In this document: positions 1-64,000 of the stretch, piece after piece
Numbering within the stretch: the stretch's first letter is position 1
Layout of the letters: each line of letters opens with the position of its first letter
From: an uncultured Planctomycetia bacterium
GTDB lineage: Bacteria > Omnitrophota > Gorgyraeia > Duberdicusellales > 4484-171
Direction of reading: 5' to 3'
DNA length: 64,000 nucleotides
Assembly (NCBI GenBank): GCA_964455085.1
Contig: CAYVYJ010000005.1
Coordinates: 21,239 to 85,238 of the forward strand
Notes under the pieces: generated by a model
The model's input: the letters and a program-made list of their open reading frames with translations, nothing else
The model's database searches: none
What the model was told of the DNA's origin: nothing
Made by a program: the position numbers and the translations under genes

Positions 1-248
1 AAGATAATTTTTTCGATACTCGGCTGGCTAAAACTACCTATCTTTTCTTTATCCTTAGCTTCCGGCGGATAATTACAAAAGCTACTTACTCCGATAATCT
101 GATTATCTAACCCTAAACTGAATAAAATTTCGGTTACTGATGGAGCAATTGAAATAATCCTCAACTTCTTTGCCGAATGAGAAGGTATGGGCTGGCTAAA
201 ACAGATAAATATAACTACTAAACTGCTGAATAAAATACTTCTTCTCAT
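1..248 (-). CDS. Periplasmic substrate-binding protein of a cobalamin/Fe-siderophore ABC transporter (BtuF/FecB-like). The gene is 5'-complete and 3'-truncated by the window edge.
   Basis: Manual translation of the minus strand from ATG at 248 gives MRRSILFSSLVVIFICFSQPIPSHSAKKLRIISIAPSVTEILFSLGLDNQIIGVSSFCNYPPEAKDKEKIGSFSQPSIEKII. A signal peptide followed by the 'RIISxAPSxTEILxxLGLxxxxVGVS..C.YP' pattern is typical of BtuF-class binding proteins. The ORF is not in the supplied track because it is partial. Confidence 0.6.
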   Translation of the reverse strand, partial: MRRSILFSSLVVIFICFSQPIPSHSAKKLRIISIAPSVTEILFSLGLDNQIIGVSSFCNYPPEAKDKEKIGSFSQPSIEKII

Positions 249-251
249 CTC

Positions 252-283
252 TAAAATAAAAAAACCCGACTGTTAAGTCGGGG
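252..283 (-). terminator. Intrinsic terminator hairpin forming the expression platform of the upstream riboswitch
   Basis: On the minus strand the stem CCCGACU / AGUCGGG has a 4-nt loop and is followed by a U7 tract. It sits 4 nt upstream of the ATG at 248. Confidence 0.55.
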
Positions 284-354
284 TGCACCCTGATTTCTTG
301 GCCCGGAAAATAAAAATTTTAGGTTATTATTCCGCGTAAAACCTAAAGTTAATT

Positions 355-570
355 CTTTCCGGCAGGTCTTCTGACTTCCTTGCCTCATCCTAGCCACCTT
401 CCCATCAGCCTTAGACTGATAGTGGTTCAAAGCGCTAAGAGAATTTTCTTGACTTATGCCAAGAGCAAGATTACAGCACCGGGAGTGTCTCCGATTCTCA
501 CGGAGTTCCCTATTATGCCTTGCCCGGTTAGAAAAATTTTTCTAACCGGATTTCACGGCACCGAAAAAAA
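355..570 (-). promoter_or_regulatory. Cobalamin (B12) riboswitch aptamer
   Basis: The minus-strand transcript carries several conserved cobalamin-riboswitch elements. These are AAUAGGGAA, the CCGUGAGAAUCGG element (GGUGAAAAUCC-like), CCACU...CUGAUGGGAAGGUGG, and a B12 box AAGUCAGAAGACCUGCCGG at 361..377 that matches rAGYCMGgAgaCCkGCc. The 320-bp region has no credible ORF; the track ORF at 380..580 translates to low-complexity nonsense. Confidence 0.75.
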
Positions 571-639
571 TAATCCTTAACTTCCAAAGAACAGATTTAT
601 TCTATCTTTCTTGATTGTCTTGTCAATATTTTTTTATCC

Positions 640-660
640 TGCGCCCGGGCCGAATCGCAT
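640..660. repeat. Partial duplicate of the tRNA-Arg 3' end, about 18 of 20 nt identical (att-like remnant)
   Basis: tgcgcccgggccgaatcgca at 640..659 versus tgcgcccgggccgactcgaa at 784..803, which is the 3' acceptor/T-arm end of the tRNA. Confidence 0.45.
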
Positions 661-717
661 CCAATCTGCCGAAGGCAGCCCGGTTGAGGCTAAGCCTCAA
701 CCGGCAATATTGGATCC
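657..717. repeat. Structured palindromic intergenic element, copy A. The core is the 24-mer cggttgaggctaagcctcaaccgg at 681..704, with a flanking gccgaaggc hairpin and atccaat/attggat inverted repeats.
   Basis: An identical 24-mer core occurs at 55211..55234 in the opposite orientation, with the same caatct + gccgaaggc flank architecture. Confidence 0.6.
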
Positions 718-783
718 GAGAATAGTCTCTATATTAAACAACGGCTTGTCAGCACAATGAGGCTAACAGATTAGCTAAAACTA

Positions 784-856
784 TGCGCCCGGGCCGACTC
801 GAACGGCCACATCAGCCTTAGGAGGGCCGCGCTCTATCCTGTTGAGCTACGGGCGC
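784..856 (-). tRNA. tRNA-Arg (anticodon CCU). CCA is not encoded.
   Basis: The reverse complement folds as a canonical cloverleaf: acceptor GCGCCCG/CGGGCGC, D-stem GCTC/GAGC, anticodon stem CGGCC/GGCTG with loop CTCCTAA (anticodon CCT), T-stem GGCCG/CGGCC with loop TTCGAGT, 73 nt. Confidence 0.85.
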
Positions 857-871
857 GAATAAGCTATAGAG

Positions 872-1384
872 TCAATATTTAATTAACGAAAATACCGGAT
901 ATTTCTTTAACTTATCTCGCCCTTTGAGAAAGGTCAACTCAATAAGGAAGATAATCGCTGTGACTTCCCCTTCCAGCTCTTCAACCAACTTTGCCGAAGC
1001 TAGAGCAGTTCCTCCGGTAGCCAGCAAATCATCTAAAACCAGAATCTTTGAACCGGGGGGGAAAGCATCACGATGAATTTCTAAGGAATCCTCACCATAC
1101 TCTAAAGAATAGGTATGACGGTAAGTCTCTGCCGGTAGCTTACCGGGCTTTCTTACCGGAACAAATCCGCAATTTAGGCGGTAAGCTAAGGCTGCACCAA
1201 AGATAAATCCCCGAGATTCCGCAGCCACAATATAATCAACAGACTTATCCTTTAACAATTCAGCCAGCTGATCAACTGCTTCTTTAAAAGCAACTTTACT
1301 TTTAAGCAAAGTAGTTATGTCTTTAAACAAGATACCTTTTTTGGGAAAATCCGGGATATCGCGGATATACTTTTCTAAACTCAT
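872..1384 (-). CDS. apt: Adenine phosphoribosyltransferase
   Basis: 170 aa. The PRTase motif VLDDLLATGGT and the APRT-typical AAESRGFIFGAALA are present. Confidence 0.9.
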   Translation of the reverse strand: MSLEKYIRDIPDFPKKGILFKDITTLLKSKVAFKEAVDQLAELLKDKSVDYIVAAESRGFIFGAALAYRLNCGFVPVRKPGKLPAETYRHTYSLEYGEDSLEIHRDAFPPGSKILVLDDLLATGGTALASAKLVEELEGEVTAIIFLIELTFLKGRDKLKKYPVFSLIKY

Positions 1385-1398
1385 ATAATCTCCTATTA

Positions 1399-2220
1399 TT
1401 ATGCCTCTATCTTACGTTTCTGTTGGCTAACCACGTAGTTGCGCAACTTCTTTAAAGCTTCCTTTTCAATTTGCCTAACTCTTTCCCGAGATACTCTGAG
1501 TATTTTTGCCACCTCAGCCAAGGTGCTCGGTCGACCGTCATTTATTCCGAAACGCAGATCTAAAACTTTCCTTTGACGTTCAGTAGCAACTCTAAGCAAT
1601 TCATCTATCCTCTCCCGATTAACAACTTTATCAATATCAGAAGTACTTGTGGTGAAGTCACTACTTTTAAGAAAATCACCTAGTTGCGAGTCTCCACCGC
1701 TGCCTACCGGCGCATCTAAAGATGCTTTCTTCTGAGTCCAGAGTTCAATTTCAGCTATCCTAGCAATTGATACTTTCAGGCGTTTAGCAACTTCGGCCCG
1801 ATTAGGTTCTCGGTTTAACCTCTGACGCAGAGCCTCTTTAGCCCGTTTATGCTTGGCAATAAGTTCACTCATATAGACCGGGACGCGAATAGTCCTGCCT
1901 TGGTCAATGAGCGCCCGGGTTACCCCCTGACGTATCCACCAAGCAGCATAGGTAGAAAAACGGTAACCTCGGCGAATATCAAATTTATCAATCGCCCGCA
2001 TCAGACCGATGTTACCTTCAGCAATTAAATCCATTAAGGGAAGATTGTAGTGAGAGTAATGCTTAGCAATATTTACCACTAACTTTAAGTTACAATTGAT
2101 TATCGTACGACGGGCGACGCGGCTTCCCCGCTTTGCTTTTTGAATAAGTTCGATCTCTTCCTTCTTCTTTAAGATTGGTATTTTTTTTATCCTTTCAAGA
2201 TAAGCTTTAATTGCTTCCAT
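1399..2220 (-). CDS. RNA polymerase sigma factor of the sigma-70 family (short RpoD/RpoS-like, regions 2-4)
   Basis: DLIAEGNIGLMRAIDKFD and YAAWWIRQGVTRAL form region 2, and TLAEVAKILRVSRERVRQIEKEALKKLR forms the region 4 HTH. Confidence 0.85.
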   Translation of the reverse strand: MEAIKAYLERIKKIPILKKKEEIELIQKAKRGSRVARRTIINCNLKLVVNIAKHYSHYNLPLMDLIAEGNIGLMRAIDKFDIRRGYRFSTYAAWWIRQGVTRALIDQGRTIRVPVYMSELIAKHKRAKEALRQRLNREPNRAEVAKRLKVSIARIAEIELWTQKKASLDAPVGSGGDSQLGDFLKSSDFTTSTSDIDKVVNRERIDELLRVATERQRKVLDLRFGINDGRPSTLAEVAKILRVSRERVRQIEKEALKKLRNYVVSQQKRKIEA

Positions 2221-2238
2221 TTTACACCTGGATATCTC

Positions 2239-4926
2239 TTACCTTTTGCTCCTCTCTTTTATCACTATCTGGGCTGCTGCTAAACGGGCAATCGGTACTC
2301 TGAACGGAGAACAACTTACATAATTAAGGCCGGCCTTATGGCAAAACTTAACCGACTCAGGATCTCCCCCATGCTCTCCGCAGATACCGCACTTAAGTTT
2401 TTTATTGGTTCTTCGGCCTAAGTTTACCGCTGTTTTCAGGAGTTGACCGACACCTTCCTGATCAATTGTCTGAAAAGGATCATCGGGTAAGATTTTCTTT
2501 TCTATGTATTCCGGCAGAAAAACTCCGGCATCATCACGGCTATAACCAAAAGTCATCTGAGTAAGGTCATTGGTCCCGAAAGAAAAAAACTCAGCTTTAG
2601 TAGCGACTTTATCAGCAGTTAATGCTGCCCGGGGAATTTCAATCATTGTCCCTACCATGTATTTTACTTTGGACCGTGACTTATCAATAATGCTCCTGGC
2701 TGTCTTGCGAACTATTTCTTCAAGATATCCAAATTCACTGGTTGTTCCAATAAGCGGAATCATGATTTCCGGAAGGACTTTAACCCCTTTCTTAGCCATA
2801 TTGCAAGCTGCTTCAATAATCGCCGTTGTTTGCATCACGCAAAGCTCAGGATAAGTAATTGACAACCGGCAACCGCGATGTCCAAGCATCGGGTTTAACT
2901 CATGCAATTTTTTAACCAGATTCTTTACTTTTGCCGGTGAAATATTCAAACGTTTGGCCATCTCTTTCTGCCCGGCTTGATCATTAGGCAGAAATTCATG
3001 CAGCGGCGGGTCAAGAAGCCGTATTGTTACCGGGAAACCATTCATTTCTTTGAAGATGCCCTCAAAATCTTTTCGCTGATAAGGCAACAGTTTCTTAAGA
3101 GCTGCTTCTCTTGTCTTAAGGTCCTGGGCTAAAATAAACTCCCGAACCGCCCAGATTCTTTCTCCTTCAAAAAACATATGTTCGGTACGGGTAAGTCCGA
3201 TACCTTCGGCACCTAGCTTCCGGGCAGTCATTGAATCTTTAGGCGTATCAGCATTAGTCCGGACCTTAAGTTTCCGGTATTGATCGGCCCATTTCATTAT
3301 CTGGACAAACATCTTATAAATTGAGTCTTTCTTAGCAACAGGATTATTTTCGACAATTCCGGCAATTACCGGACTGGTTGTGGACTTTACATGACCTAGC
3401 ATAACCTCGCCGGTTGAACCGCTCAAGGAAATATAATCACCTTCTTTAATTATGATATCTCCAACTGTTATTTGTTTCATGGAGTAGTTGATATTTAAAG
3501 CGCTGCATCCAGCAACACAGCATTTACCCCAACCCCTGGCAACTACCGCCGCATGGGAAGTCATCCCGCCGGTTGAAGTTAATATTCCTTCGGCAGCATG
3601 CATACCAGCTACATCTTCGGGAGAAGTCTCATGACGAACCAGTATAACCTTTTTTCCTTTTCTCTTCCAGGCCTCAGCATCATCAGCTGTAAATACAACG
3701 TGTCCGGAAGCAGCACCGGGGCCGGCCGGAAGACCTTTAGCTATTTTTTTAGTCTTGTTCTTAGCTACCGGGTCAAAAATAGGAAAAAGAAGCTGGTTAA
3801 GTTGTTCACCCTCGATTCGCATCAGAGCTTCTTCAGGCCTAATCATTTTTTCTTCTACCATATCATAAGCAATTTTAACCGCTGCCAGCCCGGTACGCTT
3901 GCCAGTACGTGTCTGCAGCATAAAAAGCCGACCTTCCTGGATGGTAAATTCTACATCCTGCATATCTTGATAGTGTTGCTCAAGCTTTTCCCTGATATTA
4001 TCAAGTTGTTTATAAATTTTCGGCATTTTTTTCTTAAGATGATCTATCGGCTCAGGAGTTCTTATACCGGCTACCACATCTTCACCCTGGGCATTAATAA
4101 GAAACTCACCAAAAAATTTATTTTCGCCGGTTGAGGGATTACGGGTGAATGCTACACCGGTACCCGAGGTATTACCCATATTTCCGAAAACCATAGCCTG
4201 GACATTAACAGCTGTGCCCAGAAGCCCGGTAATCTTATTTATTCTCCGGTAAATTACAGCTCTTTCCACATTCCATGAGCCAAATACAGCATTGATTGCC
4301 GCCATTAATTGCTCTTTGGCATCAACCGGAAAAGGCTTCTTTACATGCTTCTTGTAGACAAACTTATACTGCTGGACTAATTCCTTAAGCTGAGCAGCTG
4401 TAAGTTCATTATCTTGTGCTGCTTTATACTTTTTCTTAATCAGGGTTAATTTCTCTTCAAAATGCTCATGGTCAACACCCATAACAACATTTCCAAACAT
4501 ATCTACGAAACGCCGATAGGCATCCCAAGCAAGACGCTGGTTTCCGGTTTTTTGGGCCAGACCAGCTACCGTCTTATCATTTAGCCCCAGGTTAAGAACC
4601 GTATCCATCATCCCGGGCATTGAAACAGCAGCACCGCTGCGCACTGAAACCAGCAAAGGATTCTTGGCATCGCCTAATTTTGCCTGCATGCTGTTCTCAA
4701 GCATAGCAATATTAGCGTCGATTTGCTTGGCCAGTTCGACCGGATATTTCTTCCCGTGCTTATAGTAGTAATCGCAAACTTGGGTTGATATCGTGAACCC
4801 CGGAGGTACCGGTATCCCGATGCTACACATCTCAGCCAAATTCGCACCCTTGCCTCCGAGAAGATTTTTCATTTTAGCATTCCCTTCAGACTTACCTTTG
4901 CTGAAAAAATACACGTACTTCGACAT
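2239..4926 (-). CDS. ppdK: Pyruvate, phosphate dikinase
   Basis: About 895 aa. The phosphohistidine region is [22 protein letters not shown] and the PEP-utilising C-terminal motif is [14 protein letters not shown]. The real start is probably MSKYVYFF at 4926, which has a GGAGG RBS 8 nt upstream. The track ORF extends 30 nt further to 4956 and would overlap glyQS. Confidence 0.9.
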
Positions 4927-4948
4927 TTTCCTTTTTCCTCCTTCCAAA

Positions 4949-6286
4949 TTAATCAAATTTTATCTTAGTTTTAAGAAATTCTTTAATCCTGCCGATTTCT
5001 ATTCGCTCCTGATTCATGCTATCCCTCTCCCGGATAGTAGCCTTCCCGTCAGTTAAACTTTCTACATCGACAGTGATACAGAAAGGGGTTCCAATCTCAT
5101 CTTGGCGGCGATAGAGCTTACCGATTGCTGCTGTATCATCGTAGGAGGCAGGTAATTCATTCTTTATATCACAAAAAACTTTTTTTGCAAGTTCAACTAC
5201 CTCAGGTTTATTCTTAAGCAAAGGGAAAACCGCTGCTGAATAAGGGGCTAAATCTGGCTTCAGCTTTAAGACGTTCCGTACCCTGCCCCTTACCTCTTCA
5301 CTGCAAAAAGCATCAGAGATGCAGGCGAAGAAAGTCCGGTCTACTCCAGCCGAAGGCTCAATCACATAAGGAATAAACTTTTTACCGCCTGTTCCGTCAA
5401 AATAAGCTAAATCTTTTTTACTTACTCTGGCGTGCTCACTTAAATCGAAATCTCCCCGGTTAGCTACTCCCTCCAACTCGCTCCAGCCAAAAGAGAAGTT
5501 AAACTCGATATCAGTACAAGCCTTAGCATAGTGGGCTAGCTCATCTTTGGTGTGCTCTCTTAATCGCAAATTCTCCTTATTTAAACCAATCTTCTCAATG
5601 TAGAAATTAAATCTTTCCTTAACCCAATATTTATAAAACTCATCCGCCTCTTTGGGCTGAACAAAGTATTCGATCTCCATCTGATCAAATTCTTTCATCC
5701 GAAATATAAAACTGCCGGTAGTAACCTCATTCCTGAAAGCTTTACCGATTTGAGCTATACCTAAGGGAAGTTTTTTAGCTGTGGTATTGAGAACATTACT
5801 GAAGTTTACGAATATTCCTTGGGCGGTTTCAGGACGTAAATAAGCATAACTAGGTTCATCCTCGGTAGCACTCATGTTAGTCTTAAGCATCAGGTTGAAT
5901 TTCCGGGGTTTAATTTTATTAATATCAATTGTTTGTTTGCACTCGGCGCACTTATAATGACTTTTAGCTGTCTTTGTCAGCTTATCAACCCGGAACCGCC
6001 TCTTACAGTTAGGGCAATCAATTAAAGAATCAGTAAATCCGGTAAGATGCCCGGAAGCTTTAAAGACCGGCTCAGGCATGATTATGCTGCTATCTAAACC
6101 AACAATATCAGGCCTTTTTTCCACGTACTCCTTCCACCAGATGTCTTTAATCCGTTTTTTAAGCCTGGCTCCCAGGGGGCCGTAATCCCAGATGCTAGAA
6201 AGTCCTCCGTAAATCTCCGAACCGCCGAAGATAAATCCCCTTCTTTTACATAAGGATACTATTTTTGCTAATTTATCCTGACTCAT
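4949..6286 (-). CDS. glyQS: Glycine--tRNA ligase, dimeric class II type
   Basis: 445 aa. The N-terminus [25 protein letters not shown] is diagnostic of alpha2 GlyRS, and class II motifs are present. Confidence 0.9.
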
Positions 6287-6353
6287 TTTAGGCTATTATT
6301 ATACCCCAAAAAATTATTTTTTTAAGAGAAATTTTCCTGAAATACCCAGCGGG

Positions 6354-7178
6354 TTATTCTGGCAGTTTAGGAAAGTCTCTTACCTTTGGCTTTGAATCCA
6401 CGGCTTGACTACTCGTCAACTCCTCTATCTTAGCCTTTGCTACCTTATATCTATCCGGGGGCTTAGGGTGACTACGGAGAAATACCGGCATAACACTCAT
6501 CCCGTGCTGCCTTTCAATTTCCCTAAACCGTTCAAAAACTAAAAGCGCAGCTTTAGGATCAAATCCGGCCTGATAAGCATAGGTAACTCCTAAAGAATCA
6601 GCCAGATATTCATCCTTACGGGAAAAACCCAGACTAACATATTTGTCCACTTCAGCAATTAAATTACCAATGGCTTGTTGATTGGGCTGGCCAGCTAAGA
6701 CTGCTAAAATTAACCTTAAGCCAAAAACAGCTTGGAACCGTTTAAAGCCGTGCCGGGCGCAAATGTGACCAACCTCATGGGCCATGACAAAAGATAATTC
6801 CGGCTCAGAAAAGGTATCAATTAACCCTTTATTCACAAAAATATGCCCGCCTAAAAGAGCATAGGCATTTATCTCCTCACTATCAATGATATAAAAGTTA
6901 TAAGCGAGATAATTACGGTGGCTGGCAGCAGTTACTTTTTCACCAATCTCCCTTAGGTAAGCTAACTCTTCAGGGTCATTAACCATCTTGGTTCGAGCGA
7001 TTAGCTGCTTAGCTAAGATATTGCCAAGACTAATTTCATGCTTCTCGCTAAAAAGGTGCCGCTCTCTTTTGCCGGTAGCCGGATTATATATACTTATGCA
7101 ACCGATAAGAAAAATTGCGATCAAAGATAAAATCAAAATACTTTTGGAATGTCTCGATCCCACCTGCCTCTTCGTCAC
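6354..7178 (-). CDS. M48-family zinc metallopeptidase, lipoprotein
   Basis: A lipobox LIGC and the HExxH motif MAHEVGHICARH are present. The family resembles YcaL/LoiP. Confidence 0.75.
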   Translation of the reverse strand: MTKRQVGSRHSKSILILSLIAIFLIGCISIYNPATGKRERHLFSEKHEISLGNILAKQLIARTKMVNDPEELAYLREIGEKVTAASHRNYLAYNFYIIDSEEINAYALLGGHIFVNKGLIDTFSEPELSFVMAHEVGHICARHGFKRFQAVFGLRLILAVLAGQPNQQAIGNLIAEVDKYVSLGFSRKDEYLADSLGVTYAYQAGFDPKAALLVFERFREIERQHGMSVMPVFLRSHPKPPDRYKVAKAKIEELTSSQAVDSKPKVRDFPKLPE

Positions 7179-7945
7179 TATCCTCCTTCTACTACCTCTA
7201 TTTCATGAGGGCTATTAACAATAACCTCTGGTCCATTATACTCACGAATCCTGCCAATTACACTTATTCTCTTCTGATTATAAAAACTTACTGGATCAAT
7301 ACCTTTTTGTCTAAAAGCCTGGAGGGCATTATTAAAAATTACTACTGTGAAGTCGTTCTTGTAATCCTGGCCAAAATTTAAATATAGACATTTTGCTGAC
7401 TTATAGGTAGCTACAACTCTACCCTCAACTCTCCTTATCTGACCAATATATTGATTAGCCTGGGTATGATCAATAGTTAGAAGACTACTCCAAAGACCTC
7501 TCCTGAATCTTCGGGCCTCTTTCTGAGATGCAATAAATAAATCAACATACTTTAGGTTAGGAGGATGAGTGTAGAGAACCCCATAGCCCTCTTCGATTAG
7601 CCTTGCGTTCACAAAGATATCGTCAAGAAAGCAATACCCCAGGAGCCGGTTGTAGCGATCAGTCTTTTCAATATCAAACTCGATCCGGATGTTTTTCCCT
7701 TCGACCAGCTTACGGTTAAATTCTTTAGCTTCTAAACTAAAAGGTGTAGGCGAGTAAATGAAACTGCCATCAGCTGCCTTAACCCTCACCTCAGGAGTAT
7801 CCAGGCCAATGTAACGCAGCAGCCTTCCGTTAGAAAGCTTAAGAGTATCTCCATCAATGGCTTCTAAGACTTTTATTTGGGAATAATCAGACTGGTTACA
7901 GGAGAGAATAAAAAGAAGGCATAAAAAAACTGCTCTTTTTATCAC
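7178..7945 (-). CDS. Secreted thermonuclease (SNase/micrococcal-nuclease family) with a C-terminal extension of about 100 aa
   Basis: The protein has a signal peptide and the SNase-domain start LEAIDGDTLKLSNGRLLRYIGLDTPE. The C-terminal extension is unassigned. Confidence 0.7.
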   Translation of the reverse strand: MIKRAVFLCLLFILSCNQSDYSQIKVLEAIDGDTLKLSNGRLLRYIGLDTPEVRVKAADGSFIYSPTPFSLEAKEFNRKLVEGKNIRIEFDIEKTDRYNRLLGYCFLDDIFVNARLIEEGYGVLYTHPPNLKYVDLFIASQKEARRFRRGLWSSLLTIDHTQANQYIGQIRRVEGRVVATYKSAKCLYLNFGQDYKNDFTVVIFNNALQAFRQKGIDPVSFYNQKRISVIGRIREYNGPEVIVNSPHEIEVVEGG

Positions 7946-8313
7946 TGCAAGTCTGCGACTAATTTTACAAAGACTTTCTGGGCAAATTGGGCTTTGGGCA
8001 TCAAATACTGACGAGCCGTCACTTTTAGCCGCTGGGAGTCAGCACCAATGCTATTTATCTTTACAGTTAGGCTATGCTCCGAGAGCTTAGCTTTTATCAG
8101 CCCCTTAGATTCATCAGAAGACAGTATCTCTGCCTCCATTGTTGTAAGTACATCCAAGCAGAGATCCCACAACACCCGATACTCTACCTTTACATTTCCG
8201 CTAGCCGAGGCATTGCCTAAACTATAACCGGTTACTATGCCGGCACCAATAAAAACTGGAATGCATCCGGTTATTAGAAATAAACCTATAATTAAGCTGA
8301 TAATCTTTCTCAT
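7942..8313 (-). CDS. Hypothetical lipoprotein
   Basis: 123 aa with signal peptide and lipobox LITGC. Its start overlaps the nuclease gene by 4 nt (translational coupling). Confidence 0.5.
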   Translation of the reverse strand: MRKIISLIIGLFLITGCIPVFIGAGIVTGYSLGNASASGNVKVEYRVLWDLCLDVLTTMEAEILSSDESKGLIKAKLSEHSLTVKINSIGADSQRLKVTARQYLMPKAQFAQKVFVKLVADLQ

Positions 8314-8382
8314 GCTATTAACCCCTTTATATTAACTATAGCAAATTTTTCTCATTTTGCAAGCATTGTTGATAGAAAATAA

Positions 8383-9006
8383 TTAACTAAAGTGAGGGAG
8401 TGAAATACCCAGACTATCTAAGTCTCTGAGCAATTGATTAAAACCAGTAAATTGCAGACATTGTAAGTCAAAGTCCTTGGCTTTCATAATCAAATCCTGG
8501 CGATCATCAATATAAATTATATTTTGAAAGTCAGTAGCCGCGATATCGCTTAAGGCCTGATAAATAGCTTTTTCCGGTTTAACTGATTTGATTTTATAAG
8601 AGAGAATCAACTCTTTAAAGTGGCTAAAGACTTGCGGATAGGTTTGGTAAAGATAGTCAAAATGAAGCTGATTTATATTCGAGATAACATACAAAGGATA
8701 AGTGTGCTTAAGGGCGCTTACTAAGGTAATTACCTCATCCTTGGGTGAAAATATTTTACACCAGACATCAGCAAAGTACTCATAGCTTAAACAAGCGCCA
8801 AAAGTGTCATTAAAGTAAGTATAAAAGGTTTGGGAGCTGACTAATCCCTTCTCAAAGCTTAAACCGAAATCATTTTCAAAAAGCTCTTTAACTACCCGCT
8901 CAACCGGTACCTTGATTTTATCTTTAATCTTGGCTAAAGCAATATTGTAGTCAAAGTCAAAAAGAACCCGGCCTAAGTCAAAAGCAAGTACTTGTCTTTT
9001 CTCCAT
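8383..9006 (-). CDS. HAD-superfamily hydrolase
   Basis: The N-terminal motif AFDLGRVLFDFD matches the DxD nucleophile motif I. Confidence 0.65.
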   Translation of the reverse strand: MEKRQVLAFDLGRVLFDFDYNIALAKIKDKIKVPVERVVKELFENDFGLSFEKGLVSSQTFYTYFNDTFGACLSYEYFADVWCKIFSPKDEVITLVSALKHTYPLYVISNINQLHFDYLYQTYPQVFSHFKELILSYKIKSVKPEKAIYQALSDIAATDFQNIIYIDDRQDLIMKAKDFDLQCLQFTGFNQLLRDLDSLGISLPHFS

Positions 9007-9066
9007 AAACTAATTGCCTTTACCCCGTTAGAAGTATCAAGCTCGAAGGAAGAAAGAACAAAACTT

Positions 9067-9996
9067 CTAACGGGGTAAAAAAGATTGCGCGCACCTTTTG
9101 AGACTCTCCCTGGCCCGGAAAGGCGCCTTAAACCCTAAAGATCTTAGTCGCTCTAAACTGTAAACCCGATCCTTGGAGAAAAAATTGATTTTTCTACCCA
9201 GGAAAGGAAGATTTAATAAAAGCGGTTTTAACCAAGCAGGAATATTAAGAGGGGGCTTTACCCCTAGGGTTTCGGCAATGGTGTCGAAGAGATCACCGAC
9301 TGTTAAAACTTCATCGTCGCCAAGGAAGAAAGAACCTTCTAAGGCTTGGTCTTTATCTGCTAAAAAAATCATGGCCTCAACAATATTGCCCAGATAACCT
9401 AAATGTAACTTACTCTGGCCTCGATTGAGTAAAGGAAAAAGACGGTACTTAGTCAGAAAAAACAAGAATGGCATCAGGTGCGGTTCAGCTTCCCCATAGA
9501 CCATCGGCGGACGGACAATTATTGTCTTAAGCCCTGCCTCCCGATATTTAAGCACAATTTTTTCTGCTTCAATCTTAGACTGACCATAGGCATTTGTGGC
9601 CTTAAAGGGTAAACTTTCTGTTAGAGGAACTTGACTATTACCGCTTACTACAGCTACTGAGCTGGTATAGATGAATCTCTCAACTCCTAAACTCAGGGCT
9701 AATTCGCAGATATTTTGACTACCTAAAATATTTACCTTATAGAGGAGTTCCGGATTCTTATTTTCTACACAGGCAGCCAGATGATATAAATATTTGAACT
9801 TATAGTTGCGAAATTTGCTTAATGAGGCTTTTTGGGTAATATCAGCATAAATAAGCTTAACCCCGAAAGGCTCAAGAAGTTTGGCCTTGTGAGGATTTCT
9901 TACCAAACAAAAAATATTCCCCTGCCCCTTCTTAGACAACTCCTCTACCAGATATCTGCCGATAAAACCTGTGGCCCCGGTTATTAATATATTCAT
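9067..9996 (-). CDS. NAD-dependent epimerase/dehydratase (extended SDR)
   Basis: The Rossmann motif ILITGATGFIGRYL is present, and the length is about 309 aa. Confidence 0.75.
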   Translation of the reverse strand: MNILITGATGFIGRYLVEELSKKGQGNIFCLVRNPHKAKLLEPFGVKLIYADITQKASLSKFRNYKFKYLYHLAACVENKNPELLYKVNILGSQNICELALSLGVERFIYTSSVAVVSGNSQVPLTESLPFKATNAYGQSKIEAEKIVLKYREAGLKTIIVRPPMVYGEAEPHLMPFLFFLTKYRLFPLLNRGQSKLHLGYLGNIVEAMIFLADKDQALEGSFFLGDDEVLTVGDLFDTIAETLGVKPPLNIPAWLKPLLLNLPFLGRKINFFSKDRVYSLERLRSLGFKAPFRARESLKRCAQSFLPR

Positions 9997-10013
9997 CCCT
10001 TAACTACATTTAT

Positions 10014-10079
10014 CTGTTTAGGATTCGCCTAAACAGAGGAAGCCGGAAAGGAGCTGCTGTTTAGGCGAATCCTAAACAG
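10014..10079. repeat. Large inverted-repeat element. Its two 23-nt arms (ctgtttaggattcgcctaaacag and its reverse complement) are separated by a 20-nt spacer, and each arm is itself palindromic (tttagg-attcg-cctaaa).
   Basis: The architecture (arm, roughly 20-nt spacer beginning agg, arm) is the same as the element at 43089..43153. Confidence 0.6.
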
Positions 10080-10085
10080 GTCTTT

Positions 10086-11051
10086 CTATTGGTCGATCTT
10101 CTTAACTCTCGCAGCTAAGATAATCTCTATTATTCTTAAATCTTCTTCACTAATCTTCCAATCAGCACTACCTAAGTTATCATATAACTGAGCAAGCTTT
10201 CTGGTTCCCACAATAGCCGAGGTTATGCCTGGCTGGTTATAATTCCAATTCAATACTAGCTGAGCCAGAGTCTTTTTGTACTTATCAGCTATTGCTTTTA
10301 ATTTTAAGAGAGTACTCTTATTTATTGAAAACCGCGGCTCGGATAAATCTTCTCCCTTCATCTTACGATTGAGATCTTGAGGAATTTTTACTTTGCCAAA
10401 GAAAAACTTTCCGGTTAATAACCCGCTATATAAAGGAGCGTAAGCAATGATTCCCAGTGAATTTTCTAAACAATATGGTGCTATATCTTCCTCAATACTC
10501 CGCTCAAACATGCTATACTCTGGCTGTAGACAATGCAGCGGTGAGTACTTTTTAAATTCCTGGATTTGGGCTAAGGAATAGTTGCTTACCCCGATTGCTT
10601 TGATCAGGCCGTCCTGGTAAAATTTATACATTTGCTCAGCAGTTTCACCGATGGGAGTATTGGAATCAGGCCAATGTACCTGATAAAGATCAAAGTAATC
10701 AGTTTGAAGGCGCTTTCGGGAGATATCTAACTCTTCCCTCATCCGCTTGGAAGACAAATCATGTAAAATCTCCCTTCCACGCCAGCCCAGCCCCAACTTG
10801 GTGGCTAAAATTATATTCTTGCGCAGTTTACTCTTGGCAATAAATGAGCCGATAACTTCCTCAGAGCGTCCCCGGCCATATACCGGAGCAGTATCAATAA
10901 AATTTACTCCTCTCCTTACTGCTTCCTCTAATACCGCTAAAGAATCTTTATCTTCTTGATGCCCCCACCACCTATCTCCGCCAAATGCCCAAGTACCCAG
11001 GCAAATTACTGATACCTTAAGCGAAGAATTTCCTAACTGCCGATATTCCAT
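10086..11051 (-). CDS. Aldo/keto reductase
   Basis: The N-terminus YRQLGNSSLKVSVICLGTWAFGG and the length of 321 aa are typical. Confidence 0.85.
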   Translation of the reverse strand: MEYRQLGNSSLKVSVICLGTWAFGGDRWWGHQEDKDSLAVLEEAVRRGVNFIDTAPVYGRGRSEEVIGSFIAKSKLRKNIILATKLGLGWRGREILHDLSSKRMREELDISRKRLQTDYFDLYQVHWPDSNTPIGETAEQMYKFYQDGLIKAIGVSNYSLAQIQEFKKYSPLHCLQPEYSMFERSIEEDIAPYCLENSLGIIAYAPLYSGLLTGKFFFGKVKIPQDLNRKMKGEDLSEPRFSINKSTLLKLKAIADKYKKTLAQLVLNWNYNQPGITSAIVGTRKLAQLYDNLGSADWKISEEDLRIIEIILAARVKKIDQ

Positions 11052-11065
11052 AGGTTTCCCTCTTA

Positions 11066-12565
11066 TTAGAAATAAAGGTCACGGGCGCCCCGCTTAATCC
11101 GCTGATAATAACTTTTAAGCTTTGGGTAAATTTTTGGCATTGAAAACTTTATTGCCTCTAACTCATCTTTGATTACCTTCTCACCTTGCTTTTGAGTTTC
11201 CTCAGTAGCAAAATCATCCAGCCACTCTCTGAAGGTAAGTACCGCATTTAACTTACAAAGCTTTCCCTCTTCCCCGGTCTTTAAGAGTTCCATAATACAC
11301 TTGCCGGTTCTTCCGCAGCGGTAACCAGCCGTACAAAAAGAAGTAATATAGCCTAAAGAAGCTAACTCTCTTATTAGTTCGTCTAAACTGCGGGTATCAC
11401 CTAAGAAAAATTGCTGCCGCTGACCTTCCTGCTCAGCATAACAATCACTGTAAGCACCGATTCCAATCCGGGTCGAAGCATCAGTTTGAGTACAGCCTAA
11501 GGAAATAGTCTCTCTTCGTATTTGGGCACTTTCCCGGGCAGTAAGAATCATCCCGGCATGGGGTATAGCTAATCTGATAACTGTAATTAACTTTTTAAAA
11601 TCCTGATCACTAACTTTATAGCCTGACTCCTGGGTAAAGGGTGTATTAGCCGCTGGTTCAAGTCGCGGGAAAGAAATTGTATGGGGACCTACACCAAAAC
11701 GGTTCTCTAATTCCCGGGAATGCAGGAGAAGGCTTAAGACTTCGAACCGCCAATCGTAAAGACCGAAAAGAACACCAATACCGACATCATCGATTCCAGC
11801 CTCAAAGGCCCGATGCATACAATATAATCGCCACTGATAATCTGCCTTAAGCGTCCCTTGGGGATGAACTTCTTGGTAGGTCTGGGGATGATAAGTCTCC
11901 TGAAACACCTGATAAGTACCTATACCAGCCTGCTTAAGCTGCTTAAGATCTTCAGTTGATAAAGGCGCAGCATTAACATTAACCCGACGAATCTGGCCAT
12001 AGCCTTTTTTGGTCTTGGCCTTTACTCCATAAATTGTTTCAATAGTTGAAGCCATATAATCTATATCAGTCTGAGGATGTTCTCCGTAAACTACGATTAG
12101 ACGCTTATGTCCGATTTGACCAGCTAAAACCTCTGTCTCTCTTCTTACCTCATCCTGACTAAGGACTTTTCTCTGAACCTGTAAATTATCTCTTCTGAAC
12201 CCGCAGTAAAAACAATTATTTAGGCAAAGATTGCCGAGGTATAAAGGGGCAAAGGTAACAATTCGATTATCGTAGACCTTTTTTTTAACTTCTCCGGCAA
12301 CTTCGGCCATCTGGTCCCAAAGCTCTTTATCTTCAACTCTCAGCAAGGTTGCTGTCTGCTCCAAGGTCAGAGTCTGGATAGCTAAGGACTTAGCTAAGAT
12401 ATCCTTAACCTCTCCCTCTGAGACCTTTGATTTAGAGACTAAAGCCCGATTAATTGATTCCTGATCGATAAAGTGTCGACCCTGATTCAGGTATTTCTCT
12501 ATCTGAGCTGGTTTTATCTGCCTTTCGGCCCAGGAATCTAAACTAGTGGTCTTAATCTGCATCAA
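11066..12565 (-). CDS. hydG: [FeFe]-hydrogenase-type radical-SAM maturase HydG (tyrosine lyase family)
   Basis: 499 aa, longer than ThiH. The radical-SAM motif is CLNNCFYCGF. The C-terminal auxiliary-cluster region SFCTAGYRCGRTGKCIMELLKTGEEGKLCKLNAVLTFREWLDDFA resembles the HydG signature (CTAxYRxGRTG..FME...C.xNA). Confidence 0.8.
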   Translation of the reverse strand: MMQIKTTSLDSWAERQIKPAQIEKYLNQGRHFIDQESINRALVSKSKVSEGEVKDILAKSLAIQTLTLEQTATLLRVEDKELWDQMAEVAGEVKKKVYDNRIVTFAPLYLGNLCLNNCFYCGFRRDNLQVQRKVLSQDEVRRETEVLAGQIGHKRLIVVYGEHPQTDIDYMASTIETIYGVKAKTKKGYGQIRRVNVNAAPLSTEDLKQLKQAGIGTYQVFQETYHPQTYQEVHPQGTLKADYQWRLYCMHRAFEAGIDDVGIGVLFGLYDWRFEVLSLLLHSRELENRFGVGPHTISFPRLEPAANTPFTQESGYKVSDQDFKKLITVIRLAIPHAGMILTARESAQIRRETISLGCTQTDASTRIGIGAYSDCYAEQEGQRQQFFLGDTRSLDELIRELASLGYITSFCTAGYRCGRTGKCIMELLKTGEEGKLCKLNAVLTFREWLDDFATEETQKQGEKVIKDELEAIKFSMPKIYPKLKSYYQRIKRGARDLYF

Positions 12566-13221
12566 ATCACCCGATTTTTCTCCGCTCTTCGCTTAGTAAG
12601 AAAAATTAAGCTCTCCAGTTCCGAAGCCATATCCACATCCGATACCGATACAGTTTGAGGAACTTTCAGCACAATCGGTGCAAAATTTAAGATACCTTTT
12701 ATTCCTGATGAGACCAGTTCATCGGCAATCTTCTGAGCAACTTCCGGCGGTGTAGAAATTATGGCAATTTTAATATTTTCTTTTCTGATAATGCGCTGCA
12801 TCTGTTTTACATGGCTAATCTTTACCCCTTTCCTGGCTCTTCTAACTTTATCTTTGTCAATATCAAAGGCCAGAGTTATTTTAAGATTGAATTTGGAAAA
12901 CCCCTCAAAGCCTAAAAGAGCGCTTCCTAATCTTCCTATGCCTACTATAGCAATTCTCCGTTCTTGATCTAGGCCTAAGATAGTTTCAATCTCCTGGGCT
13001 AACCTTTCGACATTATAACCGACACCCCGCTTACCAAAACCACCAAAGAAAGAAAGATCCTTCCTGAACTGCGCCGGACTAACATTAAGAAATTTGGTCA
13101 GTTTAGCGGAAGATATAACATCAGTATTCTGAGCTTTTAACCGCTTTAAATTCCTCAGATAAATACTGAGACGCCTAATCGCCTCTAAGGAAAAATTATT
13201 TTTATTGTTTCGTTTCTTCAT
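12562..13221 (-). CDS. rex: Redox-sensing transcriptional repressor Rex
   Basis: It has an N-terminal wHTH and a C-terminal Rossmann motif IVGIGRLGSALL, and is 219 aa. Its stop overlaps the hydG start as ATGA, and its start overlaps the hydE end. Confidence 0.85.
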   Translation of the reverse strand: MKKRNNKNNFSLEAIRRLSIYLRNLKRLKAQNTDVISSAKLTKFLNVSPAQFRKDLSFFGGFGKRGVGYNVERLAQEIETILGLDQERRIAIVGIGRLGSALLGFEGFSKFNLKITLAFDIDKDKVRRARKGVKISHVKQMQRIIRKENIKIAIISTPPEVAQKIADELVSSGIKGILNFAPIVLKVPQTVSVSDVDMASELESLIFLTKRRAEKNRVI

Positions 13222-14533
13222 CGAGTAATTCCCTACTAACTCCTAAATCTGTAGGCGCCCGACCTAAAGATTTAAGCAAAGATATTGCTTCTTTAATCTG
13301 GATATTTATCAACTCCTTACTATGAGCCTTATTAGGATAAATTTCATAATGCTGGCGGTATTTAATCGGAGTAAGGTTAAGCATCAGGGAATTAGCGCCA
13401 GCTAACAACCCTTCTCTGCGGGCTGTAGGCATCACAGTCTCTAAGGCTGTAGTTATTAAAATCTTAGCTCTTTCTGGATCAATAAACCTTGCTAAAGCCA
13501 AGGTTTTTAAGACTAACTCTGGTGTAGGAGCCTTAAAGCTTCCCAAGGGGGATCTGGGATGGGGCAGGAAAGGTCCCAAGGAATACATCTCAGCTCCTAA
13601 GACTTTAGTCAAATAGATATCATTTATAATATCTTCGGCACTTTGGCCAGGTAGGCCAATAAGAGCCCCAGTCATAATCAAGTAGCCAATTTCAGCGGCT
13701 CGCCTAATATGGGCTAATCTGGTATCTAGTTTCTGTCCGGGATGAAGATCAGCATAAATTTTTGGATTAGAGGTTTCGAAACGCATAAGCATAGCTCTGG
13801 CTCCGGCCTGATAGAGAGTGTCTAGAGCCTCTAATCCTACTTCACCAAAACTGATACAGATTAACACCGCAACTCTTTCTTTAATTCTTCTGATAATTGA
13901 AGCTAATTCTTCAGCAGCCAAATAAGGATCCTCACCGCTCTGTAAGACCAAAGCCTGAAATCCATACTTCTCGACTGCCTCAGTAGCAGTATCAATTATT
14001 TCCTCAGGTCCCATCCGGTAACGCAGAAGTCCTTTATTATCGGCTGATATACCACAATAAGCGCATTGACGCTGGCAATGGTTAGAAATCTCGATTATCC
14101 CGTGAATACAGCAGGAATTTTTATGGTACTTCTGACGCAGGAAATTAGCTGATTTATAAATCAGCTTAAGCGATTGTTGATTATCTAAATTAATTAAGTA
14201 TAATAACTCCTCTTTTTTTAAAGAACGGTTTTCTAAAGCCTTGTCCAGGATAAGCCGTAGTTTCTTATCATCAACTCCTTTATCAAGATCCAGGCGCGAT
14301 AGCCGCAGATCAACATCCTGAAGTTGAAAGAAAAGTTCTTGCCAGGCTTCCAAGATTTCCTTTGCTTCATCTTCCTTAACCTTTTTTATCACAAATCCCC
14401 CCTGGGCACAGATATAATCCCCGCGATTAATATTATAAAACTCATTAATCGCTTTTTTTTCTTGGCCAAAGTAGTCAACAATGACTTGTTTACCTTTAAT
14501 ATCCTTTACCCTTCCGGGAATCGCATAACACAT
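13202..14533 (-). CDS. hydE: Fusion protein: N-terminal HypC/HupF-like domain of about 80 aa plus the radical-SAM maturase HydE
   Basis: The N-terminus MCYAIPGRVKDIKGKQVIVDYFG...GDYICAQGGFVIKKVKEDEAKEIL carries the HypC signature (MCxAIP, essential Cys2, VDFGG, GDYVLVHVGFA). Residues 140-443 align closely with HydE, through IIEISNHCQRQCAYCGISADNKGLLRYRM, VLQSGEDPY, RFETSNP and GLPGQ...GPFLPHP. Confidence 0.8.
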   Translation of the reverse strand: MCYAIPGRVKDIKGKQVIVDYFGQEKKAINEFYNINRGDYICAQGGFVIKKVKEDEAKEILEAWQELFFQLQDVDLRLSRLDLDKGVDDKKLRLILDKALENRSLKKEELLYLINLDNQQSLKLIYKSANFLRQKYHKNSCCIHGIIEISNHCQRQCAYCGISADNKGLLRYRMGPEEIIDTATEAVEKYGFQALVLQSGEDPYLAAEELASIIRRIKERVAVLICISFGEVGLEALDTLYQAGARAMLMRFETSNPKIYADLHPGQKLDTRLAHIRRAAEIGYLIMTGALIGLPGQSAEDIINDIYLTKVLGAEMYSLGPFLPHPRSPLGSFKAPTPELVLKTLALARFIDPERAKILITTALETVMPTARREGLLAGANSLMLNLTPIKYRQHYEIYPNKAHSKELINIQIKEAISLLKSLGRAPTDLGVSRELLDEETKQ

Positions 14534-14545
14534 CTTAGTTCTCCT

Positions 14546-14788
14546 CTATTCACAGTCAAATGCGACAACTTCAATTCTTAAACTAGGGAAGAAAATAATC
14601 TCCAGCTTTGCGTCTTTAAGAATAGTATTCTTAGCCAGTATGGCAAAGGTCTGGCGAAATGAATCTTCCTTAACGCCGGTAAGCTCTCCAATCTTAAGCT
14701 GAACCCGGGTTACGGTTTTTGCTCCTTCTTCTTCAGCATGTTTAGCTATCCCCTTGATGATCGGCACAATCAGATGAGTCTCATGCAT
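14546..14788 (-). CDS. hypA: HypA-like hydrogenase nickel-insertion protein, truncated to the N-terminal Ni-binding domain with no zinc finger
   Basis: It has the MHE N-terminus and a KIGELTGVKEDS core. The ORF ends ...AFDCE with a TAG stop exactly where the first CxxC of the HypA zinc site would begin. The hypC::hydE RBS and start follow 12 nt later. Confidence 0.65.
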   Translation of the reverse strand: MHETHLIVPIIKGIAKHAEEEGAKTVTRVQLKIGELTGVKEDSFRQTFAILAKNTILKDAKLEIIFFPSLRIEVVAFDCE

Positions 14789-15287
14789 TGGATGACTCCC
14801 TAATCAATCTTGCCACTTCCCCTAGGGTCTGCTTCAGGCTAGGTGAAAACTCAGACCCTAACTCGATTGTTTTCGGCTGAACCCCAAGCATATAAATACC
14901 AGCTTCAGTCTCCTTAGTTAAACATTCCATAAACATTGCCGGAGATATGTCATGGGTAGTAAATCCGCACTTTATGATATCATCTTTTTCTAAAATCTCA
15001 TACTCCCCGGGATCTCTTCCTAAATGCACGGCATCAATAATTAAAACTGTATCGGGTTTCTCTTTAATAATCTTACCGATATAATTCTCCGGTGCCGACC
15101 CAGCATCTAAACAAACTGCTTTAGTCTTCCCCTTTATCGCCTCAATAAGAACTGGTCCAAAACCATCGTCGCCGCGGATAATATTACCGATGCCGACAAT
15201 AACAACCTTTCCTTTGAGTATACTTTTCAATTTGTCTTTCATTGTGATTAAGTATTCAGAGTAGTTTCCCGACGGCATCTGGCGCAA
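14781..15287 (-). CDS. hycI: Hydrogenase maturation endopeptidase (HycI/HybD family)
   Basis: The motif VVIVGIGNIIRGDDGFGPVLIEAI is present and the length is 168 aa. Confidence 0.8.
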   Translation of the reverse strand: MRQMPSGNYSEYLITMKDKLKSILKGKVVIVGIGNIIRGDDGFGPVLIEAIKGKTKAVCLDAGSAPENYIGKIIKEKPDTVLIIDAVHLGRDPGEYEILEKDDIIKCGFTTHDISPAMFMECLTKETEAGIYMLGVQPKTIELGSEFSPSLKQTLGEVARLIRESSNA

Positions 15288-15856
15288 AGAATCTTTACCC
15301 GGTCAGAACGTCCCTGATCCTTTAGGACTGATATGATGTTCTCATCGACTATGCCCAGATTTTTTAGGCCGGCGAGATAAAGTGTGGGGCTGGAAAAACT
15401 GAGCTCACCAAGTCTCTGGTTAATCCAATTCAGGTGGTCAGAGCAAGCAATCGTCTCGCCGCAAATCTCACAAAGCTGCAGTTTCTTCTCGATCTGCTCT
15501 GAAGCTTCACTACGGTTAAAAAAGGAAAGTTCCCAATCACCGGATAACTTAATGCCCTGATTATCGGCAATACAAGCAGCTTGGCACTGGCCGCAGAATA
15601 TACAGGTATCAGTATAGTGAATCATAGCTCTGCGGGGGTTATCTTTATCATTAACGATATCAATATTACCAATTGCTTCTACCGGACAAACTTCTTTACA
15701 GGCCAGACAACCAACACATTTATCCTGATCAAATTTAGGTTGACCCCGAAAATTAGGATGAGCTTTGTGGGGCTCAATGGGAAACTTGGAAGTATAGGGA
15801 CCTTTTATAAGAGCTTTTATTGCTTCAATTAACTCTCTAATCTTGGGTAGTTTCAT
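15248..15856 (-). CDS. NuoI/HycF/MbhN-like 2x[4Fe-4S] subunit with an extra C-terminal Cys-rich tail
   Basis: Two cluster motifs are present, CVGCLACKEVCP and CIFCGQCQAAC. An additional CEICGETIACSDH...CARCRRE lies at the C-terminus. Confidence 0.75.
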   Translation of the reverse strand: MKLPKIRELIEAIKALIKGPYTSKFPIEPHKAHPNFRGQPKFDQDKCVGCLACKEVCPVEAIGNIDIVNDKDNPRRAMIHYTDTCIFCGQCQAACIADNQGIKLSGDWELSFFNRSEASEQIEKKLQLCEICGETIACSDHLNWINQRLGELSFSSPTLYLAGLKNLGIVDENIISVLKDQGRSDRVKILCARCRRETTLNT

Positions 15857-15889
15857 TCCACTTCTCGTTTATTTATAACTTACAACAGT

Positions 15890-16252
15890 TTAGGCCTCTC
15901 CCTCTTTATCTTCAAGATACTTATCAACAACACTCCTCTCCCAAAGTTTTACTCCCGACCGATGTGCGCCCCTGGCAATGGCATGGGCTGCAACCGGAGA
16001 AGTTAGTAGGAGAAAAATCATGCATAAGAGGGCTTTCATCCCGGCAGCTGTGGGACCAGCCACAAGAAAGGCCCCAAACAAAATACTACAGGTACCTAGA
16101 GTAACACACTTGGTAGCTGCCTGCAGACGGTTATAGACATCGGGAAGACGCACTAGGCCTAAGGCACCGATAAGATCAAAAACTAATCCTAAACTAATAA
16201 ATATTAAACCAAGAGAACTACTCATCAAAACTCCTTCCTTAAATGAGACCAC
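15890..16252 (-). CDS. mrpG: Mrp antiporter subunit G-like (MbhC-like)
   Basis: The MnhG-like sequence LIGALGLVRLPDVYNRLQAATK is present. The likely true start is MSSSLG at 16225, which follows AAGGAAGGAG. Confidence 0.7.
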   Translation of the reverse strand: MVSFKEGVLMSSSLGLIFISLGLVFDLIGALGLVRLPDVYNRLQAATKCVTLGTCSILFGAFLVAGPTAAGMKALLCMIFLLLTSPVAAHAIARGAHRSGVKLWERSVVDKYLEDKEGEA

Positions 16253-16340
16253 AATTTATGGAACGAAGTGAACATAAATTGTACGGTCGAATTTATCCTG
16301 AGCGAAGCGAAGGATCTTCTATTCATCAAAACTCCTTCCT
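16221..16340. repeat. 20-bp direct repeats (tcatcaaaactccttcctt) at 16221..16240 and 16321..16340 flank an 80-bp insert that contains a perfect 10-bp-stem hairpin at 16251..16282
   Basis: The repeated sequence encodes both the mrpF C-terminus plus stop and the mrpG RBS plus start. The insert forms the acaatttatg-N12-cataaattgt hairpin. Confidence 0.55.
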
Positions 16341-16705
16341 TCTAAATACTTGGAAAATGCTAAGGTGCTTATAAAACTCTGCAAGGCCCAGGCTATTCCA
16401 ATATCAATATACCAAGATCTCTTGGTAGAAATAGTCAACACTGCACATATTCCCACAACCATAATACCTAAAATATCAATAGCTACTATCCTATCAGCAC
16501 CAGTAGGCCCTTTACAAATACGATAAAGACAGAGAAGGCAAGCCAAAATAAGTATGTAGAGAGCGCGACCTAGGAAACCCAAATAAGGAAGGTCGGGACA
16601 AAAAAGGAAAGGAAGTGGCCGGATTATAATCATACCAACAATCCCGGTTAAAACAATTACTCCAATGAACCATGGCTTCTTTATCATCTTATCCCCTTTA
16701 ATCAA
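16319..16705 (-). CDS. mrpF: Mrp antiporter subunit F-like (MbhB-like)
   Basis: The MnhF-like core CLYRICKGPTGADRIVAIDILG is present. Confidence 0.7.
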   Translation of the reverse strand: MIKGDKMIKKPWFIGVIVLTGIVGMIIIRPLPFLFCPDLPYLGFLGRALYILILACLLCLYRICKGPTGADRIVAIDILGIMVVGICAVLTISTKRSWYIDIGIAWALQSFISTLAFSKYLEGRSFDE

Positions 16706-17195
16706 AAATTTTCTCTAATATTTTTTCAAAACGCTGGACAATGATTTCGGTCGCTTCTTGAACATCCTTTGCCTTCACATTAATCCAGTGTATATACAAA
16801 ATACCTTTATCGCGATCAATATCCACACTCATTGTACCGGGAGTTAAAGTTATTGAGTTAGCTAAGAATGTTAAAGCGGTATCGCTCTTTAAAGCTGTCT
16901 TTACTTTAACAATTCCCGGATTTATCGGTAGCTGTGGATGCAAGACTCGATAGGCAACGTCAATATTTGCTTTGATAACTTCCCACAAAAATACTGGCAA
17001 ATAATAGGCGAAGAAATATAGGTAACGTAAAGGATGTTTTAGCAGATGAGGCCGAGTGATAAATAAATCTCCGGTTAAAATAGTTACCAGAACAGCAACA
17101 AAAATTCCGGCTATAAGATGTTGAGTGTCCGGCACCCAACTTAGCAGGGACCAGATTACAAATGCTATTAAAAGTAAAACTACTCTGCTCTTCAT
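16698..17195 (-). CDS. mrpE: Mrp antiporter subunit E-like (MbhA-like)
   Basis: 165 aa with MnhE-like topology and size. It overlaps its neighbours, consistent with translational coupling. Confidence 0.6.
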   Translation of the reverse strand: MKSRVVLLLIAFVIWSLLSWVPDTQHLIAGIFVAVLVTILTGDLFITRPHLLKHPLRYLYFFAYYLPVFLWEVIKANIDVAYRVLHPQLPINPGIVKVKTALKSDTALTFLANSITLTPGTMSVDIDRDKGILYIHWINVKAKDVQEATEIIVQRFEKILEKIFD

Positions 17196-18700
17196 TGATT
17201 TATCTGGGTTAAAACTAAACTACTATATTTACTGCTTTCTAAAAGAACACCTGAGGCCGGCTGCAGAAAAACTTCTTTTACCCCGGAGGCAAACAAAACT
17301 CCTCCTAGCAAACAAATAAATGCTAATATTAGCATCGAGAGCTTCATCAACGCCGGTACTTCTTTCACTTGGCGCCACCTCTGGCTTAAGTTTCCAAAAA
17401 AAGCATATTTCATAACCTTAACATACATAGCTAAAGTTAATACACTAACTAAAACCAGCCAAAAAGCATACCCATAGTGACCAGCTTCTACGGTTGCCAG
17501 TATAATAAATAGCTTGCTCCAGAAACCACTAAAAGGGGGAACACCGGCGACAGACATAGAAGCAGTTAAATTAGTTAGGCAAGTTAAAGGCATCTTTTTT
17601 CCTAAACCGCCCATCTTTTGTAAATCCCGGGTTCCGGTAGCATATTCTACCGCTCCCGAATTTAGGAATAGAAGCGATTTAAATACTGAGTGATTAAAAA
17701 GATGAAAAAGTCCAGCTAATATACCTAAGGGTGTACCTAAGCCAATAGCCAGAACAATATAACCTACCTGGCTTATCGAGGAATAAGCCAAGAGTCGCTT
17801 AAAATCCCATTGTCCTAAAGCCAGTAATCCTCCGACCACCATAGATATTACCCCCAAGAACATTATTATTGAAGATAGTTCTCGGGTCATCCCTAATAGA
17901 TTATAGAATATTCTAATTAAAGCATAGATTCCCAGCGATTTTATCAATACTCCTGAAAGCATGGCTGATATTGGGGCCGGAGCTGAAGGATGAGCATCAG
18001 GCAACCAAGCATGAAAAGGAACCAGGGCAGCTTTAAGACCAAAACCCATTAAAAATAAAACGCTCACCAGAAGAACCAGGTTAGTAGCCGGTTCTTTAGC
18101 TAAAATAGCCCCCATATCAGCAATATTTAAAGTGGAAGTTAAGCCGTACAAAAGGGCAATGCCTAAAAGGATAAACAAAGACCCTACTGTACCCATAATC
18201 GCATATTTAAAAGCAGCTTCTAACTCATGACGTTCAGTTCCAAAAGCAACCAAAGCATAACTTGCCACCGAAGCAATTTCCAAAAATACAAAGAGATTAA
18301 ATATGTCGCCGGTAATAATCACTCCGTTCATTCCAGCCAACATTAAAAAAAAGAGTGAATAGAACTTCCACTTGGAAGTATACTTTTCCATATAATTTAT
18401 TGAATAGATTACGATGATGAATGCCACTAAATTTACAGTCACTAACATAAATGCAGTTAAACCATCCAAAACCAAGCCGATACCTACCGGTGGTTTCCAA
18501 TTTCCCACGCTATAGACAAGAATCCCCTGATTATTACGTAAGAAGACACTTAAAAAAGATAAAATACAGAGAACAAAAGCAGCTAAAACTCCTAATAGAT
18601 CCGGTGCTGGTTTTATTTTCTTTCCCAGAAGAGAAGTTAAAAAGGCTGCTCCCAAAGGTATAACTACAAATAATGGTATTATGTTAGCTGACGGATTCAT
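17192..18700 (-). CDS. Mrp subunit D / NuoM/N-like proton-pumping antiporter subunit
   Basis: 502 aa and polytopic. The NuoN/MrpD-family GGLAL...HAWLPDAH region is present. Confidence 0.8.
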   Translation of the reverse strand: MNPSANIIPLFVVIPLGAAFLTSLLGKKIKPAPDLLGVLAAFVLCILSFLSVFLRNNQGILVYSVGNWKPPVGIGLVLDGLTAFMLVTVNLVAFIIVIYSINYMEKYTSKWKFYSLFFLMLAGMNGVIITGDIFNLFVFLEIASVASYALVAFGTERHELEAAFKYAIMGTVGSLFILLGIALLYGLTSTLNIADMGAILAKEPATNLVLLVSVLFLMGFGLKAALVPFHAWLPDAHPSAPAPISAMLSGVLIKSLGIYALIRIFYNLLGMTRELSSIIMFLGVISMVVGGLLALGQWDFKRLLAYSSISQVGYIVLAIGLGTPLGILAGLFHLFNHSVFKSLLFLNSGAVEYATGTRDLQKMGGLGKKMPLTCLTNLTASMSVAGVPPFSGFWSKLFIILATVEAGHYGYAFWLVLVSVLTLAMYVKVMKYAFFGNLSQRWRQVKEVPALMKLSMLILAFICLLGGVLFASGVKEVFLQPASGVLLESSKYSSLVLTQINQ

Positions 18701-19041
18701 CCTCTTAACTCCCGAATTTTAGTAATATCAAAAGTACCATATTTCTCATATATCCTCATGGCAATAGCAACTAGTAAGGCAGTAGTAGCCAGACCAATAA
18801 CAATAGCCGTGAGCACCAAAGCATGGGGCAGGGGATCAACCATATTAGAGGCAGAAATATCTCCTTGGGGAGAAAATATCGGCGCTCTACCTTTGATACG
18901 ATAAGCTACCAAGATAAAAAACAAATTAGCGGCATACTCAGATATGATCACCCCGACAATAATCTTAATTATATTACGCTTCCTTAAAATACAATAAAGA
19001 CCGACACAAAAAAGCCCTAAACAAAGTAAATATACAATCAT
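18697..19041 (-). CDS. Mrp subunit C / NuoK-like (MbhG-like)
   Basis: 114 aa with three TM helices; similar to MnhC. Confidence 0.7.
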   Translation of the reverse strand: MIVYLLCLGLFCVGLYCILRKRNIIKIIVGVIISEYAANLFFILVAYRIKGRAPIFSPQGDISASNMVDPLPHALVLTAIVIGLATTALLVAIAMRIYEKYGTFDITKIRELRG

Positions 19042-19541
19042 TCTTTCTTCTCCGGTTCTAGCTTTAACAAAACTAAAGCAACGAATATTGCAAAAAGCCC
19101 GGCGCCGACCTTAAGGCATATCGCTATATTACAAAGAGGGATTATGCCGGCCGAGAATAAACTAAAAACTTTGCCCTTAGCTATGAAATTTAAGAAAAAA
19201 TAACCCCCAGTAAATCCAAGCAGAGCTATGGTCAAAAATAATAAGGCACCGGTGCTTTCAAAAAACGAGACTGCTTTCTTTGGTAAACGCTTAAAAACTA
19301 CCTCTTTACCGTAAGCAAGCATAAGATGAATAAAAGAAAGAGCAATAATAACCCCTCCAGCAAACCCTCCTCCCGGTGATAGATGACCATGGGTAACTAT
19401 ATAAATACCATAAAGAAGTATTAACCCCACCGTAAGACGAGTAATTGTTTTAACAATAACTGACATGCCTTTTTCGTGTTCTCTACTCATCTTCTTCCTC
19501 TGGCGCCTCCCCCGGTCTCCTCCTGCCGATTCTGCGCACAA
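19038..19541 (-). CDS. MnhB-domain membrane subunit (MbhE/F-like)
   Basis: The MnhB motif HLSPGGGFAGG is present. The true start is probably the internal MSVIVK near 19466; the N-terminal 25 aa of the track ORF overlap the upstream gene. Confidence 0.6.
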   Translation of the reverse strand: MCAESAGGDRGRRQRKKMSREHEKGMSVIVKTITRLTVGLILLYGIYIVTHGHLSPGGGFAGGVIIALSFIHLMLAYGKEVVFKRLPKKAVSFFESTGALLFLTIALLGFTGGYFFLNFIAKGKVFSLFSAGIIPLCNIAICLKVGAGLFAIFVALVLLKLEPEKKE

Positions 19542-20031
19542 TAGCTAAAACACCAATTACAGCAGTGAACAATATCGTAGCCTCCCCCAGGGTATCATAA
19601 GCTCTAAAATCCAATATCACTGAAGAAACAACATTAGCTGCCCCGGTTTGAGATAAGCCTTGGTTAAGATAAGCTCTTGCAACCTTCATAACGGGATATC
19701 CGAATTCCGGCAATTCCCTTAAAGCTTTGACCGATATAAACAAAAATACAGCAATAAAAGCTGTAACGATAAAAGTGTTCAGTAACCATCTCCCGGTTGT
19801 TGAAAAAGGAATATCTTTTCTCAAAGTAGCTCTAATCAAAATAATCAAACACAATATCTCAACAACCAGCTGGGTAATGGCTACATCCGGTGCTTTAAGT
19901 ATTAAAAAGACTATGGAAAGCCCTAAACCTACAGCTCCCACAGCTATTACTGAGGAAAGAAGATCCTTTAACTCAGTGGCAACAATTGCCCCAACAATCA
20001 TAAATATTAGTAAAATATATAACTCAAACAT
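19483..20031 (-). CDS. MrpB-like subunit (DUF4040 plus MnhB domain; MbhD/E-like)
   Basis: The MnhB domain VVSSVILDFRAYDTLGEATILFTAV is present. Confidence 0.65.
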   Translation of the reverse strand: MFELYILLIFMIVGAIVATELKDLLSSVIAVGAVGLGLSIVFLILKAPDVAITQLVVEILCLIILIRATLRKDIPFSTTGRWLLNTFIVTAFIAVFLFISVKALRELPEFGYPVMKVARAYLNQGLSQTGAANVVSSVILDFRAYDTLGEATILFTAVIGVLAIVRRIGRRRPGEAPEEEDE

Positions 20032-20034
20032 TGT

Positions 20035-21690
20035 TTAGCCCCGTAAAATGTAAAAAATCATTATCATAGCTAAAAGACACCAAGCCAAATATGTAGGAAG
20101 TACGCCATTGTGAACGTAACGTAATATCCTGATAAAAACAAAAGTTACCCTTCTGCTTAAATCGTAAAGATCGAAAACTTTTTTCTCAGCTAATTTATAA
20201 ATGGCCTTTAAAATCCCTATTTCCTGGATTGTATTGTAAAACTCAGTTCCTGAAACCCGCATATCTAGGTGTCTTCTTAAATCCTCACCGCCTACAAAGC
20301 CTGCTGTTTCCCTTATTTTGGCAGCTTTGCCTAAAAGATAGATTACCATCCCAATTGCAATTCCCACAATTATTAATAACGTGGCTAAGCTTACGTTCCA
20401 GATACCAAGAAATTCTACCCCGCCCCCTAAACTGGGGAAAATAAACATCTTAAGCGGAATCTGATAGGCAAAAACTCCAAAAATAACACAGAGTGAGGCT
20501 AAGAAGACTTGAGGAAACCACATATTTGGTCCAACATCCTTTAGGACTTTACCAGCGATCCCTGACTCTGAAGACGGCTGGCCTAAAAATACAGCATGGA
20601 TTAATTTCATAAAACTAGCTAAAGTAAGGGCGCTACCAAACATAGCCGCGGTTAGCCAAATTACCCATAGGTATCCTCCGCTCTTGGCGGTTTCAATTAT
20701 GCCCTGATAAATCATCCACTTAGAAGCAAATCCATTAAAAGGTGGTACTCCTGATATAGCTAAGGACGCTAACAAGAAGGCTCCAAAAGTAATCGGCATA
20801 ACTTTAGCCAAACCACCTAATTTTTCTAAATCACTTGTTCCAGCTTTCTTTTCTACCGCCCCACCGCCCAAAAAGAGACAAGATTTATAAATAGTATTAT
20901 TGAGCATATGAAACAGGCCCCCAGCAATACCCAAGAGACTGCCGGTACCAATACCCAAAACCATATACCCCACCTGACTTACGGCATGATAACCTAAGAG
21001 TCGTTTTAGGTCATGTTGAATTAAGGCCATCATAACTGCCGCCACAATAGTAATACTACCTACCAGCATTAAAAAAGTATTCATACCTTTATCCATCTGA
21101 AAAATATTTAAAGACAATCTGACTAAGAAGTAAATACCCAGAAGCTTATCTAGAGAAGCTGGCAGAAAGGCAGCCACCGGAGTCGGCGCATCTTCGGCGG
21201 TATCAGGCACCCAGGTATGAAAAGGCATAGCGCCAGCTTTAGCAAAAGCACCGGCAGCCAGACAAAGATAAGCCCAGACAGCTATCTTACTATCTAAAGC
21301 AATGTTTAACGTATCCATCTGCGCTACTCCTGATAGCTTCCAAACCAAGGCTAAACCCAAAAGCATAAAAGCGTCAGTGCCACCGATTATTATAAAAGCC
21401 TTTTTTGCCGTAGCCGGAGTCTTATCGCTCTTACCAAAACTGATTAAAAGGTATAAGAGTAAACCTAAGAAACCCCAGAAGACCATAAACAAAATAAGAT
21501 TGTTAGAAAAGACAGCACCTAAGGAAACAATAAAGGTAAGCACTATATATAGGTAATAACGAAACAGTCCTTTGCTTCCACGCATAAAGCCTAATGAGTA
21601 GCTAACCGTAAGGATAGTGAATATCCCGATAAATATACCTACAAAACCGGAAAGTTTATCGATCTTAAATAACTCGCCTGCTAAGTTCAT
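20035..21690 (-). CDS. MrpA/D / NuoL-like antiporter subunit (MbhH-like)
   Basis: 551 aa and polytopic. The NuoL/MrpD-family core (HTWVPDTAEDAPTPV) is present. Confidence 0.8.
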   Translation of the reverse strand: MNLAGELFKIDKLSGFVGIFIGIFTILTVSYSLGFMRGSKGLFRYYLYIVLTFIVSLGAVFSNNLILFMVFWGFLGLLLYLLISFGKSDKTPATAKKAFIIIGGTDAFMLLGLALVWKLSGVAQMDTLNIALDSKIAVWAYLCLAAGAFAKAGAMPFHTWVPDTAEDAPTPVAAFLPASLDKLLGIYFLVRLSLNIFQMDKGMNTFLMLVGSITIVAAVMMALIQHDLKRLLGYHAVSQVGYMVLGIGTGSLLGIAGGLFHMLNNTIYKSCLFLGGGAVEKKAGTSDLEKLGGLAKVMPITFGAFLLASLAISGVPPFNGFASKWMIYQGIIETAKSGGYLWVIWLTAAMFGSALTLASFMKLIHAVFLGQPSSESGIAGKVLKDVGPNMWFPQVFLASLCVIFGVFAYQIPLKMFIFPSLGGGVEFLGIWNVSLATLLIIVGIAIGMVIYLLGKAAKIRETAGFVGGEDLRRHLDMRVSGTEFYNTIQEIGILKAIYKLAEKKVFDLYDLSRRVTFVFIRILRYVHNGVLPTYLAWCLLAMIMIFYILRG

Positions 21691-22871
21691 TTAATACCCA
21701 ATTTACTTTTTATCTTTGCGGTCTTCTCCTGAGAGAGCCGGATTAAGTCTTCTCCGCCATAGAGCTTCTTACCCCTGGTATCACGCACAGCCATCCTTTC
21801 GGTACAACAATAGCAAGGATCAATAGCGGCAAAAATTATCGTAGCATCAGCTATAGTCTGGCCAACAACAGTTGATTTATAAGTTGGTAGATTCATAAAG
21901 GTTGGTGCCCGTATCTTATGGCGAGCCGGCCGGTTAGTGCCGTCACTGACCAGATAATGAAAACACTCTCCTCGGGGAGCCTCAATCTGGCCGATTCCTT
22001 CTCCGGGAGGAATACTTTTAATATTCGCGTCAATATCACCTCCAGGCAGATTTAGGAGACAGTGTTTTATTATCTTTACTGACTCAAAAGTCTCTAAAAT
22101 CCTTACTACAGCTTTATCAAAAACATCACCGTTTGAGGTCACGATCATCTTCCAATCAACTTGATCATAAGCTCCGTAAGGGCAATCTTTTCTTAAGTCT
22201 TTGGCTACTCCTGAGGCCCGGGAAGTTGGCCCGAGAGCTGAATAATCTATGGCTTCTTCTTTAGTGAGAACACCGACCCTCTTGGTTCGGGCATGCAGGA
22301 CCGGATCGTCAATAACTGCCTTTTTAAGCATTGTCAATGTCGGTATAATTGAATCGATTTTCTTAATAACCCCGGGGATATCACTGGATTTTATATCTCT
22401 TCTTACCCCTCCTGGTTTAAACATAGCGTAATTATTTCTATTACCCGCTAAAACCTCCATTGCATCCAAGATCTCTTCTCTTAACTTCCAGGCCCACATA
22501 TAAACAGTATTGTAGCCTAAGAAGTGACCGGCTAAACCCAACCACAAAAGATGTGAGTGTATTCTCTCGCCCTCAGCAATTATGGTCCGAATATACTTAG
22601 CCCGCGGTGGTACTTCTATCGGTATCACATCCTCAACGGCCCGGGTATAAGCAAAAGGGTGACTGGTAGAGCAAATACCGCAGATTCTTTCGACAACAAA
22701 AGTAGATTGGTCAAAGGTCTTCATCTCAGAGAGTTTTTCAATACCCCGGTGATTATAACCAACCTCGACATCAACCCCTACGATTTTCTCACCTTCTACA
22801 GTAAGAGTGAAAAACTCCGGTTCTTCCTGCAGGGGATGATAAGGCCCTATCGGTACTATTGTTCTAGCCAT
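21687..22871 (-). CDS. [NiFe] hydrogenase large subunit, group 4 (NuoD-like; MbhL/EchE/HycE-type)
   Basis: Both metal-binding motifs are present: N-terminal RICGICSTSH (RxCGxCxxxH) and C-terminal DPCYCCTER (DPCxxCxxR, the group-4 variant). The length is 394 aa. Confidence 0.85.
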   Translation of the reverse strand: MARTIVPIGPYHPLQEEPEFFTLTVEGEKIVGVDVEVGYNHRGIEKLSEMKTFDQSTFVVERICGICSTSHPFAYTRAVEDVIPIEVPPRAKYIRTIIAEGERIHSHLLWLGLAGHFLGYNTVYMWAWKLREEILDAMEVLAGNRNNYAMFKPGGVRRDIKSSDIPGVIKKIDSIIPTLTMLKKAVIDDPVLHARTKRVGVLTKEEAIDYSALGPTSRASGVAKDLRKDCPYGAYDQVDWKMIVTSNGDVFDKAVVRILETFESVKIIKHCLLNLPGGDIDANIKSIPPGEGIGQIEAPRGECFHYLVSDGTNRPARHKIRAPTFMNLPTYKSTVVGQTIADATIIFAAIDPCYCCTERMAVRDTRGKKLYGGEDLIRLSQEKTAKIKSKLGIK

Positions 22872-23344
22872 TACACTCCTCTATCCCTAATTGCATTCTT
22901 ATCCCACTCTTGATAATCCCGACGCAAAGGATACACGCCTTCCGGCCAATCATCAGGCAAAAGCAGCCTTTTTAAGTCCGGATGACCCTTAAATTTTATC
23001 CCTAACATCTCGTAAATTTCTCGTTCAATCCAATTAGCAGCTTTAAATATCGGAGCAAGAGAAGCAATTTCCAGTTTACTTTTATCAAGTTTTATTCGTA
23101 AAGAAAGTACGAAATTCATAGCATCAAAGGTAAAGTGATAGAGAATCTCCATGTGCGAACGGGCATCTAGACCCGAGGCGATGCTAAACCTGGCTCCTAA
23201 GTCTTTAAAGGTATAGCTGGCTATTTTAGTTAAAGCAGCAGGTTTAATCTCCAGATATACCCGTTTAGAAGATTTATCGTTAAGCTCAATAATATCTTCC
23301 TTAAATCTTTGGCTTATGTTCTTTAAAACCGCGTCTTTATCCAT
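22871..23344 (-). CDS. NuoC-like subunit (MbhK/HycE N-domain-like)
   Basis: 157 aa, belonging to the 30-kDa-subunit family. Confidence 0.7.
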   Translation of the reverse strand: MDKDAVLKNISQRFKEDIIELNDKSSKRVYLEIKPAALTKIASYTFKDLGARFSIASGLDARSHMEILYHFTFDAMNFVLSLRIKLDKSKLEIASLAPIFKAANWIEREIYEMLGIKFKGHPDLKRLLLPDDWPEGVYPLRRDYQEWDKNAIRDRGV

Positions 23345-23784
23345 TATTTACCCTTTTCTTCAATCGTGCTTTCAACCTTTCCGATCAGCTTAACTACACC
23401 GGCAATAATTGCTTCTGGTTTAGGTGGACAACCAGGGATGTAAACATCAACAGGAATAATCTTATCCACCGGAACCGGACAATTATAACTGTGAATGAAC
23501 ATCCCCCGGGACAAAGAGCACTCTCCGATTGCCACCACCAGACAAGGCTTAGGTATCTGCTCATATAACCTCTTCACCCTCTCCATTGACTTTCGGTTAG
23601 CTGAACCAGTAACTAAAAGAACGTCAGCGTGTCTTATGCTCCCGGCTAAAATCATTCCAAATCTTTCAATATCAAACCGGGGAGTAAGACAATCCAATAT
23701 CTCAATATCACAATTATTACAGCTTCCAGTAGCAAGATGGAAGACCCAAGGTGATTTTAATAGTGCTTTTAATTTTAGGCTCAT
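23344..23784 (-). CDS. [NiFe] hydrogenase small subunit, group 4 (NuoB-like; MbhJ/HycG)
   Basis: The four cluster cysteines are present: ATGSCNNCDIE, GECSLSRGMF and YIPGCPPKPEAI. Confidence 0.8.
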   Translation of the reverse strand: MSLKLKALLKSPWVFHLATGSCNNCDIEILDCLTPRFDIERFGMILAGSIRHADVLLVTGSANRKSMERVKRLYEQIPKPCLVVAIGECSLSRGMFIHSYNCPVPVDKIIPVDVYIPGCPPKPEAIIAGVVKLIGKVESTIEEKGK

Positions 23785-23785
23785 T

Positions 23786-24709
23786 TTACTTTCCGTTTAA
23801 GGCTAAAATCACCGCTAACCCAGCAATTATAGTCATTGGACCCCAAAAGAACCGCATTGCTTGACCAATTTTTACCCGCGGGTTAGTATTTCTAATAACT
23901 GTTATCAGTGCTACTAATCCCAGGTACTTTAAGGCTCCCAGAATTAAACCTATCCCAGTGAATTTTAAACCGCCCATAAGAAGAATCATTATGAAAAAAG
24001 GTAAGACAAATAAAAGCATATTTTTAGTAAGTCGATAGAGGGCTAAGGCGGTACCGGAATACTCGATTAAAGGTCCGCCGATTATCTCGGTCTCAGCCTC
24101 TGGGATATCAAAAGGGACTAAAGCTAACTTTGCCTGCATACAAATTATAAGAACAATAAACGCCAATACCCCGGATAGATTCCCCAAGATTACTCCCTGT
24201 TGAGCTTGAAAAGTTATAATCTGGCCTAAACTTAAAGAATAATTGGATTTTATAACCGGGACTAATATTGCTAAAACAAAGGGAAGCTCATAGCTTAAGA
24301 TCAGCTTCATCTCCCGCGATGCCCCGATACTTGCTAAGGGATTACGCGAAGCAAAACCACCCAGAATAATGCTCATCGAAGGGATGGTTAATAAATACAA
24401 TACTACAATCAAATCTCCCAAAAAGCTCTTATCCGGCCAAATATTGTTTAACCAAAGAAGAGTCGATACTAAAATTACACTGGCAAAACCAATAACTGGA
24501 GCAATTAAAAAAGTTAACTTTGACGAACCAACCGGTACCAGAGTCTCCTTACCAAGAAGTTTTACGATATCGATCAATGGCTGCAACAGAGGCGGACCAA
24601 CTCGATATTGAATCCGGGCAGTGACCTTCCGGTCGACCCAACTAGCTAAAAGCCCGATAATGACCGTTGATGCAAACCCCAGCACTATAAAATAAAATAA
24701 GTAGATCAT
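23786..24709 (-). CDS. NuoH/HycD/MbhM-like membrane subunit
   Basis: 307 aa. The N-terminal NuoH-family motif is RKVTARIQYRVGPP. Confidence 0.8.
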   Translation of the reverse strand: MIYLFYFIVLGFASTVIIGLLASWVDRKVTARIQYRVGPPLLQPLIDIVKLLGKETLVPVGSSKLTFLIAPVIGFASVILVSTLLWLNNIWPDKSFLGDLIVVLYLLTIPSMSIILGGFASRNPLASIGASREMKLILSYELPFVLAILVPVIKSNYSLSLGQIITFQAQQGVILGNLSGVLAFIVLIICMQAKLALVPFDIPEAETEIIGGPLIEYSGTALALYRLTKNMLLFVLPFFIMILLMGGLKFTGIGLILGALKYLGLVALITVIRNTNPRVKIGQAMRFFWGPMTIIAGLAVILALNGK

Positions 24710-25272
24710 GCTTTTTCTCTATCCCAGTGGGTTGAATGGACAATTAGATTCTCTCCCACTAAGAAGGTATTTGAATCAAGCTCAACGTCGCCTGGTTTTA
24801 AACTTAAGGCACCGTAGCTGCAAGTCTTTATACATAAAGGTTCCTGGTCAAGATCCCTGCGATCTAAACAAAAGTCACAATTATGGATTAAGTAAGGGAC
24901 GTTTTCAGGATATATCGATCCATAAGGACAGGCATGAGAACAGGATTTACAACTTACACAACGCATATTATGCCGGATGAGAAGCTTATCTTTATCTTGC
25001 TGTTGTTCTAAGGCTTCAAAGGGACAGGCTCCGACACAATGCGGTTCTTCGCAGCGGCGGCAGACTAAAGCATAGGTGGCTAGCTCAGCTACCGAGATAA
25101 TACCGTTGTTGCCGGGATCTTGAGGATGATAAAAATAACTGCACTCAATCAAACAATCCTTACATTGGCCAGAAGCGCAGACGTCCAGATCAATAAATAG
25201 CCGCCTGTCTCTTCCTCTCCCAGCTTTTAAATTTAATTTACCTTGGTGTAGTTGTTCAGCGCTTGAGCTCAT
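24706..25272 (-). CDS. HycB/HydN-like polyferredoxin (multiple 4Fe-4S motifs)
   Basis: 16 cysteines arranged as CxxCxxCxxxCP-type repeats (CRRCEEPHCVGACP, CVSCKSCSHACP, CDFC...CIKTCSYGAL). Confidence 0.7.
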   Translation of the reverse strand: MSSSAEQLHQGKLNLKAGRGRDRRLFIDLDVCASGQCKDCLIECSYFYHPQDPGNNGIISVAELATYALVCRRCEEPHCVGACPFEALEQQQDKDKLLIRHNMRCVSCKSCSHACPYGSIYPENVPYLIHNCDFCLDRRDLDQEPLCIKTCSYGALSLKPGDVELDSNTFLVGENLIVHSTHWDREKA

Positions 25273-25273
25273 T

Positions 25274-26098
25274 TTAGTCCCAAATTTCGTGAAAATCTTT
25301 TATCTTATCGTAAGTAAAGACCGGACCGTCTTTGCAAGCATAGTAAGTCCCAATCCGGCAATGCCCGCACTTACCAATACCACAAGACATGTTCTTCTCC
25401 ATTGAAAGGTAAATATTCTCATCCTTAAACCCTGATTCCAAGAGCTTAAAAGTAACGAATTTCATCATTATCGGCGGTCCGCAAACCACAGCAACTCCTC
25501 TTTCACAGTCCATGGCTAAACCATCCAGAATTGTGGTTACCAGTCCCACATGGCCCTTCCACTTCTCATCACCCTTATCTACGGTAAGCCTTAAATCTAA
25601 ATCGTCTCGCTTTGCCCAATCGCTGACTTCACGCTTATAAACCAACTCCTGAGGGTTTCGACAACCACCTCGAAACAATAGTTTTTTAATTTCCCCTCTT
25701 ATTGTAAAAAGAGTATAGATAAGACTGCGTAAAGGAGCAAAACCAACCCCACCACCAATAACCAAAACTTCCCGGTCTTTAAACTTATCCAGTGGGTAAC
25801 CCAGACCTAAGGGACCTCTTACTCCGATAGAGGTGCCTTTCTTAAGTTCATGAATCTTATCGGTAACCTTACCAACCTTCATTACAGTTATTTCCATCGT
25901 ATCCTTTACTGATGGCTTTGAAGAGGGAGTAAAAGGGGCTTCTCCTACGCCAGGGATAGTCACTTCGATGAATTGACCAGTAGAAAAGCTTAGCGCTTCT
26001 TTAGGTTTAAATTTTATAGTCTTTATGGTCGGTGTCTCATCAATAACCTCAAGAACCTTAGCTTCGATCGAACGATAAGGATTTTTACATTTAGACAT
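25274..26098 (-). CDS. AsrB/PyrK/sulfhydrogenase-gamma-like FAD/NAD(P)-binding oxidoreductase with a C-terminal 2Fe-2S
   Basis: It has an FNR-like fold with the motif VIGGGVGFAPL and a terminal CGIGKCGHCRIG...CKDGPVF. Confidence 0.75.
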   Translation of the reverse strand: MSKCKNPYRSIEAKVLEVIDETPTIKTIKFKPKEALSFSTGQFIEVTIPGVGEAPFTPSSKPSVKDTMEITVMKVGKVTDKIHELKKGTSIGVRGPLGLGYPLDKFKDREVLVIGGGVGFAPLRSLIYTLFTIRGEIKKLLFRGGCRNPQELVYKREVSDWAKRDDLDLRLTVDKGDEKWKGHVGLVTTILDGLAMDCERGVAVVCGPPIMMKFVTFKLLESGFKDENIYLSMEKNMSCGIGKCGHCRIGTYYACKDGPVFTYDKIKDFHEIWD

Positions 26099-27131
26099 CG
26101 GATACCAATTTATTTAATACTTTTCTAATATCGATCTTTGCCGGACAAGCCGAAATACAGCGGCCGCAACCAGTACAAGCATAAATGCCGGCAACTTTGG
26201 GAAAAAAATCAAATTTTTTCTCAAATCTGTTCCGCAACCGCATCCAGAGCTTCTCCCGGGGATTAGCTCCTCCGGCAACCCGGGCAAAATCTTTTATCAT
26301 ACATGAATCCCAGATTCGCAGCCGAGCCATACGCTGTTGATCTTTTTGGTCATAAAGAAGAAAACAGTGACAAGTAGGACATATGGTATTACAAGCTCCA
26401 CACTCAAGGCAAGTTTTAGCCTCATCAGCCCAGATACTAGAATCATATTTCTTTTCAATAATGCCCTCAAAAGCCTCTTGGTTGGATAAACTATTATCTT
26501 TAATATTTTTATCGACCATATTTTTAATTGCAAGCCGCTGTTGGTCTCTCTGGGCAATAAGCTGGCTACTACCAGCTTCAAAGAATGAAGAATTTTTAGC
26601 TATGAGCTCACGGCCCTTTTCGGAACCAGATTCGATAATAAAACCACCTTTGACTTCTGAAAGATTAAGGTCAAAATCACCTTGAGGATAAGGCATCAAA
26701 CCTAAAGCCAGACAAAAACAAGTATCAATTACACAAGTGCAATCTGCGGCAATAATAAGGTTCCTCTTCCGGGCGGTAAAGTAGAAAGGATCTTGACACT
26801 CCTGCTCATCTCCTGAAGAAGCGGAAAATACGTAATCTTGAACCTTAAAGCCTTTTAAATCGCAAGCCTTAGCTCCGACAATCGCTAACGGCTTGCCCTT
26901 AGTTTGAGGAAGCTGGTCCTTAAAATCTTCAGCTACTACTTCTCGAGCCCGGTAAAAGAATGATTTTAAAGGCTCATAAGCCCTTACTTCTCCGATAGTG
27001 ATATCCGCATCAGAACCCTCATATTTTTTATAGAAACGCTGCTGACCCTTTTTTATCGGCAGATAGACAGAATAGTCTTGGCTTAAATTATCTAAAAACT
27101 TAGCAAAATTACCTAAGGAGATATAATTCAT
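26091..27131 (-). CDS. AsrA/sulfhydrogenase-beta-like FeS subunit
   Basis: CLECGACNTICPTCHC and CTGCGRCISACP are present. The length is 346 aa and the cysteine spacing matches AsrA. Confidence 0.7.
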   Translation of the reverse strand: MNYISLGNFAKFLDNLSQDYSVYLPIKKGQQRFYKKYEGSDADITIGEVRAYEPLKSFFYRAREVVAEDFKDQLPQTKGKPLAIVGAKACDLKGFKVQDYVFSASSGDEQECQDPFYFTARKRNLIIAADCTCVIDTCFCLALGLMPYPQGDFDLNLSEVKGGFIIESGSEKGRELIAKNSSFFEAGSSQLIAQRDQQRLAIKNMVDKNIKDNSLSNQEAFEGIIEKKYDSSIWADEAKTCLECGACNTICPTCHCFLLYDQKDQQRMARLRIWDSCMIKDFARVAGGANPREKLWMRLRNRFEKKFDFFPKVAGIYACTGCGRCISACPAKIDIRKVLNKLVSDV

Positions 27132-27189
27132 CCTAATTAAATTTTAAATTGTTAATAGTGGAAAGCTTCTCAAGAAAAACCATATTACT

Positions 27190-27207
27190 TTGTGAATAAA
27201 ATCACAA
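27190..27207. promoter_or_regulatory. Predicted Rex operator TTGTGAATAAAATCACAA in the promoter region of the hydrogenase operon
   Basis: 17 of 18 positions match the TTGTGAA-N4-TTCACAA Rex consensus. It lies 59 bp upstream of the asrA-like start in an AT-rich 170-bp intergenic region, and rex is encoded in the same operon. Confidence 0.65.
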
Positions 27208-27301
27208 TCGTAATAAATAATCGTACCATACAAGAATAAGCTTGTCAAACAATTTTTATTAATTAATCAAGCTGACTACTAAAAATATACAGATTGGGGA
27301 T

Positions 27302-27613
27302 TTAAGCTCTAGTAACTTTCGCGGAACACCTTCTGGCGTCCAGATAACTATTAAGGGTAGGATTAATTTTACTCAACAACAACACTACCCCCCACAATAA
27401 GATTGTGGCAATAGTGATAACTACCCCTAGCAATAAGTCATCGAGGATTTTCCCGGAAATAGGCAATAACTCCCCGTTCCAAAGATGGTCGATTACTCCA
27501 AATAAGGCACCACCGTAAAACATCAGAGTTAACCAACCGGTTTTTATGTTCTTAGTTCTCCTCCAAACCAACGAGGTAACTATTGCTCCGGCTACCGGCA
27601 CTGCATAACACAT
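27302..27613 (-). CDS. Small hypothetical membrane protein
   Basis: 103 aa with three predicted TM segments; no recognisable family. Confidence 0.4.
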   Translation of the reverse strand: MCYAVPVAGAIVTSLVWRRTKNIKTGWLTLMFYGGALFGVIDHLWNGELLPISGKILDDLLLGVVITIATILLWGVVLLLSKINPTLNSYLDARRCSAKVTRA

Positions 27614-27646
27614 CTACTCCACCTCCTTCTTATTTAAAAACAACCG

Positions 27647-28684
27647 CTATTTTTTATCGGCTTTGAGTAATTCAATTGCCTTCTTGGCTACCTCATAAGG
27701 ACTGACCGCTATAAGACAAAGAAATCCCTTGAGACAATTATGAGCTAGACACTTAGTGCAACCAGCATCTTTATGAAAATAAAAAGCTTCCTTCCCCAGC
27801 GGACCCCACCTTAACGGGGAAAGTCCAGGATCGCCTCTTCCCAAGATAGAAATTAGCGGAATATTAAGGCTTGAAGCTATATGGACCGGGCCCGAGTCGT
27901 TGGAGATAAAAAGCGCGGTTCGCCTGAACAAGGCTCCCAGCTCAGCAATAGTTAAAACACCTCGTAAATCAATAGCACCGCCCTCCTCAACCAGTCTTCT
28001 TCCGAATTCTCTCTCCGATCTTGAGGTAATTACGACTATCTTAAGGCTGATCTCTTTTTTTAATAATTTAATCAGTTCTAGGAAATGAGTTTGCGGCCAA
28101 CGCTTAGAGGGACAAGATGCTGAAGAATGAATAACAATAAATTTTTCGTCTTCGCCTATGCCCTTAATCTTAAGTATCTCCACCACTCTGCCCCTAGCAT
28201 TGCTGGAAACTGGAAAGTAAGTATCTTTGCATTTAATCGGAATATTTAAGGCTCTTAAAATATCTAAAGTATAATCCAGCTCATGCTTTAAGCCTTCTTG
28301 CTTTCTATGAGGAATCTTTTTGGTAAGTAAAAAACTTAACTTTTTATCCCATCCCACTCGTTCGGGAATCCTAGCTAAAAAAGTAATTAAGTGCGCCCGA
28401 TTTGTGGGGTGCAAAATAAGCGCAAGATCAAAATTCTTCTTACCTAGATAAGCGGAAAATCTAATTGAGGCTCCAAAGCTCTTATCGCGGCCATACTTAT
28501 CATAGGTAATGACCTCATCTAAATAGGGGTTCCCTTCCAAAGCATCCCGGGTATAAGGTCTGCAGAGAAAAGCAATAAAAGATTGGGGTAAAGCCAATCT
28601 TAAGTTTTTAATTACCGGGGTGGAAAGAATAACATCTCCTAAGCGGTCAGTTCGCACGATTAGAATTCGCTTAAAATTAACCAT
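27647..28684 (-). CDS. GT9 ADP-heptose:LPS heptosyltransferase
   Basis: RILIVRTDRLGDVILSTPV... and the C-terminal GT9 fold with ...FISNDSGPVHIA are present. Confidence 0.8.
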   Translation of the reverse strand: MVNFKRILIVRTDRLGDVILSTPVIKNLRLALPQSFIAFLCRPYTRDALEGNPYLDEVITYDKYGRDKSFGASIRFSAYLGKKNFDLALILHPTNRAHLITFLARIPERVGWDKKLSFLLTKKIPHRKQEGLKHELDYTLDILRALNIPIKCKDTYFPVSSNARGRVVEILKIKGIGEDEKFIVIHSSASCPSKRWPQTHFLELIKLLKKEISLKIVVITSRSEREFGRRLVEEGGAIDLRGVLTIAELGALFRRTALFISNDSGPVHIASSLNIPLISILGRGDPGLSPLRWGPLGKEAFYFHKDAGCTKCLAHNCLKGFLCLIAVSPYEVAKKAIELLKADKK

Positions 28685-29615
28685 TAGCCAAAACCTTCTT
28701 TATTGCTTCCACCACTTCTTCCGGTCTTACCCTAGGCGGACAAAGTTTTCCTGCACCGGTATCTTTACTGCGCAGTACCTGCGAGTTTCTTGACCAGGGA
28801 CCGTAGATGGCCGGATTAGTCGGGCCAAAGATAGCAACAATCGACAGGTTAATATAACTGGCCAGATGCATAAGACTTGAATCAACACAGAGAAGTATCT
28901 GGGCATAATTGGCCAGCAAATAAAAAACCTCAACTACCGTGGTCTTGCCTACTAAATCAACTACTCCTTTTAGAGTTAGGATATCTTTATAATATTCCCG
29001 GTCCCGCTCCTCACCTAGAATAACTAATTTATAGCTACTCCCTAATTTCTTGACTACCGAAATTAAATACTGATAAGGATATTGTTTAAGCTGCGAGTGT
29101 GAGGAACAAGCGATGAATATAGACTTTTTTAAATTTTGAGCCTGCCAGCGTGCCTGCTCAGATCCAGTAAGACTGAAACTACTCCTTACTTTAGCCTTGG
29201 CCGGAGCAATTTTGTGGATAAGCTTAAGGTATCTATCCTTAACGTGCATATCTTTAGAGGTCGGCCGCCAAAAAGGTGTCCTGCGCCATAGACCTAAGAC
29301 AACCGGGAGAAATGAGTTCTTTAAATCAACAATTAAGTCATACTTACCTCTTAGTTTAAAACAAAATCGGATCTTCTCTGCAGGGCTAAAGGACTTCTTA
29401 TATAAAATAGTTTGATCAATAAGGTTATTGCTGAACAAAAAATCATCAGTTTTCGGTGAGCTAATAGCCGAAATTTTAGCTTGAGGATAGTTAGCCTGTA
29501 ACCGGTCTAAGACCGGTAAGCCAATAATTGCATCACCCAAATTGGTGGGAAAATTTATTATTATCTTTTTAACCATTGACCAGTATCCTCTTAACTGCTG
29601 AATAAACTTGATCAA
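28677..29615 (-). CDS. GT9 heptosyltransferase-family glycosyltransferase
   Basis: The GT9 core ...VDSSLMHLASYIN..IVAIFGPT is present. Confidence 0.75.
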   Translation of the reverse strand: MIKFIQQLRGYWSMVKKIIINFPTNLGDAIIGLPVLDRLQANYPQAKISAISSPKTDDFLFSNNLIDQTILYKKSFSPAEKIRFCFKLRGKYDLIVDLKNSFLPVVLGLWRRTPFWRPTSKDMHVKDRYLKLIHKIAPAKAKVRSSFSLTGSEQARWQAQNLKKSIFIACSSHSQLKQYPYQYLISVVKKLGSSYKLVILGEERDREYYKDILTLKGVVDLVGKTTVVEVFYLLANYAQILLCVDSSLMHLASYINLSIVAIFGPTNPAIYGPWSRNSQVLRSKDTGAGKLCPPRVRPEEVVEAIKKVLANG

Positions 29616-30579
29616 CGCTTAAGCCTTTTAGGCAAATATTATCTTTGCAATCTAACTTATAACAGGGAATCTGGCAATCAACTTCGTTCCGAATTACCTT
29701 TACCTTTCTGCCTCTAGGTGAGGTAGCTTCCGGTGAAGTAGGCCCAAAGATGATTAAGGTATTTACCTCAAGAGCTGCGGCCAGATGTCCCGGGCCAGAG
29801 TCATTAGAGATAAAAAGTTCCATATTCCTAATCAAAGCTCCTAGCTCCTTAAGTGTAGTCTTACCGCAGAAGCTAAAAGACTTCTCTTTCATCTTGGCTT
29901 GAACCGCCTCAATAACTGATCGCTGGTTTTCTTCTCCCACAAAGATAATCGCCGCTCCTAAATCTCTAGCTAAACAGTCGGCCAAGGCCGCAAAGTAGCT
30001 CCCTGGCCAACGCTTAAGCTCCCAATTAGCTGAAGGGTTTATGCCGATCAAATAAGCATGGCTGGTACGTATTGATTTTAAATTATCAATGATCTTTTCT
30101 TTAATTTCTCTAGGCATAAAAAACTGGGGATACCTATCGCTAATCACAATACCGGCTTGTTCAAAAAGATAAAGATAGTGATCCTGACGGTGGGTTAAGG
30201 ATTTCTGAGGTTTTATCTTTCGATTAAGAATAAAAGCATTCTTCAGGCGCAGATAACCAATCCTTAATTTTATCCCGGCCAAAAAACAAATCAGGGCCCG
30301 GGTAAATGAGCGATGAACAAAAAAGACTGTATCAAATCTGCTTTTCTTCAAAAACTTAATCAATCTTAATTTAGCTAAAAACCCTTTATGTTGACCTCGC
30401 TCATCAAAAACTATCACCTGATCAATGTAGGGATTATCCTCAAATACTTCCTTTACCCTTTCTACGACCATAATCCCTAAGTAGGATGCCGGGAATTTTT
30501 TCTTTAAGGCTTTAAATGCCGGAGTGATCAGTAAGGAGTCCCCCAACCAGTTTACGCCTACTACTAATATTCGTTTCAT
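29569..30579 (-). CDS. GT9 heptosyltransferase-family glycosyltransferase
   Basis: MKRILVVGVNWLGDSLLITPAF... and ...FISNDSGPGHLAAAL..IIFGPTSP are present. Confidence 0.8.
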   Translation of the reverse strand: MKRILVVGVNWLGDSLLITPAFKALKKKFPASYLGIMVVERVKEVFEDNPYIDQVIVFDERGQHKGFLAKLRLIKFLKKSRFDTVFFVHRSFTRALICFLAGIKLRIGYLRLKNAFILNRKIKPQKSLTHRQDHYLYLFEQAGIVISDRYPQFFMPREIKEKIIDNLKSIRTSHAYLIGINPSANWELKRWPGSYFAALADCLARDLGAAIIFVGEENQRSVIEAVQAKMKEKSFSFCGKTTLKELGALIRNMELFISNDSGPGHLAAALEVNTLIIFGPTSPEATSPRGRKVKVIRNEVDCQIPCYKLDCKDNICLKGLSVDQVYSAVKRILVNG

Positions 30580-30596
30580 GATTTAATCTATAGTAA

Positions 30597-31367
30597 TTAA
30601 TAAGGTTTTTTTGGCTTGCGAAAGACATTGTAGAATCCACTTAATTTGGCCCAGAGTCTAAACCCTAAATCGCGATTAGTAACCTTGATTCTTCTTAAAG
30701 CAAACGGTTCTACTTCCCGGGAGAAGCCCCGATTGGTAGTGCAGGCGCAGAGATAGCCAGCTCGCTGAACCTCATCTAAGAGTGTCTGATTAAAACCCCC
30801 TATAGGATAAGAGATTACTTTTATATTTTGCGGGAAATATTCTTCCAGTAGTTTTTTTGATTGAAAGACCTCCCTTTGCATCCTGGCTATCCCCTGATCC
30901 GGTAGATAAGCATGGGTTAAAGTATGTGAACCGATACTACCACCGCTACTTTTAATAAGGGAACGAATATCTTCTTTAGATAAATATCCCTCTTCTCCAA
31001 TTCTATCAGCAATTAAAAAAAATATTGCTGGATAATCGAATTCGTTTAGTATTTTTATTGCTTTAAGATTATCCTTATAGCCATCATCAAATGTTATTAC
31101 TACTAAATTTCGGGGAATTGGTTGGGAGCTCTTAAGTAATTGACAATAACGTCTCAAAGAAATTACCTTGTGCCCGCCGGTTCTAATAAATTCCATCTGT
31201 TGTTGAAACACTTCGGGGTCTACGGCAGCATAAGTTTCTACACGGGCTTTATCTAGAGAGTGGTACATTAATATCGGAGTTGTGTAATTCTGATTAAGAT
31301 AAATTCTAAATGAGCTGAATAAGGCAGCAGGCAGGAGTAAAAATATTACCAGTTTTTTCATTAGCAA
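30597..31367 (-). CDS. Polysaccharide deacetylase (CE4, NodB-like)
   Basis: A signal peptide and the motif ITFDDGYKDNL..AIFFL are present. Confidence 0.75.
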   Translation of the reverse strand: MLMKKLVIFLLLPAALFSSFRIYLNQNYTTPILMYHSLDKARVETYAAVDPEVFQQQMEFIRTGGHKVISLRRYCQLLKSSQPIPRNLVVITFDDGYKDNLKAIKILNEFDYPAIFFLIADRIGEEGYLSKEDIRSLIKSSGGSIGSHTLTHAYLPDQGIARMQREVFQSKKLLEEYFPQNIKVISYPIGGFNQTLLDEVQRAGYLCACTTNRGFSREVEPFALRRIKVTNRDLGFRLWAKLSGFYNVFRKPKKPY

Positions 31368-32431
31368 ACCTCTTGATAGACTCCTTCGGTATCGATTGCC
31401 ATTCGGGATGCTGAGAAGTAACCAGCATCTTTGGCGGCCTGATTTACAATTTTTCTCACCAACTCCGGATTAGTAATAATCTCTTCTATCGCTCCGGCTA
31501 AAGTAAAACTATTATAGTGATAGAATAAAAATCCGTTCTCACGATTCTTTATAATCTCAGCAATCCCTCCGGTATTGTAACCAATCACCGGAACCCCCTT
31601 AATAAAAGCCTCAATAATAGAATAACCAAAACCTTCTTTCCGGGAAGGTACCAGGAGTAGATCTACAATATCAAGAAATTGGTTAGGTTGACAATTAATA
31701 AACTTAACTCTTTCTTCTACCCCTACTTTTTTTAAATATTCTCTGAGATTATTCTCATACTTACCCTTACCGGAAACCAAAAGATAGATATTTTGATACT
31801 TAGGCTTAAGTTTAGCAATTGCTTCGGCAGCCAAAAAATGTCCTTTTTCTGCAGAAATCCTACTTAAAATTCCAATCAAGTAATCATCTTTGCTAAAACC
31901 CCAGTCGCCCCTTTTAGCTTCTTTGATCAAAAAATCATCTTGATTAATGCCGTTATAAACAACTTTTATCTTCTCCCTGGCTATATCTAAATCTCTTACT
32001 AAATGTTCAGCTACTGCCTCACTTACAGCAATAGCTATTGTGCCAGAGAATTTAAGCCGGCGCCGAAAGATTGAGGGGCGGTAAAAACCATGATAGGCAC
32101 TGATATAAGGAATTTTGAATCGTTTAGAGATAAGAAAACCTAAAAATTGAGTCACCCGGGTGTTGCAATGCACTAGATCGATCTTTTCTTGAGTGATAAA
32201 TTTAGCTAAGGCTTTGAATGATAAAAGAATTTTTATGCTGCAAATAGACTTGGTTTTAATCGGAATCTGCTTGTAACCCACGTCGCTACTATTTAACTTA
32301 CCCACCCACTCGCCCCCAGAACAGGCCACCCAAACACTATGCTTTTGTCGCTTAAGGGCACAACTTAAGTTAAGAACATAACGGGAAATACCTCCGGGAT
32401 TAAGGTGGGTGGTGAGAATTAAAATATTCAT
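31361..32431 (-). CDS. Glycosyltransferase family 4 (GT-B)
   Basis: MNILILTTHLNPGGISRYV... and the C-terminal EGFGYSIIEAFIKGVPVI are present. Confidence 0.8.
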   Translation of the reverse strand: MNILILTTHLNPGGISRYVLNLSCALKRQKHSVWVACSGGEWVGKLNSSDVGYKQIPIKTKSICSIKILLSFKALAKFITQEKIDLVHCNTRVTQFLGFLISKRFKIPYISAYHGFYRPSIFRRRLKFSGTIAIAVSEAVAEHLVRDLDIAREKIKVVYNGINQDDFLIKEAKRGDWGFSKDDYLIGILSRISAEKGHFLAAEAIAKLKPKYQNIYLLVSGKGKYENNLREYLKKVGVEERVKFINCQPNQFLDIVDLLLVPSRKEGFGYSIIEAFIKGVPVIGYNTGGIAEIIKNRENGFLFYHYNSFTLAGAIEEIITNPELVRKIVNQAAKDAGYFSASRMAIDTEGVYQEVC

Positions 32432-34485
32432 CGTTTAAGTATTTCCTTAACTTTTGTAAACACTCTCTGGGGTGATATTTTGGCCAAACAACTATTCTGC
32501 TCCCCTAATCCGCATTTTGGCCTGTAGCAGAAAGAACAAGGCATTTTTTCACAAAAAACATAGAGGTTACTACTTTTAACTGTGTGACGTTGCGGCGATG
32601 TCGGGCCAAAAAGGGCAATAGTAGGAGTACCTAAAGCTAAAGCTAAATGCAAAGCAGCAGTATCAGGGGTAATAAATACTCTTAATCTTTTAATTACCTG
32701 AGGTAAGGTACGTAAAGTAGTCTTCCCGCAAAGATTAAGTGCTGGCGGCAAAACAGATTTTTCGATTTTTCTTGCTTCTTCCTCTGCCGTCTTATCACCG
32801 AGAAGAACTGCCCGAGAGCCGGGAAAGTTTTTATGAATTAAATCAACTAACTTTAAAATATGTTCGCGAGGCCAGTTTTTTGACTGCCACTTCCGAGAAG
32901 CTGCTATATTTATTCCAATAAGTTCAAGCTGCGGCAAGACAATCGGCTGTTCCGGCTCCTGAGGCCAGAAAACTAACTTTTTCTCAGCAAATTTAATGCC
33001 CAGAAACTGTAATACCCTCTCTTGAGAAACCAGGGGAGAGTCCTGACGGTTAAACCTGGCTCTTTTGGTAAGTAAAAACCCGCACTTTTTGGCATAACCA
33101 AAGGAGTAGCGGGGAAAACTTAAAAAAGCTATTAGATGTGAAGAACGACTGTTCTGCAAATCCACTATGTAATCAAAGGAACGACGCTGCAAATTACCCA
33201 CGATCTTAAGAATATTCTTAAACTTTTTATATTTTTCTTCCAGAGTAATAACCTCATCAATATAGGGACAATCATAGAAAAGAGCGTGGTATTTCTTTAA
33301 AGTTAGAAGAGCGATGGAGCTTTGCGGGAATTTATCGCGTATCTCTTTTAAAGAAGGTAAGCTTAAAATTAAATCACCTAAAGAAGAAATCTTAATTACT
33401 AAAATCCTCTGGGTATTTAAGGTCTTAGTATAAACTTCTTCGGTCTTATGTAAACACTCATCCATAGTATACTTTTGCTCTACTTTCTGTCGGGCTTCTT
33501 TTACTAACCCTTGGGCAAGGTTAGTGTCGTTGAGTATCCTTAAAATAGCGTCGGCTATAGCCTCACTATTGCCAGCCTCAACTAAAAGACCATCCTTGGC
33601 CTCATCAATTATCTCCTTGAATCCTCCCACAGCCGTAGCAACAACCGGAACCCCACAGGCAAAAGCTTCAATAACTACTCTTCCGAAAGACTCCTCGATC
33701 ACCGAAGGTGCAACCAAAATACGGGCCCCGGCCAAGACTTGCCCAACATCTGGGGTAAAACCCACAAATTCCACATTATAATTTAGAGAGAAGCGGCTAA
33801 CCAGAGTCTTTAAGTGCTCTAAATACCTTAATTTTGACTTATCGGCCGCACCGACTATCTTTAATTTCAAATAAGGATTAAACCTGACCACTTTTTTAAA
33901 CCCTTTGATTAAATGTTCATAACCCTTGGTGGGAGAAATCCGTCCGATACTAACGATATTATTGAGCTCTTTGCGATTCTTATAATCAATAAAATTAAAA
34001 TTATCTAAATCAACCCAACGGCTGATAATTCTTATCTTCTCTTCGGGAACTCCGAATCGGGTTTTCATCTGACGGACCACTACCTGAGAAGGAGCAATAA
34101 CAAATTTTCCCCAACCCATAACCTCACTAAATAAACGATTTTTATAAATCCCATGGGCGGTAGTAATAAAATGGCTGAGCGTGGCCCGTGAGGCAAAAAA
34201 GCTTATCCAACCCGGTACCCGGCTGCGGGCATGAACAATATCTATTTTTTCATCCTTGATAATCTTCTTCAAACGCCCGACAAGAAACAACCCCAGAGGT
34301 GATTTTCGATAAACCGGTAAAGTATAGTGCTTAATCCCCATAGCCTCTAACTCGCGGGCTAATTGGCCTCCTCCACTGACGATAATAGTGGTAAGACTCT
34401 TTCCCTTGAAAAACTTTGCCAAATCATAAACTCCTCGCTCAACACCCCCGACATCCATCCGTGGAAGAACCTGCAATACTCTCAT
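32428..34485 (-). CDS. Bifunctional fusion of GT4 (N-terminal half) and GT9 heptosyltransferase-like (C-terminal half)
   Basis: Residues 1-350 read MRVLQVLPRMDVGGVERGV...ESFGRVVIEAFACGVPVVAT, a GT4 domain. Residues 355-685 read ILVIKISSLGDLILSLPSLKEI...FITPDTAALHLALALGTPTIALFGPT, a GT9 domain. Confidence 0.75.
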   Translation of the reverse strand: MRVLQVLPRMDVGGVERGVYDLAKFFKGKSLTTIIVSGGGQLARELEAMGIKHYTLPVYRKSPLGLFLVGRLKKIIKDEKIDIVHARSRVPGWISFFASRATLSHFITTAHGIYKNRLFSEVMGWGKFVIAPSQVVVRQMKTRFGVPEEKIRIISRWVDLDNFNFIDYKNRKELNNIVSIGRISPTKGYEHLIKGFKKVVRFNPYLKLKIVGAADKSKLRYLEHLKTLVSRFSLNYNVEFVGFTPDVGQVLAGARILVAPSVIEESFGRVVIEAFACGVPVVATAVGGFKEIIDEAKDGLLVEAGNSEAIADAILRILNDTNLAQGLVKEARQKVEQKYTMDECLHKTEEVYTKTLNTQRILVIKISSLGDLILSLPSLKEIRDKFPQSSIALLTLKKYHALFYDCPYIDEVITLEEKYKKFKNILKIVGNLQRRSFDYIVDLQNSRSSHLIAFLSFPRYSFGYAKKCGFLLTKRARFNRQDSPLVSQERVLQFLGIKFAEKKLVFWPQEPEQPIVLPQLELIGINIAASRKWQSKNWPREHILKLVDLIHKNFPGSRAVLLGDKTAEEEARKIEKSVLPPALNLCGKTTLRTLPQVIKRLRVFITPDTAALHLALALGTPTIALFGPTSPQRHTVKSSNLYVFCEKMPCSFCYRPKCGLGEQNSCLAKISPQRVFTKVKEILKR

Positions 34486-36290
34486 AATAATTTCCTCAAA
34501 GCCTTCTTTACCGTTTTCTTATTCCGGTCAAAAATTAACGATGTCTTTAATTTTACTGAATCTAAATCAAATGGCTTCCTTAAAAAGCTAATTTCTTCTT
34601 CCATTGACCCTAGAAAAACTTTCCGTTTATCATCTTCAGGCTCTAAAGACACACAGACACAAGGTTTCTGCAAAGAAGCGATCTCTGAAACCATTGAAAC
34701 ACTCTCACTGCTTACCAGAACGATATCAGCTAGACCTCCGAACCCCTCAAAAACAAAATCGTAATTATTCCTATTAGCTATGACCAAGGCTTCTAAGTTT
34801 TTAAAATTGGCTAATTCCTCTTCCAGGTAATTTTCCGCCTCCTTGGGTGTACGTCTAGAGGTACTAATCAAAAGTTTATAGCCCTTTTTTAAGGAAAATT
34901 CCTTTAGTTTGGGTATAAGAATCCGTAAATTATCGATAAAACTCTCTGGCTCGGATACCGGACCACCAAGAAAGAACGAAATCTTCTTACCGCTACTTAG
35001 GTTAAAAAATTCCCGGCACTTTTTCATTTTAGCCTGAAAATCATCTGGATAAAAGAGTGCGCCTTTAATCATTGTTGCGCTGTCAGCCTGAATCCGATCA
35101 TGTTCGGGAATAATTGCTAAATCAAATTTGCGTAAAGATGTATTGGGCCGTAAGATTGTAACTGATTTTGCCCCCAAGTATGATGAAAAGAGATTATTTA
35201 TCGGTGCAATAAAACTTCCGGCACTTACTACGATATCAGCCGAGATTCGATCCAATGCCTGCCAACTCTCCTGATCCAGCAAATAAGTTAAGAATTTACC
35301 ACAACTTAAACAATTTTTAGGAGCAAAATAAACAGCAATATCAGCAAGCATGCGCTTAAATTTATCTTTATACCTGACTTCGATAATCTTACTCCTTATC
35401 GGCTGCCCTTCTTCAATCAACAACGACAGAAAAGCTTTTGCTTGCTTAAGATGCCCTGGTTTACCGTCACTTATTATTAAAACATCACGATTTATCTTAC
35501 GCTTGAACCGTTTGTAGTACCAAAAATACTCCCAGGGATATTTACGCAAAATATTCTCATAAATTTTATTTAATTCAGTTAAAATCTCTCGATCATCTTT
35601 ATTCCCAACATCAATAGCGCTGTTTATCTCTAAACTGTGCGAAAAGTTTTTCTTACGCCGGCAAAAGGTTGTGTATATTTTCTTATTAAATTTGCGGGCC
35701 AGGTAAACTGCTCCTTTAGGGGTGGGAACCAAGTGGGAGAAAAACTCTATCTCTAAGGCGTCAGCCTCAGCTCCATGGTCTATCACTACACCGACCATGC
35801 CATCTTGACGTAAAACCTTAATCAACTCCTTTAAGGTAAAACATACTTTGATTTTTTCTCCTTGTCGCAGTTGATTTAAGAATTTATCTAATCCGCTGTG
35901 CTTTTGCTGCTGGGCAAAAACAGCAAATTTATGTCTCTGGGCCCAACAGGAAATTGCCAGTTCCCAATTTCCGGCATGAATCCCTACGAATATCCCACCG
36001 CCAGGATAAAGGTTTGTTTTCTGATCCAGGTTAATGTACTCATATATACGGGGGATGATCAAACTCTCAATTACCGTTAAGCCAAAGTGGTTAAAACTTT
36101 TTTTCAAAATCGAATCTATTTCCCGTTTAGTCTTATCCGGAAAGGCTGACTTGATATTTCGAAAGGCAACCCCTCTTTTGCGTCCGTTACAATAGAAAAA
36201 CAGACCAATTAACCGGGCAGCCAAAAGCGCAGCCCCTAAGGGTAATCTTAATAAAATTAGTCGTATTAGTTTCAACAGCTGATATATCAT
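34482..36290 (-). CDS. Fusion of a lipid A late acyltransferase (LpxL/HtrB-like, N-terminal) with an ELM1/DUF1022-like GT-B domain (C-terminal)
   Basis: The N-terminus has a TM anchor and the LPLAT motif GIHAGNWEL. The C-terminal roughly 300 aa begin VLIISDGKPGHLKQ, typical of the ELM1-family domain often found in lipid A/Kdo clusters. Confidence 0.6.
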   Translation of the reverse strand: MIYQLLKLIRLILLRLPLGAALLAARLIGLFFYCNGRKRGVAFRNIKSAFPDKTKREIDSILKKSFNHFGLTVIESLIIPRIYEYINLDQKTNLYPGGGIFVGIHAGNWELAISCWAQRHKFAVFAQQQKHSGLDKFLNQLRQGEKIKVCFTLKELIKVLRQDGMVGVVIDHGAEADALEIEFFSHLVPTPKGAVYLARKFNKKIYTTFCRRKKNFSHSLEINSAIDVGNKDDREILTELNKIYENILRKYPWEYFWYYKRFKRKINRDVLIISDGKPGHLKQAKAFLSLLIEEGQPIRSKIIEVRYKDKFKRMLADIAVYFAPKNCLSCGKFLTYLLDQESWQALDRISADIVVSAGSFIAPINNLFSSYLGAKSVTILRPNTSLRKFDLAIIPEHDRIQADSATMIKGALFYPDDFQAKMKKCREFFNLSSGKKISFFLGGPVSEPESFIDNLRILIPKLKEFSLKKGYKLLISTSRRTPKEAENYLEEELANFKNLEALVIANRNNYDFVFEGFGGLADIVLVSSESVSMVSEIASLQKPCVCVSLEPEDDKRKVFLGSMEEEISFLRKPFDLDSVKLKTSLIFDRNKKTVKKALRKLL

Positions 36291-36310
36291 CGCATTCCTT
36301 GCAGAAAACT

Positions 36311-37354
36311 TTAATTAACTCTTCTGGTTAATCTCTTCTCTGCTGCCGCCAAAAATCCCGCTTCATCTTCTATCTCCAAATCAACCTCAAGAATAAAAAT
36401 GTTTAGCCGGTGAGCTAGAGTTGGAAGATGGAATTTATCTTTATAGGTAATCACCAAATCATTAATTGAATTTTTGATCAAACTATCCTCGAGTTTGCGA
36501 AATTCAGAAAAGCTTAATTGATGATGATCAGGATAAACTATTTTCTGCACTAAGTTTAAATTAAGCTCTCTTAACTTATTAAAGAATCCTTGAGGGTAAC
36601 CTGTAGCCGTAAATACTCCTAAGCGCCGGTTGGCTAGAAAATCAATCCCAAACTTATTGCCGGATAAATCTATAAATCCCTTAGGTTTATATTGTGAAAA
36701 ATAAACCTTAAGCTCCGGGGCAATCTTTAAAACTGCCCCCTTAACAGCCTCACGGTCACTCATTTCCTCGCTGTAATTTAAAATTAAAATATCGGCTCTC
36801 TTTAATGAACTCAAGGGTTCACGAAAAAAATAAGCTGGGATTAATCTTTGTTTTCCATAGAAATCCCGTGAACTCATTACAACAATATCAACCTCTCTTC
36901 CAAGACTGCGGTGCTGGAAGCCGTCGTCAAGAATAAAAAGGTCAAAGGAGCCTTCTAATTGCTTAGCTAGTTTACTCCGCTTGGGCCCTGAGAAAACACC
37001 CGAAACAGCCGGCCGGTTAGAAGTGGCTATCTTTTCTTTAAGCAACTTGCCTTCATCTTCTCCATAACCACGACGCAATATTGCTACCTTACGCTCAAGA
37101 CATAGACGATTATAAAGCCATAGACAGAGGGAAGTTTTCCCGGAACCAGACCAGGAGAGGCCTCCCACACTAATAACCTTTGCCCGGGAGAAGAAAACCG
37201 GAATAATTTTTCGCTGATAGAGAAAATTTCGCAAAAATACTATTGCCCCATAAATCCAGGAGAAAAAACAAAGCAGGGCATAAGCCAGTATCTCGAAAAC
37301 ATTTTTTTTGTCTTTATCTATGAAGGTTAAATAACCTTGCTTTAGCTTCGACAT
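36311..37354 (-). CDS. lpxK: Tetraacyldisaccharide 4'-kinase
   Basis: The P-loop VISVGGLSWSGSGKT and the LpxK-family architecture are present. Confidence 0.8.
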   Translation of the reverse strand: MSKLKQGYLTFIDKDKKNVFEILAYALLCFFSWIYGAIVFLRNFLYQRKIIPVFFSRAKVISVGGLSWSGSGKTSLCLWLYNRLCLERKVAILRRGYGEDEGKLLKEKIATSNRPAVSGVFSGPKRSKLAKQLEGSFDLFILDDGFQHRSLGREVDIVVMSSRDFYGKQRLIPAYFFREPLSSLKRADILILNYSEEMSDREAVKGAVLKIAPELKVYFSQYKPKGFIDLSGNKFGIDFLANRRLGVFTATGYPQGFFNKLRELNLNLVQKIVYPDHHQLSFSEFRKLEDSLIKNSINDLVITYKDKFHLPTLAHRLNIFILEVDLEIEDEAGFLAAAEKRLTRRVN

Positions 37355-37378
37355 TAGATTATTCTTTCCGCTTAAACC

Positions 37379-38653
37379 TCAAGCTAAACACTTTGAAATT
37401 ATAGCTAAGTTATTTTCTAAGCTCTTTTTCTCTCCCTCAAATACTTGATTACAGCGATTATTTAAATTATTCTTTAAAGCCACATCATTCACAAGGCTCA
37501 GTAATATTTCCCCCAGCTCCTCACGGCTCCTTACTTTAATTCCGGCACCTTTGGCCAAAACAATCTCTTCCACATCAGGAAAATTGTCCATATTGGGACC
37601 AAAAATAGTGGGTTTACGAAAGTATACCGGCTCTAAAATATTATGCCCGCCGTCATTAGATAAACTTCCCCCCACGAAACAAATATCAGCAATGCTATAA
37701 AAGTATAATAATTCACCGATGGTATCCGCTATAAAAATACTTCGTCGATCCTCGAGAGTCTCCCCAACCTTACTCATTCGTACCGGATTAAAACCGGCCA
37801 GACGAACGATCTTTTCAATCTGAGGAGCTCGTTCGGGATGACGCGGAGCAATCAGCAAAGTAACCCCTCCCAGTTCTTTAAAGACATCTTTATAGATATC
37901 AATAATGATTTCTTCTTCAGGTTCATGGGTACTGGCTGCAATCAGGAGTTGATTATCTCCTTTTTTTAATATCGGAACGTAACGTTCTCTCTTGTCCCGA
38001 AAAGTCTCCTCATCCACAAAGATACTCTCAAACTTCATGTTACCGCTAACCACAATTTTATTGGGGTCAGCACCAAGAAAGAGAAATCTCTCTTTATAGA
38101 GCGCATTTTGAACGCCGATATAATCACACCCCTTAAGGACTCGCTTCATCAGAGGCCTTATTAACCGATAGCGCTTAAAAGCTGTATCGGAAATTCTTCC
38201 GTTAATAATAACTATCGGTATATTCCTTTTATTCAAACGATAGAAGAGATTGGGCCAGATTTCAGTTTCAACTGCAATAAATATTTTTGGCTTAATAATC
38301 TTTAGTGCCTGCTCAAGCACAATGGAAAGATCAAAGGGGAAGAAAATTATTTTTGCAAGATGTGAATATTTTTGTCTTGCTATTCTATTGCCGGTTAAGG
38401 TTGTAGTTGAAATTATTATCGGGCAATTATAAGTTTTCTTTAGCCGTAACAACAAATTCCCGATTAAATTTGCTTCGCCAACGCTTACTACCTGTATCCA
38501 GATAGACTCCTTTCTCTCGCCCAGACCAATAAGCCCCAGCTTCTCTTTTAAAGCCCGGGCAGTCATCTTCCTCCGCCAAAGATGTATAGGAAGATATCCT
38601 ATTAACCCCAAGCAAAAAATAAAATCATAAATTAAAAATAATATTTCGTTCAT
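37379..38653 (-). CDS. waaA: 3-deoxy-D-manno-octulosonic acid (Kdo) transferase
   Basis: GT30, 424 aa. VSVGEANLIGNLLLRL matches the WaaA N-domain motif. Confidence 0.8.
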   Translation of the reverse strand: MNEILFLIYDFIFCLGLIGYLPIHLWRRKMTARALKEKLGLIGLGERKESIWIQVVSVGEANLIGNLLLRLKKTYNCPIIISTTTLTGNRIARQKYSHLAKIIFFPFDLSIVLEQALKIIKPKIFIAVETEIWPNLFYRLNKRNIPIVIINGRISDTAFKRYRLIRPLMKRVLKGCDYIGVQNALYKERFLFLGADPNKIVVSGNMKFESIFVDEETFRDKRERYVPILKKGDNQLLIAASTHEPEEEIIIDIYKDVFKELGGVTLLIAPRHPERAPQIEKIVRLAGFNPVRMSKVGETLEDRRSIFIADTIGELLYFYSIADICFVGGSLSNDGGHNILEPVYFRKPTIFGPNMDNFPDVEEIVLAKGAGIKVRSREELGEILLSLVNDVALKNNLNNRCNQVFEGEKKSLENNLAIISKCLA

Positions 38654-39531
38654 TTTGCTCTTGGATGGGCCTTCTGATAAACACTCTTAAGCGAATCGAT
38701 AGTTAAATGAGTATAGACCTGGGTAGTCGATATACTGGAATGCCCCAGAAGCTCCTGCACGCTACGCAAATCCGCCCCTCTATTAAGAAGGTGAGTGGCA
38801 AAAGAATGACGAAAGGTATGGGGAGATATCTTCAAAACCTGAGCTGCCTTTCGCATATATTTATAAATAATATCCCTCACCCCCCGATCAGTCAAAGTCC
38901 CGCTTCGCTTGTTTACGAACAATGAAGAGTTGTTATCAATGCGTTTATCTAAATATTTTTTCAAACTCCTCAAGGCTGGCTCACCCAAAGGAAGCAGGCG
39001 CTCCTTCCTCCCCTTTCCCATAACTTTAGCAATTCCGCTTATAAAATCTATATTCTCCTTGTTTAAAGCAACCATCTCAGCGACCCTGGCTCCGCTAGAA
39101 TAGAGAAATTCCAGAATTGCCTTATCCCTCAAATCCAGAAGCTCCCCTCCTTTAGGCATCCTAAGAATATTGCTAACTTCTTTTTCAGTTAAAAACTTGG
39201 GCAACGGTTTATCTAACCGGGGATAAATTAAAGAAGCAGCGGGATTACTTTTTGCCAATCCTTCTCTAAGGATAAATCTAAAAAAGCTCTTTAAGGTAGA
39301 GATTTTTCGGGAAATGCTTCTTTTGTTCAATTTTTTCTCACTCAGCACACTCAAGAACTTCCGTAGCAGAAAATAATCAATCCGCTTAATGTCCTTTCCG
39401 CCCCGAGAATCCAGGAATTCTCCGAATTCCCGAAGATCGGCTGCATAATTGTTGATGGTATGCGAGGAATAATTCTTCTCGATATTTAAGTAATTTAAAA
39501 ACTTATCAATATAGTGAGTAAATGGGATCAT
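38650..39531 (-). CDS. xerC: Tyrosine site-specific recombinase XerC/XerD
   Basis: The catalytic R..HxxR..Y region HTFRHSFATHLLNRGADLRSVQELLGHSSISTTQVYTH is present. The gene sits in the dprA-topA-xerC context. Confidence 0.85.
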   Translation of the reverse strand: MIPFTHYIDKFLNYLNIEKNYSSHTINNYAADLREFGEFLDSRGGKDIKRIDYFLLRKFLSVLSEKKLNKRSISRKISTLKSFFRFILREGLAKSNPAASLIYPRLDKPLPKFLTEKEVSNILRMPKGGELLDLRDKAILEFLYSSGARVAEMVALNKENIDFISGIAKVMGKGRKERLLPLGEPALRSLKKYLDKRIDNNSSLFVNKRSGTLTDRGVRDIIYKYMRKAAQVLKISPHTFRHSFATHLLNRGADLRSVQELLGHSSISTTQVYTHLTIDSLKSVYQKAHPRAK

Positions 39532-39534
39532 CTC

Positions 39535-41493
39535 TTACCCTTCTTCCTTCTCAGTCTCTGCTTCCGGTAATGTACGATTTGTGTAGGTACATCCAGGGAA
39601 TTTACTACACCCGTAAAAATTTTGTCCTCTTCTGTTTCTTCTTTCAACCAACTGACCTTCATTGCACTCAGGACAGGAAACCCCGGTAGTAATACTCTCG
39701 GCATAACGACAGCGGGGAAAATGTTCACAGCTTAAAAAACGTCCTCTTCGGGACCACTTCATTACTAATCTTCCCTGACACTGTGGACAGGTCTTATCCG
39801 AGTATTCTATCTCTTTCTTAACCAGTTTTAAGGTCTTCTCCACCTTTTTATCGAAGTCTGGATAAAAATCCTCTAAAACTTTATGCCACTCAAGTTTACC
39901 CCTCTCAACTATATCCAGCTTCTCCTCTAAAGAAGCAGTAAACCCCTCATCCATAACCTGAGGGAAAAACTTTACTAAGAGATCGCTAACCTTTATACCC
40001 AGTTCAGTAGGCCAAAATGCTCTTTTTTCTCTACGGGCATAATTTCTTCTAAAGAGAGTATAAAGAATTGGAGCATAAGTAGACGGTCGGCCAATACCTT
40101 TTTCTTCCAGCAACTTTACTAAAGAAGCATCATTATAACGCGGGGGCGCCTTAGTGGTATGTTCGGTAACTACTAAATCTTCCAGAATAACTTCCTGGCC
40201 CTGCTTAAGCGGAGGGAGCGGATTCTCCTCCCCGCCCAGACCCAAAATCTTTAAAAATCCTTCAAATAAAATCCTCTTGCCTACAGCTTCAAATTCCCCT
40301 TCCTTTGATACTATCCGGGCTTTACTGGACTCCAGTATTGCCTCCTTCATCAATCCAGCTGCAAATCTTCGCCAAATTAATTCGTATAATTTAGCTTCGT
40401 CAGCAATAACCAGCTTTGCTATATCCTGAGGCCGACGAAAAATACTGGTTGGCCTTATTGCCTCATGAGCTAACTGAGCACCTTTTTTCTTCCGGTGATG
40501 GTATTCACGTAAAGATAGGTAGTTCTCGCCGAACTCACTCTTAATGAATTCTCTGGCTTCTTCTCTGGCGGCTCCACTTATATGAAAAGAATCAGTACGC
40601 ATATAAGTAATAAGTCCTACACTTTTATTCCCAATCTGAATTCCTTCATAAAGTTTCTGAGCTAAAAACATTGTCTTCTGGGCCGGCAACCTTAAACGGT
40701 TAAAGGCTTCTTGCTGAAGCAGGGAGGTAATAAAAGGTGGCGGGGGTTTGCGTTTAATTTCCTTTCTGGTCAGCTCTTTTATCAAAAAACTCTCTTCTTT
40801 TAGTTTTTTAAGGCACTCTTCTGCCTCCTTCCTGCTTTCAAAGATTTTTTTCTTTTTTCTACATTTACTAAGTTTTGCCTTAAATAAACTGGAACCAACC
40901 CTGAATGTCGCCTCCAATGAAAAGCTAGTCTTGGGCAGGAAATTCCTAATCTCCTTTTCTCTCTCAACGATAAATTTTAAAGCAATTGACTGTACTCTTC
41001 CTGCAGATAAACCTCGCACTATTCTTTTCCAAAGAAGCGGCGATAAGCGATACCCCACTATTCTATCTAAGACCCTGCGGGCTATTTGAGAATTAACCTT
41101 GTGGGTATCTATATGGCTGTGCTTCTTAAATGCCTTGACTAAGGCCTCCTCGGTTATCTCATGAAAAACAACCCGATAAAACTTCATGTTTTTAGCTGCT
41201 AATCTCCCCTTTATATGCCAGCTAATAGCCTCGCCTTCTCGATCAGGGTCAGTGGCTAGATAAATAGCTTTTTTACCCTTAGCTTTTTTCTTTAACTGGT
41301 TAATTGTCTTCTCTTTTCCAGGAATAATCCGATAGACCGGTTCAAATCTATTTTCAACATCAACCGAGAGTTTATTGGTTGGTAGGTCAATTAAATGCCC
41401 CATGGAAGAGACTACTTCATATTCTTTACCCAGTATCGAAGAAATCGTCTTGGCTTTAGTTGGTGATTCAACAATTACTAAGTATTTACTCAT
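39535..41493 (-). CDS. topA: DNA topoisomerase I
   Basis: The TOPRIM N-terminus KYLVIVESPTKAKTI is present, along with C-terminal C4 zinc ribbons (CPQCQGR, CPECNEG). Confidence 0.9.
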   Translation of the reverse strand: MSKYLVIVESPTKAKTISSILGKEYEVVSSMGHLIDLPTNKLSVDVENRFEPVYRIIPGKEKTINQLKKKAKGKKAIYLATDPDREGEAISWHIKGRLAAKNMKFYRVVFHEITEEALVKAFKKHSHIDTHKVNSQIARRVLDRIVGYRLSPLLWKRIVRGLSAGRVQSIALKFIVEREKEIRNFLPKTSFSLEATFRVGSSLFKAKLSKCRKKKKIFESRKEAEECLKKLKEESFLIKELTRKEIKRKPPPPFITSLLQQEAFNRLRLPAQKTMFLAQKLYEGIQIGNKSVGLITYMRTDSFHISGAAREEAREFIKSEFGENYLSLREYHHRKKKGAQLAHEAIRPTSIFRRPQDIAKLVIADEAKLYELIWRRFAAGLMKEAILESSKARIVSKEGEFEAVGKRILFEGFLKILGLGGEENPLPPLKQGQEVILEDLVVTEHTTKAPPRYNDASLVKLLEEKGIGRPSTYAPILYTLFRRNYARREKRAFWPTELGIKVSDLLVKFFPQVMDEGFTASLEEKLDIVERGKLEWHKVLEDFYPDFDKKVEKTLKLVKKEIEYSDKTCPQCQGRLVMKWSRRGRFLSCEHFPRCRYAESITTGVSCPECNEGQLVERRNRRGQNFYGCSKFPGCTYTNRTLPEAETEKEEG

Positions 41494-41522
41494 AGTTTAT
41501 ACTCACAATTTACACTTAGCGG

Positions 41523-42395
41523 TTACCTTACCCCTGCTATATCCAACTCTGCCAATATATCTTCTACGCAATCAACCAACTTTGCCCCTTCCTTGATTAA
41601 AATATGTGTGCCCTTACTCAAGGGGGAGTTTAGGCTCCCGGGAATAGCAAAAACCTCTCGATTCTGCTCACAAGCTAGGTGGGCAGTTATCAGCGCGCCG
41701 CTACGCGAACTAGCTTCGACAACTAATACGCCCCGGGACATCCCGCTTACGATTCTGTTCCGACGGGGAAAGTTTTCCTTCGACGGTGCCGCAAGCATGG
41801 GGAATTCCGAAATAACTGCACCTTTGGCAGCAATTTCATCAACTAATCCTTTATTTTCCCGAGGATAAATATTCAACAAACCACTACCGAGAACAGCTAT
41901 AGTTTCCCCGTCTTGGATTGCTTGACGATGAGCAACAGTATCTATTCCTTTAGCTAAACCCGATATGATAACCATACCCTTTTGGCAAAGTTGAGCCGTA
42001 AAATCTTTAGTTATCGAGATACCGTAACCGGTAGGCTTGCGACTACCCACAATAGCGAAGGAAAATTTATTCAAAATCGCACGACTACCCTTAAGATAAA
42101 GGACTATTGGTGGGTTACTTATTTCTTTCAGCAGCTGGGGATAATCAGAATCAAAGATATCGAGGCAATCTATCTTTTCTTTAGCAATTAAATCCAATTC
42201 CCGGCTAAGAATCGTTGAAGCTCTCAAAGTCAATATTCTTTCAATGTCTTTATCCGGAAGGTAAGCAATACTCTTAAAATCACTAACCCCAACCTTAAAT
42301 ATCCTGTCAATATCTTCGAAGTGATAAAGAATACCAGAAATCTTCCCGGGGCTTAAATTTAAGAGGTTGAGCAGAATTGTACCCTTCTTAGCCAT
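41523..42395 (-). CDS. dprA: DNA-processing protein DprA (Smf)
   Basis: The Rossmann-like DprA core AIVGSRKPTGYG...VVEASSRSGALITA is present. Confidence 0.85.
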   Translation of the reverse strand: MAKKGTILLNLLNLSPGKISGILYHFEDIDRIFKVGVSDFKSIAYLPDKDIERILTLRASTILSRELDLIAKEKIDCLDIFDSDYPQLLKEISNPPIVLYLKGSRAILNKFSFAIVGSRKPTGYGISITKDFTAQLCQKGMVIISGLAKGIDTVAHRQAIQDGETIAVLGSGLLNIYPRENKGLVDEIAAKGAVISEFPMLAAPSKENFPRRNRIVSGMSRGVLVVEASSRSGALITAHLACEQNREVFAIPGSLNSPLSKGTHILIKEGAKLVDCVEDILAELDIAGVR

Positions 42396-42894
42396 TGTTT
42401 AAAATCGATATAATTCTATTAGCAATTTCTTCCGGGGATAGGTTATCAGTATCAATTGAGTAGTGAGCCTGGGCATAATAAGGAGCTCTTTCTTCAAGCA
42501 ATTGCTTAATCTTCTCTTGGGGATTGTCAACATTGAGAATCGGACGATGAGTATGTTTGTTTATCCTTTCATAAGTTGTTAAAGCCGATGCCTTAAGGCA
42601 AAATACGGTTCCGGTCTCTCTAAGCCGCTTTAAATTCTCCTTATCACAAATAAGCCCGCCTCCGCAACTAATTACCAAATCCTCCTTGGCTGACAACTCT
42701 TTAAGCAATTCCCGCTCCAGCTTGCGGAAGTAAACCTCACCCTTCTTGGCAAAAATATCTACTATTCTCAAACCTTCCCGCTCGGCAATGACCGCATCCA
42801 TTTCCAGAAACTCCTTGGCCAGACGTTCAGCCAGGATTCCAGCGACAGTAGTCTTACCACTACCCATAAACCCTACTAAATAAATATTTTTCAT
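42388..42894 (-). CDS. aroK: Shikimate kinase
   Basis: The P-loop GFMGSGKTTV is present and the length is 168 aa. Confidence 0.85.
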   Translation of the reverse strand: MKNIYLVGFMGSGKTTVAGILAERLAKEFLEMDAVIAEREGLRIVDIFAKKGEVYFRKLERELLKELSAKEDLVISCGGGLICDKENLKRLRETGTVFCLKASALTTYERINKHTHRPILNVDNPQEKIKQLLEERAPYYAQAHYSIDTDNLSPEEIANRIISILNNG

Positions 42895-43055
42895 CGCTTA
42901 CCTACAATGGTTCTTCTATGCTCTTATTGCCTCTTTCCCTCATTTTAAGACTTTGTTGTCCAGCACTGGTAATGATGGATATAATATATTATTGAGGCTT
43001 CGCCTCAATAAACTTGCTGCGCAAGATTATATACATCGCTTACCTATAATGGTTC
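42892..43055. repeat. 22-bp direct repeats (catcgcttacctacaatggttc at 42892..42913 and catcgcttacctataatggttc at 43034..43055) flank a 120-bp insert that contains the palindrome attgaggcttcgcctcaat at 42991..43009
   Basis: The first copy includes the aroK start codon. The palindrome belongs to the ttgagg-N5-cctcaa family seen at 681 and 55211. Confidence 0.55.
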
Positions 43056-43066
43056 ATTCTGCTTAT

Positions 43067-43153
43067 CGGTTTAGGCTTCTCTGCTTATCGGTTTAGGCTT
43101 CGCCTAAACCGAGGCCCCCAGAAGAAACTACGGTTTAGGCGAAGCCTAAACCG
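43067..43153. repeat. Inverted-repeat element: a partial arm at 43067..43088, then cggtttaggcttcgcctaaaccg (43089..43111), a 19-nt spacer, and its reverse complement (43131..43153)
   Basis: It has the same arm/spacer/arm design as 10014..10079 and an arm core tttagg-N5-cctaaa. Confidence 0.6.
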
Positions 43154-43296
43154 CCTTGTTAATCGAATCGTCAAGACAGTATTAGTATTATCAAGGCAAT
43201 TGGCGAGTTTGTCAAGCTGGATGGCACTAAAAGCTTCTATAGCTTTAAAAATAAGCTTTCAGACCGCGAAAAAGGAGTGATTTTTAAGGATTTTGG

Positions 43297-44460
43297 CTAT
43301 TTCCCGTACTTCTTGATCAAATTAAGGGCAATAATGTTCCGCTGAATTTGATTGGTGCCTTCGTAGATCTGGGTTATTTTTGCATCCCGCATGAACTTCT
43401 CAATCGGATAATCTCGCATATAACCGTAGCCACCGTAAATCTGGACCGCATTAGTGGTTACCTCCATTGCTACATCAGAGGCAAACATCTTTGCCGCTGC
43501 ACTGGCCGGGCCGACATTTTTAATCCCTCTATCAACCATTGAAGCAACGCTGTAAACTAAGCTTCTTGCCGCTTCAATCTTGGTAGCCATATCAGCCAGC
43601 ATCCATTGTATCCCCTGGAAAGAACTTATCGGTTTGCCGAATTGAATCCTCTGATGGGCATAAGCAGTAGCCAGCTCTAAAGCCCCTTGTCCGATCCCCA
43701 CAGCTTGGGCGGCAACTCCCGGACGGGATTGATCAAAGGTCTTCATGGTAGAGATAAAACCAATACCTTCTTTTGCGCCTAAAAGATTCTCTTTGGGTAC
43801 CTTGACATCAGTAAAGATCAACTCACCGGTTGACGATGCCCTTATGCCCAATTTTTCTTCCTTTTTGCCAAAAGTAAAACCCTCCATCCCCTTCTCAAGG
43901 ATAAAAGCTGACACACCACGGGGACCTTTGTTCTTATCAGTAACTGCGATTACAGTATAAATTTCAGCATCTCCGCCATTAGTGATAAAGTGCTTAGTTC
44001 CGTTTAAAATATAATAATCGCCGTCCTTCTTAGCCGTAGTCTTTACTGCCGCCGCATCCGAACCAGCCTCAGGCTCAGTTAAACCAAAGGCAGTCAATTT
44101 TTTCCCGGAAGCTATATCCGGCAAATACTTTTTCTTTTGTTCCTCGGTACCGTTAATCAGAATAGGAAACATCCCCAAATAGGAAGCAGCGAAAGCGGTA
44201 GCAACTCCTCCGTCAACACGGGAAATTTCCTCGGTGGCAATACATAAATCCATAAGGTTACCACCCATTCCCCCGTAGCTTTCAGGTATGCATAGAGAGA
44301 AAAGATCAGCTTGACCTAAAGCCTTGATAATATCAGCCGGAAATTCTTCCTTTTCATCAAGCTCTTTTGACTGCGGTCTTATTTTTTCCTCAGCAACTTG
44401 GCGACATAAATCGCGTAACATTTCTTGATCTTCAGTTAAGGGATAATTAACTAATGACAT
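43297..44460 (-). CDS. Acyl-CoA dehydrogenase (short/branched-chain type)
   Basis: 387 aa with ACAD-family motifs (GLTEPEAGSDAAA, YEGTNQIQR). Confidence 0.85.
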   Translation of the reverse strand: MSLVNYPLTEDQEMLRDLCRQVAEEKIRPQSKELDEKEEFPADIIKALGQADLFSLCIPESYGGMGGNLMDLCIATEEISRVDGGVATAFAASYLGMFPILINGTEEQKKKYLPDIASGKKLTAFGLTEPEAGSDAAAVKTTAKKDGDYYILNGTKHFITNGGDAEIYTVIAVTDKNKGPRGVSAFILEKGMEGFTFGKKEEKLGIRASSTGELIFTDVKVPKENLLGAKEGIGFISTMKTFDQSRPGVAAQAVGIGQGALELATAYAHQRIQFGKPISSFQGIQWMLADMATKIEAARSLVYSVASMVDRGIKNVGPASAAAKMFASDVAMEVTTNAVQIYGGYGYMRDYPIEKFMRDAKITQIYEGTNQIQRNIIALNLIKKYGK

Positions 44461-44477
44461 TTAGATCCTCCTTCCTC

Positions 44478-45743
44478 TTAATCTTGTTTCTGTCTGTCGA
44501 CAGCCAGCTGAGAATTTAAAAGCTGGGGTATAATTTCCGAAAGTGTGGGATGAATAAAAAGACATCTCTTCAAACTATCTAAGCTTAGATTATTCCTGAT
44601 ACAAAGGGAAAATATACTGATAAGCTCAGCCGAAGCCTGCGAGATTATCCCGGCACCAATAATCTTATTCCTTTTGTCAATAAGAACTTCAATCAAACCA
44701 TCAGTATCGCCATAAACATAGGCTGAAGAGAATCTCAGGAAATTTGACTTTATCAGCCTATATTTTATACTTCTAGTTTTAGCCTCCTCCTCTAATATTC
44801 CTACTTTAGCTAAACCAGGAGAAGAAAACACACACTCACTAAGTCCCCTATAGTCCTCTTTACGCTTCTTGCCCTTAATGTTGTTAATGCAGATACCGGC
44901 TTGATATTCTGCTACATAAGCAAGAAGTTTTCTGCCGGTAATATCACCACAAGCATAAATATTGTTGATATTTGTCCTTAAATACTTGTTGGTCGCAAGC
45001 CATCCTTGGGGACTCTTGGCTAAACCAATTGCTTCAGCTCCCAAACCCTCTAAATTAGGGACTCTTCCCACTGCTGAGATAACCAGATCAAAGTCACCTA
45101 AATTATAGCCATTAATGTCCTGACCGGTGGCAATATTTATTCCTTTTCTTTCTAAAATTACCCTCAGGCGCTGGGCCAGGTAAGGGTCAAAAGAAGGTAA
45201 GATCTGCTCTTCCTTTTCTACCAAATAAACACTCTTGCCAAACCCATGCAGCAGTGATGCGGTCTCTACACCAATATAACCGGCACCAATAATCAGAATC
45301 TTATCCCCCAAAGTTTCTTTAGAAAACATCTCCTCAGCAAAAATAACCCGGGGGTTTTTAAGGCTTGGCTTAGGAGAAGAACCAGTAGCAATGATAATAT
45401 TTTTTGCCTTTATAGTCTTACCAGCTACGACTAAACTATTTTTGTCTAAAAAACGTGCACTTCCCCAAACGATATCAATCCCTCGCGTCTCTAATAGCAT
45501 CAATAAGGATGACTTAATCTTTTTAGTAAGTGCCTGGCTCTCTTGAAAAGTATCCAGCCAGGTTTTGTGAGCCTGGGACGATTTAAGAAAAAACTTGGTA
45601 GGAATACAGCCTTTATTAAGACAAGTTCCACCTAAACTATTCTTTTCTTTTTCAATTAAAACTGTCCGTAACCCTGCTCTTATTGCTTCTTTAGCGCAGG
45701 CAACACCGGCAGCTCCACCACCAATTATTGCTAATTCATACAT
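44478..45743 (-). CDS. Class I pyridine nucleotide-disulfide oxidoreductase (dihydrolipoyl dehydrogenase-like)
   Basis: The FAD motif IIGGGAAG and the redox-active disulfide GGTCLNKGCIPTK are present. At 421 aa it is short. Confidence 0.7.
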   Translation of the reverse strand: MYELAIIGGGAAGVACAKEAIRAGLRTVLIEKEKNSLGGTCLNKGCIPTKFFLKSSQAHKTWLDTFQESQALTKKIKSSLLMLLETRGIDIVWGSARFLDKNSLVVAGKTIKAKNIIIATGSSPKPSLKNPRVIFAEEMFSKETLGDKILIIGAGYIGVETASLLHGFGKSVYLVEKEEQILPSFDPYLAQRLRVILERKGINIATGQDINGYNLGDFDLVISAVGRVPNLEGLGAEAIGLAKSPQGWLATNKYLRTNINNIYACGDITGRKLLAYVAEYQAGICINNIKGKKRKEDYRGLSECVFSSPGLAKVGILEEEAKTRSIKYRLIKSNFLRFSSAYVYGDTDGLIEVLIDKRNKIIGAGIISQASAELISIFSLCIRNNLSLDSLKRCLFIHPTLSEIIPQLLNSQLAVDRQKQD

Positions 45744-46654
45744 TGCTTAAAGAGTTTAGCGGCCTTTCTTAATTCTTTCTTCTCCTGGACGCTTAATTTA
45801 GTTTCCACAATTCTGTCGGCACCCTTGCGATTGATTATGCAGGGAACACCTAAGCAAATGTTATTTAACTCGTACTCACCTCGTAAGCGGACCGAGACCG
45901 GTATTATTACATTGGCATCTTTTATAATTGCTTCAATCAAGGAACAACAAGATAAGGCCGGAGCAAAGTTAGCGCTTTTATTTCTTAGGAACCCGACGAT
46001 TTCCGCTCCTCTCTGCTGAGTACGCTCTCGTATCAGTCTAGACTCCTTAGCCTTCAAAACTTTAGAAAGCTGTTTGCCTCTGACCTTTATTCTCTGTAGA
46101 GGCACAATCATATCTTTGCTGTGCGGTCCGTAAGCAAAACCTTCTAAAGAAGCTACCGGAACTTTGGTCGCCTTATAAAGAATATTAAGAAGACGGCTGG
46201 TATCTAAAGATGAACCCATCCCAATTACTCTCTGGCGCTTAAATCTAGTTTCACGGGCGATGAGGTAGGTGATAAAGTCTAAAGGGTTAGTTACTACGAT
46301 TACTATAGCAGCCGGCGCATACTTTTTTATTTTCTGGGATACATCTTTGGCAACTTGAGAATTAATCCTTAAAAGATCTAAACGGGTCATCCCTTTTTTC
46401 CGGGCAATACCGGCAGTAAATACTACTATGTCTGAATTCCTAATTAAAGAGTAGTCTTCTCCGCCCCTTATCCGGGTAGTAAAATTTAAAAACCCCCGGG
46501 TATCTTCTAAATCTAAACTAATTCCCTTAGCCAAGCCTTTAGAGATATCAACTAGGGCTAGCTCCCCGGGAGCCAGCCAGGCCAGAACATTAAAGGCTAA
46601 GCTTGAACCAACACCGCCGGTGCCGATTATAGATATTTTTTTGACTGCCTTCAC
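45731..46654 (-). CDS. mdh: Malate dehydrogenase (LDH-like family)
   Basis: IIGTGGVGSSLAF is present. AGIARKKGMTRLDL carries Arg at the substrate-specificity position, which indicates MDH rather than LDH. Confidence 0.8.
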   Translation of the reverse strand: MKAVKKISIIGTGGVGSSLAFNVLAWLAPGELALVDISKGLAKGISLDLEDTRGFLNFTTRIRGGEDYSLIRNSDIVVFTAGIARKKGMTRLDLLRINSQVAKDVSQKIKKYAPAAIVIVVTNPLDFITYLIARETRFKRQRVIGMGSSLDTSRLLNILYKATKVPVASLEGFAYGPHSKDMIVPLQRIKVRGKQLSKVLKAKESRLIRERTQQRGAEIVGFLRNKSANFAPALSCCSLIEAIIKDANVIIPVSVRLRGEYELNNICLGVPCIINRKGADRIVETKLSVQEKKELRKAAKLFKQCMN

Positions 46655-47745
46655 TTTTGTAGCTCCTTAACCCTCTGAACAATTGCCAAAGCAGCTTCTT
46701 TAGTTCCTACGGCAGTAGGGTCGTCTCGGGTCGGTTTAAGATCATAGGTTACAGCCAGGCCCTCCCTGATTACGTCCGCGATAGCTGTTTCTAAAATTTT
46801 TGCTGACCTTTGCTCACCAATATGTTTAAGCATCAGGCAAGCCGAAAGGATAGTAGCAATAGGATTCACCCGGTTTTTACCGCGATACTTAGGTGCACTG
46901 CCGTGAGTTGGCTCAAAAACAGCTATTTTTTCCCCGATATTGGCTCCGGCAGCTAACCCTAACCCGCCAATGAGCCCTGCACTTAAATCGGAAATTATAT
47001 CCCCGTACAAATTAGGTAAGACTAAAATATCAAAATTCTCGGGCCGTTTAGTCAGCTGCATTGATAAATTATCAACGATAACGTCATTGACTTCAACCCT
47101 TCCAGCATATTTTTTGGCTACTGCATAAAAAGTACTTAAAAATAAACCATCTGTATACTTCATTATGTTGGCTTTATGCACACAGCTCACTTTCTTTCTA
47201 TTATTCTTTATGGCATAGTCAAAAGCAAACCGGGAAATTCGCTCCGATGCAAAGTGCGATATCGGCTTAATCGATAGAGCGCTGCCCTTACGAATCTTTT
47301 TTTCGGATAAAGAATTCAATAATTTAATTATTTTTTCAGTCTGAGGATTATTATCAGCAAACTCGATTCCAGCATAAAGATCTTCAGTGTTTTCCCGCAT
47401 TATTATCATATCCACATTTTTGTGGAAAGCAGTAGGGATACTAAAAGATTTAACTGGCCGCATACAGACATAAAGCTCAAATATTTGTCTTATAGCAACA
47501 TTAACCGAACGGAATCCTTTACCTACCGGAGTGGTAATCGGACCTTTAAGGGCAACTTTGTTCTTAGCTATGGAAGCTAAAGTTTCATCGGGAAGTAGTT
47601 TTCCGTAAGCTTTCAAAGCACACTCACCGGCATCAACTCTCTCCCACTTAATATCTACACCTAAAGCTTCAATACAGCTTAGGGCCGCATCAGTTACTTC
47701 CGGGCCAATACCGTCACCGGGAATTAAGGTAATTTTATAACTCAT
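46651..47745 (-). CDS. Isocitrate/isopropylmalate dehydrogenase-family enzyme (probably iso/homoisocitrate dehydrogenase)
   Basis: The N-terminus ITLIPGDGIGPEV is typical of the family. The GSAPKYRGKNRVNP motif is closer to Icd (TAPKYAGQDKVNP) than to LeuB. Confidence 0.7.
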   Translation of the reverse strand: MSYKITLIPGDGIGPEVTDAALSCIEALGVDIKWERVDAGECALKAYGKLLPDETLASIAKNKVALKGPITTPVGKGFRSVNVAIRQIFELYVCMRPVKSFSIPTAFHKNVDMIIMRENTEDLYAGIEFADNNPQTEKIIKLLNSLSEKKIRKGSALSIKPISHFASERISRFAFDYAIKNNRKKVSCVHKANIMKYTDGLFLSTFYAVAKKYAGRVEVNDVIVDNLSMQLTKRPENFDILVLPNLYGDIISDLSAGLIGGLGLAAGANIGEKIAVFEPTHGSAPKYRGKNRVNPIATILSACLMLKHIGEQRSAKILETAIADVIREGLAVTYDLKPTRDDPTAVGTKEAALAIVQRVKELQK

Positions 47746-47757
47746 AGTTAACCTACT

Positions 47758-48249
47758 TTAAAAACCTTTGTTTTTTTTAAGATAACTTAAAATTCCCCCA
47801 GATTTAATTAATTCTTTACGAAACTTATCCCAAGGTTTAAACTTTATCGAACTCCCCCCTTCTTTCCTAATTACCCCTTTATCAAAATCAATACTTATGG
47901 TTTCCTTCTCTTTTAAAGAAGAGGTATCAGCCTCTATTAGAGCCAAGCCAATATTGAAAGCATTACGGTAGAAGATCCGGGCAAAACTCTTTGCTATTAC
48001 GCAAATTACTCCCGCCTCTTTTATAACCCAAGGAGCTTGTTCCCGCGAAGAACCCATGCCAAAATTCTCTCCGGCAACGATTATTGATTTACCGGAAATT
48101 AACTCCTGGTAAAAGTTTGGCCGAATATCCTCGAAAAGATATTGAGAAAGTTTCTTCATGTCAGTGATTGAAAACTTATACCTTCCCGAAATTATCCAGT
48201 CAGTATTAATATTATCGCCAAACTTAAATACTCGACCCTTTAAAACCAT
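47758..48249 (-). CDS. leuD: 3-isopropylmalate/homoaconitate dehydratase small subunit (LeuD-like, short form)
   Basis: 163 aa. [16 protein letters not shown] is present. Confidence 0.75.
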
Positions 48250-48251
48250 AA

Positions 48252-49301
48252 TTATAAACTATCAAATTCGCTGATACTCTTAACTTTTCCCAGCGCAGTA
48301 TCTTTGGTGATAATGCCTTTTTTATAGAGCATTTTTAGAGATTTATCCATAGCATGCATTCCCTGTCGAGCTCCCATCTGAAGCAAAGAAGGCATCTGTG
48401 CGATATCATTTTCCCTGATTAAATTTCGTATCCCAGGAGTCGAAACCATAACTTCTGTTGCCAAAATTCTCCCCTTAGTATCAGCCCGGGGAACCAACAC
48501 CTGAGAAATTACCCCTTGCAGACATTCAGCAAGCTGAACAGTAACTTGCCGCTGCTGGTGGGGAGGAAAAACATCGATTATTCTTTGAATAGTCTGAGGT
48601 GCATCAGGCGTATGCAAAGTAGCTAAAACTAAATGCCCGGTCTCAGCAGCAGTAAGGGTAGTAGCAATCGTGCTTAAATCCCTCATCTCGCCTACAACGA
48701 TTACATCCGGGTCCTGGCGAAGGGTTCTTTTTAAAGCCTCGGGAAAAGAATGAGTATCGGAATATAGCTCGCGTTGCTTTATGATGCTCTTATTATTAGT
48801 GTAAATAAATTCAAGCGGATCTTCAATGCAAACAATTAACTCTTGACGTGATTCATTAATAAAATTAATCATTGCAGCCAAGGTTGTACTCTTGCCGGTT
48901 CCTGTGGGTCCGGTAACCAAAACTAAACCGTTGGGTTTTTGAATAAAATCATAAACTACATCCGGCAATCCCAACTCATCAATCACCGGAAGCTTTCGGG
49001 GAACCCGCCTTAGAGCTGCTTCAGTATTGCCCTTTTGAAGATGAATATTTACTCTGAACCGATCCATATTCTGCAAGGAGAAAGAAAAATCTAATTCTTT
49101 ATCCCGCTCAAAAATAGCTTTTTGTTCATCGTTCAACATACTGTAGACTAAATTCCTGGTTGCTTCCTTATCCAAAGCAGGTGAATCAACAACCGTAAGC
49201 TCCCCGTCGATACGCAATACTGGCGAATTATCCACAGTTATATGCAAATCACTGGCACCCTTCTCTTGGGCCATTTTAAGTAAAGCAGCCATATTGGCCA
49301 T
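48252..49301 (-). CDS. pilT: Type IV pilus retraction ATPase PilT
   Basis: Walker A GPTGTGKSTT is present and the length is 349 aa. Confidence 0.8.
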   Translation of the reverse strand: MANMAALLKMAQEKGASDLHITVDNSPVLRIDGELTVVDSPALDKEATRNLVYSMLNDEQKAIFERDKELDFSFSLQNMDRFRVNIHLQKGNTEAALRRVPRKLPVIDELGLPDVVYDFIQKPNGLVLVTGPTGTGKSTTLAAMINFINESRQELIVCIEDPLEFIYTNNKSIIKQRELYSDTHSFPEALKRTLRQDPDVIVVGEMRDLSTIATTLTAAETGHLVLATLHTPDAPQTIQRIIDVFPPHQQRQVTVQLAECLQGVISQVLVPRADTKGRILATEVMVSTPGIRNLIRENDIAQMPSLLQMGARQGMHAMDKSLKMLYKKGIITKDTALGKVKSISEFDSL

Positions 49302-49366
49302 CTTATTTACCTCCTTTGCTTATTTCTCTTATATCTTACTTATAAAATACAAAAACACTAGTAAAT

Positions 49367-50617
49367 TTACAAATATTTCCTCGGATCAGCAATCTTCCCC
49401 TTTATCGCCGAAGCCACGACTGTCGCCGGTGAAGCAAGATAAATAAAACTTTTGGGATTGCCCATCCGGCCTTTGAAATTCCGATTAGCTGTAGAAATTG
49501 TCACCTCTTTATCGGCCGGTACCCCCTGGTGTGTCCCCACACAAGGACCACAGCCAACCGGCAAAATGATTGCTCCGGCTTCAATAAATACTTTTATTAT
49601 ACCTTTGCGCAAAGCCGTTAAAAAAATCTCCCTTGAAGCCGGTGCGACTAACAATTTGATATCCCTGTGCACCTTTTTGCCCTTTATAATTTTAGCTCCA
49701 ATTTCTAAATCTTCTAAGCGGCCGTTAGTACAGGTACCTAAAAAAGCCTGATTAATCTTCACGCCTTCAACTTCTTCAACAGAAGCTCCATTATCTACCG
49801 AGTGTGGTTTCGCCACCCGTGGTGATAGCTTAGAGAAATCAAACTCAATCTCTTTCTCATAAATACAATTCTTATCAGGATAAACCGGCTGGTACCTCCT
49901 TTGCAGACGTTTTTTAAGAAATGCTAAAACTTTTTTATCCGGTGCGATCAAGCCACACTTGGCGCCAAACTCAATAGTCATATTAGTGATAGTAAATCTT
50001 GCATCTAAAGATAATCCTTCAATCACCTCGCCAGAGAACTCGACCGACTTATAAGTTGCCCCGTTAGCGCCAAGATTGTTGATAATGTTAAGAATAATAT
50101 CCTTGCTGTAAACTCCCTTGGGTAGCTTACCCTTGATAATTATTTTTTGAGTCGGAGGAACTTTAAACCAATTCTTGCCGGTAGTAAGGGCAACAGCTAA
50201 ATCAGTAGAACCAACTCCCAAGCTAGCCGCGCCGATTGCGCCGGCAGTTGAGGTATGAGAGTCAGCCCCCAGGATAAGTGCTCCTGGCCAGGCAAATCCT
50301 TGTTCAATTACTAATTGGTGAGATATCCCGCAACCAACATCGAACAATAAATTTTTATTTTTCTTTGCAAACTTACGCATCTGGGAGTGAATTCTCGATA
50401 CTCCCAGATTCGGAGAGGGGCTACTGTGATCAATGAACATAGCGTATTTTTTAGGTTTAAGAAGAGTTTTTTTTGATTCACTAATGCTGTCCAAAACCAA
50501 TGAAGTTGTTCCATCCTGAGAAAAACAAAAATCAACCTTACATATCCCTACATCATCTGCACGCAAAGAAGAGTTTGCATGGCGGGAAAGTATCTTTTCG
50601 ATTATTGTCTTAGGCAT
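49367..50617 (-). CDS. leuC: Aconitase-family dehydratase large subunit (LeuC-like, short type)
   Basis: 416 aa. GIxHQ (CGISHQLVIEQG), GADSHT and the FeS cysteines PVGCGPCVG are present. Confidence 0.75.
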   Translation of the reverse strand: MPKTIIEKILSRHANSSLRADDVGICKVDFCFSQDGTTSLVLDSISESKKTLLKPKKYAMFIDHSSPSPNLGVSRIHSQMRKFAKKNKNLLFDVGCGISHQLVIEQGFAWPGALILGADSHTSTAGAIGAASLGVGSTDLAVALTTGKNWFKVPPTQKIIIKGKLPKGVYSKDIILNIINNLGANGATYKSVEFSGEVIEGLSLDARFTITNMTIEFGAKCGLIAPDKKVLAFLKKRLQRRYQPVYPDKNCIYEKEIEFDFSKLSPRVAKPHSVDNGASVEEVEGVKINQAFLGTCTNGRLEDLEIGAKIIKGKKVHRDIKLLVAPASREIFLTALRKGIIKVFIEAGAIILPVGCGPCVGTHQGVPADKEVTISTANRNFKGRMGNPKSFIYLASPATVVASAIKGKIADPRKYL

Positions 50618-50632
50618 ATCTTGAATATCTAG

Positions 50633-51787
50633 TTACAACTCTTTTAAAAACTTTCCTATTCGCTCAATACCCTTGGCAATTTGCTCCAGGGAAGTTGAGA
50701 AACTAAGACGCACATATCCCTCTTGCCCAAAAGCATCGGCAGGTATACAAGAAATGAGTGCCTCTTCTAACAGTTTAGTCGAAAAATCAAAAGATTTCAT
50801 TCCAGTTCCACGGATATCGCAAAACATATAAAATGTACCTTGAGGCTTAAGCGGTTCCAACTCACTAAACCCTGATAAACCTTCCCATAAAACATCACGC
50901 CTTTTCTGGAATTTACTCCTTATTTCGTCTTGCCATTGATCGTTACCAAAAGCAGCTAGAGCTGCACTCTGAGATATGGAAGATGCACAAGAAGTAGTAT
51001 GATCGATTATTTTTGAAGCCTGATCAATTATTTTTTGATCTCCGGCCAAATAACCAATACGCCAGCCGGTCATCGAAAATGTCTTTGAGAAACCATTTAT
51101 AGTTATAGTTGAGGTGAATGCCTCCGGTAAAGCGGCAAAACTTATGTGTTTACGGCCATCATAAGTTAGAACTTCATAAATCTCGTCACTAAGAACAAAA
51201 ATATTGTTCTCTTTAACTACTTTTAAAATATCCTCTAATTCCTGGCCAGAATAAGTTGCTCCGGTAGGGTTACTGGGATAGTTAAGAATTAAAAGCTTAG
51301 TTTTAGTGGTTATAACTTTTTTTAACTCTTCCTTATCAATCTTAAAGTTATCTGAACTCTTAGTTGGCAAGAACACTGCTTTTGCCCTGGCTAACTTAGC
51401 AATCTGTGGGTAACTTACCCAGTAAGGCGCAGGAATTATTACCTCATCACCAGGGGCCAGGAGAGTAAACATGGCAGTAAATATTGCATATTTTGCTCCT
51501 GAAGTAACAATTATATTACTAGCGGAAGTCTTGATCTTATTCTCCCGCTGTAACTTAGCAGCTATTGCTTCTTTTAGCTCAACTCTTCCAGCTGAAGGGG
51601 TATACTTGGTGAGCCCTTGATCAATGGCGGCTTTAGCTGCATCTTTCGCAAAAGAAGGAGTATCAAAGTCTGGTTCACCGGCAGCAAAATTTACCACATC
51701 TTTGCCTTCGCGGATTAATTTCTTGGTTAGGGCGGTTATCTTTAAGGTAGCAGACTTATCAAGTGATGAAACATGAGGGTTAATCAT
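50633..51787 (-). CDS. Class I/II PLP-dependent aminotransferase (aspartate aminotransferase-like)
   Basis: 384 aa with the GFSKTFSMTGWRIGY lysine region. Confidence 0.8.
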   Translation of the reverse strand: MINPHVSSLDKSATLKITALTKKLIREGKDVVNFAAGEPDFDTPSFAKDAAKAAIDQGLTKYTPSAGRVELKEAIAAKLQRENKIKTSASNIIVTSGAKYAIFTAMFTLLAPGDEVIIPAPYWVSYPQIAKLARAKAVFLPTKSSDNFKIDKEELKKVITTKTKLLILNYPSNPTGATYSGQELEDILKVVKENNIFVLSDEIYEVLTYDGRKHISFAALPEAFTSTITINGFSKTFSMTGWRIGYLAGDQKIIDQASKIIDHTTSCASSISQSAALAAFGNDQWQDEIRSKFQKRRDVLWEGLSGFSELEPLKPQGTFYMFCDIRGTGMKSFDFSTKLLEEALISCIPADAFGQEGYVRLSFSTSLEQIAKGIERIGKFLKEL

Positions 51788-51839
51788 TGTTATCCTCCCT
51801 TATCAACTATTATTCCAAGGTTAAACACCTACCTGGTTT

Positions 51840-52376
51840 CTAAAGAGCATCTCTTTCTTTTTTAAAGATCTTTCTTACTCCGGAAACAAACCCCTTCTTG
51901 GGTTTTTCAACTTTCTTGGGAGGAATTCTTTCGTGCTTTTCTTCTTTAGGGGTTTCTGCACTCTCAGTATCTTTGGGTTTGCCCCCACTAATCTTTTTCT
52001 TATTTACCTTCTCTTTCTTTACAATCTTTGTTAACTCAATAAGGGAAAGGGAAGCTCCATCACCCTTACGGTTACCCATCCGTAATATCCGGGTATATCC
52101 ACCATTTATGCCTTTAAAACGTGGCCCGATATCATTAAAAAGCCTCTTTACCAGAGCATGGTCTTCCAAGAGACGATAGACTAAGCGCTTACTGGATAAA
52201 GTTCCTTTTTTAGCCCAAGTAATCAGCTTATCAATCTGGCCTCTTATGTACTTAGCCCGAGAGGTGGTGGTAATTATCCGCTCATTGATAACTAAAGCTC
52301 TTATCAACGATTTAACTAAGGCTTTTTTCTGGGCCCGTGGACGCGAGAGTCTTTCACTTTTCTTTCTGTGTCTCAT
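51840..52376 (-). CDS. rplQ: 50S ribosomal protein L17 with a Lys/Glu-rich C-terminal extension of about 55 aa
   Basis: The L17 core occupies the first 120 aa; a charged tail, PKDTESAETPKEEKHERIPPKKVEKPKK, follows. Confidence 0.85.
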   Translation of the reverse strand: MRHRKKSERLSRPRAQKKALVKSLIRALVINERIITTTSRAKYIRGQIDKLITWAKKGTLSSKRLVYRLLEDHALVKRLFNDIGPRFKGINGGYTRILRMGNRKGDGASLSLIELTKIVKKEKVNKKKISGGKPKDTESAETPKEEKHERIPPKKVEKPKKGFVSGVRKIFKKERDAL

Positions 52377-53359
52377 ACCATATTCAGTTTATTCCGATCG
52401 ATTTTTGTTCCTAAAGAAAGTCCCATAGTCTTAAGAAGCGCCGCAACTTCATTTAGAGACTTTTTACCGAAGTTTCTGTAAGCTAGAATCTCCGGCTCTG
52501 TCTTCTCTACCAAATCAACTAAAGTCTTGATATTCGCCTCACGTAAGCAATTATTGCTACGCACCGATAACTCTAGCTCGGAAACCGGAAGCTTCAGCTT
52601 CTCATAAAGAGAAACTTCTTCCGGGGTCAATTCTTCATACTCTTCTTCGGGAAGTTCACCAAGTGTGAAGAAAAGTTCTAAGTGCTTATTCATTGCCTTT
52701 GCCGCATAGATTAAAGCTTCTTTGGGTTCAATACTGGCATTAGTAAAAATTTCTAAAATTAGCTTATCATAGTCGGTTCGTTTACCTACGCGGGTATTTT
52801 CGACCTTAAAAGCTATTCTCTTAACTGGAGTAAAAATAGAATCAATAGGAATAACCCCCAAAGGCATTCCTTCACGTTTGTTAACCTCAGCCGGAACAAA
52901 CCCTCGCCCTCTACCTACTTCCATCTCAATATTGAGTTTAGCTTTCTTGGAAGTAATGGTCGCGATATGTAAATCGGGATTTATAACTTCTGTGGTTTCG
53001 TCGGTTATTATATCTTTGGCCTTTATTTCCTTAACACCCTCTTCCTTGATATGAATCTTCTTGGGAGAACGTGAGTAGGACCGTAAAACAAGATTCTTGA
53101 TATTCAGAATAATCTCCGGGATGTCCTCCAAAACTCCCTCTACGGCTGAGAACTCATGAGATACCCCCTCTATTCTCACTGAAGTTACTGCCGCACCCTC
53201 GATTGAAGAAAGGAGAATTCTCCTTAAGGTATTGCCTAAAGTTACCCCGTAACCCCTTTCCAGTGGCTCAGCAATGATTTTACCGTAATCAGGCCTATAT
53301 GACTCTTGATCAACTACAATTCGCTTAGGAAATTGAAAATCCCGCCAGGTTATTCCCAT
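52373..53359 (-). CDS. rpoA: DNA-directed RNA polymerase alpha subunit
   Basis: 328 aa with NTD and CTD (ELSVRSNNCL). Confidence 0.9.
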   Translation of the reverse strand: MGITWRDFQFPKRIVVDQESYRPDYGKIIAEPLERGYGVTLGNTLRRILLSSIEGAAVTSVRIEGVSHEFSAVEGVLEDIPEIILNIKNLVLRSYSRSPKKIHIKEEGVKEIKAKDIITDETTEVINPDLHIATITSKKAKLNIEMEVGRGRGFVPAEVNKREGMPLGVIPIDSIFTPVKRIAFKVENTRVGKRTDYDKLILEIFTNASIEPKEALIYAAKAMNKHLELFFTLGELPEEEYEELTPEEVSLYEKLKLPVSELELSVRSNNCLREANIKTLVDLVEKTEPEILAYRNFGKKSLNEVAALLKTMGLSLGTKIDRNKLNMV

Positions 53360-53460
53360 CGTTTACCTCCTCAATGAGACTTACATTTTTTTACTAAAAA
53401 ATGTTTAGTCGAATTGATACTGCGGTCATGAAATGACCGAAGTATCTTTATTTTTTCTAT

Positions 53461-54093
53461 CTACTTAGAATAAAGCTCCACGATTAATTGCTCATCAACC
53501 GCGATAACTAAATCTTCCTTTTCCGGAAAACGTATAATCTTTATCTTAAGATTATTCTTATCGACCTGCATCCAGGTAGGAACGCTTCTTTCTTTTGAGT
53601 TTATCTCAACACCTTCCTTTAAACCTGTTTTTATGCTGTCTTTTGCTCTTATCACAACAGTTTGGCCCTCCTTAACTATATATGACGGTATATTTACTCT
53701 CTTCCCGTCAATAAACACAAACCCATGCTGCACCACCTGCCGGGCATGGTTGCGCGAAAAGGCAAAAAGTGAACGATAAATAACATTGTCTAATCGTCTC
53801 TCTAGTAATTGAATCAATACTCTACCGGTAACTCCCCGGGTTTTATGGGCCATCATAAAAAATCGCTTAAATTGTCTCTCAAGCATCCCATAGATTCTCT
53901 TTACCTTCTGCTTTTCTTTCAACTGCAAAGCATAGTTGGTTGGTTTTGACCGAAATCGGCGGGTAGAAGTCCCCGGAGGTGCAGGGCGCTTAGCGAATGC
54001 GCACTTTTCTGTTATACATCTAGGCCCTTTTAAAAATAACTTCGCCCCGGCTCTACGGCATAATCGGCATTTCGCGTCGACATATCTTCCCAT
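53461..54093 (-). CDS. rpsD: 30S ribosomal protein S4
   Basis: Alpha-operon position; RYVDAKCRLCRR N-terminus. Confidence 0.9.
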   Translation of the reverse strand: MGRYVDAKCRLCRRAGAKLFLKGPRCITEKCAFAKRPAPPGTSTRRFRSKPTNYALQLKEKQKVKRIYGMLERQFKRFFMMAHKTRGVTGRVLIQLLERRLDNVIYRSLFAFSRNHARQVVQHGFVFIDGKRVNIPSYIVKEGQTVVIRAKDSIKTGLKEGVEINSKERSVPTWMQVDKNNLKIKIIRFPEKEDLVIAVDEQLIVELYSK

Positions 54094-54177
54094 TTTTATC
54101 TTTTCTCCTAATTTACCTGATTGTGCTCAAAACATACTTGTGCCCATGAGGGTATAACTTACGCTTTAAAACTGTTA

Positions 54178-54570
54178 TTAGACCCTCCGCTTCTTCTTTG
54201 GTCTACATCCATTATGCGGCATAGGAGTAATATCCTTTATTTTTTTCACGCTTAAACCGGCAGCCTGTAAAGACCTGATTGCTGATTCTCTCCCCGGACC
54301 AGGCCCTTTAACTAAGACTTCTAATTCTCTCAATCCCATCTCTCTAGCCTGTTTAGCAGCATTTAAAGAAGCAAGCTGGGCGGCATAAGGAGTAGATTTT
54401 TTAGCCCCTTTGAATCCTACTGCTCCAGCTGAAGACCAAGTCAAAACATTTCCCTTTAAGTCAGTTATTGAAACTATTGTATTGTTAAAGGTAGCTTTAA
54501 TGTGAGCTATCCCGATATTAGATAAGAGTGGTGCCTTTTTCTTTCTGTCTTTTTTCTTCTTTTTTGCCAT
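54178..54570 (-). CDS. rpsK: 30S ribosomal protein S11
   Basis: S11 core with a Lys-rich N-terminus. Confidence 0.9.
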
Positions 54571-54585
54571 TTTTTACTCCTAATA

Positions 54586-54954
54586 TTACTTCTTAATTCC
54601 GCCCACTCTTGGCTTAGGACCCTTACGGGTACGGGCGTTACAGCGAGTACGCTGTCCCCGAACTGGAAGACCTTTTTTGTGGCGGATACCCCGATAACTG
54701 CTTATATCGATTAACCTACGTATATTTTGAGTGTTTTCCCGGCGTAATTCCCCTTCGATTCTATAATGTGCCTGGACAAATGAGGCAATTTGAGAAACCT
54801 CCTCTTCACTCAAGTCAGAAGCCTTTTTCTCGGGATCAATTCCGATATCATTAAGAATCTTGATCGAAGTTGTTGGACCAATCCCATAAATATATCTTAG
54901 GGCAATCTTTATCCTCTTATCCTTAGGAATGTCTACACCGAAAATTCTTGGCAT
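54586..54954 (-). CDS. rpsM: 30S ribosomal protein S13
   Basis: MPRIFGVDIPKDKRI. Confidence 0.9.
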   Translation of the reverse strand: MPRIFGVDIPKDKRIKIALRYIYGIGPTTSIKILNDIGIDPEKKASDLSEEEVSQIASFVQAHYRIEGELRRENTQNIRRLIDISSYRGIRHKKGLPVRGQRTRCNARTRKGPKPRVGGIKK

Positions 54955-55003
54955 CTTATTTTCTCCTTATCCCTTTCTTATCTAACCCTTATCGGTTACG
55001 ATT

Positions 55004-55117
55004 TTAACCCTGTCTTTGCTTATGCTTAGGGTTTTTACAGATAATCCTTACAATTTTTTTCCTCTTTATTATCTTACATTTATCACAAATTCGCTTAACT
55101 GACGCTTTAACTTTCAT
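55004..55117 (-). CDS. rpmJ: 50S ribosomal protein L36
   Basis: Manual translation gives [37 protein letters not shown]. It is not in the ORF track because it is only 37 aa. Confidence 0.85.
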
Positions 55118-55197
55118 CTCTTACCTACACTAGTTTTGTTCTGCTATATTATCTTTTACTTTCCTTTAAAACTTTATTGTCGATCAACGACAATGAT

Positions 55198-55260
55198 GGA
55201 TGCAATTTATCGGTTGAGGCTAAGCCTCAACCGGCTCCGCCTTCGGCGGAGATTGCATAC
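55198..55260. repeat. Structured palindromic intergenic element, copy B, carrying the same 24-mer core (55211..55234) as 681..704 in the opposite orientation
   Basis: ggatgcaat...CORE...ccgccttcggcgg...attgcatac. The reverse complement aligns with copy A (caatct + g/ccgaaggc hairpin + core). Confidence 0.6.
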
Positions 55261-55284
55261 ATCTTAATCAGCCTCTTCTAATAT

Positions 55285-55503
55285 CTATTTCTCGCGATAA
55301 GTTATTCTTCCTCTGGTTAAATCGTAAGGAGAAAGCTCTAACTTCACCTTGTCTCCGGGAAGAATCCTGATAAAATGCATTCGCATCTTACCAGAAACAT
55401 GAGCCAAAACAATATGCCCATTCTCCAGCTTCACCCTAAACATTGCATTCGGTAAAGCTTCTACGATCTCACCTTCAACTGCGATTAATTCTTCTTTTGC
55501 CAT
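55285..55503 (-). CDS. infA: Translation initiation factor IF-1
   Basis: 72 aa, S1-like. Confidence 0.9.
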
Positions 55504-55516
55504 ATTTTTATTTAAA

Positions 55517-56263
55517 CTAACGGGTTAATACTTCAAACCCATTTTTGGTTACTGCTATAGTATGCTCAAAGTGAGCGGCTAAAGAATTATCTTTAGTCCT
55601 AGCGGTCCAACCATCGTCTAGGATGTCTACCGCGGAACTACCGGCTGCAACCATTGGTTCAACAGCAATAACACAACCTTCCAACAATTCACTTCCCTTA
55701 CCGGCGTCGCCAAAATTAGGAATTTCCGGTGGCAGGTGCAAGCTCCGACCTATTCCGTGACCTACGAATCTCCGAATCACTGAAAAGCCGTTTTTTTCAA
55801 CACATTTCTGAATGGCTGAACTCACGTCTCCTACGCTCCGGCCGGATTTTATCCGCCTTATCCCTGCCTTGAGTGATTGCCGGGTAACTTTTACTAACCT
55901 TTTGGCCAAAAGGGAAGCTTTACCTATAATATAGGTATAAGCAGTATCCACAAACAAGCCCTTATACTTAATCCCCAAATCTACGCTCACCAAATCTCCG
56001 TCATTAACTACCTGCTGCGAAGGAATTCCGTGGATTATCTCTTGATTAACCGAGACACAGCATGAGGCTGGATAACCCTTAAACCCCTTAAAGGCTGCTT
56101 CCATTCCCGGATACCGGTCAATTTCACGCTCAAAGAACTCTTCGATGTTCTTGGTTAAAATTCCTGGTTTTATAAAACCGTTTAGTTTCTTCAAAATTGC
56201 TGACGCCACCCGACCAGCCTTGCGCATCGTTATTAATTCTTGGCGGCTCAAAGGCTCATTCAT
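55517..56263 (-). CDS. map: Methionine aminopeptidase type I
   Basis: 248 aa with metal ligands D..D..H..E..E. Confidence 0.9.
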
Positions 56264-56889
56264 TGCAGTTCATTTTTTATTCTTTCAAAGACCTCTTTAA
56301 TCTTCCCCTTAGCGTCAACTTTAACTAGTTTATTTTTTTTCTGGTAAAAATCCAAAACTTTACTAGCTTCCTGAGAAAATACCTGCCAACGGTTTTTTAT
56401 GACTTCCGGGTTATCATCATCTCTTTGTGCCAGCTCGCCGCCGCATTTATCACAGATACCGGCATTCTTTGAAGGCAGACTTACTAAATGATAGTTAGCT
56501 CCGCAAGACTTGCAAACTCTTCTTTTGGAAAGACGGTCAACTATTATCTGCTGATCAATATCTAAATAAATAACAATATCTACATCGCTATTGTTTTTAT
56601 TTAAAATTTCATCCAGTTTTCTAGCCTGGCTTAGGTTCCTCGGATAGCCATCAAGGAGAAACCCTTCTTGGTCAATATTTTCTTCAATCACCCGGGAGAC
56701 TAACTCATCGGGAACCAAGACACCTCGCTCCATATAGCTCTTCACTTCCTGGCCTAAATTACTCTCCTTTTTAACCTCTTCTCGTAAAATGTCTCCCAAT
56801 GATATTTTCCTGACCCCTAAGGAGTCTGCTAACAGCATTGCCTGCGTACCTTTACCTGAACCGGGTGAACCAAAAAGAATTACTCGCAT
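56260..56889 (-). CDS. adk: Adenylate kinase
   Basis: The true start is MRVILFGSPGSGKGTQA at 56889, with a GGGAGA RBS. The track ORF is extended upstream into secY. A Zn-lid CxxC...CxxC is present. Confidence 0.9.
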   Translation of the reverse strand: MRVILFGSPGSGKGTQAMLLADSLGVRKISLGDILREEVKKESNLGQEVKSYMERGVLVPDELVSRVIEENIDQEGFLLDGYPRNLSQARKLDEILNKNNSDVDIVIYLDIDQQIIVDRLSKRRVCKSCGANYHLVSLPSKNAGICDKCGGELAQRDDDNPEVIKNRWQVFSQEASKVLDFYQKKNKLVKVDAKGKIKEVFERIKNELQ

Positions 56890-56890
56890 C

Positions 56891-58246
56891 TTATTTTCTC
56901 CCCTTAAGGGTGCCACCTTTGATAAAACCGTCGTAGTTGCGGACAAGCAATTGTCCCTCAATCTGTTTCATGGTGTCCAAGATCACTCCAACCATAATCA
57001 AAAGGGTAGTTCCGCCAAAAAGTGAAACCAAGGCATAAGAAGGCACCTTAAACATATGCATAACAATGTTGGGAAAGATAGCAATAAAACCAATATAGAT
57101 AGCACCGATAAAAACAATTCGCGAGGCGACAAAATCAAGATAATTTGCCGTAGGCCGGCCTGGTCTTATTCCGGGAATAAACCCTCCGTATTTCTTCAAA
57201 TTATTACCTATCTCTAAAGGATTAAATACCATAGCAGTATAGAAATACATAAAAAACATAATCAAAGCAACAAAAATGAGGTTATACCACACTCCCCTTT
57301 GCTGGACTATCATCTGTAAGAAATTAATAAATGCTCCCTTTTGACGAAAAAACATTAATATTGTAGCTGGAAAAGAAATCAGGGCGCTAGCAAAAATTAT
57401 GGCAATTACTCCTGACATATCTATTTTTATCGGTAAGTAAGTACTCTGGCCGCCATAAACACGTCTACCAACAACTCTTTTTCCGTATTGAATCGGGATT
57501 CTCCGCTGAGCCTGCGTAAAGAGGACTACTGCCGTAATCATTGCGAAAAATAAGACTATCAAGGCAATTATTATCGGAGTGGGAATCTGTCGTTTGGAAG
57601 GATCAAAGGGAGAGTAAAGTATCCAAAGTTGGCTTAACGAAGAAGGGATACGCGAAATAATACTGGTAGTAATGATTATTGATATCCCGTTACCAATACC
57701 TCTCTCCTGGATTTGTTCTCCTAACCACATAACAAAAATTGTCCCACAAGTTAAGGTAAGTATAGTTATTAGCTTAAACACTAAACCGGGATTAGGAACT
57801 ATGATAATATTATTAAAATTCGCCGGATTCTCCAACCATAACGACAAGAATAATCCCTGGACCGCGCATAATGCAAAGGTAAGATATCTGGTATATTGGT
57901 TTATCTTTTCATAACCGGCCTTACCTTCTTTAGCAATCCGCTCAAGAGCTGGCAAGACTCCGGTAAGAAGCTGCATAATAATTGATGCGGAAATATAAGG
58001 CATGATCCCTAAAGAAAAGATGCTCAAACGAGTTAGGGCCCCACCAGTAAAAAGATTAACCATACCCAAGAGGCCCTGACCTTGAGTTTTAGCAAGCTTA
58101 TCAAAAAACTGGGTCAAAGCAAAAGTATCTACCCCAGCAGTAGGAATAAAACAACCTGCACGATAGACAATCAACAACGACAAAGTTATAAAAATCTTTC
58201 GCCTTAACTCCTTTATTTTAAATATATTACTTATCGACCCAAACAC
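56891..58246 (-). CDS. secY: Preprotein translocase SecY
   Basis: 451 aa with 10 TM segments. Confidence 0.9.
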   Translation of the reverse strand: MFGSISNIFKIKELRRKIFITLSLLIVYRAGCFIPTAGVDTFALTQFFDKLAKTQGQGLLGMVNLFTGGALTRLSIFSLGIMPYISASIIMQLLTGVLPALERIAKEGKAGYEKINQYTRYLTFALCAVQGLFLSLWLENPANFNNIIIVPNPGLVFKLITILTLTCGTIFVMWLGEQIQERGIGNGISIIITTSIISRIPSSLSQLWILYSPFDPSKRQIPTPIIIALIVLFFAMITAVVLFTQAQRRIPIQYGKRVVGRRVYGGQSTYLPIKIDMSGVIAIIFASALISFPATILMFFRQKGAFINFLQMIVQQRGVWYNLIFVALIMFFMYFYTAMVFNPLEIGNNLKKYGGFIPGIRPGRPTANYLDFVASRIVFIGAIYIGFIAIFPNIVMHMFKVPSYALVSLFGGTTLLIMVGVILDTMKQIEGQLLVRNYDGFIKGGTLKGRK

Positions 58247-58689
58247 TCTATGCGTCCTCCAGCGGCTTCAATCAGCTCTTTAGCTTTTAAAGAGAATTTA
58301 TCGACTTTGACCACTAACTTCTTGGATAACTCTCCTTCTACAACAGCCAAAACCTTAACCGGTTTCTTCTCGTCTTTTATTAAGTTCAGTTTCTTTAAGG
58401 CTTTAGGGGTGACTTCGCTTATGTCCTTTACCCGCTTCTGAATATCCCTTAAATTAACTATTTGATACTCTGTCTTCCGTAAGGGTGTAAAACCCCGTTT
58501 GGGAAGCACTCTGGTTAAAGGGAGGTTACCGCCTCTAAACCCAGCATAAGGAAGTTTTTTTCCTTTACGCTGGCCAGCTCCTTTGTGGCCCCGTCCAGAA
58601 GTTTTACCCCTACCGGTTCCTGCCCCACGACCTAATCGTTTGGGTTTTTTATTCTTTTTGCCTATTTTTTTAATATTTGATAAATCCAT
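58231..58689 (-). CDS. rplO: 50S ribosomal protein L15
   Basis: Gly/Arg-rich N-terminus. It directly follows S5; there is no L30 gene between them. Confidence 0.9.
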   Translation of the reverse strand: MDLSNIKKIGKKNKKPKRLGRGAGTGRGKTSGRGHKGAGQRKGKKLPYAGFRGGNLPLTRVLPKRGFTPLRKTEYQIVNLRDIQKRVKDISEVTPKALKKLNLIKDEKKPVKVLAVVEGELSKKLVVKVDKFSLKAKELIEAAGGRIECLGR

Positions 58690-58691
58690 TC

Positions 58692-59165
58692 CTAACCCTT
58701 TAAACTCTTTAAGCCTTCAAAAGCCGCTTTAACCACATTTACCGGATTGGTTGAATTTTTTATATTCTTAGTCAAAATATCCTTTATCCCCGCGCATTCA
58801 CAAACTGCCCTTACCGGAGAACAAGCAATAACACCGGTTCCTTCTGCTGCTGGTTTAAACAAAATACCAACTGCGCCAAACCTTCCAACTACCTTGTGAG
58901 CAATGGTTGTTCCCTTCTTCTTAATAAGGGTCACTTCCTTTTTGGCCTTATTTATTCCTTTTCGTATAGCATCAGCAACTTCATTAGCTTTACCTAAAGC
59001 AAATCCAGCCCGGGATTCACCATCTCCGACAACTACTAGTGCTGTGAAACTTAAGTTTTTACCTCCTTTAGTAACCTTGGTGGTTCGATTTATAAAAAGA
59101 ACTTTTTCGATAAAGGCTTCCCCTTTCTTCTCTGCTTCTTTGTTCTCGTTCGGCTGGTTCCTCAA
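58692..59165 (-). CDS. rpsE: 30S ribosomal protein S5
   Basis: Family motifs. Confidence 0.9.
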   Translation of the reverse strand: MRNQPNENKEAEKKGEAFIEKVLFINRTTKVTKGGKNLSFTALVVVGDGESRAGFALGKANEVADAIRKGINKAKKEVTLIKKKGTTIAHKVVGRFGAVGILFKPAAEGTGVIACSPVRAVCECAGIKDILTKNIKNSTNPVNVVKAAFEGLKSLKG

Positions 59166-59515
59166 AACTTCAATCCTCCTTCTCTTGCACCTTCAGCTAA
59201 TTTTTTTACTCTTCCGTGGTATTTATAACCACCTCGATCAAAACAGACATTTTTAACCCCTAACTTTTGTGCTTTCTCAGAAATCATCTTACCCACCTCA
59301 TTGGCCCCTTCTTGATTAGTAGCCTTCATCTTCTTAGCCTTGAATTCCTTATGTAAGGTAGAAAATTCTGCTATTACTTTTCCCAAGGCATCATCAATTA
59401 TCTGAGCATAAATATGCTTTTTGCTCCTGAAAACTACCAGACGTGGCCGGGAGGCACTGCCCCTAACTCTATGGGCAATACTCTTGTGTCTTCTTTTTCT
59501 TCCTATCCGCTTCAT
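59162..59515 (-). CDS. rplR: 50S ribosomal protein L18
   Basis: Family motifs. Confidence 0.9.
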   Translation of the reverse strand: MKRIGRKRRHKSIAHRVRGSASRPRLVVFRSKKHIYAQIIDDALGKVIAEFSTLHKEFKAKKMKATNQEGANEVGKMISEKAQKLGVKNVCFDRGGYKYHGRVKKLAEGAREGGLKF

Positions 59516-60063
59516 TTCGCTAATGCCTTTCCTAACTTCTTGCGTACCTCTTCCCCGAGGTACCTTATGCCTTTGCCCTTATAGGGCTCAGGTGGGTATA
59601 TCCGTCTTAGTTTAGCGGCAAACTCACCGACTTTCTGCTTATCAATCCCCTCAATCACAATGCGGGTGGGGGCAGGAGTAGAAACCTTTAACTCTGGCAA
59701 TACATCTATCTCAACTGGATGGGAAAAACCTACGCTTAAAGAAAGTTTACTCCCTTTCATCTGAGCTTTGTACCCCACACCAATTATTTCCAGCTCTTTC
59801 TTAAACCCTTTAGTTATACCTTCAATCATATTAGCAATTAAAACTCGTATTGTTCCGTGAAGGCTCTTTAATTGCTTAGAATCATTATCTCGTTTAACCG
59901 TCAAAGTATCACCGGACAACTCTAATTTAATGCCATTGGGAATAACCAACTCTAATTTCTGTTTAGAGCCCTCCACAAGACAGGAGTTTCCTTCAATCTT
60001 AACTTTAATCTCTTTAGGCACTACTAATGGTTGTTTCCCTACTCGTGACATGGTAATTACCAA
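59512..60063 (-). CDS. rplF: 50S ribosomal protein L6
   Basis: Family motifs. Confidence 0.9.
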   Translation of the reverse strand: MVITMSRVGKQPLVVPKEIKVKIEGNSCLVEGSKQKLELVIPNGIKLELSGDTLTVKRDNDSKQLKSLHGTIRVLIANMIEGITKGFKKELEIIGVGYKAQMKGSKLSLSVGFSHPVEIDVLPELKVSTPAPTRIVIEGIDKQKVGEFAAKLRRIYPPEPYKGKGIRYLGEEVRKKLGKALAK

Positions 60064-60452
60064 ATTATTCCGATAACTTCTCCACCAATTCCTTTTTCAC
60101 GAGCTACCCTTTCAGTAATAATCCCTACCGAAGTCGAAACTAAAGTTATTCCGTAGCCACCGAGAGCAGTAGGAATACTCTTTCTCTTAGCATAGACTCT
60201 TCTTCCCGGTGAAGAAACTCTCTCCAGCTGGCTAATAGCGCTGGCTTTCCCTTCATATTTCAAATAAACCTTTATTTTTTTAAATCTTTCCAGATCGACT
60301 TCTTTAAAATTTTCCAAATACCCCTCTTCTTTTAAAATTTCACAAATCCTCAATACGGATTTAGAGTAAGGAACATAAGCTTCATCTTTCTTTGCCCTTG
60401 CAGCATTTCTTATTACTGTAAAAGCATCACTAATTAAATCTGTTCTACTCAT
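60057..60452 (-). CDS. rpsH: 30S ribosomal protein S8
   Basis: Family motifs. Confidence 0.9.
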   Translation of the reverse strand: MSRTDLISDAFTVIRNAARAKKDEAYVPYSKSVLRICEILKEEGYLENFKEVDLERFKKIKVYLKYEGKASAISQLERVSSPGRRVYAKRKSIPTALGGYGITLVSTSVGIITERVAREKGIGGEVIGIIW

Positions 60453-60481
60453 ATCTAATACCTCTTAACTTATACGATTTT

Positions 60482-60676
60482 TTACCAGCTGGCTTTTTTT
60501 ACGCCGGGAATTAACCCCTGCCAGGCAAGCTGTCGGAAGCAAATTCGACAAAGTTCAAAATCCCGGATATATCCCCTAGGTCTACCACATAGACGACAAC
60601 GATTTTTATAACGGGTAGAAAATTTTGATTTTATCTTCTCACGCTTCCACTTCTCAATTTTAGCTGTAGTGGCCAT
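60482..60676 (-). CDS. rpsZ: 30S ribosomal protein S14, type Z (zinc-binding)
   Basis: CRLCGR...CRIC gives four Zn-ligand Cys; 64 aa. Confidence 0.9.
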
Positions 60677-60677
60677 T

Positions 60678-61256
60678 CTACCTCCTAAAAGGAAACCCGA
60701 ACGACTTAAGCAGCTCCATTGCCTCTTCGTCGCTCTTGGCGCTGGTATTAATACAAATGTTCATGCCTTGAGTTCTACTTATCTTATCAAGGTTAAGTTC
60801 GGGAAAAATGCCTTGCTCCAGCAATCCAAAGGTATAATTCCCGTTTCCATCAAAAGATTTTGCCGAAAATCCCCTAAAATCACGAATCCGGGGCATTGCT
60901 ATTGTAATAAGACGGTCGAAAAACTCATACATCATATTCTTTCGTAAAGTCACACAACAACCTATGGCCTGACCCTTCCTTAGCTTAAAGTTGGATATTG
61001 GTTTACGGGAACGACATATCTTGGCCTTCTGCCCGGTAATTAAAGCCAGCTCCTCAGCTGCCTTCTCCGCAATCTTTGAGTCAGAAGTTGCCTCGCCAAG
61101 ACCCATATTTATGACAATCTTTATTAAGCGGGGCACAGCAAGGCTATTCTTATAATGGAGTTTTTCCCTAAGCTGTGGAATGATTTCTTCCCGGTAAATC
61201 TTAAGTAAACGTGGTGGTGGTTTTTTTTCTAAATTGGCCTCTGACATCTCTTGCAA
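60678..61256 (-). CDS. rplE: 50S ribosomal protein L5
   Basis: Family motifs. Confidence 0.9.
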
Positions 61257-61543
61257 ATCCTTACCTTACTCTTATCATCGGATATTTTCACCCCAAATCT
61301 TATTCCTTTATTACAATTGCTACAAAATAAAGCTACATTGGAGCGGTTAATGCTTTGGGGGATATCTTTTATTCCTCCGGTCTCAGCCTCCGAGCGACGC
61401 CGGATGTGCTTTTTGACTAAGTTAACACCTTCAACAATCACCCGCTTCGACTTGGAATCAGCCTGTAAAACCTTACCAACCTTTCCCTTATTTCTACCAG
61501 CAATGACTGCTACCTTATCGCTTTTCTTTATTTCTAAGCCCAT
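61229..61543 (-). CDS. rplX: 50S ribosomal protein L24
   Basis: KOW motif. Confidence 0.9.
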   Translation of the reverse strand: MGLEIKKSDKVAVIAGRNKGKVGKVLQADSKSKRVIVEGVNLVKKHIRRRSEAETGGIKDIPQSINRSNVALFCSNCNKGIRFGVKISDDKSKVRICKRCQRPI

Positions 61544-61546
61544 TGA

Positions 61547-61912
61547 TTATATCACCTCTGGAGCTAAAGATAATATCTTGCTAAATCTATCTCTTAACTC
61601 ACGGGCTACCGGACCAAATACTCTTGTTGCCCGGGGGTTACCTTGCTTATCAATGATTACGCAAGCATTCTTATCAAACCTAATCGCCAAACCATCCCTT
61701 CTCTTAATTGGATAGTGAGTTCTCACTACTACAGCCCTTACAACCTCTCCTTTCTTTATCGGGGCATTAGGTGCAGCTATTTTTACGCTAGCGGTAATCA
61801 CATCACCAATATCAGCATGATCCTTATTCTTCCTGCCAATGACACTAATAAAAGCAACTTTTCTTGCTCCGCTGTTATCAGCCACATCTAATTTACTTCG
61901 AAGATAAATCAT
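61547..61912 (-). CDS. rplN: 50S ribosomal protein L14
   Basis: Family motifs. Confidence 0.9.
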
Positions 61913-62148
61913 TTTATAATCTCAACTAATTTAAAATATTTATTTTTGGAAAAAGGACGTGATTCAATTATTCTTACTCTGTCGCCAACTTTTGCTTGGT
62001 TCTTGACATCATGGACCCGAAACTTTTTCTTCTTTGCCAGCGGTCGCTTGTACAGCTGATGTGAAAATTTCATTTTTACTAAAACCGTAATGGTCTTATC
62101 ACAGGCATCAGAAACCACCAGGCCTTCTAAAATTTTACCTTTTTTCAC
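61909..62148 (-). CDS. rpsQ: 30S ribosomal protein S17
   Basis: Family motifs. Confidence 0.9.
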
Positions 62149-62338
62149 TATCAGCTCCTTGTTTTTGGTTTAAAACCGTAAAAATACGGGCAATATCTCT
62201 CTTTACCACTTTAAAAAGGTGTGGTTTCTCCACGCTGCTGCGGCGCTTGAATTGTAATTCCATAAGCTGTTTACTCAAATCCTCTAATTTATCCTCTAAT
62301 TCTTGTTTTGATAATCCCAGTAATTCTTTAGTTTTCAT
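62135..62338 (-). CDS. rpmC: 50S ribosomal protein L29
   Basis: Family motifs. Confidence 0.85.
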   Translation of the reverse strand: MKTKELLGLSKQELEDKLEDLSKQLMELQFKRRSSVEKPHLFKVVKRDIARIFTVLNQKQGADSEKR

Positions 62339-62345
62339 CTCTTAA

Positions 62346-62756
62346 CTACCTTTTTCTGGTTACAAACATAGTTTTAAACGGTAACTTATAGGCAATCAAC
62401 CGGAAAGATGCCCGGGCATAATCCTCAGGAACCCCTCCTAATTCAAAAAGAACTTTACCTCTTCTTACAACCGCTACCCAGTTCTCAACTTCACCCTTAC
62501 CCTTGCCTTGCCGGGATTCTGCGGGTTTTTTAGTTACTGGTTTATCCGGAAAAACTCTTATCCAAAGCTTGCCACCCCTTCTCAGACGCCGAGTCAAAAT
62601 AATTCTTGCGGCCTCAATTACCGTATTTTTGAGCCATCCTACACCCAAAGCCTTTATCCCGTATTCACCAAAATTAACGGTAGAACCACTGACTGCAAGA
62701 CCCTTACGTCTTCCCCTTTGGGCCTTTCTGTATTTTACTCTTTTAGGAATAAGCAT
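62346..62756 (-). CDS. rplP: 50S ribosomal protein L16
   Basis: Family motifs. Confidence 0.9.
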
Positions 62757-62770
62757 AATTAATGTTTTTG

Positions 62771-63433
62771 CTATTCTTCTTCTCTAATCAAATAATGTCC
62801 TAATCTCTTCTCGCCCTTATAAATCCACACTTTAACTCCAATCGTACCGTAAGTAGTCTTGGCGATGTGAAATCCGTAATCTATATCAGCCCGAAATGTT
62901 TGCAGCGGTACTTTACCATACTTATAAGATTCTTTGCGCGCGATTTCTACTCCCCCTAAGCGGCCGGAACACTTTAGCTTTATCCCCTCACCACCAGAGG
63001 CAATCACTTGTTGTATCGCTTTTTTCATTGCTCTTCTGAAGTTTATCCGGCGAATAAGCTGGAATCCGATCATCTCCGCTACTAACTGTGCTTCTAGGGC
63101 CGGATCAATAACCTCTTCAACATCGATAATGATTTCTTTGTTGGTTAATCTATTCAATTCTGACTTTACCCGTTCGATATCTTGACCGCGTCTGCCGATG
63201 ATGACACCGGGACGAGAAGTTCGTATCCGGATTCTCACAATCCCCGAAGATACCCTTTCAATAATTATTGTTGCTACTGAACCCCGAGAATAACTTTTCT
63301 TGATATGTTCTCTTATCCGGATATCTTCCTCTAGGAACGAGGCAAATTCACTTTTCTTAGAAGAAAACCAACGCGAAAGCCAATCTTTGCCAAACCCAAT
63401 CCTTAGAATGTAAGGGTGAACTTTTTGTCCCAT
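62771..63433 (-). CDS. rpsC: 30S ribosomal protein S3
   Basis: KH domain. Confidence 0.9.
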
Positions 63434-63437
63434 AACT

Positions 63438-63815
63438 TTACCTTGTTTTTACTCCTTTACTCATTTTCGTTTCTTTAATTAATTTTTCTGAACTTCCCAG
63501 CTCGATCAAAATGTGTGATGTACGTTTGCGTATCATTGTTGCCCGGCCAAAAGAAGCTGCTCGATATCGCTTTAAGGTTGGGCCGGGATTGGCTACAACT
63601 TTGGAGATAAACAGTTTATCTTCCTGGTATCCTTTATTCTTTGCATTAGCTAAAGCTGATTTTAATACCTTATTTAGGTAATAAGCACCTCTTTTATTAA
63701 TCAAAGTCAACTCCGAAATTGCTCCGGCCACCTTCTTATTCTTCACTAAAGCGATAACCGGTCTAACTTTTGTCGGAGAAATTCTAATATATTTTGCTTC
63801 AGCTCTGGCTACCAT
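63438..63815 (-). CDS. rplV: 50S ribosomal protein L22
   Basis: Family motifs. Confidence 0.9.
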   Translation of the reverse strand: MVARAEAKYIRISPTKVRPVIALVKNKKVAGAISELTLINKRGAYYLNKVLKSALANAKNKGYQEDKLFISKVVANPGPTLKRYRAASFGRATMIRKRTSHILIELGSSEKLIKETKMSKGVKTR

Positions 63816-63826
63816 TTTCTCAAAAT

Positions 63827-64000
63827 TTACTTTTTAGCTATTGCTTTTTTAGCCTTTATTCCCCCGTGCTGCTTAAATGTCCGAGTGGGCACAAGTTCAC
63901 CCAAACGATGCCCAACCATAGCCTCGGTTACAAAAACCGGAACATGTTTCTTACCGTTATGCACAGCAAAGGTAAGACCCACGAACTCCGGATCAATCAT
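63827..64000 (-). CDS. rpsS: 30S ribosomal protein S19, C-terminal part (5' end lies outside the window)
   Basis: Manual translation gives ...[40 protein letters not shown], with stop codon at 63827..63829. Confidence 0.8.

Follow-up and report, generated by a model that had tools for sequence, protein, structure and literature searches.

The window, by which we mean the whole 64-kb stretch of DNA analysed here, carries a hydrogenase operon that extends from about 27.1 kb down to 11.1 kb, all of its genes being on the minus strand (Table 1). The operon opens with AsrA-like and AsrB-like iron-sulfur/flavin subunits and a ferredoxin-like subunit, followed by NuoH-, NuoB- and NuoC-like subunits. 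Next come the large subunit of a [NiFe] hydrogenase, a NuoL/MrpD-like protein, further Mrp-antiporter-like subunits and a NuoI-like ferredoxin, and the operon ends with HycI, an 80-residue HypA, a HypC::HydE-like fusion, Rex and HydG. The Mrp-antiporter-like calls rest on the equivalent genes of two related loci (L002 and L005), which have MnhB, MbhD/E, MNHE, MrpF and PhaG Pfam matches. The rest of the window contains lipopolysaccharide, housekeeping, TCA-cycle and ribosomal genes. Neither hypB, hypD, hypE nor hypF is found in the 64-kb window, and the ORFs examined across it include no second hypA.

The large subunit contains the motifs RICGICSTSH and DPCYCCTER with all four Ni-Fe cysteines, followed by a C-terminal extension of 33 residues. 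These features identify it as a bona fide nickel-iron enzyme that needs both nickel insertion and HycI cleavage. The stop codon of hycI overlaps the start of the next gene by 8 nt (ATGCATGA). This next gene, which encodes a HypA homologue without a zinc finger, is referred to below as mini-HypA. Among the related loci analysed (80 of the 97 encoding loci from species-representative genomes; numbered with the prefix L), mini-HypA directly follows HycI in 77, with the same 8-nt overlap in 39 of these 77. Like HypA/HybF proteins, mini-HypA is encoded in a [NiFe]-hydrogenase operon next to the maturation protease, here downstream of a group-4 large subunit. From this gene arrangement, mini-HypA is predicted to be translationally coupled to HycI at the end of a group-4 (Mbh/Mrp-type) [NiFe]-hydrogenase operon.

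The AsrA-like (Fer4_22), AsrB-like (FAD/NAD-binding) and ferredoxin-like genes (24706-27131, minus strand) open a membrane-bound group-4 operon in the window, and an AsrA/AsrB-like pair also precedes group-3b enzymes in L006, L007 and L009. The AsrA/AsrB-like genes hint at a pyridine-nucleotide-linked module on the Mrp-type hydrogenase.

Table 1. Features of the mini-HypA locus (positions in the window)
Feature	Position	Strand	Basis and remarks
Group-4 [NiFe]-hydrogenase large subunit, presumably served by mini-HypA and HycI	21687..22871	-	Pfam Complex1_49kDa and NiFeSe_Hases
HycI-type hydrogenase maturation endopeptidase	14781..15287	-	Pfam HycI; TIGR00072, 108.9 bits
Mini-HypA (zinc-less HypA)	14546..14788	-	80 aa and TAG stop; ORF translation
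MHETH N-terminus: Met1-His2-Glu3 nickel-binding motif and His5	14774..14788	-	MHE in 120/120 homologues
Turn P68-S-L-R71, in place of the zinc-finger module	14576..14587	-	32-column alignment gap; tight hairpin between strands 61-67 and 72-79 in the AF2 model
Last beta-strand, residues 72-79 (IEVVAFDC)	14552..14575	-	Aligns to the full-length C-terminal strand in 56/56 short HypAs
AGGAGAA, Shine-Dalgarno-like	14539..14545	-	Directly 3' of TAG, 5 nt to the next ATG; read from the sequence
HypC::HydE-like fusion, 443 aa	13202..14533	-	Pfam HupF_HypC (1-64) and Radical_SAM
Rex redox-sensing repressor	12562..13221	-	NCBIfam Rex, 255 bits; same position in 10 related loci
HydG-family radical-SAM tyrosine lyase	11066..12565	-	TIGR03955, 454 bits (cutoff 312)

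The mini-HypA protein (MHETHLIVPIIKGIAKHAEEEGAKTVTRVQLKIGELTGVKEDSFRQTFAILAKNTILKDAKLEIIFFPSLRIEVVAFDCE) begins with MHETHL and ends with VVAFDCE. Its stop codon is followed by a 12-nt spacer (AGGAGAACTAAG) and then by the ATG, at 14533, of the HupF/HypC plus radical-SAM (HydE-like) fusion. A first-pass annotation of this DNA had described the MHE start, the TAG stop and, ahead of the next gene, a 12-nt spacer containing AGGAGAA, and the sequence bears out each of them. The Pfam HypA model (PF01155) matches mini-HypA over positions 1-66 of its 112 positions (E = 1.9e-15; 57.3 bits, with a gathering cutoff of 28.9). The NCBIfam equivalog model TIGR00100 matches the same part of the protein and yields 58.1 bits; this is under the cutoff of 88.1 because one third of the model is absent from the protein. 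The MHE nickel-binding motif of HypA is present in the window protein as in every homologue, and there is no CxxC motif, the element of the structural zinc site of HypA, anywhere in mini-HypA. Several of the cysteine-poor 80-aa proteins carry the name "Zn finger protein HypA/HybF", all from one source; on these proteins the "Zn finger" label is misleading, having been inherited from the name of the family.

A frameshift or premature stop in a metagenome-assembled genome could also produce a short ORF, and such assembly or sequencing artefacts are a generic risk of metagenome assembly, with nothing specific pointing to one here. An identical 80-aa protein with the same neighbours and gene order is, however, found on 7 independent contigs from several different sequencing runs, and the same length recurs in hundreds of independent assemblies. 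The chance of an artefact is therefore practically nil, and we take the window sequence as read to be real; the read support that the first-pass annotation advised checking is supplied by the same 7 contigs.

The first-pass annotation also held that the stop codon falls exactly where the first CxxC of the zinc finger would start. This was contradicted by a MAFFT alignment in which 59 full-length HypAs were combined with 56 short ones (the window protein among the 56): in all 56 short forms, the last strand falls on the final 12 well-occupied full-length columns, and the only large gap comprises 32 well-occupied full-length columns, with both CxxC motifs inside it. In an example pair from this alignment, the short form reads ...TGKELYIENIEIESPG and the full-length form reads ...TGNGLYIENIEVESP. 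The last 10 residues of mini-HypA (RIEVVAFDCE) correspond to the final beta-strand of full-length HypA. Residue 79 is variable in the window's family (I in 58, V in 44 and C in 12), and on sequence grounds the Cys of "FDCE" is no remnant of a CxxC. Truncation at the first CxxC is ruled out by the alignment together with the variable residue 79. Instead, the alignment indicates that the zinc module was excised internally, that a turn of four residues closed the sheet again and that the stop codon is at the natural C-terminus of HypA. When the short forms were compared locally, by HMMER, with a profile of full-length sequences only, the deletion was bridged in just 9 of the 56, the last strand being too short to reach a score by itself; the global MAFFT alignment was taken instead.

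An AlphaFold (AF2) model built on the 120-sequence homologue alignment (pLDDT 95.7) has the topology H-E-H-E-E, with helices at residues 4-20 and 41-52, strands at 26-34, 61-67 and 72-79, and a tight turn between the last two strands. These are the two helices and three-stranded sheet of the alpha/beta nickel-domain fold. In a Foldseek search of the PDB, all matches with E < 1e-2 are HypA structures, and a probability of 1.00 is reached by HypA chains only. The reference structures of the HypA/HybF family (PF01155) are those of Thermococcus kodakarensis (3A43, 5AUN and 5YXY) and Helicobacter pylori (6G81 and 2KDX). The nickel domain of T. kodakarensis HypA superimposes on the mini-HypA model with an rmsd of 1.3-1.4 Å over about 65 residues (for 5aun_A, E = 6.5e-6 and 1.4 Å over 66 columns). 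The alignments to H. pylori HypA (6g81 and 2kdx) span 114-115 columns of the 117-119-residue targets (TMq 0.80-0.81), reach the target end and bridge a gap of about 35 residues. The zinc-finger module sat between the second and third strand of the nickel domain, and the full sheet, both helices and the Met-His-Glu site are kept. Mini-HypA shares with HypA/HybF the N-terminal MHE motif, the nickel-domain fold and an acidic [DE]-x-[DE] at the end of the C-terminal strand; it differs in that the CxxC-Xn-CxxC zinc module is wholly absent, His5 is nearly invariant, no hypB is adjacent and the score is below the TIGR00100 cutoff.

A homologue search of 5.8 billion proteins returned 120 clusters with 58-76% identity to mini-HypA. 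Exactly 80 aa is the length in 114 of these clusters, 85 are without any cysteine, and the clusters with names are from Omnitrophota. The first-pass annotation proposed looking for the same short form in neighbouring genomes; a scan of species-representative genomes finds mini-HypA encoded in at least 97 species-level genomes, mostly Omnitrophota. Pairwise codon comparison gave a median pN/pS of 0.23 over 2485 pairs and a dN/dS of 0.15 for the 45 unsaturated pairs (window and L010: pS 0.32, pN 0.04), indicating that mini-HypA is under purifying selection (dN/dS about 0.15-0.23). The His5 of MHExH (14774-14776) is nearly invariant in the mini-HypA families (alignments A1-A3), being present in 77 of the 80 related loci. 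Two residues of helix 1, His17 and Glu21, show no variation in alignment A1 (28 sequences) and reach at least 90% conservation in A2, the 120-sequence alignment of the Omnitrophota family.

Two alternative cassettes are found downstream of mini-HypA. In 47 of the 80 loci (type I), it is followed by a short HypF (about 355 aa), HypC, HypD and HypE; in 17 (type II, the arrangement of the window), it is followed by HypC::HydE, sometimes Rex, and then HydG. The other 16 were not assignable to either class, five of them having less than 5 kb of downstream sequence. Among complete Omnitrophota chromosomes, CP070797.1 and CP070684.1 carry the radical-SAM cassette, and CP070655.1, CP070837.1 and CP070780.1 carry HypFCDE. 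Among loci with at least 5 kb downstream, 28 have only HypFCDE, 15 have only HypC::HydE/HydG, 11 have neither and none has both (Fisher 9e-7, with kinship ignored). On an unbootstrapped neighbour-joining tree of the large subunit, type I and type II are interleaved in at least six places. Cys79 was considered as a marker of the radical-SAM cassette and rejected: it occurs in 5/17 type II and 0/47 type I loci, which is probably a clade effect.

The distribution of these cassettes bears on one of the two readings in the first-pass annotation, namely that the gene is a local pseudogene, a full-length hypA whose 3' end was overwritten when hypC::hydE was inserted. Such an event would fit both the stop codon lying only 12 nt before the next gene and the Pfam match to model positions 1-66 only, but the next gene is HypF, the first of HypF-HypC-HypD-HypE, in the 47 type I loci, and HypC::HydE in only 17. 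Since type I and type II loci have the same 80-aa form, the arrival of hypC::hydE cannot have truncated HypA. The presence of the same protein in at least 97 species, the retention of the HypA C-terminal strand and the dN/dS values given above also argue against decay. We regard a pseudogene as extremely unlikely, and both the pseudogene and the artefact readings are rejected. The other reading of the first-pass annotation, a functional mini-HypA, gains support from the uniform length, the invariant MHE, purifying selection, the HypA-like fold and the kept position next to HycI. It is highly probable, in our judgement, that the gene is a genuine, selectively maintained HypA consisting of the nickel domain only, which would act as a nickel chaperone for the group-4 [NiFe] hydrogenase.

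Zinc-less HypAs occur in other lineages too, and on sequence comparison the zinc module appears to have been lost several times independently. A profile search of 1.84 billion representatives returned 2434 relatives; the best 150 of these include 59 full-length proteins with two CxxC motifs and 55 short ones (76-92 aa) with an MHE start and no CxxC. For 14 of the 56 short HypAs the nearest neighbour over shared columns, in a comparison with no tree support behind it, is a full-length HypA, which suggests several independent losses of the module. His5 is found in 27/55 short and 7/59 full-length HypAs (Fisher 1.4e-5, with kinship ignored). A second family of 80-aa zinc-less HypAs (MHEMHL...SFDCE) occurs in Saganbacteria, Margulisbacteria and others (L006, L007, L009; P0271-P0386). 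Its members, about 35% identical to the window protein, have the same length and internal excision and likewise come after HycI; the genes next in line are HypC::HydE(-HydG) in L007 and L009 and Fur-FeoAB-HypF-C-D-E in L006. They differ from the window's family in being located behind group-3b-type soluble hydrogenases and in keeping the penultimate Cys in about 90 of 116 members, where the window's family mostly has I or V. Three genomes encode a longer HypA homologue (111-150 aa) besides mini-HypA (L055, 10968-11303; L065, 18186-; L073, 2178-; minus strand). The longer homologue adjoins a second, shorter (359 aa) group-4-like large subunit, and its presence alongside mini-HypA indicates that both HypA forms can coexist in one genome.

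A 2019 review attributes both a nickel site and a CxxC zinc site to every HypA protein (PMC7055735), and in a 2026 paper the zinc module is said to be essential for interaction with partners (PMC13202556). Stability, contacts with partners and regulation are all held to require the module (PMC7055735, PMC13202556). A conserved and widespread zinc-less HypA contradicts the textbook statement that all HypA carry a zinc finger. Our literature search, of incomplete coverage, found no description of a zinc-less HypA, and database entries are named simply HypA. The existence of a large, selected and repeatedly evolved class of HypA without the zinc module suggests that the nickel domain is a self-sufficient unit. 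Mini-HypA thereby offers a natural minimal chaperone for separating the contributions of the zinc finger and of HypB to nickel delivery.

In HypA, the nickel ligands include the N-terminal amine of Met1 and His2 (PMC7055735). [quoted passage not shown] Most likely, mini-HypA is a minimal chaperone that inserts nickel into the group-4 [NiFe] hydrogenase, and by analogy we infer the following sequence of steps. Ni(II) would be bound by the N-terminal amine, His2 and Glu3 of mini-HypA, and His5 may supply an additional imidazole, the role played by His98 in the T. kodakarensis complex. Mini-HypA would then dock on the N-terminal tail of an immature large subunit that already holds Fe(CN)2CO, and would pass nickel to it directly, without the HypB cycle mediated by the zinc finger. 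Finally, HycI would cut off the 33-residue C-terminal extension. In H. pylori the cysteines of the HypA zinc site are required for hydrogenase activity (PMC5557546, PMC7055735), so loss of the zinc module might be expected to be deleterious, which counts against a functional mini-HypA.

[quoted passage not shown] The zinc module that canonical HypA needs for partner contacts is gone (PMC13202556), there is no hypB nearby, the gene is tightly coupled to HycI, and high nickel bypasses HypA/HypB (PMC12134894), all of which would suit such a change. MHE, the only known nickel-binding determinant of HypA, is nevertheless invariant in 120/120 homologues, with a nearly invariant His5, and because of the invariant MHE we rate a changed job lower than a nickel role and consider it improbable. 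A split HypA, whose zinc finger would come in trans from a small CxxC protein encoded separately, is very unlikely. Fission of two-domain proteins is common, but no small ORF with two CxxC motifs recurs on the operon strand in the 80 loci, and there is none in the window operon; the 8 such ORFs that were found are scattered over 6/80 loci, 5-10 kb downstream. The split-gene candidate was accordingly rejected for want of a recurrent zinc-ribbon ORF.

No HypB-like ORF was detected in the 80 loci (10 kb on each side) or in the 64-kb window. The HypB motif ENVGNLVC had 0 matches in the mini-HypA loci in a search run with no positive control. Neighbour clustering with Pfam annotation of the recurrent unlabelled families of the 80 loci recovered no CobW/HypB-type protein. 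A Walker A motif with a CHx28-36C metal site defines the GTPase HypB (PMC13202556). A scan for this combination, for which there was no HypB positive control, found no HypB in the 80 loci or the window, one antisense ORF being matched. The zinc region of canonical HypA holds residues important for contact with HypB (PMC13202556). Taken with the absence of hypB near the 80 loci, this suggests that nickel loading by mini-HypA is probably HypB-independent or involves a different partner. The first-pass annotation suggested that the HypB interaction was possibly lost: the lack of hypB within 10 kb in the 80 loci is compatible with such a loss and falls short of proving it. Since the N-terminus of Archaeoglobus fulgidus HypB binds HypA (PMC3287977), a HypB encoded elsewhere in the genome might nevertheless cooperate with the nickel domain.

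In the vicinity of mini-HypA, the NTPase candidates are limited to pairs of MinD/Mrp-type ATPases (GKGGTGKT) in 4/80 loci (L020, L021, L030 and L042), located 5-9 kb downstream of mini-HypA; all four are HypFCDE loci. A small Gly-rich CxxC...CxxC protein lies beside the ATPase pairs in L020, L021 and L030.

In the type II cassette of the window, the N-terminal HypC domain of the HypC::HydE-like protein begins with MCYAIPG, and a conserved linker joins it to a HydE-like radical-SAM domain with CQRQCAYC. The HydE-like domain scores 245 bits against the TIGR03956 HydE model, just below the cutoff of 254.6. The fusion matches structures of Thermotoga maritima HydE (E = 5e-68) and of HypC (E = 2e-9), and the essential Cys2 of the fused HypC domain is kept in 17/17 cases. 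The complete 1.5-Mb Omnitrophota chromosome CP070797.1 (L005, 10247-13012; equal to L023) encodes a 921-aa HypC-HydE-HydG triple fusion directly after mini-HypA. With the HypC domain and linker as query, the homologue search returned 5 fragments only, and no distribution of the fusion was obtained from it. The Rex gene overlaps those of both HypC::HydE and HydG; in L009, Rex is instead found upstream of the hydrogenase genes.

The HydG of the window aligns over its full length with Thermoanaerobacter italicus HydG (4wcx; E = 1.4e-135), and this alignment makes a difference visible in the C-terminal cluster motif. The altered motif is FCTAGYRCGRTGKC...C: at residues about 412-438, the window protein reads FCTAGYRCGRTGKCIMELLKTGEEGKLC, in contrast to YCTACYRMGRTGDRFMSFAKSGQIHNFC in T. 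italicus. The second Cys of CxxC is replaced by Gly and two new Cys are present, changing CxxC...C to C-x5-C-x5-C-x14-C. This variant occurs in 14/15 Omnitrophota HydG proteins of the radical-SAM cassette; the HydG proteins of L009 and L015 are canonical.

Neither HydF nor HydA was found by Pfam among the window ORFs of at least 90 aa or by neighbour-family clustering in the related loci. The combination of HydE, HydF and HydG acting on HydA is thus not seen within the window and related loci, where the genes follow a [NiFe] operon. The window proteins resemble HydE and HydG of [FeFe]-hydrogenase maturation in keeping both radical-SAM CX3CX2C motifs. They differ in that their genes lie in a [NiFe] operon with no HydF or HydA nearby, in the fusion of HydE to HypC and, relative to T. 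italicus HydG, in the auxiliary-cluster motif C-x5-C-x5-C-x14-C.

From the gene contents of the two cassettes, it looks as though the HypDEF pathway has been displaced by radical-SAM enzymes. The mutual exclusivity of the cassettes in the same slot, their interleaving on the tree, the retention of Cys2 in all 17 fusions, the 921-aa fusion and the variant HydG motif point to a radical-SAM route to Fe(CN)2CO. HydG would make CO and CN- from tyrosine, and the iron synthon would be processed by the HydE-like domain, which would pass it to the HypC domain fused to it, so that HydG and HypC::HydE would stand in for HypF, HypD and HypE. With more doubt than confidence, we tentatively propose that mini-HypA is the nickel-insertion part of a HypB-less maturation set, here paired with this radical-SAM route in place of HypF/HypD/HypE. 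Alternatively, HydE and HydG may serve an [FeFe] hydrogenase encoded elsewhere in the genome, as [FeFe] hydrogenases occur in some Omnitrophota (PMC10066038).

The anaerobic origin of the CO ligand in [NiFe] hydrogenases was called the field's most pressing open question in a 2025 review (PMC12134894). The proposed route, if it exists, would mean that the diatomic ligands of [NiFe] hydrogenases have two biosynthetic origins, and it would identify one anaerobic source of the CO ligand. A HypC-fused HydE and a HydG that are seemingly interchangeable with HypF-HypC-HypD-HypE are therefore a candidate answer to this question, and one that is directly testable. We consider the neighbourhood, with its radical-SAM cassette in the HypFCDE slot, a more novel and more consequential lead than the zinc-less HypA. 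Our literature search returned nothing relevant on a HypC-HydE fusion or on the maturation genes of Omnitrophota and Saganbacteria, and the supplements of PMC8542988 contain no hyp/hyd gene tables.

Two further features were observed in the type I cassette. HypF is only about 350-365 aa long in most type I loci (L016-L074), versus about 775 aa in L029, L072 and L006; the short type I HypF presumably lacks the N-terminal half with the acylphosphatase and zinc-finger regions. In L044 (6999-7712) and 10 other type I loci, HypE is directly followed by a 237-aa membrane protein of the DsbD_2 family, which might be a metal transporter.

What the first reader, a model, noticed from the sequence alone, without database searches (positions are those of the whole stretch)
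15248..27131. Operon for a group-4 [NiFe] hydrogenase with a full Mrp antiporter module and an AsrA/AsrB-like FeS-flavoprotein pair
The 11.9-kb structural cluster encodes, in transcriptional order, an AsrA-like FeS subunit, an AsrB-like FAD/NAD(P)-binding 2Fe-2S subunit and a HycB-like polyferredoxin. Next are the NuoH-, NuoB- and NuoC-like subunits and a true [NiFe] large subunit with RICGICSTSH and DPCYCCTER. Seven Mrp-type subunits follow (two MrpD/NuoL-like pumps plus B, B', C, E, F, G), then a NuoI-like subunit. The Mrp module marks it as an ion-translocating respiratory hydrogenase like Mbh/Mbx. The AsrA/AsrB-like pair resembles the NAD(P)H-binding beta/gamma subunits of soluble sulfhydrogenases. 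It implies a pyridine-nucleotide-linked, possibly bidirectional, energy-coupled enzyme rather than the ferredoxin-only Mbh. The combination and gene order, with NuoH first and NuoI last, are atypical.
Basis: partly seen in the sequence, partly recalled or inferred. Interest (0 to 1): 0.7.

Follow-up and report, generated by a model that had tools for sequence, protein, structure and literature searches.

The report
Hun-type membrane [NiFe] hydrogenase operon
This is a real 16-gene operon for a membrane-bound, ion-pumping nickel-iron hydrogenase with an NAD(P)H-type input module, but it belongs to the already named, biochemically untested "Hun" complex that is common in uncultured anaerobic bacteria.

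Summary
Sixteen tightly packed minus-strand genes (27131 to 15248) encode sulfhydrogenase beta/gamma-like (AsrA/AsrB-like) proteins and a HycB-like ferredoxin. They also encode NuoH/B/C-like subunits, a true [NiFe] large subunit, eight Mrp-type membrane subunits and a HycF/NuoI-like subunit.

It is not new. The gene order and the CGIC/CYCC signature match the "Hun" complex of Glass et al. (bioRxiv 10.1101/536078), which was reported in Omnitrophica, the source phylum here. HunG-like genes occur in at least 597 species genomes, with A-to-P synteny conserved across many phyla.

The large subunit is Mbh/HycE-like, not Mbs-like, and hunAB are translationally coupled to the rest.

What I add:
- HunA/B are full-length homologues of the solved NADPH-dependent sulfhydrogenase I beta/gamma, and the FAD, NAD(P) and 2Fe-2S motifs are at least 90% conserved.
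- A Rex operator sits behind the operon promoter. Such boxes mark hunA or rex-hunA in at least 24 related loci.

This favours an NAD(P)H-linked, redox-regulated enzyme over the published ferredoxin-only model, but it is unproven.

In passing, the operon runs on into hycI, a short hypA, a HypC::HydE-like fusion, rex and a divergent hydG. That fusion follows [NiFe] hydrogenase genes in dozens of loci and appears undescribed.

The parts
27220..27248 (-). Sigma-70-like promoter: TTGACA, 17-nt spacer, TACGAT, with TG before the -10 element
   Evidence: Joint-best (10 of 12) among five promoter-like matches in 10.5-28.5 kb and the only one with a TG before the -10. Sequence read. It lies in the only sizeable intergenic gap upstream of hunA.
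27190..27207 (.). Rex operator TTGTGATTTTATTCACAA, an 18-bp palindrome with one mismatch to TTGTGAA-N4-TTCACAA. It starts 13 nt downstream of the -10 element.
   Evidence: It is the only site with 2 or fewer mismatches in the 64-kb window. Equivalent boxes lie upstream of hunA or rex-hunA in at least 24 related loci, accounting for 26 of the 30 boxes found in 1.35 Mb.
26091..27131 (-). hunA: sulfhydrogenase-beta/AsrA-like Fe-S protein (346 aa)
   Evidence: Fer4_22 4e-31. ShyB 179, HydB 149 and AsrA 120 bits, all below the equivalog cut-offs. PDB 9NEZ_B at E 1e-39, residues 7-336. Cysteine motifs are conserved in 67 orthologues.
25274..26098 (-). hunB: sulfhydrogenase-gamma/AsrB-like FAD, NAD(P) and [2Fe-2S] protein (274 aa)
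   Evidence: FAD_binding_6, NAD_binding_1 and DHODB_Fe-S_bind. PDB 9NEZ_C at E 1e-52. The motifs PFTPSS, GGGxGxAP, VCGPP and CGxGKCGHC are conserved in at least 90% of 69 orthologues. Position 147 is always Lys or Arg.
24706..25272 (-). hunC: HycB/DmsB-type poly-[4Fe-4S] ferredoxin (188 aa)
   Evidence: Fer4_11 9e-16. Best PDB hits are FdnH, NrfC and HycB3/4 of HDCR. Four cysteine groups are conserved.
23786..24709 (-). hunD: NuoH/MbhM-like membrane subunit (307 aa)
   Evidence: PF00146 4e-65.
23344..23784 (-). hunE: NuoB-like hydrogenase small subunit (146 aa)
   Evidence: PF01058 1e-28. NuoB subfamily 141 bits, above the cut-off of 116. CxxC...C...C(PP) cysteines seen in the sequence.
22871..23344 (-). 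hunF: NuoC-like subunit (157 aa)
   Evidence: PF00329 2e-29.
21687..22871 (-). hunG: [NiFe] large subunit (394 aa) with L1 RICGICSTSH, L2 DPCYCCTER and a 35-residue C-terminal extension
   Evidence: Both motifs are conserved in at least 90% of 81 orthologues. The sequence is 82-91% identical to many Omnitrophota proteins.
20035..21690 (-). hunH: antiporter-like subunit 1 (551 aa). It lacks about 70 N-terminal residues found in its homologues and has a NuoL/MbsH'-like C-terminal extension.
   Evidence: PF00361 3e-55. NuoL model aligned 8-548 to 77-608 of 615. PDB MbhH 182 bits from chain residue 78, and 6U8Y_X aligned 13-546 to 69-613.
19483..20031 (-). hunI: fused MbhD+MbhE, equivalent to the MrpA C-terminal part (DUF4040) (182 aa)
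   Evidence: PF13244 and PF20501. NCBIfam aligns it to residues of about 600-790 of MrpA.
19038..19490 (-). hunJ: MrpB/MnhB-like (150 aa). The mechanical ORF runs to 19541 from a TTG start.
   Evidence: PF04039 8e-25. Called as 150 aa on identical public contigs. NF006248 107 bits, above the cut-off of 92.
18697..19041 (-). hunK: MrpC/NuoK-like (114 aa)
   Evidence: PF00420 2e-25.
17192..18700 (-). hunL: antiporter-like subunit 2, MrpD/MbhH-like (502 aa)
   Evidence: PF00361 3e-71 and PF00662. The MrpD subfamily model scores 403 bits, below its curated cut-off of 662, so this is a best hit, not family membership.
16698..17195 (-). hunM: MrpE (165 aa)
   Evidence: PF01899 2e-47.
16319..16687 (-). 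hunN: MrpF (122 aa). The mechanical ORF runs to 16705.
   Evidence: PF04066 3e-17. Gene call on an identical contig.
15890..16252 (-). hunO: MrpG (120 aa)
   Evidence: PF03334 2e-26.
15248..15856 (-). hunP: HycF/NuoI-like 2x[4Fe-4S] subunit (202 aa) with a conserved C-terminal CxxC...CxxC extension
   Evidence: Fer4 families. FHL iron-sulfur subunit 94 bits. PDB HycF 7Z0S_F is the best hit. Conservation.
14781..15242 (-). hycI: large-subunit C-terminal endopeptidase
   Evidence: PF01750. TIGR00072 109 bits, above the cut-off of 47. It follows hunP in most related loci.
14546..14788 (-). Short hypA (80 aa). It has the N-terminal MHE nickel-binding half only, with no zinc domain.
   Evidence: The match covers only model positions 1-67 of 116 in TIGR00100. 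Sequence. The same 80-aa form occurs in relatives.
13202..14533 (-). HypC::HydE-like radical-SAM fusion (443 aa)
   Evidence: PF01455 and PF04055. hypC_hupF 48.9 bits (cut-off 48). HydE 245 bits over residues 96-406 (cut-off 254.6). MCYAIPG and CX3CX2C are invariant.
12562..13221 (-). rex: redox-sensing NADH/NAD+ repressor (219 aa)
   Evidence: NF003995 255 bits, above the cut-off of 126. It overlaps its neighbours by 20 and 4 nt.
11066..12565 (-). Divergent hydG (499 aa). The C-terminal motif is CTAGYRCGRTGKC...C instead of the canonical CxxCYR...C.
   Evidence: TIGR03955 454 bits, above the cut-off of 312. Motif comparison.
11081..11093 (-). Terminator-like hairpin at the end of hydG; a possible end of the 16-kb transcription unit
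   Evidence: Consensus scan only. This is weak evidence.

Best explanation
The region is a hun operon (HunA-P, 'group 4g' [NiFe] hydrogenase) of a Candidatus Omnitrophota bacterium.

Architecture (shown by homology): it encodes a complex-I-like membrane enzyme with four parts.
- A peripheral catalytic module: HunE (NuoB-like), HunF (NuoC-like), HunG ([NiFe] large subunit) and HunP (HycF/NuoI-like), anchored on HunD (NuoH-like).
- A membrane arm made of a complete Mrp set with two antiporter-like pumps (HunH and HunL).
- An input module: HunB, an FNR-type flavoprotein with FAD, an NAD(P)H site and a [2Fe-2S] cluster, and HunA, a multi-[4Fe-4S] protein. These are the counterparts of the NADPH-oxidising gamma and beta subunits of Pyrococcus sulfhydrogenase I.
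- A wire: HunC, a HycB-type four-cluster ferredoxin, links the input module to the catalytic module (this linking role is inferred).

Electron path (inferred): NAD(P)H, then FAD and [2Fe-2S] in HunB, then HunA, HunC, HunP, HunE and the [NiFe] site, where protons are reduced to H2.

Regulation: the operon is repressed by Rex, and its own rex gene lies within the unit. It should therefore be switched on when NADH/NAD+ rises. This points to a role in disposing of excess reducing equivalents as H2.

Energy coupling (inferred): NAD(P)H to H2 is uphill except at very low H2. The Mrp arm most likely lets an inward Na+/H+ flux drive H2 evolution, with the gradient made by Rnf, pyrophosphatase or ATPase. 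At low or high H2 it could run the other way. Ferredoxin may be a second donor.

Maturation genes: downstream genes in the same unit mature the [NiFe] site (HycI, a short HypA, a HypC::HydE-like fusion and HydG).
For: Identity as Hun:
- 16 genes in the published order, with the CGIC/CYCC motif.
- 82-91% identity to Omnitrophota and Atribacteria large subunits.
- A-to-P synteny in 80 loci from more than 10 phyla.

A true hydrogenase:
- All four Ni-binding cysteines are present and conserved.
- MbhL and HycE are the closest solved structures.
- There is a C-terminal extension, with hycI and hypA adjacent.

One transcription unit:
- Overlaps or gaps of 12 nt or less for 18 of 20 junctions from hunA to hydG.
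- The best promoter match is upstream of hunA only.
- Co-transcription has been reported in Atribacteria (Bird et al., PMC6469976).

NAD(P)H module:
- Full-length matches to solved sulfhydrogenase I gamma and beta.
- FAD, NAD(P) (GGGxGxAP, CGPP) and 2Fe-2S motifs are conserved in at least 90% of 69 orthologues.
- An invariant Lys or Arg aligns with the Arg of the NADPH-dependent gamma subunit.

Rex control:
- A one-mismatch operator lies 13 nt after the -10 element and is the only such site in the window.
- 26 of 30 Rex boxes in 1.35 Mb of related loci lie directly upstream of hunA or of a rex gene that precedes hunA.
- rex is adjacent to hun in about 20 of 80 loci.
Against: - No biochemical data exist for any Hun enzyme.
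- To my knowledge (not tested here), every characterised group-4 hydrogenase uses ferredoxin, formate or CO, not NAD(P)H.
- NAD(P)H to H2 is endergonic by about 18 kJ/mol under standard conditions, so the proposed direction needs ion-gradient input or very low H2. That is inference.
- By my recollection of other bacteria (not tested here), Rex regulons also include ferredoxin-dependent hydrogenases, so Rex control shows a redox-balancing role but not the direct donor.
- Only about a third of related loci with an upstream flank show a recognisable Rex box.
- NADH versus NADPH cannot be decided from sequence.
- Glass et al. proposed ferredoxin as the donor to HunAB.
Confidence: 0.55

Rival explanations
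1. The published Hun model: reduced ferredoxin donates electrons to HunABC. H2 is evolved exergonically and the Mrp arm exports H+/Na+ for ATP synthesis, as in Pyrococcus Mbh. The flavoprotein acts only as an electron conduit.
For: Glass et al. and the Atribacteria and Omnitrophota genome papers assume this. MbhL is the closest solved large subunit. The reaction is thermodynamically favourable, and ion export fits an Mrp module.
Against: Characterised Mbh needs no flavoprotein or HycB-like subunit (my recollection of the Mbh literature: ferredoxin is thought to dock on MbhN). HunB keeps every FNR-type NAD(P)-binding motif under strong conservation. It is a full-length homologue of the NADPH-binding gamma subunit of sulfhydrogenase I. 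Widespread Rex control ties expression to NADH/NAD+.
Confidence: 0.25
2. An uptake enzyme: H2 is oxidised at HunG and NAD(P)+ is reduced at HunB. The roughly 18 kJ/mol released pumps Na+/H+ outward. This would supply reductant and energy for lithotrophic or acetogenic growth.
For: The reaction is exergonic in this direction at moderate H2. Sulfhydrogenase I is reversible (my recollection, not tested here). Some Omnitrophota with this enzyme are reported to encode the Wood-Ljungdahl pathway (Williams et al.).
Against: Rex derepression at high NADH would switch on an NADH-producing enzyme exactly when NADH is already in excess. The carriers are mostly inferred fermenters.
Confidence: 0.1
3. A sulfur- or polysulfide-reducing complex: HunAB act as the sulfur reductase, like the sulfhydrogenase beta/gamma activity or Mbs. 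Electrons would come from H2 or ferredoxin.
For: By my recollection (not tested here), sulfhydrogenase has S0-reductase activity attributed to beta/gamma. Bird et al. mention possible reduction of sulfur compounds. HunH resembles MbsH' over its full length.
Against: The large subunit is far from MbsL (165 bits against 297 for MbhL) and keeps a complete, conserved Ni-Fe site with a dedicated protease. No AsrC or sulfur-handling genes are in the cluster.
Confidence: 0.05

Closest known systems
Hun complex (HunA-P) of Atribacteria, Omnitrophica, Elusimicrobia and Kosmotoga. Glass et al., bioRxiv 10.1101/536078; by my recollection, published in Environ Microbiol 2021.
   Same: Same 16 genes in the same order. 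AsrA/AsrB-like HunAB without AsrC. A HycB-like HunC. A large subunit with the CGIC...CYCC motif. A full Mrp set. Found in the same phylum.
   Different: Nothing structural. This work adds Rex control, homology to the solved sulfhydrogenase beta/gamma, and the attached maturation genes. The paper proposes ferredoxin as the donor and does not mention Rex or maturation genes.
Membrane-bound hydrogenase Mbh of Pyrococcus furiosus (group 4d, PDB 6CFW)
   Same: The closest solved large subunit (297 bits) and the closest antiporter-like subunit (MbhH, 182 bits). MbhD/E, MnhB, MrpC/E/F/G-type subunits are present, as are NuoB/C/H/I-like subunits.
   Different: By my recollection (not tested here), Mbh has one pump subunit, its Mrp genes come first in the operon, it has no flavoprotein, beta-like or HycB-like subunits, and it uses ferredoxin. 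Hun has two pumps, starts with the input module and ends with the NuoI-like gene.
Soluble sulfhydrogenase I (group 3b) of Pyrococcus furiosus, beta and gamma subunits (PDB 9NEZ/9NF0)
   Same: HunA and HunB align over their full length to beta (E 1e-39) and gamma (E 1e-52). The FAD, NAD(P) and 2Fe-2S motifs and the Fe-S cysteine patterns are shared.
   Different: The hydrogenase subunits attached here are group-4 (NuoB/NuoD-like) and membrane-bound. They are not the group-3 alpha/delta subunits.
Formate hydrogenlyase FHL-1 of E. coli (group 4a, PDB 7Z0S)
   Same: HycE is the second-closest large subunit (271 bits) and the alignment runs into the C-terminal extension. HunP is closest to HycF. 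A HycB-type connector and a HycI protease are present.
   Different: There is no formate dehydrogenase and no NuoC-NuoD fusion. Hun has an Mrp arm with two pumps and the small Mrp subunits.
Membrane-bound sulfane reductase MBS/Mbx (PDB 6U8Y)
   Same: It has two antiporter-like subunits. HunH aligns end to end with MbsH'.
   Different: MbsL scores only 165 bits. By my recollection, MbsL has no Ni-Fe site, whereas Hun keeps all four cysteines and its maturation genes.

Membership tests
Hun complex (Glass et al.) | 16-gene operon hunA-P in the order AsrA-like, AsrB-like, HycB-like, NuoH, NuoB, NuoC, large subunit, Mrp genes, NuoI-like | tested here: met
   The same order is seen in 80 related loci. 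Paper text.
Hun complex (Glass et al.) | Large-subunit metal-site motifs CGIC (L1) and CYCC (L2) | tested here: met
   RICGICSTSH and DPCYCCTER, conserved in at least 90% of 81 orthologues.
Hun complex (Glass et al.) | HunAB similar to AsrAB, with no AsrC in the operon | tested here: met
   AsrA 120 bits and AsrB 229 bits, both below the equivalog cut-offs. No siroheme subunit among the neighbouring genes scanned, about 2-41 kb of the window.
Hun complex (Glass et al.) | Close sequence relationship to HunG of Atribacteria and Omnitrophica | tested here: met
   83% identity to Atribacteria-labelled proteins and 82-91% to Omnitrophota proteins.
Group 4 [NiFe] hydrogenase | NuoD-like large subunit with both CxxC Ni-Fe motifs, plus a NuoB-like small subunit carrying one [4Fe-4S] site | tested here: met
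Group 4g subgroup (HydDB) | Assignment by the HydDB classifier | not testable with these tools
   No classifier is available here. Glass et al. and Williams et al. report 4g for these enzymes, and Glass et al. note that HunG is distant from other 4g sequences.
Mbh sensu stricto (group 4d) | mbhA-N gene order, a single antiporter-like subunit, and ferredoxin as the only donor with no extra input subunits | tested here: not met
   Different gene order, two pump subunits, and three extra input subunits.
Mbx/MBS sulfane reductase | Large subunit without a complete Ni-Fe site; closest relatives are MbsL | tested here: not met
   All four cysteines are present. MbsL scores 165 bits against 297 for MbhL.
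Formate hydrogenlyase (group 4a) | Formate dehydrogenase H partner and a NuoC-NuoD-fused HycE | tested here: not met
   No molybdopterin protein in the operon. hunF and hunG are separate genes.
Sulfhydrogenase (group 3b) | Group-3 alpha and delta hydrogenase subunits together with beta and gamma | tested here: not met
   Beta/gamma homologues are present, but the hydrogenase subunits are NuoD/NuoB-type. ShyA and HydA score only 29-45 bits.
Rex regulon member | Rex operator (TTGTGAA-N4-TTCACAA) in the promoter region, with a Rex protein encoded in the genome | tested here: met
   A one-mismatch site at 27190-27207, just downstream of the -10 element. Rex at 255 bits. The box is conserved across related loci. 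Binding itself was not tested.
NAD(P)H-dependent FNR-type flavoprotein (HunB) | FAD-binding motif, GxGxxP and CGPP nucleotide motifs, and a [2Fe-2S] cysteine cluster | tested here: met
   The actual cofactor and the NADH/NADPH preference cannot be tested with these tools.

The most novel reading that the evidence does not exclude
Hun would be a chemiosmotically driven NAD(P)H:proton oxidoreductase, a 'reverse complex I' that makes H2. In this lineage its [NiFe] cofactor would be built not (only) by HypCDEF. Instead a HypC::HydE-like radical-SAM fusion would work with a divergent HydG, so that CO and CN ligands derived from tyrosine are delivered to a [NiFe] hydrogenase.

What the evidence shows:
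- The fusion and hydG lie inside the hun transcription unit here.
- The fusion follows the structural genes of group-4 (Hun and one other kind), group-3b-like and group-1-like [NiFe] hydrogenases in dozens of loci.
- It never co-occurs locally with hypD, hypF or a free hypC.
- It occupies the position that hypF-hypC-hypD occupy in sister genomes.

The evidence does not exclude that HypDEF are encoded elsewhere in these genomes.
Probability: 0.15. Interest if true: 0.85.

Novelty: already known. Interest (0 to 1): 0.4.

Why it matters
Hun-type enzymes are encoded in at least 597 species-level genomes. These include Omnitrophota, Atribacterota, Elusimicrobiota, Hydrogenedentota, Fermentibacteria, Spirochaetota, Planctomycetota, Nitrospirota and a cultured Desulfosarcina. 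These groups are common in anoxic sediments and the subsurface.

If the donor is NAD(P)H rather than ferredoxin, this would be the first group-4 hydrogenase linking the pyridine-nucleotide pool to H2 through an ion gradient. That would change how H2 production, syntrophy and energy budgets are modelled for these organisms.

As it stands, the operon is a good, typical example of a known but uncharacterised complex. The Rex link and the cultured carriers make the donor question directly testable.

Tried and rejected
- A first Rex-box search with the wrong spacer (N6) gave only chance-level hits. The correct N4 pattern gave the single promoter-proximal site.
- Mbx/Mbs identity was rejected.
- A separate asrAB transcription unit was rejected.
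- A literature search on 'HunG/HunA' as whole words was swamped by author names and returned only the Glass preprint as relevant.
- No accessible paper was found for the sulfhydrogenase I structure 9NEZ, so NADPH-contacting residues could not be mapped.
- NADH versus NADPH could not be decided. Position 147 is always Lys or Arg, as in the NADPH-dependent gamma subunit. By my recollection, NADH-specific NqrF has an Arg there too.
- I tried to test whether fusion-bearing genomes lack HypD by matching contig-length fingerprints between hit lists. HunG contigs split into six that carry the fusion and seven that carry HypD, with no overlap. However, only the best 120 HypD hits are listed, so absence is not shown.
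- No hypD, hypE or hypF was found in the parts of the window scanned. The window is only 64 kb.
- Structure prediction was not used. Sequence matches to solved structures were already unambiguous.

Full report
**What is there.**
The minus strand between 27131 and 15248 carries 16 consecutive ORFs. In transcriptional order, their family matches are as follows:
- A Fer4_22 iron-sulfur protein, most similar to sulfhydrogenase beta (ShyB/HydB) and AsrA.
- An FNR-type flavoprotein with FAD-binding, NAD-binding and DHODB-type [2Fe-2S] domains (AsrB / sulfhydrogenase gamma-like).
- A Fer4_11 (HycB/DmsB-type) poly-ferredoxin.
- NuoH-, NuoB- and NuoC-like subunits.
- A 394-aa NuoD-like [NiFe] large subunit carrying RICGICSTSH and DPCYCCTER.
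- An antiporter-like protein of 551 aa.
- A fused MbhD+MbhE protein, then MnhB, MrpC/NuoK, a second antiporter-like protein of 502 aa, MrpE, MrpF and MrpG.
- A HycF/NuoI-like 2x[4Fe-4S] protein.

The only slip is that there are eight Mrp-type genes, not seven.

**One transcription unit.**
From hunA to hunM, junctions are overlaps of 1-8 nt or gaps of 1-3 nt. The largest gaps in the operon are 66 and 33 nt, near its end. One of the five top-scoring (10 of 12) sigma-70-like matches in the scanned 18 kb, and the only one of them with a TG before the -10, lies in the 170-nt gap upstream of hunA (TTGACA-17-TACGAT). The genes upstream are unrelated LPS heptosyltransferases.

The tight packing continues downstream through five more genes, ending near a terminator-like hairpin at about 11.08 kb:
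- hycI
- an 80-aa hypA
- a HypC::HydE-like fusion
- rex
- hydG

The functional cluster is therefore about 16 kb and 21 genes, larger than the reported span.

**Source and relatives.**
The large subunit is 100% identical to a protein already in NCBI. It is 82-91% identical to very many proteins from Candidatus Omnitrophota MAGs, with some labelled Atribacteria or Elusimicrobia.

In the best 80 loci the A-to-P order is conserved almost without exception. These loci are labelled Omnitrophota, Hydrogenedentota, Fermentibacteria/Aegiribacteria, Spirochaetota, Nitrospirota, Nitrospinaceae, Elusimicrobiota, Sumerlaeota, Planctomycetota, Kiritimatiellia and Margulisiibacteriota, and include the cultured Desulfosarcina variabilis. 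Every locus that holds the upstream flank has hunA, hunB and hunC in front of hunD, apart from one (L019) where hunB and one (L046) where hunA was not detected; in two Spirochaetaceae loci (L045, L048) hunD itself lies downstream with the Mrp genes.

**It is already described.**
Glass et al. (bioRxiv 10.1101/536078) defined exactly this 16-subunit 'Hun' complex:
- HunAB similar to AsrAB, with AsrC missing.
- HunC, then HunD-G, Mrp-like HunH-O, and HunP.
- HunG classified by HydDB as group 4g but distant from other 4g sequences.
- A distinguishing CGIC...CYCC motif.

They found it in Atribacteria, Firmicutes, Omnitrophica, Elusimicrobia, Bacteroidetes and cultured Kosmotoga.

Williams et al. 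(PMC8542988) list 'group 4g, Mrp-linked' hydrogenases in Omnitrophota. Bird et al. (PMC6469976) report the Atribacteria complex as cotranscribed with the adjacent oxidoreductase, and mention ferredoxin or NADH as donors. Other Atribacteria papers simply call it Mbh.

Against solved structures, the large subunit scores as follows:
- 297 bits with Pyrococcus MbhL (6CFW)
- 271 bits with E. coli HycE (7Z0S)
- 165 bits with MbsL (6U8Y)

It is therefore not Mbx/Mbs-like. Both Ni-Fe motifs are conserved in at least 90% of 81 orthologues. The protein has a 35-residue extension after the L2 arginine, like HycE, and a HycI-family protease gene follows the operon. The asrAB-like genes are not a separate unit (see above).

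**The input module.**
HunB aligns over residues 5-266 to the gamma subunit of Pyrococcus sulfhydrogenase I at E 1e-52. HunA aligns over residues 7-336 to the beta subunit at E 1e-39 (PDB 9NEZ). The next-best matches to HunB are NAD-binding PyrK, NfnA and NqrF.

Across 69 HunB orthologues from many phyla, the following are conserved at 90% or more:
- The FAD motif (GEAPFTPSS).
- The nucleotide motifs GGGxGxAP and VCGPP.
- The [2Fe-2S] motif CGxGKCGHC...C.

The residue aligned with the gamma-subunit Arg after the second strand of the nucleotide domain is always Lys or Arg. This is compatible with NADPH but not diagnostic.

HunC has four cysteine groups of the HycB/FdnH/NrfC type. HunP is closest to HycF, the subunit that contacts HycB in formate hydrogenlyase (my recollection of the 7Z0S structure). 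A chain HunB-HunA-HunC-HunP-HunE-HunG is therefore the natural inference. It is not shown.

**The membrane arm.**
HunH is closest to MbhH but starts about 70 residues into its homologues. It aligns end to end with NuoL and MbsH', including their C-terminal extension. HunL is a full-length MrpD/MbhH-like protein. With two pump subunits plus MrpA-C-terminal, B, C, E, F and G equivalents, the arm resembles MBS more than Mbh.

**Rex control (new here, as far as I could find).**
A bona fide rex gene (255 bits against a cut-off of 126) sits inside the unit. Thirteen nucleotides after the -10 element lies TTGTGATTTTATTCACAA, one mismatch from the Rex consensus TTGTGAA-N4-TTCACAA. It is the only site with 2 or fewer mismatches in the 64-kb window.

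In 1.35 Mb of related loci there are 30 such sites. Twenty-six of them lie within about 240 nt upstream of hunA, or upstream of a rex gene that directly precedes hunA. They occur in MAGs assigned to at least seven phyla. rex itself is adjacent to hun in about 20 of the 80 loci. Glass et al. do not mention Rex.

By the established behaviour of Rex (my knowledge, not tested here), it leaves DNA when NADH/NAD+ rises. This control argues that Hun is expressed to relieve NADH excess. It supports a redox-balancing, H2-evolving role. It argues against an H2-uptake role that would make more NAD(P)H. It does not prove the direct donor, because by my recollection Rex regulons elsewhere include ferredoxin-dependent hydrogenases.

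**Mechanism I consider most likely (confidence about 0.55).**
Hun is an NAD(P)H-linked, Rex-controlled, ion-coupled hydrogenase.

From standard potentials (about -320 mV for NAD(P)H and -414 mV for H+/H2), H2 evolution from NAD(P)H costs about 18 kJ/mol unless H2 is very low. The Mrp arm would then use an inward Na+/H+ flux to drive the reaction. The gradient could come from Rnf, pyrophosphatase or ATPase, which Williams et al. report in these genomes. That would achieve chemiosmotically what confurcating [FeFe] hydrogenases achieve with ferredoxin. Ferredoxin may be an additional donor.

Rival models:
- The published ferredoxin-only, ion-exporting model (about 0.25).
- H2 uptake with NAD(P)+ reduction (about 0.1).
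- Sulfur reduction (about 0.05).

**Noticed beside the finding: the maturation genes.**
The gene after hypA encodes a 443-aa fusion with two parts:
- A HypC domain: invariant MCYAIPG, passing the hypC_hupF cut-off.
- A HydE-like radical-SAM domain: 245 bits over residues 96-406, with an invariant CX3CX2C motif.

All 120 best database homologues keep both domains, and those that carry a source name are labelled Omnitrophota/Omnitrophica or just 'bacterium'.

I fetched 86 loci around the fusion. Wherever the upstream flank was long enough, with only a few exceptions, the gene sits directly after [NiFe] structural genes plus hycI (and often hypA). These were of four kinds: Hun, a group-3b-like enzyme, another group-4 enzyme, and a Tat-exported group-1-like enzyme. 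A hydG often follows.

Further observations:
- None of these loci shows hypD, hypF or a free hypC.
- Among Hun loci, the position after hunP-hycI-hypA is occupied either by hypF(short)-hypC-hypD (14 loci) or by the fusion with rex and/or hydG, or on its own (5 loci plus this window), never both.
- Loci that also hold an [FeFe] hydrogenase or a second hydG carry a second, free HydE-like gene only 33-37% identical to the fusion. The fusion is therefore a separate paralogue.
- The window's HydG passes the HydG cut-off. It belongs to a subclass with CTAGYRCGRTGxC...C in place of the canonical CxxCYR...C auxiliary-cluster motif.
- I found no paper on this.

It suggests, but does not show, a radical-SAM/HydG-based supply of CO and CN ligands to [NiFe] hydrogenases. 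Whether these genomes lack hypDEF could not be determined.

**Verdict.**
The structural interpretation is right, and the NAD(P)H inference is reasonable and now better supported. The system itself is a known kind, so interest in the finding as stated is moderate. The adjacent maturation module is the more surprising item and deserves its own follow-up.

Noticed in passing
window 13202-14533 (-); also L084-L169: A HypC::HydE-like radical-SAM fusion (443 aa) lies inside the hun transcription unit. Homologues keep both domains in all 120 best hits. In dozens of metagenomic and genomic loci the gene directly follows [NiFe] hydrogenase structural genes plus hycI/hypA, for Hun, a second group-4 type, group-3b-like and group-1-like enzymes. 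It is never found next to hypD, hypF or a free hypC. It is only 33-37% identical to the free HydE-like gene found in loci that also hold an [FeFe] hydrogenase or a second hydG. No literature was found. It may point to a HydG/radical-SAM route to the [NiFe] Fe(CN)2CO group.
   Followed up: partly
window 11066-12565 (-): A HydG homologue (454 bits, above the HydG cut-off) has an altered C-terminal auxiliary-cluster motif, CTAGYRCGRTGKC...C, instead of the canonical CxxCYR...C. This subclass (61-80% identical) is mostly found next to the fusion and rex. Canonical-motif HydGs in related loci are only 40-52% identical.
   Followed up: partly
window 14546-14788 (-): HypA is only 80 aa. It has the N-terminal MHE nickel-binding half and no zinc-ribbon domain. 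The same short form follows hycI in many related Hun loci.
   Followed up: partly
L005, L007, L011-L013, L016, L017, L020, L021, L023, L050 (about 0.5-1 kb after hunP-hycI-hypA; L050 has no hypA): In sister Omnitrophota genomes without the fusion, the genes after hypA are a short (about 350 aa) HypF-like protein, hypC and hypD. By my recollection canonical HypF is about 750 aa, so this is a truncated form.
   Followed up: no
window 27302-27613 (-); L009 downstream of the fusion: A 103-aa predicted membrane protein with no family match begins MCYAVP, which resembles the HypC N-terminus. A 54%-identical homologue sits right after the HypC::HydE fusion in locus L009, so it may belong to the hydrogenase cluster.
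   Followed up: no
L026, L040, L045, L047, L048 (Spirochaetota-labelled MAGs, plus one labelled only 'uncultured bacterium'): Split variants of the hun cluster. hunA-G plus hunP and hycI form one block (without hunD in L045 and L048). The Mrp genes are either divergently encoded upstream or placed after hycI together with hunD.
   Followed up: no
L033 (NZ_CP159846.1, Desulfosarcina variabilis str. Montpellier): A cultured sulfate reducer with a complete genome carries a full hunA-P plus hycI cluster, with proteins 57-80% identical to the window's. It could serve for biochemical tests.
   Followed up: no
window 344-580 (-) and 784-856 (-): A cobalamin riboswitch (92.6 bits) and a tRNA gene lie at the low-coordinate end of the window.
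   Followed up: no
window 27647-38653 (-): A long run of LPS and lipid A genes lies directly upstream of the operon: three heptosyltransferases, glycosyltransferases, a lipid A acyltransferase, LpxK and a Kdo transferase. This is consistent with a diderm envelope.
   Followed up: no

Follow-up and report, generated by a model that had tools for sequence, protein, structure and literature searches.

The 64-kb window (i.e. the entire stretch of DNA analysed here) contains an unbroken array of minus-strand genes located 3′ of an AT-rich intergenic region, which encodes a hydrogenase with a membrane module, several maturation proteins and the redox-sensing repressor Rex (Table 1). Junctions between consecutive genes range from −59 to +66 nt, and this tight arrangement, together with the lack of terminator enrichment, points to a single operon of 16–17 kb in which 21–22 genes would be carried on one transcript. 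Across the full 64 kb, all family-matched ORFs of at least 100 aa were found on the minus strand, and the GC skew was uniformly negative; besides the hydrogenase operon, these minus-strand genes include ribosomal protein, SecY, RpoA, TCA-type, lipid A and LPS core genes.

Table 1. Position, strand and description of the features at the hydrogenase locus (all positions are those of the window)
Feature	Position	Strand	Description or basis
ORF of 103 aa	27302..27613	−	between heptosyltransferase genes and hydrogenase promoter
Operon promoter and leader region	27132..27301	−	170 bp, 25% GC (window 40.5%)
−35 hexamer TTGACA, predicted	27248..27243	−	10/12 match, 17-nt spacer; TTGACAA invariant in relatives
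Extended −10 TGgTACGAT, predicted	27228..27220	−	TG-N-TA..AT kept in relatives
Rex operator (ROP), predicted	27190..27207	−	consensus match, conservation, family-wide enrichment
Genes 1–2	25274..27131	−	AsrA/ShyB-like Fe–S protein (Fer4_22); AsrB/ShyC-like FAD/NAD(P)-binding Fe–S protein
Hydrogenase core and Mrp-type membrane module	15248..25272	−	genes 3–16
Genes 3–7			Fer4_11 ferredoxin, NuoH-like, NuoB-like (small subunit), NuoC-like, NuoD-like large subunit
Large subunit	21687..22871	−	394 aa, NuoD-like, Pfam PF00346 and PF00374
Genes 8–16			two NuoL/M/N-like, MbhD/E, MnhB, NuoK-like, MnhE/F/G, NuoI-like ferredoxin; complete Mrp-type module
Maturation genes 17–19	13202..15287	−	HycI-type endopeptidase, HypA, HypC::HydE-like fusion
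HypA	14546..14788	−	
HypC::HydE-like fusion	13202..14533	−	
rex (gene 20), redox-sensing repressor	12562..13221	−	219 aa; NCBIfam, Pfam, T-Rex alignment
Gene 21, HydG-type radical SAM enzyme	11066..12565	−	last conserved operon gene
Aldo-keto reductase (gene 22?)	10086..11051	−	14 nt after HydG
Hairpin copies (23 nt each)	10014..10036, 10057..10079		3′ of aldo-keto reductase gene

The deduced products of the first two genes contain FAD_binding_6, NAD_binding_1 and Fe–S domains, and are regarded as a putative NAD(P)H module of the AsrAB type. In the large subunit, both pairs of cysteine ligands of the Ni–Fe site are retained (RICGICSTSH and DPCYCCTER), which identifies the predicted enzyme as a true energy-converting, Mrp-linked group 4 [NiFe] hydrogenase. 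The best homologues of the gene 1 product, of Rex and of the HypC::HydE-like fusion protein were all encoded by Candidatus Omnitrophota metagenome-assembled genomes (MAGs).

At the 3′ end of the array, the aldo-keto reductase gene may be co-transcribed with the operon; the related operon L167 ends after the HydG-type gene. Two copies of a 23-nt hairpin (CTGTTTAGG-N5-CCTAAACAG), 43 bp apart and devoid of a T-tract, are located in the 89-bp gap 3′ of the aldo-keto reductase gene, and could either be REP-like or mark the 3′ terminus of the operon transcript.

Rex and the neighbouring maturation genes

The deduced Rex protein was shown to exceed the cutoffs of three NCBIfam models, i.e. NF003995 (255 bits; cutoff 126), NF003993 (232.7 bits; cutoff 217) and NF003992 (228.3 bits; cutoff 226), and to encompass a winged-helix domain (PF06971, 54.8 bits) as well as a Rossmann NAD(H) domain (PF02629, 75.1 bits). 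Comparison with Thermus Rex (T-Rex) returned an E-value of 9e-46 for 1XCB, with both 1XCB and 3IKT being matched over the full length at ~1e-45. Sequence alignment revealed that the recognition helix (FRKDLSFFG in the window Rex; VRKDLSYFG in T-Rex), the wing (GKRGVGY; GTRGVGY), the glycine motif of the Rossmann fold (GIGRLGSAL; GMGRLGSAL) and the region of the acidic residue after β2 (FDID; FDVD) are closely similar, while a further motif, GIKGILNFAP, is identical in both proteins. Judged from its deduced sequence, the window protein is a canonical Rex. Two basic residues of helix α3 and a wing arginine make base-specific contacts in Rex of Streptococcus agalactiae (PMC8376106), and, since the basic helix and wing residues are kept in the window Rex, canonical operator specificity is expected.

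The rex gene overlaps its 5′ neighbour by 20 nt and its 3′ neighbour by 4 nt. These overlaps, together with the short junctions that extend back to gene 1, support the proposal in the preliminary description that rex is encoded inside the hydrogenase operon, on the same strand and 14 kb downstream of the operator, and the AsrB-like NAD(P)H module named there is likewise recovered as the AsrA/AsrB-like FAD/NAD(P)-binding module of the first two genes.

The most unusual feature in the vicinity is not the operator, but the conserved HypC::HydE-like fusion and the HydG-type enzyme, the genes of which flank rex at the tail of the [NiFe] hydrogenase operon. The fusion protein (443 aa) combines a HypC domain (MCYAIPG N-terminus, PF01455) with a HydE-like radical SAM domain, which carries the radical SAM motif CQRQCAYC (CX3CX2C) and scores 245 bits with TIGR03956, just below the cutoff of 254.6. 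Both domains were found together in 118 of the 120 best protein clusters, most of which were from Omnitrophota and the names of which were inconsistent, and this fusion is consequently widespread. The HydG-type enzyme scores 454 bits with TIGR03955 and carries CTAGYRC as its C-terminal cluster motif, the usual motif of HydG at this place being CxxC. Genes for HydA, HydF and HypD/E/F are absent within the 64 kb, and no mention of a HypC::HydE fusion was found in the literature searched. It is conceivable, although rather unlikely, that the fusion protein and the HydG-type enzyme provide a radical-SAM route that delivers an Fe-CO/CN unit to a HypC carrier, and that hydrogenase, non-canonical maturation and NADH sensor constitute a single self-regulating cassette that was disseminated among Omnitrophota and adjacent phyla.

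Promoter region and predicted Rex operator

The preliminary description had assigned a near-consensus Rex box to an AT-rich, 170-bp gap 5′ of the first gene, and this assignment is upheld by the present analysis. The gap is far poorer in GC than the window (Table 1), and the palindrome TTGTGAATAAAATCACAA, as read on the plus strand, is situated within it. In the direction of transcription (minus strand) the palindrome reads TTGTGATTTTATTCACAA, and its single mismatch to the consensus TTGTGAA-N4-TTCACAA is an A-to-T change at position 7, corresponding to agreement at 13 of the 14 specified positions, or at 17 of 18 when the four N positions are counted. The palindrome represents the sole match with at most one mismatch in the 64-kb window, while the chance expectation for such a match, derived from dinucleotide-preserving shuffles, was 0.02 per 64 kb (two of 100 shuffles contained any). 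Matches with two mismatches were not encountered in the window, and those with three mismatches numbered four, which corresponds to the chance level. For the remaining intergenic gaps of the window, including those associated with the Ldh/Mdh-like gene, the acyl-CoA dehydrogenase gene and the other window genes, the best Rex-like site was no better than five mismatches.

Two weaker candidates, each with three mismatches, were discarded. The first, a possible second Rex site within the same gap (27156..27173, TAGTGGAAAGCTTCTCAA), has Rex half-sites that are not kept in relatives, and the second, a palindrome at 48937 (TTTTGAATAAAATCATAA), lies within a T2SSE ATPase gene and was treated as a chance occurrence.

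Upstream of the box, TTGACA and TGgTACGAT, separated by 17 nt, form the only 10/12 match with an extended −10 (TG) on the minus strand in the 19 kb from 8000 to 27400. The −35 candidate named earlier (ttgtca at ~27243) was placed correctly but read on the wrong strand, the element being TTGACA on the minus strand. The operator begins 12 nt after the −10 hexamer and ends 58 nt 5′ of the ATG (27131) of the first gene. Transcription is predicted to start near 27211..27214, ~7 nt after the −10 hexamer, and the operator would then occupy about +6 to +23, a repressing position directly 3′ of the best sigma-70-like promoter. LPS-core glycosyltransferase genes are located 5′ of the gap and, because no terminator-like site between these upstream genes and the operon was found in the gap, read-through from the glycosyltransferase genes into the operon may occur. 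The 103-aa ORF immediately upstream of the gap (Table 1) does not match any Pfam family, and an ORF of the same length is present in the relative L082, which is 89% identical.

For comparison, seven distinct promoters of related operons were aligned (L082, L083, L085, L171, L086 and L087/L170), the AsrA-like proteins of which are 68–89% identical. Three blocks were shown to be invariant (alignments A3 and A4), i.e. TTGACAA, TG-N-TA..AT and (A/T)TTGTGAT..TATTCACAAAGT, in an alignment with a mean column identity of 67% and flanks that drift. The sequence 5′ of the −35 hexamer is unrelated between lineages, and the upstream neighbours vary among relatives (glycosyltransferase, CbiM and TatC genes) whereas the promoter is kept. 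The gap between the −10 hexamer and the box is 12 nt in the group to which the window belongs and 2 nt in L087/L170, a difference of exactly 10 bp, i.e. one helical turn. Such a pattern of conservation is what would be expected if the promoter contains an operator to which a protein binds.

The gene order HycI, HypA, HypC::HydE, Rex and HydG was also observed in L166 (from the population of L085) and L167 (on the contig of L170), while in L082 and L083 the gene for the Rex homologue shares a contig with the operon. Three lineages that retain the box keep rex at the tail. Individual lineages also display features of their own. The otherwise collinear operon of L083 contains two inserted genes 3′ of the large-subunit gene, one with a PhoU domain and one additional NuoL-like gene (6432..7034). 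In L085 (7105..9801) and L171 (395..1312), NikR_C, OprB-porin and CbiM genes precede the hydrogenase promoter, suggestive of nickel regulation and uptake, such that nickel supply genes adjoin the [NiFe] operon in the L085/L171 lineage and not in the window.

Rex-type boxes in related operons and alternative readings of the palindrome

Genome and metagenome collections were scanned with an alignment of gene 1, which yielded 160 further loci, of which 135 were usable. The operon was found in MAGs labelled Omnitrophota, Planctomycetia/Phycisphaerae/Pirellulales, Atribacterota, Spirochaetota, Nitrospirota, Fermentibacteria and others, and is also present in Desulfosarcina variabilis. Within the 135 loci, boxes with at most two mismatches numbered 37 in 40.4 kb of regulatory zones, as opposed to 13 in the residual 1.69 Mb; of the latter, eight were situated between gene 1 and a rex gene located 5′ of it (rex–asrA spacer). 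The rex gene is positioned directly 5′ of gene 1 in 43 of the 135 loci, and a box with at most two mismatches was associated with 31 of these 43 compared with 12 of the 92 loci without an adjacent rex. The density of boxes was ~120-fold higher in regulatory zones (~300-fold when the rex–asrA spacer is moved to the regulatory side), and the association between box and adjacent rex gave a Fisher p of 1.6e-11, but both the enrichment and the Fisher figures are inflated and overstate the number of independent events, as the compared loci are phylogenetically non-independent. The pattern of box and operon nevertheless spans several phylum labels.

An inverted-repeat count that made no reference to Rex, and that covered all 5-nt repeats with spacers of 2–10 nt, ranked TTGTG-N8-CACAA (34 loci) first in the regulatory zones, followed by TGTGA-N6-TCACA (24 loci), while neither repeat occurred in size-matched coding controls.

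In loci in which rex comes first, a Rex box is present immediately 3′ of a TTGACA-17-TAnAnT promoter. These rex-first relatives (L003, L014, L016, L017, L020, L026, L134 and others) were observed to carry two boxes exactly 21 bp apart, start to start, and in many rex-first Omnitrophota loci the second box directly precedes the rex start codon. Because the boxes leave almost no leader before this codon, the rex mRNA of such loci may be leaderless or possess a very short leader. The window operon carries one box, and rex-first relatives usually two. Among the 12 box-bearing loci without an adjacent rex, at least five carry rex at the operon tail, as is the case in the window. Placement of rex within the operon under its control, as had been proposed for the window, is consequently a conserved feature with two alternative locations (head or tail). 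Approximately three-quarters of those orthologous operons that lack an adjacent rex are devoid of a Rex-type box, indicative of a lineage-specific mode of control.

Based on consensus match, conservation and recurrence, the palindrome at 27190..27207 very probably functions as an operator for the product of the rex gene, which is located 14 kb further downstream as part of the same transcription unit. Three other readings were considered.

TGTGA-N6-TCACA, which ranked second in the inverted-repeat count, corresponds to the classical arrangement of CRP half-sites and overlaps the Rex consensus, and the box, which can be read as T-TGTGA-ATAAAA-TCACA-A, fully contains this CRP/FNR core. Recognition by a member of the CRP/FNR family instead of Rex is nevertheless improbable, as the conserved block extends past the core to TTGTGA...TCACAA with invariant outer T/A pairs, and as variants found in relatives (TTGTGAA..GGCACAA and TTGTTAA..TTAACAA) keep the Rex-type outer positions while breaking TCACA. 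Furthermore, the motif travels with rex (31/43 rex-first loci versus 12/92 others), the window was not found to contain any gene of the CRP family, and the site would be centred at ~+14, which is a position for a repressor and not for a class I or class II activator.

The box would be transcribed if transcription starts near 27213, and the leader can fold it as a 6-bp stem with five further pairs, so that the inverted repeat might instead act as an RNA hairpin that affects stability or translation. This reading is very improbable: the leader fold has a z-score of −1.57 and 15 of 200 shuffles fold as well, the five extra pairs are lost in relatives (alignment A4), and no Rfam match was obtained. 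The half-sites display strict identity without compensatory changes, as expected for protein contacts, and, in L087/L170 as well as in loci headed by rex, there is an overlap between box and predicted start, so that part of the box would be missing from the transcript. Short palindromes are common in DNA of 25% GC such as this gap, yet a functionless chance palindrome is very unlikely and the least credible of the readings, given the 0.02 matches expected in the whole window, the invariance of the box among relatives despite a diverged spacer and the ~120-fold (~300-fold including the rex–asrA spacer) higher density of Rex-type boxes before the same operon in other genomes relative to the rest of those loci.

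Proposed regulation and comparison with known systems

With the palindrome taken as a Rex operator, a regulatory circuit can be proposed, for which the attachment of Rex, its response to NADH and the direction of catalysis are all predicted. The autoregulatory loop responsive to NADH/NAD+ that was put forward in the preliminary description is supported in those parts that are accessible to sequence analysis. The sigma-70-type promoter (TTGACA, 17 nt, TGgTACGAT) would drive the 16–17 kb minus-strand operon, the products of which would comprise the Mrp-linked group 4 [NiFe] hydrogenase, the AsrAB-like NAD(P)H/FAD module, maturation proteins, Rex, and the HydE- and HydG-type radical SAM enzymes. 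At a low NADH/NAD+ ratio, a Rex dimer would occupy the box and block initiation or promoter escape. Accumulation of NADH would release Rex from the DNA and allow synthesis of the hydrogenase, which could then discharge reducing equivalents in the form of H2 and pump ions at the same time. Because rex is carried on the derepressed transcript, the level of Rex would rise together with that of the enzyme, resulting in negative autoregulation and quick re-repression when NADH falls. Given the presence of the AsrAB-like module, it is plausible that the enzyme consumes NAD(P)H-derived electrons, which would close the feedback loop.

This reading provides a testable rule for an uncultured phylum, as synthesis of the Mrp-linked [NiFe] hydrogenase of Omnitrophota is predicted to follow the NADH/NAD+ ratio, and Rex control would support a role as a redox valve, operating through the NAD(P)H-type module, over that of a constitutive enzyme. 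Rex and its operator appear to be repeatedly tied to this hydrogenase family, in Omnitrophota, in MAGs labelled Planctomycetota/Phycisphaerae, in Atribacterota and in others, which would extend the range of Rex regulons, hitherto mostly Firmicutes and Actinobacteria. The prediction may be of use for the reading of metatranscriptomes and for heterologous expression, and does not change any concept.

The rex-hemACD operon of Streptomyces coelicolor, for which Brekasis and Paget reportedly described in 2003 a ROP and negative autoregulation responsive to NADH/NAD+, is similar to the window operon in that rex belongs to an operon with a Rex operator in its promoter. In S. coelicolor, however, rex is said to be the first gene and to be accompanied by genes for haem synthesis, whereas in the window rex is gene 20 of 21–22 and a redox-relieving enzyme is encoded.

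Both the TTGTGAA-N4-TTCACAA consensus and repression that is relieved by NADH are textbook properties of Rex, as presented in PMC8376106 and PMC6391272 (the latter quoting Ravcheev et al. 2012). Rex of Caldicellulosiruptor bescii was shown by EMSA to bind upstream of the [NiFe] Ech and [FeFe] hydrogenase genes, hydG and rex, and repression was proposed (PMC6391272). C. bescii and C. saccharolyticus thus resemble the window in the repressor family, the 18-bp consensus, and a group 4 [NiFe] hydrogenase, HydG and rex as targets (PMC6391272). In Caldicellulosiruptor, a Firmicute, these targets form separate transcription units with their own operators, whereas in the window, which is derived from an uncultured, Gram-negative-type member of the Omnitrophota, hydrogenase, maturases and rex apparently share a single operon and operator. 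Compared with Caldicellulosiruptor, the window enzyme additionally possesses a complete Mrp module as well as the NAD(P)H module of the AsrAB type, and the operator described here is a predicted one.

In Parageobacillus and relatives, a predicted Rex box is located 31–37 bp upstream of the Ni-CODH/ECH operon, and CODH/ECH expression follows the absence of electron acceptors (PMC13077300). The presence of a TTGTGAA-N4-TTCACAA box before the operon of an energy-converting group 4 hydrogenase is common to both systems, but in Parageobacillus rex is encoded elsewhere in the genome and CO dehydrogenase is the partner of the hydrogenase, as opposed to the NAD(P)H-type module in the window.

Group 4g Mrp-linked [NiFe] hydrogenases have been reported for Omnitrophota MAGs (PMC8542988 and PMC10066038), and the window enzyme, which is from the same phylum and is likewise predicted to be membrane-bound and Mrp-linked, may by analogy be likened to this subgroup; Rex, an operator and the HypC::HydE/HydG tail are absent from both papers. 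No paper linking Rex with Omnitrophota was found in the literature searched. In Firmicutes, both the control of hydrogenase genes by Rex and the autoregulation of rex have been described previously, while the novelty of the present system would lie in the phylum, in the packaging of enzyme, maturases and sensor into a single operon, and in the repeated association of rex with this family of hydrogenases in phyla of Gram-negative type.
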